Source of the DNA: Girardia tigrina
Taxonomy: Eukaryota
Direction of reading: 5' to 3'
Assembly (NCBI GenBank): GCA_001938485.1
Contig: MQRK01175358.1
Location: forward strand, 1 to 50,448
Length of the DNA: 50,448 nucleotides
The notes beneath the pieces were generated by a model. The model was not told the DNA's origin and did no database searches. It saw only the letters and a program-made list of their open reading frames with translations. This document shows, piece after piece, positions 1 through 50,448 of the stretch; positions within the stretch are counted from its first letter, which is position 1, and every line of letters begins with the position of its first letter. A program made the translations under genes and the position numbers.

Positions 1-1477
1 ATAATGCATAAAAATTCATCATTGTTATAATCGAAAGCATCTACTTAAGTGCGAGCAATTAAAAATTTCCTGATTTTAAAGAATAATTGCTCAGATACTG
101 AGAAGATAATATATTACTTAAAATTTGCCTTTCACTCCTTTTTACAAAATACGCTTTCAAAGAATAAGATTTTATTAAACTGTAACAAATTATCGGACCG
201 TGCCTTCCCTCAATTGTGNNNNNNNNNNNNNNNNNNNNNNNNNNNNNNNNNNNNNNNNNNNNNNNNNNNNNNNNNNNNNNNNNNNNNNNNNNNNNNNNNN
301 NNNNNNNNNNNNNNNNNNNNNNNNNNNNNNNNNATAATTGAAAACTGAGGGTACACTAAAATTGTCTTTTCTGACCCAGAAAAGTTATTTTGTCCTTTTG
401 AGTGCATTATGAAAAGTGCTTAGTATTTTTTTTAAAATTCTGTTATTACATAACAAATTAAATTAAAATTTTTTGAATAATTTCTTTGAATAATCAATTC
501 GGTTCATTGATTTGACTCGAACATATTCTCTCCCTTGAACCGAAGTTATAATAATAATATCAATTATAATATCAACACATAATCAATCAATAGGCCGTAA
601 ACAATCAAAGGAATATAATTGAATATGAAAGTCTGCAGAAAACCATAGCTTTTCTTTGTTTTATAAGAGAAAAGGTCGAGTCAGACATCGATCACCGCAT
701 CATTCGAAAATGCTACACGAATTTTGTGGAGCGATGCAATCTGTGTTTGCAGAAAAATGGTGAACGTTTTGAACAATTATTGTAAAACCTTTTTCTTTTC
801 ATGTCTTCAAGTTGTACTGCGTAAAAAACCATGTCGTAATACATTTATATCATATTCAAAAAGTTGTACATTACATCGCAGTATAGTTCCATATCTTGAG
901 ACGACGACTTATGAATCGCACGGTATATTCAAAAAGTTAAATTGTTGGTTTTTTTCACCAGTTGACAAAGTATGTATGGGAAAATCTAATTGGAAAGTTA
1001 GTGTTGTGATAAACCTAGTAGAGATGAGATAGACACAATGACAAAATTTTGAATTCATATGAAAAACTATTTATAATTGAAACTTGAAGTTAGACAAACC
1101 GTTTAGACAGAGTTTTGCTCTCATGCGAAAAATATTAATAGATTGATATTAAAGTATAGGAATTTCTATGGATTCGACATTAGACTTTGGAACAGAACAA
1201 TCAATTATTGATACACCAATTCCAAAATATATGATTCAGTCACTATCGTTTCTCAAATTAGTCGATTATCCTTTGTGTTTCATAAAGAATTTAACTCAGA
1301 TTGCTACTCAATTATATACAGTGTGCTCCACAAAAGATGTATGTTACTAGTTAGACGAATGGGATAACAGTTTTATGTCGTAGATTAAACACAGACTTTT
1401 CACAACTTTTCCTGATTTTAATCATAAGATGATAATGATTTCGGATGTCAGTTTTTCACCAATTAGGTGTTTAAAGT

Positions 1478-2009
1478 TGTGAGGAATATGTTAAATTTGT
1501 TATGTTGAAATTTGTTTGTTGAATTTTGTATGTTGAGTTATGTAGTATTTGGAAATGTATTTCTCCGACCCAGGTGGAAAATTGATATTTTACATGTTCA
1601 CGATAAATCATATTAAAATATAATTTGCATTTTAAAGTACAACATAACATATTTAAAAACATTAAAAATATTAAATCGTTTCAAATTTTCATATTAAAAT
1701 TTAAATAAAGTAAATAGTTTTAACTAAGTTTTGAATTAAATAAATATTCTTTCTTTCCATAAAATAATTTTTAAATTAAATTAATATGTAAATAAAATTA
1801 TTACTAAAATTACAAAATTTGAACTTTAAAAATAAAATCTGAAAATAATGAAAAATTTGTTAGAATAGTTGTTTATTAAAAAACATTAACTAAAAGTTAT
1901 CAATTTAGAACGATGTCGAATGACGAGAGTTTTGCTGAGAGTTGTGCAAAAGACAATTCTAATTGTATTGAAAATAAAAGTTCGAAAACCCATGTTGGTG
2001 TTCTTAATA
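1478..2009 (+). repeat. 5' LTR (TGT...AATA)
   Basis: Direct repeat of 6244-6775. Confidence 0.92.
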
Positions 2010-2761
2010 TGGCGACACACAACCACGTGATTCCGAACATCAGAGGTCCGGAAATTTTTGATGGATCAGAAACAAAAGGTGAGGCATTCATAACGAGCTT
2101 TAACAGGTATGCGAAGATAATGGGATTTTCAGAGGAGAGGAAAATCTTATTAGCAACACCATATATGACTCCGGTTGTCATAATAAAATATAAAGCAGCG
2201 GCAGGTGAAACATGTGAAGAGAAACTAAGATCTGCATTTCCAAAGGAAAAAACTATTCTGGATCTAATGAAGGAACTGGTAGAAATGAGAATTGGATCCA
2301 GCAATCCAACAGTAATATTTAGAAAGGCTGACGAAATTATTGAAAAGTTAACTGAGAAAAAGTTAGGTAAAAAGGAACTATCAAATTTGGTCTACGCTAA
2401 TCTGATAGATGACGAGAACGTACAGAAAGAAATAGCTGTTAGAGGTGTCAAGAAATCTGAAGAGATTGAAGANNNNNNNNNNNNNNNNNNNNNNNNNNNN
2501 NNNNNNNNNNNNNNNNNNNNNNNNNNNGCATATAACACGAAAAGAGAAAATGAATGGAGAACAGTGCAAAATAAAAAAAGAACACCAAGGCCACAGAACG
2601 AGAAATTTATAGAACAAGAGACAAGAAGAAATTTTAAAGTTCGAAAAATTACCTGTTGGGCATGCCACGAAAAAGGGCATGTTAGAAGAGAGTGCCCAAA
2701 CGTGAAGTGTAATCATTGTAATGGAAAAGGGCATTTAAGAACAGTGTTATCTAAAGCATAA
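1913..2761 (+). pseudogene. gag: Gypsy gag with CCHC zinc knuckles
   Basis: CWACHEKGHVRREC, and CNHCNGKGH whose end is frameshifted. Confidence 0.85.
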
Positions 2762-3091
2762 TAGGTTTAGGGAGCGTGATTAATGGAAAAGGGATAATGG
2801 AAATAATCGATTTAACAACGGGCAAAATTACTCGAATCAACGGTATAGAGAACGGCCAACATACACGAATAGGAAATACCCAGTAGCAGAAGTGGACGAA
2901 CTAGATGATGAATTGTACATAAGAGAAGACTTTAGAAAAGGGGAATATTCTGAAGGAACGTATAGAAAAGATGGCAAAAGACTGGAATATCCTGTAGGTA
3001 ACAGAAAATTCAGGAATGATCAGGGAAACGAGGACGCACGATCACAGGGAGAAGTGATCAGTGTGCTACAATAGGAACTCAATGTAGGTGT

Positions 3092-6000
3092 ATGATTGAT
3101 TGTATGTATGAATGTGTTTGTGATTGTATGTTTGATGATGTGTTTGAAAATATTCCTCTGGAGATGTGTAGATTAGATAATGAACCTGAAGAAGACGATG
3201 AAATATGTGCTAATATGGATATAGAAAATGAGAAAAAAATAAAAAAGAATGCTGAAGATGTATTGATATTACCAAAGTTTAACATAAATTATAAAGAATT
3301 GAAATGTAGACCAAGTATAGAGTTCCGAATAAAGAATAAAAATGTCAATTGCCTGTTAGATACAGGAGCTCGAGTCAACGTTATTAAAACAGAGATAATT
3401 AAAAATATGAAAGATGTCAAGATCAAAGAAACTAAAAGACGAATACATTGTGCGAATGATTCAGAACTTATAAACTATGGTATTGTTCAACTTAAAGTGA
3501 TAATTGAAAGAATGCAGAAAACAGTGGATTTCTTTGTGGTCAAAGATTTAGATCCAGAAATGATTGCAGGAATAGATTTCTTGGATAAATTCAAGATTAA
3601 GTTAAAGAGAGAACCATCAAATACTAATGAGTTACTGGTAATACGAAACAATCCATCAAACGAGGATAGACTTAAGAGAATAAAAGAGCTATTTGAAAAC
3701 AAAATTGACAACCAACTAATGGAACTTTTAACAGAATTTAAATCAATATTTACGGCCGACAAATGGGATATTGGAAGGACGTCACTGACAAAACACAAGA
3801 TCGAAACGCATGGAGAACCAGTTTTAGTGAAACCTTATCGACAACCAAAACATTTCGAGGAAAAACTGGACGATATTATTAGAAATTATGAAGAAATCGA
3901 TATTATAGAGAAATGCAGTTCACCGTGGAATTTCCCTCTAGTTTGTGTTTGGAAAAAGGAGAAACAGGACATTCGAGTGTGTGTAGATTTACGGCAATTG
4001 AATAAAATCACCGTTAGACCTGCATTCCCAATGCCGAATGTTGAGGAAATGCTGAATACACTAAATGGAGCAAAGTATTTTAGCACAATCGATTTAGGAA
4101 ACGCATACCACCAAGTGGAACTTGAAGATGAACCAAAAGTCAAAACAGTATTTTCAACAAAGGATGGTCAATATTGTTTCAAGAGAATGCCTATTGGAAT
4201 TGCAGCGGCACCAGCAACGTTTCAAGAACTGATGGTAAGAGTTTTGGGTGAATTAAATTGGAAAGAGGCAGTTGTGTATTTAGACGATATTTTAATTTTC
4301 GCAAAAGACAAGNNNNNNNNNNNNNNNNNNNNNGAACACGTATTTAGTAAAATAAAGCAATCGGGTCTGAGAATTAATCCAGATAAATGTCACTTTTTGG
4401 TTGAAAAGACAAAGTTTTTGGGATATGTGATCAGCAGAGATGGCATAGAAACTGATCAGACAAAGATTGATGCGACAAGTTTCAGAATCCTTCATGTGTA
4501 AAACATTTGAAAAGCTTTTTAGGTTTAACGAACTATTACAGAAAATTCTTAAAAGATTATGCAAAGTATTCAAATGTATTGGAAGGACTATGCTGAAAGA
4601 ATAAAGAAAAAAAGCTAATATGGACAGAAGAATGCAACGAAGCGTTTCAAAAATTAAAGGAAAAGATGATCAATAAACCAATACTAGCATACCTAGATTT
4701 CGGAAAAGAATTCATATTTGACACGGACGCTAGTTTTACACCATTGGCGCGGTGCTATCACAGAAAGATATATATGGAAGAGAGAGTGAATGCATATGGA
4801 TCCCACAAAATGAACAAACATGAATTGGGATACTGTATTACGAGAAAAGAACTGCTGGCAATCTACTATTTTACACAACACTTCAAGCACTATCTGTACG
4901 GCAAGAAATTTCTATTAAGAACGGATCATAAAGCCATTACCTTTATGATGACGACAAAGAACCCAATCACTCCGAAATTTCAAACTTGGATAAACTTTCT
5001 AAGTGGGTTGGATATGACAATGGAATACCGAAAGGTGAAATACACTCTAACGCTGATGCAATGTTGAGAAATTCCTGTGAAATGTGTGTATAATGTCAAA
5101 CTATACATGAGGAAGCTAAGAAGGGTAAAGTTAAAACAAGAATCCTAGCGTTAGACGATGAATCCAAAGGATTCAAATGGCAGAAAGATAATGACGAGAT
5201 AAAACATATTAGATTAGATATCAAAACTGGGAAAACAAAGAAATGGTTGCTGAAAGATGATATCGTAAGGACAATGGATAACAAATACTGTATTCCGAAA
5301 GGTAAAAGGACTGAATTCGTGGAAGAAATACACAAGATGCTGTGTCACACTGGTAGCAAGAAAGTTTAATTATTTGAAAGATGATTTCGATATGGAAGAT
5401 ATGAGAAAAACGAAAAAGGAAATTGTGCAAAGTTGTATGAATTGTCAGAAAAGAAAGACCCTAATAACAAAAACAAAAGAGAAACATATTAAACAATCTG
5501 CTGATGAACCATTCCAAAAAATATATATGGATTTCTGCGGACCTTTTAAAAGAAATATTAATGGATGTCAATGCATACTAGCGATAATCGATCAATTAAG
5601 CAGATATATCAGTTTGAACGCAGTAGCTCATCAAGACGAGAAAACCGTGCGAAAGGTATTACTAGACAAATGGATTTTGAAATACGGACCACCAAAAGAA
5701 ATCCATGTCGATAGAGGAAAAACAATCGAATCAGCCCTTTTTAAAGAAACAGCAAATAGATTTAAAGCTGAGATAGTATATTCCAGTCCTTACCACCACA
5801 ATACCAATGGGGTTGTTGAGAGATAATTCAGAACAATTAGGGATGCCATGAATATACGGATGAAAGACGAGGTCCACAAAGATTGGACGGAAACCCTGCA
5901 GAAATAGAGTTTATGCTAAACAGCACAATTCAGGCAACCACAGGGATATCTCCAGCAGAAATAATTTTTGGTAGAAAACTAAGACATTGGTGGAAATACA

Positions 6001-6235
6001 GCGATGGAAAAAGATATGTCGAGAAGGAAATGAATAAAAGCACGATACAGACGAAACGAGTATTCCGAATTGGAGATAAAGTGCATATAAAGAAAGAAAA
6101 TGTAACGAAGGATGAGGATCGATACATGGATACAGTCACAATAAAGAACCGACGACATGAAAGAGGTTACGAGATATAATTAGATGATGGTAGCATATTG
6201 ATCAGAAATGTGGAATGGCTAAAACCATTTAAATA
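3092..6235 (+). pseudogene. pol: Gypsy pol (protease, RT, RNase H, integrase), several frameshifts and stops
   Basis: LLDTGA; RT YLDD; DTDAS and RTDHKA; integrase YMDFCGPF, HVDRGK, YHHNTNGVVER. Confidence 0.93.
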
Positions 6236-6243
6236 GACGGGGA

Positions 6244-6775
6244 TGTGAGGAATATGTTAAATTTGGTATGTTGAAATTGGTTTGTTGAATTTTGTATGTT
6301 GAGTTTAGTATTTGGAAATGTGTTTCTCCCATCCAGATGGAAAATTGATATTTTAGATGTTCACGATAGATAATTATTCGAGTATAATTTGCATTTTGAA
6401 GTACAGCATAAGATATGTAAAAACTTTAAAAATATTAGATCGTTTCAAATTTTCATATTAAAATTTAAATAAAGTAAATAGTTTTAACTAAGTTTTGAAT
6501 TAAATAAATGTTCTTTCTTTCCGTAAAATAATTTTTTTAAATAAAATTAATATGTAGATAAAATTATTACTAAAATTACAAAATTTGAACTTTAAAAATA
6601 AAATCTGAAAATAATGAAAAATTTGTTAGAATAGTTGCTTATTAAAAAACATTAACTAAAAGTTATCAATTTAGAACGATGTCGAATTACGAAAGTTTTG
6701 CTGAGAGTTGTCCAAAAGACAATTCTGATTGTATTGAAAATAAAAGTTCGAAAACCCATGTTGGTGTTCTTAATA
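6244..6775 (+). repeat. 3' LTR (TGT...AATA)
   Basis: Direct repeat of 1478-2009, followed by TSD AAAGT. Confidence 0.92.
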
Positions 6776-7199
6776 AAAGTCATTTACAAAATAATATTTC
6801 GAAACGAGTATTGGCTTATAGATCACGAAATCTGAGTGATCACGAAAATTGTTACTTAGGTGACAACTTTTAAATCCTCTTAAGTTTGATAAGAGATTCC
6901 AAAAAGTATTCGATTTTGCAAATGCATATAAAATGCAAAAATATGCAAAAACAAATTTCTAGGATAGAAGAATTACTGTTTTTACAATGACTTATGAAAC
7001 ATATGGTAGTTAAAGCTATAAAGAGTAAGGTTAAATACTAGTTTATCCAAAAGGTTCTGTTACAGCTACACGAAATATTATTTTTTCCCATAAATTACTT
7101 AATAAAACAACTACTTATTAACAATTATTTTTTAAAACAAATATTTATTAACAACAAAAATAAACTATTACTCAAAGTATAGTTCATAGTTTTATAAAA

Positions 7200-7480
7200 T
7201 TTTGCACAAGCTTTTATAACATCATTAAATGATTCACATCGAGGACCTTTCAACTAAGTGCTACATCGATCGGAAAGACCGTTGATAGATCGTGAAACAT
7301 TTGAGTTGTATACTGGATATGGCAAAAAAATATCGTCAAACTTCTCTAACGTCGCCCTAGTTATCTTGGTGGTGTGTGATTTTTCATTGTCCTGCTGAAA
7401 CAAAACGCACTTTTGATGAATCAAGGTGGAATACTTGTTTCGTGATGAAAATTGATGTTTGTGTTCTTGGATTTACAATG
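7200..7480 (-). mobile_element. Degenerate mariner transposase C-terminal fragment
   Basis: VLFQQDNEKSHTTKIT...LPYPVYN resembles QHDNARPH...HPPYSPDL. Confidence 0.55.
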
Positions 7481-8306
7481 TTAAATTGAGATAAAAAAGC
7501 TAAATTCATCTACTATGAAAAATGAAGTGCGCGACAGCAATCTAGAAATATCGATCATGGCGATCTGAAAAGAAGTATGGTGAAAATGTCGAGTTGGCTG
7601 AGTCCTTACTCTTACAAGTCCATCAACAACGAACGTCTTTGAAATTAAAATGCATGCAGAAGGAAAGCCAAGAAACGGAAGAACAGAAAGATCCGTAGAA
7701 ATCAATATCAATAAAAAACGGCACCAGCGTCAGTAATCAATCAACTTCAATATGGACGGCAAACGATGATACGACATTGTCAATCTGTAAATCCGTAACG
7801 ATTGAATCAACAAAAGAACACGAATACATCAGTGACACATGCGCACACCGCATCACAAAAATCAACTCTGAATTCAGTTCTATTGAGTTAACTATTATTA
7901 TTATTATTCACTTATTAATTTTTATTCAATATGAATTGTGATTACAATTTGGTAGAAGTTATTTTTAATCACATGTTTTTTTCTAGTGAAAAAATTCGTT
8001 TTATTTGTATGATAATTTTAATATGAGTTCGATGACAATTGTCTAATTTTTGTAGATTTTTTAATTCTATGATTTTGATTCTCAAAAAAGTAATCAATTC
8101 GAACTTTTTTCTCAAACTTTTAGTCTATTAATAAAATTTGAAAATAATACGGAATGTTTCACCGAAAAAACCTCTGGTTTTATTTTGTACTCTTAATTTC
8201 AATATACGTTTAAAAATCGATTGTTTAAAAATAATTAATATTAAAATTGTAAAGAATCTCGATTGTTTTAATCGAAAAATTTAATCAATAAAATTTTGCG
8301 GAAATT

Positions 8307-10090
8307 TTGTTTTTTTTTGTTTACCGCACGAAATTGGAAAATATTTTACTTACAAAAATCGGTTTCAAAAATTTAGAAAGATATAATAAAAGCCAAACTG
8401 GAGAAAACTCGAAAAATATGCAATTCATTCAATATCGATTTGATTCTGTGTTAAATATGATCGCTAAAGATAAATTGAATAAAGAAGATATTCGAACCGA
8501 TTATGAGAAATATAAAATAATCGCGAAATTATCGTTCGATTTATACATCGATTACGAATACTACAGAGAGTTTTCGATCAAGAATCAATCAGACTTCAAA
8601 AATTGTTCTGAACAATTAAGAAGTCTCGGATACGAATTGAAAGAAAGTGATGAATGGGTAAATGTGCGGAAACCGAATATTGATGCAATTATCGATCAAA
8701 TATTCTTGAGTCATTTGTGTCGATCGATAGTATCGAAATGTAAATACTGTGATTCAATCACTCTTGATGATCAGTCGATATGCGATAATTGTTTGAATAT
8801 ATCCAATGAAAAGAAAGTAAAGACGACTGTAAAAAGAAATGGTAAATGTGAATCATTAAATCTTGAGGTATTTAGACAGATTGAATGTGAAATATGCGGA
8901 GATACAGAGAAAAATGCTGTTCGATCTGCAGTAATCTGTTTGATGATATAGCCGAAAGCTCTTCAAGATCACAAAACAAAAAGAGAAGGTCAAAATGCAG
9001 GAATAAAAATGATAAAAATAGATCCAATAATCTTGAGAGGTCATCCAATTATCAGAATCATCCGCGCTTGGGTAACGGTAATAAAATAGTTATAAATGAA
9101 GTTTCAAAATGTAATAAATGTGGAAGTGATAAAGAGATAATCGATGATGGAATGTGTGGAGACTGTTTCGCTGTTCGGTACAATGACTGGGTTTGTCCGT
9201 ATCAATTTTGTAAAAAGATAAATATTGTGAATCGTGCGGAATCGAGAGATCATCAGAAATGATTGTCGGTGTTCCAATATGGCGGTGTAAGAATCATACC
9301 CGCGATCAAATATGGATTTGTGAAAAATGTAAAATTATTAATAAATTTGGTGAAGTTTGTATACGATGCGGAATCGCCATACATAAATCATTGAAGACAA
9401 ACAAGATCCAATTGGTTACCGACGCAAAGGAAATCAGAGTTTACTGTCAATCGAATATCAATCTTCACGGTAAATGGAAGTGTGACATTTGCAAGTTGAT
9501 TAATGATGTCTCCTCTCGGTGGTGTGAATGTTGTGGGAGAGAGAGAATGATGAAATGGAGTTGTTCTCTGCGCTTCAATAAATGAGGCCTTTAGTGGTCG
9601 GTGCGATGTGTGCCGAGTGATCAATGAGAAAAAGTACTGCCTTCAATATGGATGGAGAGAATTAAATAATAAAGGATTGTGTGACCACTGTGTTCTCATT
9701 GACAATTATGGTACTAATGGTTTTTATCGATTAGATAAAATCATGTGGATTTGCTTTGATTGTGGAAAAATCAATGAATGGGAGGATATAAAATGTAAGA
9801 ACGTGTTCATCTGTGACGCCTTTCAGGACGGCCATNNNNNNNNNNNNNNNNNNNNNNNNNNNNNNNNNNNNNNNNNNNNNNNNNNGATGATTGCTCCACG
9901 TTGCCCGTGCGCTGCGGCCATAAAACTGCTGCGCATTGATAGCACGATCACTCGGAAAAAGTTCAAAGGGCTTTTAAAGTTCCACAAAAGTAACACAAAT
10001 CATGATCTTTTTGGCAAATCGATCTTGAAACAAAAAGATTTGGCGTTACTTGATCTAGCAGAACCAATTGTTTATTTCGATCTAGATTGA
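8307..10090 (+). pseudogene. Intronless, frameshifted Cys-rich ORF with tandem RanBP2-type zinc fingers
   Basis: WICEKCKIIN..CIRC, WKCDICKLIN..CECC, WSC/LCASIN..CDVC and WICFDCGKIN motifs across overlapping ORFs. Confidence 0.65.
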
Positions 10091-10589
10091 CCAGATAACC
10101 CATTTTTCATCAGAAGTCACGATATTTAACAGAATTGGTCGTTAATTGAAATGTTGAGCTATTCTTTATAAATTTTACCTCTTTGCAACTTGGACTTCGG
10201 TGAACTCGTTAGGATAATGGTATGGCTTCTTGTAATCAAAATCCAACTTTAAGTTCAGATACCAAAACTAGAGTACTTGATGATTATTTTGCGTCCAGAG
10301 CAGCTTGCAAGACTTTTAATTTTGTAAACCAGGATGAGTTTATGCTTAAGAGATATGTTACTAAATTTAGATCTCTTTTAACAACTTGACACGGTAATAT
10401 GACTAACAGCTTCTTTGTTTTCTTCATCAAGTCTCCTTTTTAGTATCTATTGTTGAAAAATTTTATTTCCAGTAATAGCAAAGTTCGAATTTATCGATTG
10501 AAATTTGATTATCAATTGTAAATGATTTATTAAAAATGTTGGAGTTGTCCACTAAATAATTTTATTTTCGTAAAATTTGTCTTCCGAAT

Positions 10590-10815
10590 TCAGTAATTTC
10601 CATGTTTAATGACTTTTATGTGGACGACATTTTTGACGCCGATTGTATTGTAAATCAAAGCCATTCTGCAAAACAGAAAACTCATCCTTTGAAACAGAAT
10701 AATTTCTATTTTTACAATGTAACAAATGTTCAAGAACCGTACTTTTTCGACTTGATTGAGAATGCTCACTAATTTGGGTTTTGAGATGATGATTTGTCTC
10801 TCCAATGAGACAGTC
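10590..10815 (-). mobile_element. Degenerate GIY-YIG endonuclease fragment (Penelope-like)
   Basis: LIGETNHHLKTQISEH...STVLEHLLHC...DEFSVL, comparable with YIGETSRHLCKRIKEH near 43610. Confidence 0.6.
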
Positions 10816-10898
10816 GGGGATCCGTCACGAATTGAATCTGGTTGCCTGGAATGTTGAGGTTCTCTACGACTATTTTCTGTGTTATTTGTTGTACTGGT

Positions 10899-11827
10899 TT
10901 ATGCTGGTGTCATTGTCGGTTCTCCAATTTCTTTTGTCTCCTCCAATTTATGATCCAGGTTGAGGTGCCTGGTCAGCCACCTTTTCGTTTTGTACGACTT
11001 TTTACATAGTGTACATTGGAATGGTAATTGCCGTTGTTGTGTCTCTTTATGATGATCAATAGTATTGCTTTCACTATAATCCATCACTCAATTTTCAATA
11101 TCTCTCACTATAATATGAACTATACTTCAGAAAAATATTTTATTAAAAAATATTTAATTTAAATTTTATTGGCTTAAATAAAATATTTCTATAGCTATTT
11201 TTAAACAATAATTTGATTTTAATTATTTAAAAATTTACAGAAATAAAATCAATAAAATTATTTAAAAGTTGCAATAATAAAAATTAAAAATTTGAATATT
11301 AAATCTAAATTTGAATAAATTAGTTTCAGAATATAAGAATTAAAATATTGATCATCCATCTGGTTAGAAGAGGCACAATCCCAAATCAACACACAACATT
11401 TAAACATACAAACACACCCCATATTCCTCACAATGTGTATGTTCAAATCCTTCTTTTCGGCAAACTCCTTGTAGCATCTTTATACTGGACATTGGTGACT
11501 TTTTTCTCTCTCGTTGATCAGCTTCGGCACAGTTGTCCTTGTCCTATTGAGTCTTCTTGGTCGAATTAAGGAATTTATGTATGTTTCCCTCGATACAGTA
11601 GGGTATCTGAGAATGATGCGGTTAATGAAATCCTCATACACCGCATAACCCCAAAATAGCCACTGTATATCTACTCGAAGGCATTCCGAGATTGATTGCT
11701 TCTTTCTTCCACTGATCTTTTTACCCATTTGTATTTTTCTCCTCCAGATTCGTTTCAGTGTCTCGTATTCCTCTGAAGTTTCCGTCTTACTGTGGAAAAT
11801 AAGCCTTTTACTCGCGATAATATCCAT
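10899..11827 (-). pseudogene. C2H2 zinc-finger ORF remnant interrupted by an LTR
   Basis: HQCPV*RCYKEFAEKKDLNIHI before the LTR and FQCTLCKKSYKTKRWLTRHLNLDH after it. Confidence 0.5.
11045..11432 (-). repeat. Partial solo LTR, related Gypsy family
   Basis: Begins TGTGAGGAATATG; homologous to 36958-37345. Confidence 0.75.
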
Positions 11828-12242
11828 GGTATGTGGGAGTCCAATGTCCAGGATGTCCTAATGGATCTTTTCAATCTTGTGTTTCTTCCTAACTCTGTGC
11901 GTGCATAATCCATATACATAATTAGCATAAATTCTTATCTCATACAAAAATCAGTCTAAGTAACAGAGTGTAGAATCTACTTTATATTCCATGATAGATA
12001 TTCTAGTCCTTAATGAAGCAGTTCAGATTCGTTCTTAATGTTATATTCTCGCTGAATATGAAAAAACATAGTTCCATTATTATGAATCATTTTGAAGTGT
12101 TATTTGAACAGAAACTTGTTACAAATAGAATATTCGATCGAATGCAACAATCTCCGTTAGGAATGGAATAAAAAATCGATACAAAAAATAGTAAAGTATC
12201 TTTAAATCTATTACAAATGCTGGATGATCAACAAATAATGTC

Positions 12243-13921
12243 GGTGACCCGACAAATGCGCGCACAAAAAGGAAAGGATCAATTGCTTTATGAAGGGTAT
12301 AGATATCGTTGTGACAAACAAAGAGGAGATGGATCATCTTCATGGAGATGTGTCAAGCGAGAGTGTGCTGGAAGAATGACGATAGAAACTTATGGTTCAG
12401 TACTGAATATTACTGATCATATACATGCTTTAGACAATTATACGAATGAAATTGAAAACAATCAAATCGAATATACGTAAGCGCGCTGTGAACAGCGTTG
12501 AAAAACCTCGACAAATTATTTTGGATATTACAACAGGAGTTCCGCTGGAAGCAGCTCACCTATTGCCGTTATATTTATCAATTCAAAGATGCATACAGAG
12601 GAGAGTTGATATTAACAATCCCAGACCAAAATCTGTTCAAGACATCATTATTCTTGAAGATATGAAAGTAACAACACGTTCAGAAAATTTTATTATTTGG
12701 GACTCCGGTGAAGAAGACACAAATAGAATCTTCATGTTTGGTACATCAACGAACTTGGAGTTGTTGGAGCAGTATCCCCACTTGCTTATGGAAGGTACGT
12801 TCAAAGTAGCTCCAGAAGTATTTATACAGATATTTACTATACATGCTTCAATCGACAATCGGTCAATTCCCTTCATTTATGTCCTAATGAGAACAAAAAT
12901 GCAGTTTGACTATGAACGGATTTTCCTGAAGTTGACAAAAGAAATATGTTCAATCACACCTACCAGTGTTTTGATAGATTTTGAATTAGCCTGAATGAAT
13001 GCATTGTCTTTTTTGTTTCCCGATGTTATGATATTTGGTCGTATATTTCATCTTGGGCAATCTTTGTGGTACCGAATACAGAACAAAGGCTTATATAACC
13101 TTTATCGTAACGACGAAAACGTAAAATTATATATAAAAATGCTGATAGAACTAAACTTTGTTCCCCCGGAAGATGTTGGGGCAGCATTTGATGACTTGAA
13201 TAACAGTAGGCCTGAGTGTCTTGAAGATATTTATAATTACTGGGAAGATAACTATATTGAGTGCTTGTGACGCAATCGATGTGGTCAACCTCTGTTTCCT
13301 ATCACTATGTAGAATATGCGAGAACGTGCTGCTGGAGGTTTGCCTCGAACTAATAATTCAGTTGAGGGTTGGCATAATGCATTTCAGTCATCTGTTGATT
13401 GTCATCATCATACAATTTACACATTGATCGATTATTTCCGTCGTAAACAAGACTTGACAGAACAAACTAAGTCGTATATTTAGTGGCATTTCTAATTATC
13501 CAAACTGCAATTATTCCTATTCATAATGGACGTGAATTTAGGGAGTATTTGCACGTAGTAGCTCTTAATATTGACGTTTAGATTGTCTCTTTTAGATAAT
13601 TGTTTAATTGATAATAAATTTGTGTTTTTTATCTTTTTTCAGTATATTAAATTAATATTGGCATTAAGATTGATATTGACATTAAATATTTCTAATATAT
13701 TTTAAATAAATCATTACAATAAAATCTAATACTTATAATTTGACAATGACTCAAAATATCTTTAGCAATAAGTAAATAATAATAAAAATTTTTCTAAAAA
13801 ATCTATTAATTTTATAATTCAAAAATATCTTTAATTTTAAGTAATTAAAAAAGTTTTGCAATCCCCTTTTAGCACATTTGTCGAGCGCGTTTTTGTCGGT
13901 GCGCGCATTTGTCGGGGTATT
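12243..13921 (+). mobile_element. Mutator/MULE DNA transposon (FLYWCH + MULE DDE, decayed, 5'-deleted)
   Basis: TIRs acccgacaaatgcgcgcac / gtgcgcgcatttgtcggggt; near-perfect 9-bp TSD AATAATGTC/AATAATGTT; FLYWCH-like YEGYRY..WRC; MEGTFKVAP, IDFELA, FHLGQS and PRTNNSVEGWHN motifs. Confidence 0.9.
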
Positions 13922-14377
13922 AATAATGTTATCGTCAATTTGAAGTGGAAGAAGAAATTTTAGTAAAAGAAGAGCCACATAAAATTCGAAAATATAGAAT
14001 AAAGTATGAAGGACTAACATTACATCAAGTAGTTTTGATATACCAAAATCGATTAAATCCTAGGAGAATTGAATCGCTAAAAAGATTTATTTTGTTTGCA
14101 AACTAAGATGCGGTAAAAGTAAGAATATCTGTTATTTTTGTAAATTATAAAAATCTCAATTAATAAATTTATACTATATTATAATTAAGTCTTCAACTAA
14201 TTTAGAAAATTATTAAAGAATGATATAAATCCTGGTTGATTATTTCCCTTACTATTATTTATTAGTAAGACAACCAATTTTCAACAATTAGTTTAGGAAT
14301 GAGAGCAGCCTTTTTGATCAAATTTAATATTGTTTTTGTATAAATCAATTCAATATAAGAATAAAAATATCTGATAC

Positions 14378-14529
14378 CTTGACCATTGGTAAATCTGGAT
14401 GTTTCAATTTAATATTATATTCTTTTAAAAAATATTGTTGAATAGACATTTTCTTCTCTTCAATTTTTTCTTCGATTGCATTTTTTTTTGAAAATCCAAA
14501 AATCGTGTATTTTCGATCGTACTGCTTTC
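14378..14529 (-). CDS. ago: Argonaute PAZ exon (RKYTIFG...SIQQYFLKEYNIKLKHPDLPMVK)
   Basis: gtttag acceptor, gtatca donor, phase 1/0, PAZ core YF..Y...L.YP.LP motif. Confidence 0.9.
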
Positions 14530-17500
14530 CTAAACAAAAATCACTTTAATTTTACAGAAAGTACAACATTAATTTGCCTAAGTATATGACATAAAAACAG
14601 TATACGGATTAAGTTAAATTTTAGTTCTTAAATTCATAAAGGTAAAAACAAACCCCCGAAAATTACACTAATAAACCCAAAGCTCCCGATAATTATATAT
14701 GCCGTGTGAGAGGATCAGAAAAATTTGTATTTATCAAATGGTTTCTACTCGATACAGAGTCTATGATTTACTACGATGTGCGCCAATGCTGAGTATTATT
14801 TGTAATACAGTTATCCATCACAGTCCGGGGAAACTTATTATTAAATTTAAAAATTGAAGCTACAAAATGGTATGAAAAATGGACAATTTGTTCTGCATCA
14901 AGAAATTTTACATCAACTTTAATAGACATTCTTGAACATTGTGACTATTTTCCATCAGTCAAAACAATTATTACCATCGCTTTGAGTTTATTAGTTACGA
15001 CTTGTACTATCGACCGAAGTTTCAACACATTGAGACGTGTTAAAACATGTCTAAGAGCTACAATATTAGAATCGAAATTGTCGGGTTTATATATGATGAG
15101 GACGAAACAAATAAAAAAAGTTCATTGAAAATATAATAAAGAAATTTGGCCGTGATAAAGGACGAATGCAATTTTTACTTTCAGAATAATAAATACATTG
15201 CATAAATGATAAATTGTAATACACTCAAACCTGTATTTATGCGTTTTTTGTGTGACCTCATCAATTAATTTTAATTATATGATCACAAAAGTAAAAAATC
15301 ACCAAAAAGGACTGCATAAAAACAGGTTTCAGTGTAAAATATGATAAATATATTGTATTTTCATTAATAAGATTTTATTATTTATAAATTGATTTTGTAT
15401 AATTCTATTTTTATATTTCTATGATTGTAGTATATTATTAAAAACATTCTAAAAAAATATTTGTTAATTTACGGTTTTTATTTTTGACCCCCTTTGGATT
15501 TTTTTTGCTGCGGACGCCCATGATGATGTGCGGTCAGAATTGAAAAACAAAACTTCGGTACTGTCATGTAGATGTACAAAACCTTTTATGAGTTGAATAA
15601 TCTTTTTCACTTCAGGTCTTTCTACCAACAATCATCTAGAATATAGATTATTTACAGCAAGTAAAAAAATATGTAAAAAAAGAAAGTAACTGAGTAAAAT
15701 TAATTAAATAATGCACAAATAAGGCCTCAAATTGAATCTTTAATTAAAATTATCTAAAAATTAGAAATTTCATTTTAATGCCAAGATTTTTTCAGATTAA
15801 CCCTTAAATATTATAAAACAAAATATTATCACGGATCCTAAGACACAGATATGTCTTGATATTAATAATAATATCGCAAAAGCAAGATGCACACTCATTA
15901 ACACTTTTTATCATACTGGTCAGGTAATGCATAAAAACCAATGTTTATTTACATTTATTAATAAACAAAATGAAAAAATCGTAATTTACCCTTAGCATCA
16001 AATCTGTAGCACTAAAAAGCCAAGTAAAAACATTTTTGTGAAAAAAATATTGAAAAGTATTGATTGTTCATTATCATCTTAGAGTCCCATCAATGAGATA
16101 CAGAATACCGGTATTTTATGCAACTGCTACAATGAGTTAAATACTTCGTAATATATTTATGTTCTTTTACGATACAATGCGCGAAATTACAATAAATTAC
16201 AATAAAATTATAAATTTGAATTTCGAAAACGTATAAAAAACTATTTACATTAAAATGTGAATAATATCAATACCTTCAGCATTTTTAAGATGACTGGCCT
16301 GCACTCGGAGAGTTTTAAGTTTCTTGGAAAGCATATGTGCATTAAAACCCCGGTCTATATTTGTTATCTTCGATATATATTCCCAAAGATTGATTGCCTC
16401 ATGACAGACAACTTGAGTCTAAATAACATACTTTAATTATTTCAAATAATTTTAATTCAAATTTTCATTGGGAACAATATTTTTAATGTGGCTTTGTATA
16501 TATGTTGTTTTTAGAGTGGTACCACTTCTACTCTGAGAGATGATTAACATTTTTAATTTTTATTATTTTAAAGTAATTTAGTCTAAATTAAATTAAAAAT
16601 ATTTAATTTCTTAAAAAATCTTTAAATTGAATCTATGCAGATCTAGAAAGCTTTATGGGTTATTTTGAAAGTAGTTTATTGGAATGAGAAGATTAGACGG
16701 AAAAAGAAGCTTACAAAGGCATTGCATTTGTCAATGGCACCAATACGACAATGCTATGAATAATCTTATTAAAACTAACAGTATTGAAAGTTACGATCAT
16801 GCCTTATCACGAATTTCAAACTGCGATTACCAAAATTTTGGAATGTTTTTGGAAGTAATTAAAAAGGATATGCAAAAATCAAGATTAAAGATTATCCAGA
16901 AAATACTGCTATCACAACAAATCCACGAAGAAAAAATTAACTTCAATTGAATGAAAGAATAACAAAAATTGTCTTCACATATAATGGAGATCAAAAATTT
17001 CAATATTTATTAAGTATTAGTATCTTAGTTTAATATTTTTATTTTTAAAAATAAAGTTTAGTTATTTATTAAGTTGTTTTTAATTTATGTCATATCTTAC
17101 ATTGATTTCAAACTTTTATAATACTTTCAGGTAAGTTAAGTTTTACAATATATTCGGGTTTCCAAATTTTGTTGTAAAAAATTTTGTAATGCCAAGTTTT
17201 GTTGTGCTAAGTTTTACAATATATTATGGTGTGACAAGGAAGCCTTAATCCATGAGTAGCCGTTAGCGTTGACGAGTCTCTTTTTATGTTTTCCGTCCGA
17301 TAAAATTTGTTGATATATCCTTTTTGCAGCATTTAAAACAAGAAATATTCCTTAACAAGGGAGGATTTTTAAGGATCCTCTTTTGCCCTTTGAACATTTC
17401 AGTCATCAGACTCATGAAACTTTATATACGTACTCTTAAGATGATTTCCCTTTGTTATCATTTAGACTAACGATCGATCTTTTATTTGCCTTTTTATCAT

Positions 17501-20500
17501 CAAAATTTATGGCCTTCAATCGTCTTGATGTTTATTGATCTTCCATTTTGTTGTGGGAAAGAATAAAGTCACACGCGAAATGTATATTTTTGAAATTAAA
17601 TCACAATCAGCAGTTTATTCATTTAAACAAATGAATTATTAATTCATATTACACATTTATTAATCCATTCGCTGTTAATATGAAAAATATATATCGACAA
17701 AAATATTTAAGCGTTCTTTTTTTAATAATATATTAGTATTACTTTAATATCTTTTATTATTCGTAGAACTCTGTATTGGGAAACTAGCAAAGATGAAATA
17801 GTCGTTCCCTTTCCAAGGAAATTGAGATCTCTTCAAATTAGATTGTTATTTATTTATATTGTAAAAATTGAAGTTGTTTATTTAAATTGAAAAAATATTC
17901 AATCAATTATATTATTATGAGTTATTCATATTTTATACTGGAAGAACTTTATGATTGTTAAATATTATAGAAATAATTCTGTGCAATCAAATTTAAAAAA
18001 TCTAAAAACTCAACAACTATATATTAAAAAAAAATTTAAATTTAATATCTCAAAATTAATGTTTAAACCTTATCAAAGTTGAATCGAACTTTCCACATGT
18101 GAGGACGAATTGTAGTTGAGTACCCTTCTATCAAAATATATGGGCCACATCTGAGAGGCTGTGCGGTCCTAATATCGAAGATAGCTCTTCCACCAATGTT
18201 TATTAGGTTTTTATTGAGAAACATTTCTTTCATAGTTGTATCAAGTGCTCGTAATGCTTCCTATTTAATTTTAAATATATCCAATAAAAATGATCATATT
18301 ACATGTGGCATATCATCACTTCTACCTCTACCAGTGATGTATGTATTTATATCATTTAATTCAATATCTTCTTCCTTTACTCGTTGTATCGTGAAATGAC
18401 ATTTTACATTGTCTCCGTCTAATTTATAATCAAAAGTTATTTTATTGATTCCATCCATATTAGGTAACGATATTAATTGGTTATTGAATATAATTCTACC
18501 ACCATCAAAAACTGGAAGTCCCCTGAAAAAATAAGTTTTACTTTAATGTCAATTATTAAAAAGATAATGAATGTCAGGTAAATCTAAAATTTTAATATTA
18601 AAAATCTGACTGCTGACATATCAGTTATGGTCCTTTAATGTCATTGGGTTGACAATTAGATCTTAATTTATTTAAATTATTTTAAATCACATCATTATCA
18701 TGTATGGCTTCTGGAATCAGCAAAGTAATTAAGTATTTTTATAATTATTCTTGTCGAAGATGATAGAACAAGAAACCATTCAAAATTATTTCTCTATCAT
18801 AAAAAATAAAAATAATTTTTTATAATGTAATTCAATGAAGAAAAAAATCGGAAACATGGTAATGAAACAGTATTTACCATTATCTTAGTTGTGATTAATT
18901 ATTGATTTGTTTAAATATTCAAAAAAGATTGTAAATAAAAAATATATTTTATTAGTTAAAATTATGAGTTCTGATTCGAAACCTTGAGATAGATGGTGAT
19001 CACGTTAGTATTCCGATCAAGGTTTAAGGAAACCCTCGAGAAGATTATAAAAGAATACAATGGAGTCGATTCTGAAGAAGGTAAAATATGATACAGAGAC
19101 AATGCTCAGAATTCTTTGGTTTAACATTCTCGGAAATGTGCGCTTATCTGTTGATAGACGAAGCAAAACTTGTTTGGTGAAATGTAGCATAACATGGTAA
19201 GAAACTAATATCAGATGTGCAATCCAAAGATTGGTTCCAGAAAACATTTATAAAGAAAGTTCCTCTGTTGGAAGAATTGGACAAACTTAGCCCAATTTGT
19301 CAAGGTAAGAATGAAAGATTCTTAGCATTCGAATTAAGGGCTAAGAAAACAATTGAAATTTTCTGGAAACACAGCGATGAAGAAATTTCTATTAAACTGT
19401 TAAAACATCGGATAAAATCTCATATTCCCAATGATCAAATTGTTTTCAAACCAAACATCTCAATGGATGAAATGAGAGCGGAAGCTAAGATTTATGAGGA
19501 AAATATTTCAAAAGAATAAAGGAATGATGGTGATAGATGTAAGAACATCCTATGCAGAAATGACAAAGAAAGACAAACATCAAGTTAGAATATATGAGAA
19601 ACCAGAACATAGAAGAAATGCATCTCGATTGGCTGAAACAAACGACAGACAACCAATATTACGAATATAACGTAGTTAGTCATGAGAGAATATCTAGTAG
19701 AATAAAAGAAGACAAACAACAATATAATCGCCCGATGCATTCGGCTTGGTACGAAGTAAGGAAGATATATTGCAAAATAAAGAGACTTCCGACTCCAGAA
19801 GAGGAGCATTTAACCAGAAGGGATTGTAATTGCTGTTGTCTTTGTATCTTCGAGAGTCTAAAAGAGAATCAACTGAATGAAAATTTCCTGGTAAATCTGT
19901 TTCCAAAAAGCTCCGAATTGGCACATCCCATCGGAAATCCGTGATGCTTGGATTACATTGGTGTCGATTTTGCTGGAAAAAGTGTTCACATAAACTCCAC
20001 ATACTATAGTGATCTTATTCAGAAGTGCAGACGTGCTCGACGAAAGCCACATGGATATCCAATGTGGCTATTACAAGATAATGCCCCTATTCACAAAAGT
20101 GCTGAAACAATGGAAACAATTTCGAAAAGTGGATTTGTGTTGCTGGATCACCCTCCATACAGTCCGGATCTCATACCAAATTGATTTTTACCTATTTACC
20201 ACGTTTTACTTAACTTGCTTTGGGTTCTGTCTGTCTTTCTGTTTGTTTGTGATGTTTCACTTTCCACACGCTTTTTTAGACCACTTCCACTCATCCGATC
20301 GTTCTGAAATTNNNNNNNNNNNNNNNNNNNNNNNNNNNNNNNNNNNNNNNNNNNNNNNNNNNNNNNNNNNNNNNNNNNNNNNNNNNNNNNNNNNNNNNNN
20401 NNNNNNNNNNNNNNNNNNNNNNNNNNNNNNNNNNNNNNNNNNNNNNNNNNNNNNNNNNNNNNNNNNNNNNNNNNNNNNNNNNNNNNNNNNNNNNNNNNNN

Positions 20501-23500
20501 NNNNNNNNNNNNNNNNNNNNNNNNNNNNNNNNNNNNNNNNNNNNNNNNNNNNNNNNNNNNNNNNNNNNNNNNNNNNNNNNNNNNNNNNNNNNNNNNNNNN
20601 NNNNNNNNNNNNNNNNNNNNNNNNNNNNNNNNNNNNNNNNNNNNNNNNNNNNNNNNNNNNNNNNNNNNNNNNNNNNNNNNNNNNNNNNNNNNNNNNNNNN
20701 NNNNNNNNNNNNNNNNNNNNNNNNNNNNNNNNNNGTAATTCAGAAATCCGCCCCACGTTTTTGGTTAGGTATAAAATTTCTCACATGTCTAGAAAAAAAT
20801 TATTTTCCACTTTTTAGTCCATATGAAAACGTGGTTTTTAAAACTTTTTTATTAGTAAAATGAAAAGATATTTGAGAGGCCAAACGTTTGAAAATGCTGA
20901 TGATCTGCGTCAGTGCATGGAGGATTTCCTGAAGGATCAGCCACCAATTTTCTACAAAAATGCATTCTTAGAACTTTTTGATCGTTGGAAGAAGTGTGTG
21001 GTTCATGAAGGGTCTTATGTTGAGAAATAGTACCTTTATATGATTAATGTTCCTGTGTTGTAATATGATGCTCCTGTTATTTTACTTTCTTACTTAGTCC
21101 GGGTACTTATTGAGCACACCACGTAAGAAATCAGTTTTAAAGTCAATCCACGGAAATGCAAATTTGAAGTGGGAGAGTTGGTATTTCTGGGACATACAAT
21201 TAATAAAGACGGTATCTCAACAAATAATTTGAAAGTGGCAGAGATTCAAAATTTTCAGATTCCTTAGTGTATGCGAAATTTACAACCATTTTTATGTCTG
21301 TGTACCTACTATCGACGATTTATTAAGAATTATGCAGTTACCAGCACTGTTGCACAGTAAATGTAGCGGAAAATGTAAAGAAATATTTTGGTCAGACGAG
21401 TGCGACATAAGTTTTAACGAGTTGAAACAAAAGCTATGTGGTGTATCAATAGGGCATATGTGAACCCGAGTAATTACGTAATCTTAGATAACCATGCATC
21501 AATTGGATCGATAAAAACATTATCAAGTTAGAAATCAGAAGATGAAGAATTAGTAATCGCGTATGTATCAAATACTTTAAACACACACGAAAAAGGGTAC
21601 TATGTGACAAGAAAAAGAGCTATTAGCTTTAGAATAGTTCATATTACATTTTAAGTAATATTTATATGACAAGCGATGTACGGCAAGAACTGATCATAAA
21701 GCATGGGTATGGATGAAGATCACTTCAAAACTAATAACTCTTCCATTTCAGATAAGGTGAATTTCTGAAATGGTGACGAACATGGAAATACAGATGGATT
21801 GTAACGAGTACATGATGTTTGTGCACCATGTGAAACAAAAGACGAAGAACAAAAATCAACAAAACCAAGAGTGAAGCATATCAATGCAGTGTTTATTCAG
21901 TCTATAATTCAATAGATGAAAGAGGAACAAGGAAAGTGCTCAGAGTTGAACCAGTTGAAACAAACAGAGGAGATGACAGAAGATGAAAAGAATGAAATAA
22001 CCAATGAACTATTACAACTAAAAGACCAATTAATCTATCAGAATGGGTTATGTGGTAGACAAGAAGGAAATTGTGTGTTAAAATTTGTTTCGAAGCAAAT
22101 TAGAAGAGATTTCATCAGAAATACACAGAAATTTATGTCATGTAGGTATAAAACAGGCACAAAAATATATCCAAAATCATATTATGCTACCAGATTTAGC
22201 GAAAGAGGTGAAAATTATTATCGGAGAATGTCTGGAATGCATACAGAAAGATTGGAAGCGAAAAAGCACAAGAGAAGTTGATTCCAATAAGAAGTGACGA
22301 GTTTTTAGAGTAAGTCGTGATGGACGTCGCATAGGTAGGTGACAAGAATAGCATGTACACATATTTATTGGTTTTGGTTGACCAGTTTTCGAAATTGGTC
22401 TGTTCGACTGAGATTAGATCTCAAAACGAAGAAACCGTAGTTCTATGTGTGTTGATCAAGTTAATATATAGAAATTGGAAGCCAAGAACAATATTAACTG
22501 ATGATGGAAAATGTTTTAATAGCGGAAAATTTAAAGAATTTTGCAGAAGATACGGAATTGCACTCAGATTTAGTAGCCCATTTTAACATCAATCAAACGG
22601 GCTTGCAGAAAGAACCATTCGAACAGTAAGAGACATGACAGTAACAAGCAGAAAGAGACACAGACAAACGATTATGGTGGAAAATTGTTCCGAATATAGA
22701 ATTCTGTCTAAATGCAGAGTTCGACAGGATATTCGCGCTTCGAAGTTGTGTTTAATAGAAAAATATATTTACATGCTGCCGCAGGAATAGCTAACGATGA
22801 AGAGAGTAATGTGATTAAGATGAAGGTTAGAGAAAATTTAGAGAATTCAAGACGAAAGGAAAATTGAGATAGAGAAAAGACAACAAGTCAAAATTTCGAG
22901 GATTGTCAGGAATTCTTTGTAAAACAAGATCCTACAAAACAAAGAACACATTCCAATTCGATTGACCGTATCAAATTACAAGGCATATGGCAGCAATTTT
23001 AACTTCAGATTCTGAAAGATGAAAGTATAATTCTTCGAAGAATTAAGTTGATTAAGAAAGTTAAAAGCGAATCATAAAAGAGAGGAAATTTGTGATTAAT
23101 TATTGATTTTTTTAAATATTCAAAAAAGATTGAAAATAACAAATATATTTTATTAGTTTTGATTTTAAACCTGGAGATTTAACTATCTTAAAAAGAAAGT
23201 ATTCGTAATCAATAAAAGCTAAAATACTTTAATAATAAATGTTAAGAATTAAAAGTAAAGGGAAAATTTTTGAAATAAAAAATAAAAATTTACTTACCAA
23301 AACACCAAATAAGAAAACAATAGACACTTGAAATTAAGTTAAATTAGTTAATTAAATATAATTTTATAAAATACCGGTTTAACAAAATAATAAAACTTTA
23401 GTAATTTAGTTCCTCAAGTTTTTTAAGAAATAATTAAATAAATAGGATTTAAGTTAAGTATAAATAAAATTAAAAAACACAAATTTGTTTTAATATTTGA

Positions 23501-26500
23501 CAGAATATTACCGGGAATCGAAAAGCAGCGTGGATATTGAAAATATCAGAAGAATACATCAATCAATCACTCCAAATCCTTTTCTATATCCGATAATTAA
23601 TTGTTATTATTAAATATAATTTAGTTTTTATGGATATTTGTTCTTCTCCGAGTGGTGTACCCACATACGCTATTAATAATAATTATTATTGTGGATTATT
23701 TTTTTAAGAAAAAATTTGAAAAATTACAAATTATTTTTTTCATTATTTTATGTTAAATAATTTAAAATTTTTTATTTTAAAAATTTGGAAATCTTTTATT
23801 AGAATTATCAATATAAGATATTTAAACATCAACATAATTTTAAATTAAATGTAAATTAATAAATGGTTTTAGTTTTTTTAATTTGTTCTAATTATAATGA
23901 CTAAAATGATAGTAAATACAAAATATTGCATTTTTTTAAATATATTTTTGTGAAATACTAGAATTGTTATCGTATTTTGAGCATACACATAAAAGAGAAA
24001 GAAGAACACCTGACTGAGTTTTTTTCCAATAGTGGAATCATTTTAAAACTGATTCTGGAGGCAAAGCCAGAATAACTAATAGTCTTGAATGATAGCATTA
24101 TAGTTAGCAAGCTTTATTTCAATGTTACCATCCAACAATTTGGAAATTTTTACAAGGCTTAGAGAAAGATTTGCAAATGCTAAAAACAAGTTATTATAAC
24201 GGGATCTCTGGTAACCTTTACTTAAAATATATTGAAATTTAAAAAACCAATTCATTGAAACAGTTAACCGACATTCTTAAGGACAAAGACTAGATTACTT
24301 GCACACAATTGCATATTTGTCAAGTCGTTAGTTGTTATTTAATAAATTATTGTCGAATTTGAGTCAAATGACCGAATTCAAAGACTTAAATCAGTATTTT
24401 GGGATTCGGTCATTTGACACAAACCCCATGTATTAGATGTAGGTGATTAAGTGTCACTAAACCCAATAAACACAATTAGAAAATATTCTTCACACAGACG
24501 AAATAATAAGTGTGAAATACAAAATGATCTGTGCAGAAAAATATTTTCAAAAAATTAGTTTCAGTAAAATTCTTTATTAATATATTTTTAACTAAAGATA
24601 TTTGAAATAAAGAGCAAATTTGAAATTAAAGCAGAACACAATCATTAAAATAGTAAATTTACTTATTTCCTTTCAAAAATGCCATTACAATGTTTCTAAG
24701 AGTGTCTTTCTTTTTCATTTTTGGAGTAATATCTCTTTTCTTTTGGTCAGATCCAACTACTTCTGCTTTTGTCAGTTCAATATCATACATATATATTTTC
24801 ATCGGTTTTATTTTCATATCTAAACAATTTATTGTCAAAGCGATAGAATAACCTTTTCTTCCACCATCATCAGGCCTATCTGGTAAAAATTTCCTCATGA
24901 GAGTTTGAGATATATTAAAATCAACATTAAGGCTAAATATAAATAAATCAAGGAAACATAAAATGTAAAAAAATAATGGCAATTGATATTCATTATTAAA
25001 AAGTGAACGCCATTTTTCACAATTTATTTTCATAATTAATTTCGGCGGATTACCCGCCATCTTCAGACTAAATTAACACTGGCTTTTTGCAGCTTATATA
25101 TGAGAAAGGTGATTATGTAATCAATCATGTAATAAAGGCTCTATTTGAAAATGTTTGACAGAGAAGTTGAGTGTGAAGCTTGGATATTAATTTTTGGATC
25201 CATGGATCTTATAATGAGGCCTTAATTTAGTCTGAAGATGGCGGGTAATCCGCCGAAATTAATTACGAAAATAAATTGTGGAAAATGGCGTTCACTTTTT
25301 AATAAAGAAACATAAAATGATTAAAGTTTTAATAATATTGGAAATATCATGTATATATTATTAAACATTTAAAAAATAGTTAAATAAATTATAATATCTC
25401 GTAATTATACTTAAGTATAATGATTAAATTTCCAGTTATTAAATAAACACTGTTTTCGAAATTACGGAAAACATTCTAAGGGGAATAAAAAATTCTCAAA
25501 ATTTTAAAATTGTGTCCACTTAATTCAAAAATTATTCGGGTAGTGACATGTAAAAGTGACACATAAATAAATAAAACCTTCTTTGACACAAAAATAACTA
25601 TTATATAAATTTTTTCTTTAAGTGTTTCATTTTATTATTTATTTGCAGTCATTTTATTTGACGCAATTTTCAAAATTTATTTAAGTGCAGAACAGTTATT
25701 CTGTAAAGGCAATTTGAATCGTACACATTAATGAATGGAGAAAAAATTCCTCAAAGTGGACGACCACACGAAGGGGAAGAAAAAGAAGCAACAAATGAAA
25801 AATCATTACAAGTGGTAATAATGTTTAGACCAACATAACGCTACCTAGTGAAATTAAATTTCCATTCACATAAATTCAAAGGACATTAAGACAAACTCTC
25901 AAATTATTCCAATACAAAAATCAAGTCATGCAGAAACTATCTGAAGATAAAGCAGCTAGAGTGACTATGTGTAAAATGATACTTGAAACATTTGATTCCA
26001 ACACAGATTTTCTGGACGAAATTGTGTTCTCAGACAAAGCAGTTTTCATACTACATAGAATTGTAAATCGTCACAATTTTCGTACATGGGGAACCACCCA
26101 CTTAATGAAATTGTAAAGCGTCTACATTCGAGCCAAAAAAAGAACGTTTGAATAGGAATTTCGAGTAGTAATTTCGTTTCTTGGTTTCAAAGAAGTTTCA
26201 AAGAAGATTTTCTCAAAACATCTTCAAGCAGAATGGTGCTCCTGTCCGTTACACAAAGGATTTGTGGAATTTCTTAGAGATTAGTTTCTAAGTACAATGG
26301 GCATAAAGATTACCACATCTGTCATCTCGAGACTTTTTCTTCTGGAACTACTTGAAATATTTTGTTTATAACAATATTTTCAAGAAATCATATTTAAAAG
26401 TGCTTGAAAATATCAAGAATGGTTAGATATGATTTAATGTCTTTTAGAGGTAGATTAAAGACGTGTATTGCTGACAGTAGTGCTCATATTAAAAAAAATT

Positions 26501-26602
26501 AATTATGTATAATAAGTGTCCTTTTATTAAAATATGTTTTGTTTATTTTTAATAATAAAGATGTAATATATACTTAAAATCTAGAAAATACTTTGGATCA
26601 CC

Positions 26603-26666
<64 letters not shown>

Positions 26667-29600
26667 NNNNNNNNNNNNNNNNNNNNNNNNNNNNNNNNNN
26701 NNNNNNNNNNNNNNNNATATATATATATATATATAATCTCTAACTAGTATTAAAAGCCCATGGAGGATTTATATATATTTAAGCATGGTTTGAAATGCTT
26801 AATTAACAATGCTTCAATGATTATACTCTCATAATTATCAAACTTTTTACACAAAATTTTTAAATTTAAATTCTTTATTATAGTCAACTTTTTTCGATAT
26901 TTGCAATTTAATATACGATTAGGAATTGGAGTTTCCTGTCATATTGTGCAGGTTATAGTCACTAATAGCTGGTTCCTTTCAAAGTTTCCTTCAGAAATGC
27001 TGGAGTTTATATTTTGTTTCCGTAGTTAAACCTTGCAATGCAAATGAATAGAAGTAAATAGGACGAATACTCTTAACTTATTGTCAAACTTTAAATGGGT
27101 TCAAAGTGCGCATTTCTTTAATATTTTGATGGAGGTATACATCGAAAACAAATACCTAGTGGGCCATTTTGGCAGGCTGAACGCCGTGGGACTAACCATA
27201 CGTAAGCAGGTGCAATGAATCATCCACTAGAAAAATAAGAATGTGATGAATCGTCCTGTGATGAAGTCCTAGAATCATGCCGACAATCTACTTTATTTTA
27301 TACTAAAAATATTTCACTATTTTTGTTGATTAATAATTGCAAACAATTAAGAAAAGAACACGAAGCCATTTGGTCATTATGTGTCAAAATATCATACATG
27401 AAAAAAATATCCAAACATTTATTAATTTGTATCTGAAATCATTTATAAATACTTACTTAACAAATCGTGCCTTTCTGCAATTAAATCATTCATACAAAAT
27501 AAACGAATATAAAAATAATACTGTGATACAATTCTGCCAGTTTTGCCAGAAGGAATAGGTTGGCTTTCCGAGACCGGCTGTGGCTATAGAAATATTTTAT
27601 ATAAACATTTATTGTACTTAATCAATTTCATGTTAACTTTAGTTCCTGTTCGTAATGATACAAATTGTGCGTATCATTTCGTGTTAGAAATATTTATTGA
27701 TGCGGTATTGATTTTACACAGACAGTTTCATTATCATTCAATGAATATCAGAGTATTAGTTCAAAGAACAAAATTATTAAAAAAATCGTCTTTATAAAGA
27801 CAGAATGGTTTGAATAAAACTGAAGACACTATTTCTATCACAAGTTATACTATAATAAACATAATAAGATAAATGCTATAGTTAAAATAAAATGAAACAA
27901 AAGATTTATTTGCTTTCATTTGTTGAATGAATCGTTAGTTTGTGACGAAAATGGCCGACGATAAGAAAGAAACATGAATCATTTATTCAGACCTCTATGG
28001 TCAAAACTTTGAACCTAATTTTTTTATAAAAATTATTATAATAACATTAAACTAGAAAATGATAGTAAAAAATTTTGCGGCGTCGTTTGAGTAAAAGTTT
28101 CCACAAATACGTATGCACATGAAATGTTTCGTTAAATGAGGTCATTAATTAAGATAAAAGATTATCCAATATGCTCATGTACTGAAAATAATTTTATTTA
28201 TAATTTGATTCCCGAGAAAATTATTTAACCTCTTTAATGTTACATTATTTATTCAAAAAGTAGCTGTAAAATTTTCACATTAAAAAAATTTGAAAGTTTT
28301 TATATCAGTACTATAATGTATATGGTATTATTATTATTGCTTGATATTATTTTAAAATGTATTTATAAACACCAAAAATGTAGATATTAGGAAAACTGGA
28401 ATGACGGTGATGATGAGACTAGGCCGACAAAACTATTGAAGGGGTCTAGAAATTATTATTATCATATAATTTTGGTAAATATTTTTGTTATAAATTATAA
28501 TTTGCTTGGAAAATTATTAAAAAAATAACACATGATCTTTATTTGTATATTTATTATGATTCAGACAACAGTAACCGTAGAAACAAATAATAATAATAAA
28601 GTAATATTACAGTAATTATAATTAATTATTACAAATTATTTAATATTTCTATTTAATTAAGTAAATTCTATAAAACTGCAATAATATTTAGTTATCCAAA
28701 ATAATTAGTAATTTAAAGTATTACTTCAGATGAAACAGGAGTACTAATTTTCATTTGTTCTGTTTCTTTAACCAACTGTGACTCCATTTGACTTTTAGGT
28801 TTCTCTTGTTCGCGAGGGGTTTGTGGTTTAGGTGGTTCGGGTGTTTTCACTGGTGCTGCTTGACGAGATGCTTCTGTGGTATCTCCAAATGAATATTGCA
28901 GACCTCTACCAGCTGGCGTTTGTGGTTTTCGGTCTGTAAACGATTGTTGGTGTTGTTGTTCCTGCTGAAATGTCTTTAATTCTTGAGGTCGTCCTTGTCT
29001 TTGAATTGAACCCTTAAGTTTTCAGATAGTAACATTAACTAACTTTAATTTTATAATTTATTTTTATATTGTATTTTACTATTTAATATTTCTATTGATG
29101 TGATTTGATGATTGAAGAATATTACAAAAATATTTAATATTCAACGATTTATTTTGGTCTTTTAAAATATTTCAGCAGTATAACGTATTATATGTGAAAA
29201 GAATATACAATTGTGAAATTAAATAGTCTATATTAAGAACAGAAATTGGACTTTTAATATTTTTATTATTACAACAAGTTTGATTGTCCTCAGGACAATC
29301 TGTCTTAAAGCTTTCGTCAGATTACATCAGTCTATTAATTAATGACTTTAATCTTATTATCTGAGCAAATGGAGAAATAAATAAATTGTTAAAATATTTA
29401 CTCAAAATTTATTGGATAAAAAATTTAAATAATTATTAATTATTTAAAAATATTCAATTTATTTATTTAAAAATTTTAAACAAAATTAATAAACTTATTT
29501 AAAATTTTACAATTATTTTAAATTAGAAGTAAATTTAAACATTACATATTTTCAGATAATAAGAAATAAAATATTAATCAATTCCAATTAGACAATTCCA

Positions 29601-32600
29601 AATGAACATACAACATTCAAACACAAAATATCAAACATTCAAAATATTCCTCACATGATGTGAGTCACATCTCCTTCGATTTAAATGGCTTTAGCCATTC
29701 AACATTTCTAATAAAAGATCTTCCATCTTCAAGCTGTAACTCGTAACTTCTTTCATGATTTCTTTTCACCACTGTTGCGGATCTATGCAACGGTCATCTT
29801 CTTTTGAGACATTTTCCATGTTAATCAATACTTGGTCTCCAACTTCAAAAATTCTTCTTATCTCTATTTCTTGTTCAATTATCGTGGAGATAATGAACAT
29901 TGTGGTTTCCTCCATGGAGCAACCATCAGCGCCTCTGCTGAACGGTGATAATGAGACGATCCAGTTGAGTACAGTAGACATCCGCATTGATTGTAGCATT
30001 TGGAGGTAATACATCTAACAAGAGCAGTCCTTTACTATTCCAAAAGACGGAGGCGAGATGCTTTCGGTTTTTCAGTCATCGTGCCGGTGTTGCAAGTGGG
30101 TTTTCATCCGATTTTCTCCATGATCTGTTGTTGAAAGCCCCTTTGTTGTCCCAGTACACCCATATCTCATCGCAGGTGTTGATTTGGGACAGAAAATCAT
30201 TCCGGTGATAACTATCCAATAGCTGTCGACAAATTCTTTTGCGATTATCCTTGTTCTGTTGCGTCAGAGAAGTGTGGCACCCAGCAATTTTTCAGATATC
30301 GGTATCTCATTGCATTCAAGTGCCTGCACCCCGTGGTTTTATCCTGATCAATTCCCTCTGCAATGTTCCTCGTTGTTGTACGCTTGTCTTCAGTCAGAAA
30401 CTCGATTATCTTCTCATCGATGTCAAGAGAGGGCCGCCCTTCGCGGACTTGATCGTCTGTGTTAAAGTTGTTTTCACGAAAATTGGAAATCCACCTTTCA
30501 CATGTTCTCTTTGAGACTGTTTTAACTACAAGAACCGTGTTAATTTCGTCAGTCATCTGTGAGGGTGTTAAATCCCTTTTCCAGCAATAGTAAATAAATT
30601 TACAAATATCAGAGCGATTAAAATGCATTAGGATGATGAAAATGTGCGAAATTTACTAAAATGATATTATTTTATTAAAACAAAAATTCATTTAGAACAG
30701 AAAATAAAAATTATTGGACATAAGTAGATCTCAAATGCTATTTTATCTAATTCACATTTTATTAGGGATTGCAAGTATATAAGAATTATTTATGTGATGC
30801 AAGGATATCTGCAGTTAACATAGATATATGTGTGCGACAAAACTTATGAGGCAACCCTAAACATTTTATATATTTAACATATACGAGAAATCAGCTGTAA
30901 CTACCTTACATAAAATTAGCAAAATATCATCATAACTGAGAGTTACAATGTCACCTTTGTGTATACAATAAACGAAATCATTCAAGTAATCCTAAGTTCT
31001 TCAAAAATGCACAGTACATTGTTTTTGTCTCTTATGAGTTGTGCCATCTGTGCGCACCAAACTCCATATATAGTCACCCATTATGGCTTCGTCCCAACGC
31101 TCTTGATATTGCTTCTCCATCACCGTAATTTCTTGGTGGAACTTCTCACCGTGCTCTTCGCTAAAATCTCCGAGATTTAGTCTAAAGAATTCCAGGTGAG
31201 AGTGCAGATAATGCAGCTTTGTTGGCATTTTACAACCCAAATCTTGGTAGTCGTTGAGTAATTCTTCAATCATTTCTTTATAATTATCCGCTCTGTTGTT
31301 TCAAAGAAAATTAGAAACTACATGCTTGAAAGCAGCCCAGGCTCTCTTTCATTTTACTCTCTAGACTTTCTGATTCGAACATCTGCCTCACTTGTGGTCC
31401 AATAAACATACGTGCTGAAACTTTAGCTTCTGATAACTTGGGAAACAATGACCTGATCTCTTTAAGAGTTTCACCACTAGGATCTAGGGCTGTTACAAAT
31501 TTTTTAATCAATCACAGTTTTATATGCAGTGGATGTAGAAGAATTTTGTCAGCAGAAACAAGAGCAACATTTTTCACGCTATTTGCACCTGGTTGCAAGT
31601 CACTTTGTTCAGGTCATTCTTTTCGGACATAATGATTTGCTCTGTCTTTGCTATCCCATAAACAAAGAAAACAAGAGAACTTTGGGAATCCACCTTGCAA
31701 TCCAAGAAGAAAACCAATCATCTTGAAATCTCTACAAACATCCCATTTGTAGCTATCATAGTTGACCTTCGCAGCAAAGTTCTAACATTACTATAGTCCT
31801 CCTTCAAGTAGACACTGTGACCGATTGGTACCGTAGGATTCTGATTGCCATTGTGGAGTAATACTACTTTTAAACTCCTAGTAGAGCTGTCAATAGTCGT
31901 CATTGATCTGGTTGATGTGTGACACCACTTGCTTCAAACAGTCCCATCACGTCTGAACAAAAGCAAAGTGTTTCCTCAACTCTAAAGTAATAAGCAAATG
32001 TAGTGTGTCTATTTCGGTACTTAGAAATTCTCACACTTGGATTCAATAAATTCCATTCCTTTAGTCTAGATAAAAGCAGTTCAGCCCCTGCTTTAGGAAA
32101 GTTTAAGTCTCTGACAAGATCATCAAGTTCTTGTTGATTTGGAAAGTGAGGCTCTTTAGACTGCCAAGCTTCTTGTTCTTCTTCATACTCATCGTCCTTA
32201 TCCGATAGTTTCCTGTAGGCTTCATTTTGTTCTGGTGATTCTGAAACAGGTAAATGATCATCATGTAGCACTGGTGCAATATAAGAAGGTATATCAGGAT
32301 AGACTAGTTTCTTCTTATCCTGTGGTTTAGTATAAGCAGTGATATCCATCATACAGAAGTAGCAAACGTTGATGTGATTTGTCAGTTCCCTCAAAATTCT
32401 AGAGACTGCAAACGGCATTCGTTATCTGCTGCCTCTTAGCCACCTTTCCAATGCTGATTTGCAGCATCCGCATATAATATGAGGAGCCTAGGATTTATCT
32501 TGATCTCTTATGTGCATTCCAAAATATTTCTCATTTGCTTCACAGTACATCGTCTTCCTAGATATCTTATATTTGATTTGAGAGGGACCAAAATAATATC

Positions 32601-35600
32601 CAAAAACATAGCAAAAGAAGTCAGATGATAATTAACAGTGTCTAGATGATATTTTTATCTACAAACAAATAAAAAACAATATTAATATGAAAATCGTTAA
32701 AGATATAACAAAATAATGATTAGCGGAGCCATAAAAATGAATTTTTCAAAAAATGGCTTTTTCATCCAAACCGCTGTAGCCACATAAAAATAATTGTTAC
32801 CATTAGAATCAGCACACCGAAATTGTATAAAAAACACTAAAAATGAAATGAAACATTTTTTGTTGCCCTGTGTAACATATGATACACATATCTTATAATA
32901 TATAAGTACGCATTTTAAAAAAAATCACAAAAATGCCAAGTTACAGGTTTGTAAATAACAATTGAAAAAAAGTACGTCTAAGTGTTTACATTATTTATTA
33001 GTTTCATAATACAAAGAACAATTATCATTGTTACACTTGAATTAATGTTCTGAAAATTCACTACAAAATAGTGAAAATTTAACTAAAACAGTTAATTTTT
33101 ATGTAACAAAAAATTGAGCGTACCAACAGTATCATTGATTTGAAAAGAGGAAGCATTATATGTCAAATAATATCAACAAAAGCATTACAGATGCATATTA
33201 AATTTTTAACTTTTCAATAAGAAGACATAAATGGCAATTAGGAATTCATATGACACTTAACATTTTTTTCACTTAGAATTTTTCCTTGAAACGCATTTGT
33301 TGTAATTACATATGGAAATGCAAACAGTAAATCAACATTTTAAGCAAGTACCGACTAATATGATCTAAACTCTTTTGTGATGATTATTCTATTTGTAGCT
33401 ATCCGTTACTTGTATTGTTGACTTCGGCACTGCCCTAAATGACGTGTTAACGTTTCGTGAGATTTTTACGACCAATTTAAAGGAAAATATTTTAATATAG
33501 AAAGTAATATAGTGTTTTTCGATCTATTACGACTTTATTGTATTTAATTACATCATTTCTCATTTCATAACTTTACTGTTGCAGTTGATGACGCCGTTGT
33601 TGTATTTGTTAAAGTGACAAGAATATTTTAAATAAAAAGCATTAACTCTAAAACATTATTTTTTATTAAACTTTAAGAATCGATATTTTCACGATTTATT
33701 GATTTTTTTTAAATAACGTAGCGTATTCCGATAACAAACTTTACAATATCATGTGGTCGTTTCAATACATACACTGTAAAAATTACTCAATGTAAGAGGT
33801 ATCTTAACAATACTTTTTGATTTACTAAAAAAAATTTCGATCGGATTCAGGAAAGAGTAGGAAGATAACTGATATTAAACACTACATCTATCCAATCACG
33901 AGATTACGGACATTCTCTCCAATGTGTGACATCGCACTCATTACAGTTATATTCATAAACAAAATCAGAAAATAGTGTTAAATGTGTAATTACTTAACAT
34001 ATTAAAAACTTAATATTAGTGGCTGTTCTAAATGAATTGTTAAAGTTTTTTAATTCATCAGAATAAGGTACAATTAAGCAATATTTCAGCATCTTATTAC
34101 AGGGTTTGTCATGTGTTTTCATAATTGCGACTTTTCATTTCGTATTTGCCACATGTCATTTCGTAATTAGTAGATTTAATTTTCAAAAGTATAAGAGTAT
34201 AAATTTTATTAGTGACTAGTAAATCAAAAACTACATATAATTTATAAGTTTTCAATTAATATTGTTGTGGAACCAATTCTGAGACCTTACAAAGTTTTTT
34301 TGATCAAATTTTGGCATAATCATTTATTGTCATTGAGAATGAGTGAGTGTGCAAAGTTTGAAGAAAATCGATTGAGTAGAAGGCCTTCAAAAATAGGTTT
34401 CTAAATTCCATGGATACAACACACACATATATATATAGAAAGTAAGTTAATAAAAAGAATGGAAAAATTACTGTAAATTTACATTTATTTTGAAATGGAG
34501 GTACTATTAGGTTATACAATAAAAATTGTAATTGAAAGGAATATGATGAAAAATATTTTTCCATGCTTGCTGATATCGATGATACTTAAATTTAAACAGT
34601 ACAATCATGCACTGCTATTCCTTCTGTCGTACTCGTCAATTCTAAATAAATCCCATTGATAACATATTTTCGAAATAGAAAGAAATAATGAGTGCACAAT
34701 TAACTAATGAACAAGAGCTTTTGTAAAACATTAACAACTAGTGTGAACCCGTTTCGCCAGGTCTGGCGAATTTTTTTGTTAACTAAATGCCTGTAAGGAA
34801 ATTTAAAAAATCTAGTTTTTTATAGAAATTATATTTTATTAATTAGAAACTTAAAATTAATTTGAAGTGGTTTATTACATGCCGAAAAATTCGTAATTCT
34901 TCAACAATTAGCCGAGTTCCATTGCACAATCCACAATCATGGTCGAGATTTATCCGCTTATCCACCGTGAACTTCACACAGACAGAATGACAGACAGAAA
35001 TCAATCTACAAGATGAGCCGGAAATCGTATCGATTTGCCAATTTTCCAGTGATTTAATGCGCCATTCCAAACAACATTCTTTCGGAATAAAATTTGAATT
35101 GTTCATTTAATTTAAAATCAATTGAATCGAAAATTTGAATTTGTTATTTTTATATTGGAATATTTAAACAAAAATTTAGTAATTTCTTTTTGATTTTTTT
35201 TGTTTCAGGAAATCATTATAATAATGCTAATGAAGATTGAAATTTAAAACATTGAGTTTTTGTTGACATATTGATTTTCGTTTTTTTATTTATGTTTTTA
35301 TATTTCATGTGTGTTATTATTATTATTTTACATAAATAAATAATTGATTTTTTGAACTTGTCGTTTTGCTTATTTTGTTGTACATAAAAATTTTAAATGT
35401 TTTTTTTCCAATATGGATTTTAAGGAAACATTTTAGTTAATGTAAAATAATTATAAAAATAATCACAATACTTTGTAAATTTCCCGTCGTTGTTTAACGA
35501 ATCACTTTAATCGTCGGGAACTTCAGACAGACAGAAATCATAATTCTTTTATAGTATTAATACTCATTTATCAATTTCGACATAAGATTGCAATGGATTT

Positions 35601-38600
35601 TATATGAACATTTTCAAGTTTATTCCATTTTGTTCAAATATGAAACAGATTTACGATCGTAATTAGGTAAATGTACTTTAGATTAATTTCATTATTTATT
35701 TTATTTTTTATCACTAAAAACTAATAAAAAAAGAAATTTGATATTTTTCAAAATGAGATGTAGTAATGACGAAATAATGAGTCTCAAATACGAAATGACG
35801 TGACAAACCCTGTAATATCGAGTTACCATTATTTTACTCAATCAATATTTATAAATTCTAAAGGATATATTTTAATTGAATAAACATAAAAAGTAGATGG
35901 TATTTTCAGACAGTTGATATTGAAAATAATAAAAGTTAAAAACAAGAGAGTTTTTAATATGATAATAATAACTTACTCCTTCAGCTCCACGAGGTGGTTC
36001 ATCTTTTTTCCATGCACTTTGCTGTTGAATTCTTTCTTGTGGTTGTGTAGTTGGAAAAGGTTGCTTTTGTTGTTGCTGTTGTTGATATTGTTGTCGATAT
36101 TGTTGTTGTTGCTGTTGGTGTGGTTGTTGTTGGTATTGTTGTTGATGATGTTGTTGTGGTTGTTGTTGTTGATGTGGTTGTTGATATTGTTGCTGTTGCT
36201 GATGCTGTGGTTGTTGTTGTTGATGTGGTTGTTGATATTGTTGTTGTTGCTGTTGGTGTGGTTGTTGTTGGTATTGTTGTTGATGATGTTGTTGTGGTTG
36301 TTGTTGATATTGTTTCTGATGTTGTTGCTGTCGATATTGTTGATACTGTTGTACTGGTTGTTGTTGTTGCTGTTGGTATTGCTGTTGTTGTTGTTGATGA
36401 TATCTCTGTTGATGTTGTTGATGTGGCATTTGTTGCTGCTGATGTTGTTGTTGATATCTTTGCTGAGGATTTCCTTGTCTTGAACCTTGATCCTGAAAGA
36501 AATACATTAAATAGATTGAATATATTATATTTACTTACCCCATAACTTTTCATAAATGTTTCGTAATCGGCTCCAGAAGTTTCTTGAGCTCCTTGTTGAG
36601 ATTGTTGAGGTCTATGTTGTCCAGCCGATTGATCAGTTTGTTCTTCTCTAACATTTTGTGTTTCTTGGTGTCCACTTTCTTGTCCAGTAAACTGACTATA
36701 ATATAGTATATACTCTTTTAATTTACTAACTATACTAAACATTAACTGATCAGTTTCATAAAGATTATAAATTCTTAAAAATAATAGCAACAATAAACAA
36801 AAATACATATAAAGAAGTTAAGTTTTAAAATGATTGTAAAAATAAATAAAATTTTGATACACTCGACAGCCGTCCAACAATCAAAATTAATTACTATCTC
36901 CACAATTTTTGACTGAAATAATAATAGACTTTCTTCCTTCACAAACTCTAATATTGTTGTGACGAATATTTGGTGTGTTGATGTTTTTGTGTAGTGTTTG
37001 CATGTTTAAATGTTGTGTGTTGATTTGGGATTGTGCCTCTCCTAATCAGATGGATGATCAATATTTTAATTCTTATAATCTGAAACTAATTTATTTAAAT
37101 TTAGATTTAATATTCAAATTTTTAATTTTGATTATTGTAAATTTTAAATAATTTTATTGATTTTATTTTTGTAAATTTTTAAATAATTAAAATCAAATTA
37201 ATGTTTAAAAATAATTATAAAAATAATTTTATTTTAGCCAAAAAAAATTGAATTAAATATTTTAAATAAAATAATTTTCTTCAAGTTAGTTCAGACATTG
37301 AGTGATGAATTTAAGTGAGAGCAATATTATTGATTGTCATAAAGATGATCAAAATTGTGAATGCAATAAATGTGCTGTCAAATTTGTGAGTTCTCTAAAT
37401 ATCCTTGAGACATTATTGTGGTATTTATTTCTTTATTTTGTGATTTATTGATTTTTAAAAGATTATTCAATTTTTGTACTTATAGTTTTTGTTCGTTAGA
37501 ATGGCAAGCTCACTGGAAAAAAAGAAAGCGAGTAGAACTTACTCCAATTCTAAAACACGCAGTGTACCAGTACAAACAAAAAAACAATCTCTTGTCACTG
37601 CAAAAATTTTGTCATTTCTAAAAGAAATATAATAATTTGAATTTTTTATCCATCATGATTGATTGATTATCCACCAAAATGATTGACAATATCCTTATCT
37701 CAATACGTTTCAACTTCCAAACAAGATAAATGAATCGAATTTCAGCAGATAGATGATACCTTGCTATTATGGTTAACTGAAATATCGGAGAATGTTACCA
37801 CAATTAGCAATGTTACTGTCGTAGAGAAAGCTTAAGAACTTGATGAACGGTTATAAATAAACTTCTTATATTAAAGTCATGAGCGGCTACAAAAATTCAA
37901 GCAACTTAATAGAATAAAGTTATACAAAAAGCATATGTACCACTAGAATCAACAGATACCACATTGAACTTTCTATTGCCGCAGTTATCTAAATTTGCCT
38001 TAGTGATATCTATAATCTTAAGGAAAGTGGTTCATTTTTTTCCTTTGAACCCTACACAACGCTTGCAATAAATCACATATCAGAACAAAAAAAGTAAAAT
38101 CTCGTTTGACATTGTCATTTTATGTAAATGCTTCTGGTAATGATAAGCAGAAATCTTTAGTAATTTTGAAGAATGCAAAACTCAGATACTTTGGATCGTC
38201 ATTTGACCCCAAAACGTGGATCGATTGGTTTTACAATCCATCCGGCTCCAATATCCACCAATTACACAACAATTTGTTGAAGAAAATAACTGGGACATAG
38301 AAAAAATCTCTTTCTAACGGGAATGTAAGGAATCCAGATATACATAACAAACTCGTTATGAGAATTCCCATATTGATTCAATTTTTTATTAAATTAATAA
38401 TTTTGATCATCCTTGAGACAAGCCCTTGTAGAGTTTTCAATCATCGACATCATTGAAACAGAATAAATAATTTTAATCCAATCATCGGAACACTTGAATA
38501 ATCTTCACTAATAATTTCATTGGCTATGTTGAGTTAAATATTAATTATTCTCATAAATATGTAAAAAGATTTATTCATTTAAAAATAAAATAAATCAAAT

Positions 38601-41600
38601 TATTTAACATTTTACAATGATTTTAAATTCAAAATTAGTAAATCAGAACCATTTACTAAATTATTAATTCTTATCGTTTATGTGAATAAGTCATTCAAAA
38701 ATCGATTAAAAATCGCAATTTTCAGAAATTTAATCGATTAGGAGTCAATATTTCGGGTCTAAAATTCGAACTAGTGACCCTATCAAGCATGTTTGACTGA
38801 ATAAGTAACTGGACAAAGAGGAGCATTTTAATGTGTTCCAGTACTGGAGATAAATATTTTTAAATAACAATATAATATTTTATGAGGAGTTAATTTAAAT
38901 TTGCATTTCACCAAAATAGTTTATTATTTTTTAATTTGTAATTTTTAAAAAAAAGTAAATAAATACAACTTTTAAAATTAAAATGATATAATAAAGAAAA
39001 CCATCCAAAATTAAATACATATTTAAAAATTAAAAATATATTTAAATAAAAATATATTTACAGTCATAACAATTGATATATTTTAATAAAAATTATGAAA
39101 TAATTTTAAATAAATTTTAAAATAGATAATAAACGAATTAAACTTTATAATATTTTAAGAAATAATTTTTTAAATAAAAGTCTTATAGTAAATTCAAATT
39201 AATTAGTTTTAGGATAAAATTTTATAAAAATTTTTAGTTTAAATTTAAAAATTATTTTATTAATTTGAAGTTTTAGGATTTAAAATTTATTAAATTTTAC
39301 AAAATGAATTTGAAGTAAAATTTAATAGATTAATTTTTTGGCGAAATAATTGAATTAACAAGAAATTTGTTTAATTGTCTGAATTATTGTCATTAATAAA
39401 ATTTTGGTGATGAATTATGAGCATTGAATTTGTTAATAATTTTAATCGGTTATTAAAGCCCACTTATATTGGAAAATACAAATTTTTACGCTATTTTTAC
39501 AAACTTTACGTTAATTTTTCAAAATTTCAACTAATTTTACAAATTTTAAGTTAATTTTACAATTTTTACGCACATTTTTTTACAATTTTTACGCTGAATG
39601 GAATATACAATAAAAAAACTATAAAGAAACATTTATTGATAATAAAATTATAATATTTTTATTCATTTTTCATTTCTTGTTTTCTTTTTGTATCAAAATA
39701 TTTCAAATTCGTCGTAAGACGAATGATTTGAGGTCTTCCTTTTTTTTCGGTTATCGGTTCAATATCTTTTTCAAATACAATACGTATCAGGCATGCTGAC
39801 ACTGTTTAAGCTTCACAAAAGTACAACAAATTCACTATACATCGTATACGGACGCTAATTCCAAGTAAGTAAACACAAAAAGTAGCCGAAATACAGATTT
39901 TTAAGTTCATTTATATTTTTAGCATCAAAGAGTCTTTGATATTTTCAAAAAAATGATTTTTAACCGCTTGAGAGTCATACATTAATGTCCATCTTCAAAA
40001 TTATATTGTATTACAACTGAACCGGATAGATTAACAATCTTCCTCATTTTCTTGGTACATCCAGCATTTCGGCAACAAAAAGTATATATCGTCGTCATCT
40101 TGTTATATTTTTTATCTCTCTGAATTCATATTCGACTTCCATCATTATAACTAACTCTTTCCTATGATTTCCATTGGTTTACCGTTCGTTTCTTAATTTC
40201 TTTCGTATTATTATTGTTATCCATTTATAGATAAATTTTAATCAATTTTTAATATTGGAAATAAATTTCAAAAACTAATTAATAAAAATAAAAAATCACC
40301 AATTTAAAATATTGGGTTGGCCAAAAAGTCATTGCGTTTTTGAGTACGTCCTAATAAAAAGCTTGAAAATATAAAACGATGTGATAAAATTTAAATTCAA
40401 TTATATATTCTGAAACCTTAATTTTCAGTCTATGTTTATACAAAATATTAATTGATTTTGTTTTAATTTATTACTTTACCGTCAATTNNNNNNNNNNNNN
40501 NAAAATGAGCATATTCGTCATGTTTTGTTGCATTATTTTCGCAAAGGGAAAACCGCTGTGCAAGCTCATAAGAAGATATGTTTTGTATATGGTAGTGACT
40601 CCTTAAAACTTCGACAGTGTCAATACTGATTTTCTACATTTCGTTCTGAAAAATTTCATCTGAAAGATGCACCACACTCCGGTCGACCATTTGAAGTTGA
40701 TGGCGACAAAATAACAGCACTGATCAAATCTAATCCACATATGACGACAAGAGAAGTTGCAGAGACTGGAAATATCAAAATCAAGTGTTGGAAGTCATTT
40801 AAAGAAACTNNNNNNNNNNNNNNNNNNNNNNNNNNNNNNNNNNNNNNNNNNNNNNNNNNGATCAAATCTAATCCACATATGACGACAAGAGAAGTTGCAG
40901 AGACTGGAAATATCAAAATCAAGTGTTGGAAGTCATTTAAAGAAACTTGGATTCGTCAGTAAACTCGATATGTGGTTAACACATGAACTGAAAGAAATTC
41001 ATTTGGTGAAACGTATAGACTTTTGCGATTCCCTTTTGAAGCGAGAACAAAGGGATCCATTTTTGAAGCGCTTTATTACGGGGGACGAAAAATGGATTGT
41101 TTATAACAATGTGGAACGTCGACGATGATGGACAAAACGTGGTGAGCCTGCCAAAACGATCCCAAAAGCAGAAATTCACCAAAAGAAGGTTATGCTTTCC
41201 GTCTGGTGGGATTTTAAAGGAATTGTGTTTTTTGAACTCCTTCCGAGGAATGAAACCATCAATTCAGACAGATATTGTGGTCAGCTGGAGAAATTGGCTC
41301 ATTTAATTCAACAGGAACGTCCTGAATTAGCAAATCGAAAAGGAGTTGTAAGTCAGCATGATAACGCAAGACCGCATACAAGTTTGACCACTCGCCAGAA
41401 ACTCTTATCACTGGTTGGGAGGTTTTGCCGCACCCACCGTATTCTCCAGACTTGGCCCCATCGGATTTTCACTTATTTAGATCACTGCAGAAAAACATTC
41501 GCCAGTGATGATGACATCAAATCGTTCCTAGACGGCTTTTTTGCTGACAAAGGCAAAGGTTTTTATTCTGAGGGTGACCGTGCTTACAATAACAATATGT

Positions 41601-44600
41601 TAAAATCTAAAAACCAAATTAATCAAACAAAAGTACGTCTTTGATTAATTTAGTTTTTTGATATAAAAATATATTTAAAACAACGTGTAAACGATAAACT
41701 TTAATTTTAATTCGAGAAATAATCACAGTCAAAATAATATACGTCAACGTTTGAAAAAAAATAATGTCACTTTATGCCGAATCACAGCCGAATATGTGTT
41801 AGTACGAACTTCAATATTTGAGGATTTTTTGAATCACTTCTTTATTTTCTTTCTCGTCTTCAATCGTAATAATTTAAAGTGTCGAAAGGTGAAATGAGAA
41901 GAATGTTTACAGCTAAAAGGCTGATGTCAAAAATAAATCACGGCGGCTTTATAATAAGCAATTGTTAACTGTTATTAATTATTAATTTTTTGGATTGAAT
42001 GCTTTTTGAATTTTTAATTCAATTTGCTATTATCATAGTAATTCCATGGCGATATAATTATAATTTTATATAACTGTATTTCTTGTTTTTCTCCATTTTT
42101 TTTACAAATCTCATCTGTAAATGTTTAAACATTATCACATAACAAAGAGGTATTAAAAAAAAATGAAAGCGAAGGAATTCTGCACAAATAAAACAAAGGG
42201 TAGAAATAAAGTTAAAGAGAAATCGAATCATATTAACTTTCTTTGTCACTCACGAAATAAGTAGGGCACTACATTTATGAATCAGGAATAATGAAGCTAC
42301 CGGAAAGGTGGAAGAAAGTGATTGAAAATAATGGACAGTATATCGTGTAAAAATATTTGTGCATCCATGTCATTTTTTGATAATAAATATTTTAGTAAAA
42401 AACGCAATGACTTTTTGGCCAACCCAATAGTAATCTATAAATTTTTATTATTTAAAAAAATTGGAAAGAAAGTTTAATTATATTTAGCGTAAGAAATTGT
42501 AAAAAATAGCGTAAAAACTGCAAAAGTTAACTTTAAAAAATTAGAAAGTGAACGCCATTTTTCACAATTTATTTTCGTAATTAATTTCGGCGGATTACCT
42601 AGTGCCATCTTCAGACTAAATTAACACTGGCTTTTTGCAGCTTATATATGAGAAAGGTGATTATGTAATCAATTATGTAATAAAGGCTCTATTTGAAAAT
42701 GTTTAACAGAGAAGTTGAGTGTNNNNNNNNNNNNNNNNNNNNNNNNNNNNNNNNNNNNNNNNNNNNNNNNNNNNNNNNNNNNNNNNNNNNNNNNNNNNNN
42801 NNNNNNNNNNNNNNNNNNNNNNNNNNNNNNNNNNNNNNNNNNNNNNNNNNNNNNNNNNNNNNNNNNNNNNNNNNNNNNNNNNNNNNNNNNNNNNNNNNNN
42901 NNNNNNNNNNNNNNNNNNNNNNNNNNNNNNNNNNNNNNNNNNNNNNNNNNNNNNNNNNNNNNNNNNNNNNNNNNNNNNNNNNNNNNNNNNNNNNNNNNNN
43001 NNNNNNNNNNNNNNNNNNNNNNNNNNNNNNNNNNNNNNNNNNNNNNNNNNNNNNNNNNNNNNNNNNNNNNNNNNNNNNNNNNNNNNNNNNNNNNNNNNNN
43101 NNNNNNNNNNNNNNNNNNNNNNNNNNNNNNNNNNNNNNNNNNNNNNNNNNNNNNNNNNNNNNNNNNNNNNNNNNNNNNNNNNNNNNNNNNNNNNNNNNNN
43201 NNNNNNNNNNNNNNNNNNNNNNNNNNNNNNNNNNNNNNNNNNNNNNNNNNNNNNNNNNNNNNNNNNNNNNNNNNNNNNNNNNNNNNNNNNNNNNNNNNNN
43301 NNNNNNNNNNNNNNNNNNNNNNNNNNNNNNNNNNNNNNNNNNNNNNNNNNNNNNNNNNNNNNNNNNNNNNNNNNNNNNNNNNNNNNNNNNNNNNNNNNNN
43401 NNNNNNNNNNNNNNNNNNNNNNNNNNNNNNNNNNNNNNNNNNNNNNNNNNNNNNNNNNNNNNNNNNNNNNNNNNNNNNNNNNNNNNNNNNNNNNNNNNNN
43501 NNNNNNNNNNNNNNNNNNNNNNNNNNNNNNNTCAGTAATAAATCTCCCACTCCTCTCGGTTTGTGCTCCGATCTTGTTTATAAATATACATGTAATGGGT
43601 GTAACGCCACATACATTGGAGAGACCTCTCGTCATCTCTGCAAACGGATCAAAGAGCATAGTCGGTTGGATAATGGGAGCAATATTGCCGAACATAATTT
43701 AAAATGTAAAAAGAAAATCGGAGAAAATGATTTTAGAATTCTGTGTAATCGATTTAAAAATTACTGGGAGAGAGTAAAGTGTGAGGCCTCATTAATAAGA
43801 TCCATGGATCCAAAAATTAATATCCAAGCTTCACACTCAACTTCTCTGTTAAACATTTTCAAATAGATCCTTTATTACATGAGTGATTGCATAATCACCT
43901 TTCTCATATATAAGCTGCAAAAAGCAAGTGTTAATTTAGTCTGAAGATGGCGGGTAATCCGCCGAAATTAATTACGAAAATAAATTGTGAAAAATGGCGT
44001 TCACTTTTTAATAATGAATATCAATTGCCATTATTTTTTACATTCCTTAAAAAATTAGCGTTAAAATTTTTAAATTAGAGTAAAAATTACTGCATTGAAG
44101 ATGCAGTAATGGCAAAACGCTTACGTTTTTTGATTAAATTTGAAAATACAAAGTGACCTTTATTTCCATTATATATATATATATATATATAAGCGCACTC
44201 AATAGTTAAATTTAGCAGTATTCAATCATTGCTTAAAATTTCAAAATTTTTAAATATTTATGATTAATAATCAATTGTTGGATATCTTAAATTCACTGAA
44301 ATTTTTACTAGAAATCGTATTAAATATATTAGGAAATGTCGATTTTTTGATTTGATTTAAAGGATTTATCATTACTATTTAAGATATTTTAAATAACCAA
44401 ATTTCTGTCGTTATTATTTTTTATTTATTTTACATAAAATTTTAAAAAAAAGGATAATTTGTAATCATTAAAATGGATCAATATGAACGATCATCCAGCC
44501 ATTGCTTTAAATATCACTAAAATCCATATTAAATGAGAAATAAAATTCAATTCAAGAATAATGAAATAATATTGGAAATCAAATTATTTTCTCACTCACC

Positions 44601-44683
44601 GTTGTTGATTTGATCCTCTAGAAACATAATAAGAATTATTTATTAATTAATCAATTAAAAAAATACTTCTTCTTTTTTGGCAT
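14378..44683 (-). CDS. ago: Argonaute-family gene, multi-exon, 5' part (Gln-rich N-terminus, N, L1, PAZ); 3' exons not found in window
   Basis: Manual splicing at GT..AG sites: 44667-44683, 44600-44617, 36539-36695, 35977-36492, 28725-29012, (27457-27470?), 24663-24932, 18303-18522, 18069-18260, 16274-16418, 14378-14529. Phases match at every junction except exon 5 to 6, which needs the candidate micro-exon. Motifs RPDDGGRKGYSIALTINC..IYMYDI, PVFDG, EALRALD..IRPHMWKVRFNFD and SIQQYF..YNIKLKHPDLPMVK match Argonaute N/L1/PAZ consensus. Confidence 0.9.
14700..15522 (+). mobile_element. hAT transposon 3' remnant
   Basis: Dimerisation motif FPSVKTII..VTTCTIDRSFNTLRRVKTCLRA; terminus ...GCGGACGCCCATG. 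Confidence 0.75.
16274..16418 (-). CDS. ago: Argonaute PAZ exon (TQVVCHEAINLWEY...LKTLRVQASHLKNAE)
   Basis: tttag acceptor, gtattg donor, phase 0/1, LKxLxVxxxH PAZ motif. Confidence 0.85.
16640..17030 (+). mobile_element. MULE transposase C-terminal remnant
   Basis: KTNSIESYD...NFGMFLEVIKK resembles RTNNxxEGWH...PNIWxFxxxLK. Confidence 0.5.
18069..18260 (-). CDS. ago: Argonaute linker-1 exon (EALRALDT...IRPHMWKVRFNFDK)
   Basis: Matches the Ago L1 pattern xALQALD...GF..SVRP..WK..LNID; 42-nt upstream intron. Confidence 0.9.
18303..18522 (-). CDS. ago: Argonaute N-domain exon (GLPVFDGGRIIFN...DDMPH)
   Basis: tttttcag acceptor, gtaata donor, PVFDG motif. Confidence 0.9.
19945..21123 (+). mobile_element. 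5'-truncated mariner element nested in the second Gypsy
   Basis: LLQDNAPIH...HPPYSPDL, RWKKCVVHEGSYVEK*, TIR-like end followed by TA. Confidence 0.85.
20198..20853. mobile_element. Small non-autonomous insert (Helentron/HINE-like) inside the mariner
   Basis: Splits YLF|SKMK; sub-terminal inverted repeat accacgtttt/aaaacgtggt, tctg/tttg microsatellite, T-rich ends; middle is an N gap. Confidence 0.45.
24663..24932 (-). CDS. ago: Argonaute N-domain exon
   Basis: tttag|C CTT..., LPDRPDDGGRKGYSIALTINCLDMKIKPMKIYMYDIEL; ends AA|gtaaat, phase 2/2. Confidence 0.9.
25020..25075 (-). ncRNA. Minimal hammerhead ribozyme motif, sense to the Argonaute pre-mRNA
   Basis: CUGAAGA - stem II GGCGG/CCGCC - GAAA - palindromic AUUAAU - UH. 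Confidence 0.7.
25224..25278 (+). ncRNA. Minimal hammerhead ribozyme motif (inverted pLTR copy)
   Basis: aatttagtCTGAAGAtggcgggtaatccgccGAAAttaattacgaaaataaatt. Confidence 0.7.
25690..26603 (+). mobile_element. Degenerate Tc1/mariner-superfamily transposon
   Basis: FLDEIVFSDKAVFILHRIVNRHNFRTWG matches the IxFSDEAxFxLxGxVNRHNxRxW motif. Confidence 0.7.
26607..26735. repeat. (TA)n microsatellite spanning an N gap
   Basis: Visible in sequence. Confidence 0.95.
28725..29012 (-). CDS. ago: Argonaute exon 5 (GSIQRQGRPQE...TPVSSE)
   Basis: 288-nt GC-richer open frame absent from the ORF track; cttaag acceptor, gtaata donor, phase 0/0. Confidence 0.75.
29231..29890 (-). mobile_element. Gypsy 3' end (integrase tail, PPT, LTR), sister family of the 1478-6775 element
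   Basis: RIFEVGDQVLI..EDDR and RNVEWLKPFK homologous to 6060-6235; LTR 29231-29655 ends GTTCTTAATA. Confidence 0.8.
29900..30860 (-). mobile_element. Mariner element, 5' half
   Basis: HTH-containing ORF 30245-30628 (EGRP, WVPH); 5' TIR ttagggttgcctcataagttttgtcg. Confidence 0.85.
30880..32872 (-). mobile_element. CMC/Chapaev3-type DNA transposon, decayed
   Basis: CYFC, ELDDLVRDL, IDSSTRSLKVVLLHNGN, HYLHSHL and EEHGEKFHQ motifs; terminus CACAGGGCAAC flanked by TTA. Confidence 0.8.
34100..35812. mobile_element. Non-autonomous TIR element (TA-flanked) containing a Helitron
   Basis: TIR cagggtttgtca / tgacaaaccctg with TA on both sides. Confidence 0.65.
34738..35560 (-). mobile_element. Helitron deletion derivative
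   Basis: 3' CTAG preceded by hairpin ttcgccag-ac-ctggcgaa; Pif1 helicase fragment NLDHDCGLCNGTRLIV; 5' ..TACTATAAAA and cagacaga repeats. Confidence 0.75.
35977..36492 (-). CDS. ago: Argonaute exon 4, Gln/His/Tyr/Pro-rich repeat (172 aa)
   Basis: tctttcag|GAT ... GGA|gtaagt, 516 nt, phase 0/0. Confidence 0.8.
36539..36695 (-). CDS. ago: Argonaute exon 3 (QFTGQESGHQET...FMKSYG)
   Basis: tatag acceptor, gtaagt donor, open frame, Gln-rich composition. Confidence 0.8.
36958..37414 (+). repeat. Solo LTR
   Basis: Starts TGTGACGAATAT, flanked by ATTGT direct repeat, homologous to 11045-11432. Confidence 0.75.
37500..38330 (+). mobile_element. pogo/Tigger-like transposase remnant
   Basis: KKRKRVELT..K HTH start; DIYNLKESG; LTLSFYVNASGNDKQKSLVI. 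Confidence 0.7.
40312..42427 (+). mobile_element. Full-length mariner (D,D34D) with frameshifts and an internal insertion
   Basis: TIRs TTGGGTTGGCCAAAAAGTCATTGCGTTTTT, TA TSDs, ITGDEKW, HDNARPH, HPPYSPDLAPSD; ~700-bp insert (about 41567-42278) splits GFY|ESGIMKL. Confidence 0.93.
42545..44046 (+). mobile_element. Penelope-like retroelement, 5'-truncated with inverted pLTR
   Basis: GIY-YIG LVYKYTCNGCNATYIGETSRHLCKRIKEH (ORF ends 43866); inverted pLTR 42545-42722; 12-bp TSD TTAAAAAATTAG. Confidence 0.9.
43933..43987 (+). ncRNA. Minimal hammerhead ribozyme motif in the Penelope pLTR
   Basis: CTGAAGA..ggcgg/ccgcc..GAAA-TTAA-TT. Confidence 0.7.
44600..44617 (-). CDS. ago: Argonaute coding exon 2 (18-nt micro-exon, GSNQQR)
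   Basis: tttctag|A GGA TCA AAT CAA CAA CG|gtgagt; phase 2/2 fits both neighbouring exons. Confidence 0.7.
44667..44683 (-). CDS. ago: Argonaute coding exon 1 (start, MPKKK)
   Basis: ATG CCA AAA AAG AAG AA|gtattt; phase 2, 49-nt intron to next micro-exon. Confidence 0.65.
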
Positions 44684-46551
44684 AATTAAGATTTAATGAA
44701 TTGCAGAATCACAAATTCTAGGAAATAAAATGACCTTCAAAAAAACTACTCGATTATTAAAACGAATAGTAATATTTACTGTTTTATTTATTCATATGAT
44801 CTATTCTTTTAAAGTTAGTTTTATTTTAATTTTTTAAACTTAAATAATTTTTTCCAATTAAAATCAGACAGAAATTTTAATTATGTTTTCTTAAACTTTT
44901 AAAAATGAAAGTTATCCTTACTTTGATCAAAGATTTTGTTGATCTTAGATTTCTAGAAATTTTCAGGAATAAATTGTGTTATTTTTTTAGTATCAGCAAA
45001 CTGCAAACATTAAGTATTAATTAAAAAATTTATTAATGAACGAAAAATATCAATTATATTAAATGTGAGAAGTCTGGTATAATGGGTCGTATGTGTAAGG
45101 TATATTGTCCCTCACAAAATTAATTGCCCCAGTGGCCATAGATATTGACCGTTGATAGCAGAGTCATCATGTTTGTGTTGCTGAAGTTTGCGTTTCGCCC
45201 ATTGATTAATGTATTCAAAATTGGATTTGTTCGGTTCATTTTCTTATTTTGTATTTATCTAAGAAGACTTTTCGAATACAAAAAAAAATTATTCAATTCG
45301 TAATAACAATTCTCAAAATCAAAAGCAAAATAATCGTTTTGAAAAATTTCGTAAACTAAATTTAATTTGCGAAATTAATCGATTCAATTGAAACATTCAA
45401 AATTCGTCGTAATTAAAAATTGAAATCATACATTGTGATTGATTTGAACAATTAGAGCAATTGAAAGCGATTCAACAATTAATAACTCAGCAACAAAAAC
45501 TTCTTTGTTCGCTTTTCAAACTGGTACAGTGGTAATAAAATAAATAACAATAATAACTTTTTATTTAATTTAAATTATTATTTTTTTCCATATTTAATTA
45601 TTAAATTGTTAAATCTTTTACTATCTATTATATATATGTTAAGTATATAATATAAAAATATTTTTTAATATTTTATTTTAATTAAATGAGTTAAATAGAT
45701 TATTTACTCCTATATTTAATTATATATAAGTTATATATAAACAAGTAAATAAAAATAAAAGTATAAAAGAGAAAAGAATTGAAAGAAGATGGTCCATTAG
45801 TTTATTAAAAGCATGAAATAAAAAGACAAATTATATCGAAAGAAGAGATTCATTAATTAAAGTTAAAAGTACAAAATTATAATTAATTTGAAAAAGCGTA
45901 GGATCAAATTCCTCTACGTGGAATAGAGCAGCTGGTTGACACATAATTTAATATTACGTGATCAACAGCTGACAGAATTAAGGTATAAATTGGGAAATTT
46001 AACGAGAAAACGAATAAAAAAAACTAGAGAATTTAAAAGTTGTTGACATTATTGATCCACTACATTATTGCCTAACACGAAAAGAAAAGGAGAATAGCCG
46101 AGACATATATTCTCCTAAACGGAATAAATCATATAACCGTATTTATATATAAATTTTATATTTTTTTATATCACTAAAATATTTGGAGGCAATTACGAAG
46201 TACTTCCTCAAATATTTAAATTATAAAATCAAAAATTAAGGTTTAGGTTACTGTCGTGTTCCCTTCTCTCGACAACATTTTTGTGGACTCAGAGCCCACA
46301 TCCGTTTTTCGAGTTCAACGGCAACTCTTACACTCTTTGAACTCCTCTCGGTGATTGCTCTCTATTTTCTTATTGCTTACGGGAACAGACGCGCCTCCTC
46401 CACGCATATCAACAAGTTGTGAGTGCTTCAGAGCGCCTTCGGGTTCTAACCAGTAACGGGCATTACCCGACTGGTAGTCTCAGTGCCTGAGGGGTCGATG
46501 TTTTTATCCTTTATTAACATTATTCTAAGCTTCGGGCTTCCATTACATATC

Positions 46552-46650
46552 GTGAACGAGAAGAGCCTCAAGGAAATCAGCGACGATCAAACCACGTGCC
46601 CCTTGCATGCTGCGGTCTACTCTCGCCACCTCCAAAAGGGTTCTCGTCAC
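46552..46650 (-). other. Structured-RNA-like repeat, copy A
   Basis: Long hairpin with G-U pairs on the minus strand; diverged paralog at 47175-47276. Confidence 0.5.
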
Positions 46651-47174
46651 TGTTAATGTTTTCATTAATTAACAAAATTTTTCTTTTATTCAACTTCAAC
46701 GTTACATTGAACTTCCAACTCGACTCGGAGTCATAATCGACGAATTTTAACTTTGAATTTATATTGGTACTATATTGTGACTCTGATTATTACTAGATGA
46801 CATTCCATGTCTCTTGACTTCAGTTTCAAATTTAAATCACTTTATCTCTTTTAATTTGATTTTGATTTATGAATGTTGCTATTTGTACTTTTCGAATTTA
46901 AATTCCTGTTATTTTATATTTCCATTATTAATTATTTATTAATAGTTTGTTTTTAGTTGAATAAGTTATTTTTACGTTCACAATATCTGGTTTCTCCGAT
47001 CCCGTATTCATATTACTTTATCTCTATCAACGGGCCTTTCCTATTTATTTTACTTTATAACTTTTGGTTAGAATTCACGTTATCGTATAACTCTTGATTC
47101 TACATAACTTTGAATTTCAAAATTTTTCGTTATCGTTTGGGCATTTTGAGTTGAGGCGTTAATTTTAATTATAT

Positions 47175-47276
47175 CGGACGAAGAGAGCCCTAAGGAAGTA
47201 AACATCGGTCGACCCGCGTGCCCCTCGCATTCTGCGGTCGGCCAGCGTCACCTCCAAAAGGTTTTTCGCCGTTCCG
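47175..47276 (-). other. Structured-RNA-like repeat, copy B
   Basis: Shares cttttggaggt and ccgcag(a/c)atgc(g/a)aggggcacg cores with copy A; stems differ but still pair. Confidence 0.5.
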
Positions 47277-49654
47277 GATACTTTCTTCCATTATCATTTA
47301 TTAATAAGATTTTTTGTTCTCGAATTTATTTGGAACCAATTTAAATCAAGAAATCTCTAACTCTGACATACTCCGAAAATTGCTTCATGCGAAGGTACAT
47401 TTTTATTACTTAGAATATTAAATTCATCAAGAGAAAACTTTAGATAAATTATTCAACTCATTTAAAAAATTGGAAGTGGTTTTCAAACTTAAAATAAATC
47501 CAATTAGACTTCAACATTAAAATTAAACTTAGTCTAAGATAATGAGAATTCATAAGTGAAATAGTACATGAAAGCGAAATGGTTTATTTTGCATAACCTC
47601 GAATCATGTTCGATTTATTTTTGTTTAACAGAGTTTGTATTTCTTGTTTCTTTTCATTTAACATAAAGTTCATAGACTGAGTCATGCTTAAGGCACGCAG
47701 ACAAAATGTGCATTCAAATATTTCTATCTAAATTGGTTCTATAATTAAAGGTTAGATACCCCTGTAAGTCACAAGATGAAAATATCTAATTCATGATTCG
47801 ATGTCTTCATCTAAAGAAATTTCACTCCATATAAATGTCTTTATTTAGACGGATAGGGAATTCACCCTTTGACAGTTATTGATATCAATTTTGTTTCTGA
47901 TTAAATTAAAACTTTTACTTGTCTTTCTGAATCCTAAAAATTTTAATCCTTTAAAATAGATTGGAAGAAAACATCATTTTGCCAACTCTAAAGCTGAAAT
48001 TATGGGAGAACTATCTCAAGACATGCCAATTCATCTCGTTCTGATATTTACATCGCCATCGTCTATTATGGTAGCCTCACTCTCTCATCCAACCACCGAA
48101 TCCAAGTCCACTGTCAAATAACTATATCAAATATTATTTATAGACTTTCGTACTCCTTCCTTATAATTAAATTTTATTTACAACTCTACATTTATCCATT
48201 ATTGAACTACTACCCTTCATTTCCATTTACAAAACCACGATCGAATCGAGGACGTAAACAAATAGATTAATAACTTCTTGATTTACACACCGTTGACCCT
48301 TTGTAACTCATCAGCTTGAAGGACTCCGTCGTCAACTTTATACTGGTTACTATAGCATATTTGTGAACCATCAAAGTTAAAGCGATTAATAGTGAATTAG
48401 ATTAACTGAAATAATTAAAGTGACATCACAGCACAAATCCAAAACTGGATCTATTATTATATCTGCGCATATCGATATTATATTCTAATTTGATTATTAT
48501 ATTATATTTACTGTGCTATATTTATTATCATCATTCATCGTCATTATGCAAATCATTCGGATCCTATATATGCAATATTTACAAATAATGTCTTTCTCAT
48601 ACCTTGGTCCTCCTCATAACTAAAAATAATAAAATTTTACATGGATAAATAGTGTTTTTGTTATTTTTTTCTTTCATTACCAGTAGAAGTTAATAAAATT
48701 CAGAATAGTTAAATAAAATAAATTAATAATAGAAAATTAATTAGATAATTTCAAAGAATAAAGTTTAATTATTTGCAGATTTGTTATCAACAAATTGAAG
48801 AAAATTTATTAAACCATCAAATAAAAGATATTTTATTTCCATAACTTGAATAAGTCGATACAAGAACGAATTATATCCCAGAAAAATTCCAACTTTTACG
48901 GGAAATATCTTAGATAGAAGAAAATTTATTTTTGAATATTTTCGTCATTTTATCATTACTCACTAATGATAATTGTAAAATAATGAATTATAATAGTCTA
49001 TGAATTAAGATCTTTTTTAACATGTTTGTTTAACGAATTTGATATATTTTCATTGCCATCGTAGTTCGTTGAATATAAACCTTTCGCATTTTTAATTAGA
49101 TTTGAAAAGTCAATAATATTTGAATATTGTCTTTCTAATCCGTTTTTCTGATTATGCAATTCTTCAAGAATATTAGCATAGTTGTTGTTATCAATATTAA
49201 TAGAACAATTCCAAAAATAAATTAATATAATTATAAAAAAATTTAAACCATTGAAGTATTTTTTATGTTCCGTCAAACAATATTTGAAAGGAATCCAAAG
49301 TTTCTTTGGTTCGCGGTGTCGATCGTTTTGTTACAATATCCAACACTCTCATGAACCATCATATTATTACAATTATTTGAATATATTTTAATCAATGAGA
49401 TATGAATAAATATAAAAAAAATTTTATAATATAATTGGATATTAGATAAAATAGTTATAAAAATCTTACATTCTTACTGATTAGAATAATAATTAACTAA
49501 TAATAAAATATATTAGATCAACAAAATGTGTATTAGCTCATACATTAATAACTTTAATATAATAAAACGAAACAAAACGATAAAATAAGCAAGGAATTAA
49601 ATAATAATAAAATATATTAGATCAACCAAATATATTAACTCACACAAAAAAATT

Positions 49655-50325
49655 ATATAATAATTATTTTTGTGTCAAAGAAGGTTTTATTTATTTATGT
49701 GTCACTTTTACATGTCACTACCCGAATAATTTTTGAATTAAGTGGACACAATTTTAAAATAAGGCCTCATTAATAAGATCCATGGATCCAAAAATTAATA
49801 TTCAAGCTTCACACTCAACTTCTCTGTTAAACATTTTCAAATAGAGCCTTTATTACATGATTGATTGCACAATCACCTTTCTCATATATAAGCTGCAAAA
49901 AGCCAGTGTTAATTTAGTCTGAAGATGGCGGGTAATCCGCCGAAATTAATTACGAAAATAAATTTTGAAAAATGGCGTTCACTTTTTAATAATGAATATC
50001 AATTGCCATTATTTTTTTACATTCCTTAGTATTTTATGTTTCCTTGATTTATTTATATTTAGCCTTAATGTTGATTTTAATATATCTCAGACTCTCATGA
50101 GGAAATTTTTACCAGATAGACCTGATGATGGTGGAAGAAAAGGTTATTCTATCGCTTTGACAATAAATTGTTTAGATGTGAAAATAAAATCGATGAAAAT
50201 ATTTATGTATGATATTGAACTAACAAAAGCAGAAGTAGTCGGATCTGACCAAAAGAAAAGAGATGTTACTCCAAAAATGAAAAAGAAAGACACTCTCAGA
50301 AACATTGTAATGGCATTTTTGAAAT
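49655..50325 (+). pseudogene. Inverted duplicate of the Argonaute N-domain exon with upstream intron and Penelope pLTR
   Basis: Reverse complement of 25501-25606 joined to 24672-25223; exon copy (about 50063-50325) lacks the donor and runs into a stop. Confidence 0.88.
49911..49965 (+). ncRNA. Minimal hammerhead ribozyme motif in the duplicated pLTR
   Basis: Same core as 43933-43987. Confidence 0.65.
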
Positions 50326-50448
50326 TTGAAATAACTTTAATATAATAAAACGAAACAAAACGATAAAAACTATACTTCTTGATTACGGTGCAAACTTCAG
50401 CGAAATTGTGGATAAGCGAATTCTAAATTGGTGTTTAGTTTCAAAGAT

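Follow-up and report, generated by a model that had tools for sequence, protein, structure and literature searches.

A probable flatworm-specific Argonaute gene threaded through transposon-filled introns in Girardia tigrina

The locus and its proposed reading

Does a stretch of planarian DNA crowded with transposon remnants conceal a working Argonaute gene and, if so, of which class? The question is raised by a Girardia tigrina contig of 50,448 bp that was analyzed in its entirety (hereafter, the window). A reading of the sequence alone had placed here about 2 kb of Argonaute coding sequence in 10-11 GT-AG exons, two or three of them under 20 nt. Our analysis indicates that 44683-14378 on the minus strand is, with high confidence, the 5' half of a functional, expressed FLAgo (flatworm-specific Argonaute) gene, a member of the AGO clade and the orthologue of SmeT050994 of Schmidtea mediterranea. 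Besides a poly-Q extension at the N-terminus, this half would encode the N domain and L1 as well as the greater part of PAZ. FLAgos are an established gene family, to which the Girardia gene adds one more member. The main value of the locus is in annotation: a putative RNAi Argonaute apparently spread over five contigs, with micro-exons and introns full of TEs, that is overlooked by ORF-based callers. The locus also yields exon structure for the FLAgo pair of planarians (the ago-1/ago-3 type), linked in recent studies to systemic RNAi.

Gene model

When the 11 exons of the model are joined with a local script, they form an open frame of 2046 nt (682 codons, no stops) on the minus strand, running from 44683 to 14378. 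All introns are of the GT-AG type, with sizes from 42 nt to 7.9 kb, and there are two micro-exons, of 17 nt (the coding part of exon 1) and 18 nt (exon 2), in agreement with the size, exon number and short exons originally proposed. The ends of the proposed span proved exact: 44683 is the A of the start codon, with an in-frame stop 4 codons 5' of it, and exon 11 ends with base 14378. The three peptides singled out as signatures, INC..IYMYDI, IRPHMWK and PDLPMVK, are encoded on the minus strand in exons 7, 9 and 11, respectively. The exons are as follows.

44667..44683, minus: exon 1, coding part, ATG CCA AAA AAG AAG AA (MPKKK plus 2 nt); donor gtattt
44600..44617, minus: exon 2, 18-nt micro-exon; acceptor tttctag, donor gtgagt; predicted solely from splice sites and frame
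36539..36695, minus: exon 3, 157 nt, Q/E-rich N-terminal part; frame fits exons 2 and 4, donor gtaagt; predicted
35977..36492, minus: exon 4, 516 nt, poly-glutamine, ending ..PPRGAEG; preceded by a 46-nt intron
28725..29012, minus: exon 5, 288 nt, probable, P/Q/E/K-rich linker; open frame, phase 0 at both ends, weak acceptor
27156..27226, minus: exon 6, 71 nt, candidate; top splice score among 14 frame-compatible candidates, with the model staying open
24663..24932, minus: exon 7, 270 nt, start of the N domain (FLPDRPDDGGRKG..INCLD..IYMYDIEL); 3' end spliced to exon 8 in RNA
18303..18522, minus: exon 8, 220 nt, N domain; RNA contigs of four runs; 42% identical in the paralogue
18069..18260, minus: exon 9, 192 nt, end of N domain and L1 (..IRPHMWK..); RNA contigs; preceded by a 42-nt intron
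16274..16418, minus: exon 10, 145 nt, start of PAZ; RNA contigs
14378..14529, minus: exon 11, 152 nt, PAZ core (..QQYFLKEYNIKLKHPDLPMVK) with PDLPMVK; RNA contigs, Pfam PAZ

The first six exons are predicted. Exons 1-4 would follow from the splice sites, the reading frame and the N-terminus of SmeT050994: the predicted start, MPKKKKG, agrees with that of the S. mediterranea protein; exon 2, located after a 49-nt intron, brings back the frame (..KGSNQQR..); and exon 4, in which 99 of the 172 codons encode Q and imperfect internal repeats are ~78% identical, has a counterpart in the likewise long Q-rich stretch of SmeT050994 that ends in ..VPRGAEG. Exon 5 is likely, given its resemblance, in a by-eye comparison, to the SmeT050994 region between PRGAEG and the N domain. 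The least secure part of the model is exon 6, a candidate proposed because the frame has to be carried into exon 7; direct splicing of exon 5 to exon 7, via an alternative donor at 28777, is frame-compatible as well.

Five assembly gaps interrupt the window, all of them intronic, so that no exon is touched.

40488-40501, 40810-40859 and 42723-43531: gaps in intron 2
26667-26716: gap in intron 6
20312-20734: gap in intron 7, the sole gapped intron spanned by RNA contigs

Transposon remnants are present in every long intron of the gene. The LTRs of the element in the intron after exon 11 are 532 bp long and 93.8% identical; the gap in intron 7 breaks the Tc1/mariner fragment located there.

1478..6775, plus: Ty3/gypsy-type LTR retrotransposon in the intron after exon 11, with gag zinc knuckle, protease, RT, RNase H and integrase
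19948..22586, plus: remnants in intron 7, a Tc1/mariner DDE_3 fragment and a retroelement integrase (H2C2 + rve)
29929..35106, minus: remnants in intron 4, Mos1-type HTH and mariner-like pieces (29929-30628) and Pif1 2B, Helitron-like (34846-35106)
41192..43863, plus: remnants in intron 2, a mariner transposase fragment (41192-41644) and GIY-YIG, Penelope-like (43540-43863)

RNA evidence

Expression of the gene and the structure of exons 7-11 are directly supported by RNA contigs from four public runs of four studies (X1, X5, X6 and X7), which were compared with positions 13000-18900. In the spliced contigs, 18522-18303, 18260-18069, 16418-16274 and 14529-14378 are joined, and the loose 5' end at 18522 corresponds to the end of exon 7 (24932-24663). 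All four GT-AG junctions of exons 7-11 are seen, and for these exons the check for RNA junctions that accompanied the sequence-only reading came out in its favor. The contigs are 1.5-3.2 kb long; X1 and X5 show 0-1 base differences per exon, and X6 and X7 are ~97% identical. Because the strain differences in exons 8-11 amount to 11 nonsynonymous vs 6 synonymous changes, the N-PAZ half is weakly constrained.

The contigs extend 508-517 nt 5' of exon 7 (517 in X1, 508 in X6 and X7). As the X1 length equals that of the 516-nt poly-Q exon plus 1, we considered a direct splice from this exon to exon 7, in an Asn-rich frame; this variant is ruled out because SmeT050994 is read in the Q frame, with ~58 additional residues ahead of its N domain, and the length match is a coincidence. 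A second length match is equally fallible and serves as no more than a hint: the last repeated 30-mer lies 149 nt before the end of exon 4, and adding the 288 nt of exon 5 and the 71 nt of exon 6 gives the 508 nt of X6 and X7.

Continuation on other contigs

Because the window is a whole contig, the gene leaves it at the contig start, and the break belongs to the assembly rather than to the biology. The remaining exons were located on four other contigs.

C40412: end of PAZ and L2 exons
C208573: MID exons
C116824 and C243308: PIWI exons

The loose RNA end after exon 11 has one match in the genome, C40412. FLAgo-type C-terminal exons occur only twice genome-wide, on C243308 and on C245331, and the latter carries a complete paralogue. 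The pieces on all five contigs show collinearity with one transcript, SmeT050994, and the off-contig exons are intact, with no stop or frameshift in any located exon. The RNA contigs continue for ~1.73 kb past exon 11, in keeping with the exons located on those four contigs (a rough sum of ~1.63 kb) and an added 3'UTR. The five contigs appear to represent one gene, a connection made by exclusion and through the orthologue rather than by assembly read-through.

Domain identity

The proposed Argonaute N, L1 and PAZ domains are all recovered, by different routes. Pfam PAZ (PF02170) matches 14372-14518 on the minus strand with 32 bits, above the cut-off of 28.8 (E 1.1e-4 genome-wide), and exon 11 also matches the PAZ domain of human AGO1 (E 0.012; hhalign probability 97%). 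On a reference Argonaute, profile-profile alignment with hhalign places exon 7 at residues 50-90, exon 8 at 115-182, exon 9 at 188-251, exon 10 at 298-318, exon 11 at 321-376, and the C40412 exons at 382-432 and 433-501. Taken one by one, the exons match N and L1 weakly (P 5e-4 to 6e-3); the assignment is convincing because the exon order is collinear and the orthologue agrees. The resulting order, N - L1 - PAZ - L2 - MID - PIWI, is collinear throughout, with the PIWI part outside the window.

Sequence searches of Pfam and PDB with single N and L1 exons returned no match, and whole-genome scans with the ArgoN, ArgoL1 and Piwi profiles found none on the window contig. Of the HMMER test suggested originally, run on single exons, the PAZ part held (exon 11), and ArgoN and ArgoL1 gave no match. 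On the linked contigs, the catalytic DEDH tetrad is retained, with GIDVTHP, ..IVEIV.., YRDGVSEGQF and YYAHLAAF aligning with the human AGO2/AGO4 positions, the E being placed from one pairwise alignment; the RNA-binding motifs are retained in the linked exons too.

Clade placement

The genome itself is that of a dugesiid planarian close to Schmidtea. It contains an intronless 836-aa ORF with 89% identity to S. mediterranea SMEDWI-2 and 74% to a D. japonica Piwi; with an orthologue of SMEDWI-2 that is only 89% identical, the genome is not that of S. mediterranea. A canonical Argonaute is encoded on C215872 (motifs GINS, GTSRPSHY and YYAHLVAF), with L1/PAZ copies on C247107 and other contigs.

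The gene under study has diverged much further than this canonical Argonaute. Its PIWI exons score 36-89 bits per ~100 aa, vs 455 bits over 242 aa for the canonical protein against human AGO2; for the C-terminal PIWI exon, human AGO2 gives 88.8 bits and PIWI proteins give 27-36 bits, and the first PIWI exon matches AGO proteins only. The diagnostic FLAgo motifs are NW at the end of MID, TSKPxH, and a His motif ..HLAA or ..LHAA (Fontenla et al. 2021, PMC8191739). Our gene has GGTNW on C116824 and both GTSKPAHY and YYAHLAAF on C243308. Because some non-flatworm sequences in the alignment of Fontenla et al. (PMC8191739) also carry TSKPAHY, this motif alone is not exclusive to FLAgos. The features of the miRNA class (NS, TSRPSH, YAHLVA and very high conservation with vertebrate AGO1-4) and those of PIWI/FLiwi proteins (TVTPTH/N, YAHKLA/YAHRLA and clustering with PIWIs) are absent from the gene.

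In a tree of PIWI domains, for which the exons were joined with an X at each join and which contained no named FLAgo and no WAGO, the gene and the C245331 paralogue are sisters (100/99) within the AGO clade (100/100), apart from the PIWIs. The tree check proposed at the outset thus stood in its AGO-versus-PIWI part, the scope of the sampled sequences. In published trees, SmeT050994 and SmeT510000 fall within the FLAgo clade, and FLAgos form a clade of their own, apart from arthropod siRNA Argonautes (PMC8191739); one preprint describes S. mediterranea ago-1 and ago-3 as 'closer to WAGOs' than to miRNA Argonautes. Together, the FLAgo motifs, the higher scores with AGO than with PIWI, the divergence from the canonical Argonaute and the collinearity with SmeT050994 support the assignment to the flatworm-specific clade.

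Orthologue, paralogue and other Argonautes

Orthology with SmeT050994 (an S. mediterranea FLAgo; PMC8191739) was judged by eye from the published alignment, block by block. The two proteins share MPKKKKG, a long Q-rich region ending in PRGAEG, ..KFLP.RPDDGG.., and collinear, closely similar blocks for N, L1, PAZ, L2, MID and PIWI down to ..NEFH.DKLFFI, and in both species there is a divergent sister paralogue. Apart from being from another species, SmeT050994 differs in the repeat unit and length of the Q-rich region, and its published model lacks the second half of exon 9 and exon 10, which the RNA contigs have. SmeT050994 is a member of the ago-1/ago-3 pair treated in RNAi papers of 2026, and the Girardia gene, as its orthologue, would correspond to either ago-1 or ago-3.

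The paralogue on C245331, the orthologue of SmeT510000, has the same exon-intron structure from exon 7 on, down to the very short exon 8/9 intron (51 nt in the paralogue), as well as NW, YAHLAA and DEDH. Where the gene studied here has TSKPAH, the paralogue reads TSRPVH, and the two are only 33-55% identical from N to MID (49% in exon 7, 55% in exon 9) and 69% identical in PIWI. No poly-Q exons or conserved coding exon were found upstream of the paralogue on C245331, and a tblastx comparison of the upstream 21 kb with the paralogue contig yielded transposon fragments only. The duplication, the very short exon 8/9 intron and the poly-Q tail are common to the Schmidtea lineage. One isolated, broken exon 7 copy is present at a contig end.

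Searches of protein libraries with the exon 7 ORF retrieved one 95-aa metagenome exon, 63% identical and with an identical acceptor position, and no full-length orthologue. An exhaustive search with the L2 exon produced metagenome fragments the size of single exons, along with distant fungal Argonautes, and an alignment led by a long reference yielded only fungal relatives of that reference. The FLAgos of parasitic flatworms (e.g., SmAgo2 Smp_179320, SjAgo2, Echinococcus/Fasciola FLAGO-2/3) share the PIWI signature at the C-terminus, GTSKPAHYHVL.D.N.W.SD.LQ.FTY.LCH.Y.RC.RSVSYPAPTYY.HLAAFRGR, NW after KLGG, and FDGGRII in the N domain, but their N, L1 and PAZ are too divergent for sequence searches to link.

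Alternative explanations

The possibility that the gene is a canonical miRNA Argonaute (ago-2 type) or a PIWI/FLiwi protein draws on the PAZ and PIWI domains that are common to all these classes. It is refuted by bit scores, motifs and tree, and we regard its probability as negligible: the canonical gene sits elsewhere (C215872) with a far higher score, PIWI proteins reach at most 36 bits, NW/TSKPAH/YAHLAA stand against NS/TSRPSH/YAHLVA and TVTPTH/YAHKLA, and the tree groups the gene with AGOs.

There could also be two genes, with MPKKKK, poly-Q and the other exons at 44.7-27 kb encoding a separate Q-rich protein and the Argonaute starting at or near 24932. The RNA comparison covered 13000-18900 only, the paralogue has no conserved upstream coding exon, and exon 7 contains an ATG (..LMRKFLP..). 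Nevertheless, such a split is very unlikely, given that the S. mediterranea orthologue is one transcript from MPKKKKG through the Q-rich region and PRGAEG to the N domain, that 508-517 nt of RNA contig lie 5' of exon 7, that the exon 7 acceptor and phase are kept in the paralogue and in the metagenome homologue (the latter without the internal ATG), and that the 11-exon frame is open. A decaying, non-functional pseudogene among transposons might seem to explain the dispersal over five contigs, the 11 nonsynonymous vs 6 synonymous strain differences in exons 8-11, the highly divergent N and L1, and the broken exon 7 copy; it is highly improbable in the face of located exons free of stops and frameshifts, spliced mRNA contigs of full-length size in four runs from four studies, and intact catalytic and RNA-binding motifs. 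Moreover, fast evolution is a published hallmark of FLAgos (PMC8191739).

Function and the glutamine-rich tail

For the functional, expressed FLAgo gene that we favor, an siRNA function is suggested by homology. RNAi in S. mediterranea depends jointly on ago-1 and ago-3, which are not needed for miRNAs, and with this counterpart pair running the siRNA/RNAi pathway, the siRNA-type Argonaute envisaged in the sequence-only reading is supported. The protein would bind siRNAs made by Dicer-2 and slice complementary RNA in the RNAi pathway, outside the miRNA pathway; the pathway would respond to dsRNA and probably also to viruses and transposons. Transposon defence specifically has been shown for schistosome FLAgos only (PMC8191739). 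In parasitic flatworms, which have no PIWI proteins, transposon siRNAs are bound by the FLAgos; planarians retain PIWIs.

The siRNA Argonaute of Drosophila, AGO2, is likewise fast-evolving and separate from the miRNA Argonaute, and has long glutamine-rich N-terminal repeats. It belongs to another subgroup, and its Q-rich tail cannot be aligned with that of the Girardia gene, so the two tails are probably independent. The N-termini of parasite FLAgos are RGG-rich, in contrast to the poly-Q of the Girardia gene. We tentatively raise the rather unlikely possibility that the poly-Q exon (172 codons) and the other Q/E/P-rich exons, ~350 residues before the N domain, form a conserved, fast-changing disordered tail that drives association with condensates or vesicles, convergent with the Drosophila AGO2 repeats. 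If so, the tail might bear on the reported cell-to-cell transfer of AGO-RNA in planarians. The Q-rich tail is found in the Girardia gene and SmeT050994 and was not found in the paralogue; therefore, it could separate the roles of ago-1 and ago-3.

Exon structure and transcripts

The sequence-only reading, which had proposed an Argonaute gene hidden over some 30 kb of the window, the whole of contig C175358 (50,448 bp in an assembly of 1.43 Gb, 255,254 contigs and ~27% G+C), was right in both its gene model and its interpretation. The three motifs on which it drew lie in open frames of the minus strand, namely INC..IYMYDI (24.8 kb), IRPHMWK (18.1 kb) and PDLPMVK (14.4 kb). Spliced contigs of the gene were found in four public runs from four studies (X1, X5, X6 and X7), which are assumed to be RNA and whose contigs do skip introns; per exon, X1 and X5 show 0-1 base differences from the window, and X6 and X7 are ~97% identical to it. 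In the region 13000-18900, these contigs delineate exons 8 to 11, separated by introns of 42, 1650 and 1744 nt; exon edges were cut by the '+1' choice, with which all introns run GT..AG on the minus strand. The contig sequence upstream of 18522 corresponds to the last bases of the exon ending at 24663 (..IVMAFLKGNK), so that intron 7 is bridged together with its gap (20312-20734), the only one of the five assembly gaps, all intronic (three in intron 2, one each in introns 6 and 7), that is spanned by RNA. RNA junctions confirm the proposed structure over part of its length, from exon 7 to exon 11 (four GT..AG junctions). The longest spliced contigs (3216 and 3226 nt) extend 778 nt upstream of exon 8 and ~1.73 kb downstream of exon 11. 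Across exons 8-11, the runs differ by 11 nonsynonymous and 6 synonymous changes, which fits the fast evolution reported for the flatworm-specific Argonautes (FLAgos; Fontenla et al. 2021, PMC8191739).

The acceptor and phase of exon 7 are kept in the paralogue, a sister gene on contig C245331, and in a soil-metagenome homologue, so coding must begin further upstream. Because the X1 contig reaches 517 nt upstream of exon 7, one base more than the length of the 516-nt CAA-repeat exon (36492-35977), a direct splice of that exon to exon 7 in an Asn-rich frame was considered; it is refuted by SmeT050994, a FLAgo of Schmidtea mediterranea, which starts with MPKKKKG and continues with a long Q-rich region ending ..VPRGAEG, ~58 residues, and then ..TLDIKISPTLQQKFLPSRPDDGG (PMC8191739, supplementary alignment). 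Guided by this sequence, the upstream search yielded six exons, of which exons 1-4 appear well supported, exon 5 is probable and exon 6 uncertain.

Modelled exons in the window
44683 (ATG), minus strand: exon 1, coding part, MPKKK plus 2 nt, donor gtattt
44617-44600, minus strand: exon 2, 18-nt micro-exon after a 49-nt intron, donor gtgagt
36695-36539, minus strand: exon 3, in frame
36492-35977, minus strand: exon 4, poly-Q, in frame after a 46-nt intron
29012-28725, minus strand: exon 5, resembling the SmeT050994 linker by eye
27226-27156, minus strand: exon 6, candidate, best of 14 frame-compatible candidates
acceptor 24933/24932, end 24663, minus strand: exon 7
18522-18303, minus strand: exon 8
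18260-18069, minus strand: exon 9
16418-16274, minus strand: exon 10
14529-14378, minus strand: exon 11

The 11 exons comprise 2046 nt (682 codons) with no stops, and every intron is GT-AG, in agreement with the earlier description of about 2 kb of coding sequence in 10-11 exons; the outer coordinate given there, 44683, is that of the ATG of exon 1. With an alternative donor at 28777, exon 5 is spliced to exon 7 in frame without exon 6, giving ten exons.

The remainder of the gene

The loose end downstream of 14378 was not found in the window; its single occurrence in the genome is on C40412 (2.3 kb), which carries an exon opening TSPNRPTYVPIELL.. (the end of PAZ), followed by the L2 exon. Exon-by-exon tblastn and own-genome searches located the other exons.

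Exons located on further contigs
C208573: two MID exons
C116824: first PIWI exon
C243308: last three PIWI exons and stop codon (..DKLFFI*)

None of the exons found contains an internal stop codon, and those on other contigs total ~1.63 kb (a rough sum), consistent with the ~1.73 kb of transcript that follows exon 11. Genome-wide, C-terminal exons of this type number only two (C243308 and C245331), as do copies of exon 8, and the four extra contigs are therefore assigned to the window's gene by exclusion. By eye, SmeT050994 follows all pieces from the five contigs block by block, to ..NEFHHDKLFFI, except that its model (PMC8191739, supplement file 27) lacks the equivalents of the second half of exon 9 and of exon 10. 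The missing stretch, the end of L1 and the start of PAZ, is present here in RNA contigs; SmeT050994 as published may be an incomplete model or an isoform.

C245331 (72 kb) carries the complete paralogue, with exon boundaries as in the gene and a 51-nt intron at the position of the 42-nt one. The two are 33-55% identical from N to MID and 69% in PIWI.

Domains and clade

Among the N, L1 and PAZ domains originally recognized, PAZ was recovered at 14372-14518 on the minus strand when the whole genome was scanned with Pfam in six frames (32 bits, above the cut-off of 28.8); ArgoN and ArgoL1, as well as Piwi, had no matches on the window contig in the whole-genome family scans. Profile-profile alignment places exons 7-11 at residues 50-90, 115-182, 188-251, 298-318 and 321-376 of a reference Argonaute, and the two C40412 exons at 382-432 and 433-501 (Pfam domains of the reference: ArgoN 61-197, L1 209-259, PAZ 290-410, L2 420-465, Mid 474-538). 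Taken one by one, the matches for N and L1 are weak (P 5e-4 to 6e-3), and the actual evidence for these putative domains is the strict collinear order.

Against human AGO2 the C-terminal exon reaches 88.8 bits, compared with 27-36 bits for PIWI proteins, and the first PIWI exon matches AGO proteins only; the canonical Argonaute of this genome (C215872) reaches 455 bits over 242 aa. In a tree of PIWI domains, the gene pairs with its paralogue as sister (100/99) within the AGO side (100/100), away from planarian and vertebrate PIWIs, with no firm branching order among the pair, the canonical Argonaute and fungal Argonautes. The gene retains the DEDH positions and contains the published FLAgo motifs GGTNW, GTSKPAHY and YYAHLAAF (GGSNW, GTSRPVHY and YYAHLAAF in the paralogue). 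In published trees, SmeT050994 and SmeT510000 are sisters within FLAgo, beside cestode, trematode and monogenean FLAgos, and the canonical S. mediterranea Argonaute is SmeT047591 (PMC8191739). The AGO-side placement, the motifs and the likeness to SmeT050994 bear out the suggested flatworm-specific clade; judged from sequence, the gene is a predicted orthologue of that planarian FLAgo, hence of an already-known kind.

Inferred function

In S. mediterranea, ago-2 has a miRNA role, and ago-1 and ago-3, which group together away from the miRNA type, retain the DDH triad and are dsRNA-inducible; RNAi requires ago-1 and ago-3 jointly, along with Dicer-2 and SID-1, and ago-3 is also required in recipient cells and for siRNA association with extracellular vesicles (two 2026 studies). 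Because of orthology with this pair, the window's gene would encode an siRNA Argonaute, one of ago-1/ago-3, which supports the siRNA role first suggested. Transposon defence by FLAgos is documented in schistosomes (PMC8191739), not in planarians, which retain PIWI proteins.

Related loci

An intronless PIWI gene of the same genome (L019, G000:C224568:81535-84042, minus strand) encodes 836 aa that share 89% identity with SMEDWI-2 of S. mediterranea and 74% with a Dugesia japonica Piwi, which marks the genome as that of a dugesiid planarian close to Schmidtea but distinct from S. mediterranea. On C236397, another long ORF with a Piwi domain (536 aa) clusters in the tree with PIWIL proteins of animals. 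Contigs from soil and other metagenomes (L001, of JGI metagenome 3300031718, and P0002 and P0004) carry single exons that match exon 7 and the L2 exon of the gene at 51-69% identity and share the exon boundary, which points to related flatworm DNA, possibly of a land planarian, in these samples.

Transposons and repeats

Each long intron contains remnants of transposon proteins.

Transposon-related features
Intron 2: mariner transposase fragment and GIY-YIG domain
Intron 4: Mos1 HTH and mariner pieces; Pif1 2B fragment
Intron 7: DDE_3 fragment and retroelement integrase
1478-6775, plus strand, intron after exon 11: Ty3/gypsy-type LTR retrotransposon

The Ty3/gypsy-type element has open gag, protease-RT, RNase H and integrase frames and LTRs of 532 bp (93.8% identical). 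Many contigs that are 90-95% identical stack at 13.2-13.9 and 14.6-15.5 kb, as expected of multi-copy repeats.

A short repeat of ~180-270 bp (94-97% identical), probably a MITE-like element, occurs in at least four copies in the window, in both orientations (24962-25309, 42540-42722, 43784-44049 and 49762-50028), one of them immediately upstream of exon 7; it contains an open frame, MAGNPPKLI.KINCEKWRSLFNNEYQLPLFF. Exon 7 with 297 bp of upstream intron (24663-25229) has an inverted 580-bp copy (94.8% identical) at the contig end (49755-50334, plus strand). Its protein is 95% identical over 87 aa; the similarity stops 8 nt short of the end of the exon, and the donor site is missing. Exon 8 has no matching duplicate in the genome. 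The copy represents either an isolated partial duplication or an allele joined wrongly in the assembly. On both sides of the gap at 40810-40859, 88-bp stretches (40722-40809 and 40860-40947) are 100% identical, as is typical at a gap of an assembly artefact rather than a real tandem duplication.

Follow-up and report, generated by a model that had tools for sequence, protein, structure and literature searches.

The contig MQRK01175358.1 of Girardia tigrina, analysed here over a stretch of 50,448 nucleotides (the window), carries on its minus strand two diverged sequences of about 100 nt upstream of an Ago-like gene. The original prediction, made from the letters alone, held that they fold as hairpins with covarying stems and represent a candidate undescribed structured RNA. 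Are these hairpins real RNA structures, and if so, to what do they belong? Both were found where they had been seen, copy A at positions 46552–46650 and copy B at 47175–47276 of the minus strand. For copy A, folding gives one extended hairpin (−42.7 kcal/mol; z −3.02 on the minus strand and −1.33 on the plus strand) in which the stems listed for it are recovered. Its apical motif (46592–46615, minus strand) consists of a 4-bp stem, an asymmetric internal loop, a 3-bp stem and a G-rich loop. Copy B, with its apical motif at 47214–47237 (minus strand), has the same overall fold, weaker by itself, but contains a mismatch inside two of the stems listed for it; its z-scores (−1.85 minus, −2.11 plus) show no strand preference. 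An Rfam scan, one of the checks proposed with the prediction, was run and matched no family: the covariance models gave nothing at gathering score on the window, nothing at E≤1 on four loci, and one unrelated match only (E 4.7) on positions 43500–50448. Ribozyme, snoRNA and known microRNA were discarded as candidates for lack of an Rfam match, and the suggestion of a self-cleaving ribozyme was further weakened in that no catalytic core was recognised.

Genome searches with copies A and B yielded 1277 and 1239 candidates, of which the best 40 were scored in each case. A 17-nt apical loop pattern occurs 1041 times in the genome, with no occurrence of the reversed control, and the apical 24-mer gave no hit in either metagenome or viral contigs. 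In relatives of the window repeat, similarity stops sharply at a common boundary, 46252, past which the flanks are unrelated (48 rows, the same place being counted twice in some cases); inward from it they extend about 4 kb. Three complete related LTR units measure 4108, 5135 and 4820 bp; they begin with TG, end in CA and are flanked by 4-bp target duplications (TCAT/TCAT in L064, CATA/CATA in L072, three of four positions matching in L112). A fourth candidate for a complete LTR, spanning 8.7 kb, turned out not to be a single unit, and a flank common to L086 and L088, considered as internal element sequence, is actually another small repeat. A primer site for tRNA-Pro follows 19 LTR ends (as an exact 18-mer in 8 of the 19) and is complementary to the 3′ end of the host tRNA-Pro (16 pattern matches; 7 tRNA-Pro genes in 4 loci). 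Together, the TG...CA ends, the 4-bp duplications and the tRNA-Pro primer site identify the repeat as an LTR whose sense strand is the minus strand of the window. The window copy (46252–50448, minus strand) is the LTR of a Burro-type Ty3/gypsy element, with its 3′ end at 46252 and its 5′ end about 0.7 kb past the contig end. It could be matched within complete LTRs up to 49663 and again at 50330–50448; the gap corresponds to a younger nested repeat with a Penelope-like end (approximate limits 49640–50325; repeats D2, D4, I1, I3 and I5). Since no primer site is present behind its 3′ end, the window copy is either a solo or a 3′ LTR. The two hairpins are part of the 3′ end of a 4–5 kb LTR, and not an RNA of the Ago locus.

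As to the neighbouring gene, a PAZ exon at 14348–14545 (minus strand, E 1.1e-8) confirms the predicted Ago-like gene on that strand; a Piwi match was not obtained on this contig. The gene as delimited (14348–44683, minus strand) also includes a long N-terminal exon rich in Gln, at 35875–36534. About 1.6 kb separate the LTR end from the presumed ATG, near 44683; the LTR has the orientation of the gene and might conceivably feed transcripts into it. The window copy is a passenger insertion at this distance from the presumed start, from a subfamily with the module twice. The relation to the Ago-like gene that had been drawn from the shared strand is not supported: the minus strand is merely the LTR sense strand, and more than 1,000 copies lie elsewhere. 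Conservation of the hairpin is accounted for by the element, not by the Ago-like gene.

We then asked how the structure is maintained among copies. A hairpin profile gave 144 distinct copies in 269 loci, which were picked by likeness and are not a random sample; 139 copies are full-length and N-free, and fall into 35 clusters. Among the medoids of the 15 clusters with at least two members, identity over the hairpin module is 0.71, as compared to 0.55 in the upstream flank, 0.59 in the downstream flank and 0.51 after shuffling. Structure was tested on 29 real copies, six singleton medoids being excluded as degraded or truncated. The 35-pair structure used is an RNAalifold result extended by hand, and was derived from the same sequences as those tested; in these 29 copies, 86.7% of 1012 cells are paired with it, against 41–50% in slid controls. 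Two-sided changes are found at 20 pairs (shuffles 14.5 ± 2.2, 5/500), and covariation amounts to 0.358 (shuffles 0.287 ± 0.010, 0/500), all of these controls ignoring kinship. Comparison of inherited with private states was made for 27 pairs in the seven clusters with at least five members, a shared state being one present in half a cluster. Shared pair states are paired in 179 of 189 cases and private states in 32 of 104; on the LTR-sense strand, the G-U:A-C ratio is 32:5 among the former (p 7e-6) and 20:27 among the latter. This contrast points to selection on the LTR-sense strand during replication of the lineages, dead copies decaying regardless of pairing. In 14 disjoint copy pairs, 13 of 19 two-sided changes stay paired (0–3 of 10–16 when slid). 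Predicted pairs make up 3 of the top 20 column pairs by APC-MI (expected 0.17, p 5.5e-4), which means that only a few pairs reach significance on their own. Pairing is irregular in the middle helix, where column pair 32–67 is unpaired in 15 of the 29 copies, and the basal stem of four rows, which is one column off in the alignment, was excluded from the shared/private and disjoint-pair tests.

The 18 apical columns (41–58) behave differently from the stems. They differ by 0.118 between subfamily medoids, and the stems by 0.311, at equal within-cluster rates (0.056 and 0.067), indicating that the sequence matters in the loop whereas only pairing matters in the stem. The apical part contains near-invariant unpaired purines and a G-rich loop. 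The hairpin is a conserved RNA structure, with pairing kept on the sense strand across subfamilies and a loop kept in sequence. With more homologues, the claim of stems that change yet remain paired was borne out, and that of a conserved apical part held genome-wide. The minus-strand reading stands for the family through the G-U bias, but not for copy B taken alone, and the cttttggaggt bulge, also thought conserved, is kept in close subfamilies only, its two unpaired columns differing by 0.67 and 0.59.

The internal sequence behind the primer site is common to the copies and leads into a Gag-like frame in L167. Relatives that are 76–91% identical in this frame encode a CCHC knuckle, a ubiquitin-like stretch and a Monjiviricetes-type fusion protein, then PR, RT, RNase H and IN. 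The order of gag followed by PR-RT-RH-IN was seen on contig C212320 (L215, L304), tied to the LTR via the common internal sequence. An env-like fusion protein (PF24664) lies between gag and PR in L200 and L201, of the clade that carries the hairpin, and in L203, of a sister clade; in L200, hairpin, gag and env are found on one contig and on the same strand. The sister family uses the same primer site, and its Gag is 45–52% identical to that of the hairpin clade. Its 4142-aa open frame covers capsid, CCHC, ubiquitin-like, env and PR regions and is followed by dUTPase-like, RNase H and IN matches, and one copy measures more than 20 kb from the primer site to the end of the last ORF. The ubiquitin-like and dUTPase-like Pfam matches are below cut-off (E 3e-4 to 3e-3); the dUTPase match was obtained in the sister frame only, and the hairpin clade has a 64–67% identical stretch. 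Burro, or GYPSM1, elements are giant gypsy-like LTR retrotransposons of planarians (PMC6431247). As far as the part of that source used here describes them, they share with our element a Gag with CCHC, an env-like fusion protein between gag and PR, a very long polyprotein and upstream accessory ORFs, and have a ubiquitin-like region and, between PR and RT, a dUTPase-like stretch, of which our element shows putative counterparts (PMC6431247). On account of this match, made by layout and not by DNA, we assign the element to the Burro type; the layout by itself points to a planarian host. By contrast, the MATH, BIR, BCL2-like and ankyrin domains of Burro (PMC6431247) gave no match in the fragmented element frames scanned here, and the same part of the source presents Burro without an LTR RNA structure, a primer tRNA or an acceptor-led array of small ORFs.

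Within the LTR, the hairpin (module 1) is the first of three conserved blocks separated by variable AT-rich linkers, and usually starts about 370–390 nt before the LTR end; copy A occupies this usual place, at about 400 nt, and copy B is a second module 1. The LTR-terminal block lies at most 130 nt downstream in 125 of the 144 copies, 11 precede a second copy and one has the block further on; two lack sequence to judge and five have no LTR-terminal block. The original prediction stands as to a structured, compensatorily changing RNA on the minus strand, but not as to a stand-alone RNA gene, since 136 of 144 copies directly precede the LTR-terminal block or a second copy. Module 2 (46381–46500, minus strand) comprises two predicted hairpins, and pairing is possible between its last 10 nt and the end of the LTR (46252–46263). 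It is kept in both clades, between which these 10 nt and the LTR end differ together. Module 3, the LTR-terminal block (46252–46327, minus strand), includes an inner primer-site-like copy at 46288–46302, with one change in the window copy. Such a second start of the tRNA-Pro primer site, 9–11 nt long and about 45 nt before the LTR end, is found in both clades (L202, L274–L303), and is possibly part of a bipartite site or a decoy.

LTRs with two copies of module 1 show three cluster combinations, one being the window subfamily, which carries the hairpin twice. In another subfamily, a B-type hairpin occurs alone and in terminal position, and the A-type terminal part is found in yet another; that the window type unites a B-type upstream part with an A-type terminal part, each terminal elsewhere, suggests recombination or duplication. 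A single strong TATA match was found in each of the three complete LTRs, at positions 657, 597 and 878. From its position, the hairpin would be transcribed 2.5–4 kb downstream, in R or U5. Neither a conserved TATA near the hairpin nor ORFs conserved inside the LTR across subfamilies were found. An AATAAA is located 30–40 nt upstream of the hairpin in several subfamilies; it is absent there in others, which ruled it out as a general feature. Read depth (run X1, of presumed kind) rises over copy B and over the final 400 nt, but was set aside as evidence of expression because the same parts are the most conserved among subfamilies. Two further observations concern the LTR. One subfamily contains, mid-LTR, a captured and broken fragment of the NatA auxiliary subunit NAA15 (L072:2070–3757, minus strand; PF12569, E 2.8e-25), a stretch also present in L073 and L080. 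A 10-bp inverted repeat lies about 110 nt into the LTR (L064:4655–4685 and 34 LTR starts); among its mismatches, G-U is favoured when the antisense strand is read (20:9), and an antisense acceptor-like motif adjoins it.

Several ORFs of 110–150 aa lie between the primer site and gag, and a YAG directly precedes the ATG of the first in 13 of 18 rows (some being duplicates). This acceptor-like placing suggests spliced subgenomic RNAs, and with them a need to route unspliced RNA. The sister element at L202:2250–8530 (plus strand) has nine ORFs of 108–153 aa from primer site to gag, three of them paralogous and most with AG just before the ATG. Modules 2 and 3 are present in the sister clade, and the hairpin profile matches only 1 of 31 sister-pattern loci (16 of which have at least 450 nt of LTR), this one having a hairpin-clade-type end. 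Of 15 hairpin-clade loci, 11 have the first and 10 the second of the two initial, basic, small ORFs; neither occurs in any of the 31 sister-pattern loci, 26 of which begin with the third small ORF; the co-occurrence of hairpin and small ORFs amounts to one clade contrast only. Neither of the two ORFs has a homologue in the sister array of L202 (7.8 kb) or matches a Pfam family above cut-off, and an Atlas search with the first gave no usable match. Their R+K content of 20–23%, as compared to 16–22% in sister small ORFs, is not unusually high.

We tentatively rank first the possibility that the hairpin is a Rev/Rex-style docking site for a small accessory protein of the element itself, marking unspliced RNA. 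This reading is preferred because acceptor-like short ORFs precede gag and because the sister clade has neither the hairpin nor these two ORFs, which makes one contrast only. Transcription from the TATA 0.6–0.9 kb into the LTR would place the hairpin in the 5′ leader, and the short ORFs behind the primer site would be reached by alternative splicing. The long stem may act as a scaffold displaying the apical internal loop and the G-rich loop to the protein, whose binding would mark unspliced genomic RNA to be exported and then packaged. A conserved splice donor was not found after the hairpin or after the TATA; the specificity of the hairpin for unspliced RNA is therefore putative, and we count this against the docking site. 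The likeness to HTLV-1 RxRE/Rex and HIV RRE/Rev, as given in the parts of PMC2657110 and PMC9142903 used here, lies in a structured cis RNA, an env gene and several small, spliced-looking accessory ORFs. However, RxRE and RRE are multi-stem elements of unlike sequence, as opposed to a single 100-nt hairpin, and the partner and export activity are putative in our case (PMC2657110, PMC9142903). It is a rather doubtful further step that a flatworm Metaviridae provirus independently evolved an RNA-protein switch in the style of complex retroviruses, in which a clade-specific LTR hairpin, read by a clade-specific small protein, would govern as many as nine accessory genes, arranged as a multiply spliced array in front of the giant Gag-Env-Pol polyprotein.

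The main rival, second in our ranking though somewhat unlikely, is a packaging or dimerisation signal for the Gag zinc knuckles, which would open a structured leader adjoining the primer site as its first domain. The fixed distance to the LTR end and primer site would suit it, as would the unpaired purines and G-rich loop in an element whose Gag has a CCHC knuckle; in the parts of the sources used here, unpaired Gs serve as Gag sites in HIV (PMC9142903), and Ty1 and Ty3 have cis sequences at their RNA ends (PMC4974528). Structured RNA by the primer site, unpaired Gs and a CCHC Gag are indeed common to retroviral Psi, the Ty1/Ty3 5′ leaders and our element, but here the hairpin is located entirely inside the LTR, before the primer site is reached, and the sister clade lacks it (PMC9142903, PMC4974528). 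That clade, with a Gag 45–52% identical, keeps modules 2 and 3 yet shows no module 1, which argues against packaging, as do a loop that is not self-complementary and the occurrence of the hairpin, if within R, at both RNA ends. Ranked third, and unlikely, is a site for a host protein, either a CTE-like element for export via NXF1 or an element of translation or stability. A long stem with a sequence-conserved internal loop and the tolerance of two copies agree with it, and the CTE provides a precedent (PMC2657110, in the part used here). However, Rfam gave no match, and the hairpin is limited to one clade although all clades share the host.

Other functions appear improbable. If an unrecognised promoter lay just upstream, the hairpin could be a TAR-like structure at the 5′ end of the transcript; conservation does start abruptly at its 5′ edge, and like HIV TAR it is an LTR hairpin with a bulge and a G-rich loop, which together with the short stem we take to be a resemblance. 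A TAR-like sequence has reportedly been found in Drosophila Osvaldo LTRs. Nevertheless, the upstream flank is near shuffle-level identity without a fixed motif, and TAR sits at the start site whereas this hairpin is about 3 kb downstream of the predicted promoter, the single strong TATA at 597–878 in 3/3 complete LTRs being 2.5–4 kb away. We give as little credit to a structural role in helping reverse transcription or strand transfer, or in choosing the poly(A) site. Such a role would fit a position in R/U5 beside modules able to pair with the LTR end, and the AATAAA upstream in several subfamilies, but that AATAAA is wanting in others, the G-U bias fits sense RNA and not minus-strand DNA, and loop conservation would go unexplained. 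Finally, a microRNA or siRNA precursor, a regulatory RNA of the Ago locus and a short peptide are largely refuted and very improbable. The pre-miRNA size, the Ago-like gene on the same strand and the indel-free frame shared by A and B had spoken for them. A microRNA is contradicted by arms that diverge and a loop that is kept, and an Ago-locus RNA by more than 1,000 unlinked copies. The peptide, proposed with the original prediction as an alternative, was rejected together with a duplicated exon: divergence per codon position is 0.25/0.31/0.22, without third-position bias or codon periodicity, 57 of 139 copies have a 1-nt indel in the loop, and stops interrupt 21 of 35 medoids.

The literature searched describes neither this hairpin nor any RNA structure in Burro LTRs. 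The hairpin is a real cis-acting RNA of a known element class, undescribed within that literature. According to the part of PMC8532177 used here, which concerns Burro expression, these elements shape the genomes of planarians and are targeted there by PIWI; their cis signals are not described in the literature searched. An RNA of defined extent (100 nt) that offers natural covariation, a loop kept in sequence and candidate partners can be tested in vitro, and makes it possible to ask by what means an element of 30 kb, rich in small ORFs, regulates its unspliced RNA. Outside Retroviridae, a pair of Rev/Rex type would come as a surprise, if confirmed. Screens for structured RNA in planarians will miscall these LTR copies as ncRNA genes.

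Other repeats share the window. Penelope-like repeat ends at 43784–44039, 49762–50017 and 24962–25309 contain, as judged by eye and without an Rfam match, a core resembling a minimal hammerhead, and a frame near 43535–43866 is presumably GIY-YIG-like. Positions 1464–6775 (plus strand) hold a Ty3/gypsy element of ordinary type, with gag-pol matches and both LTRs, and two mariner-type remnants are located at 40310–42429 and 29900–30652.
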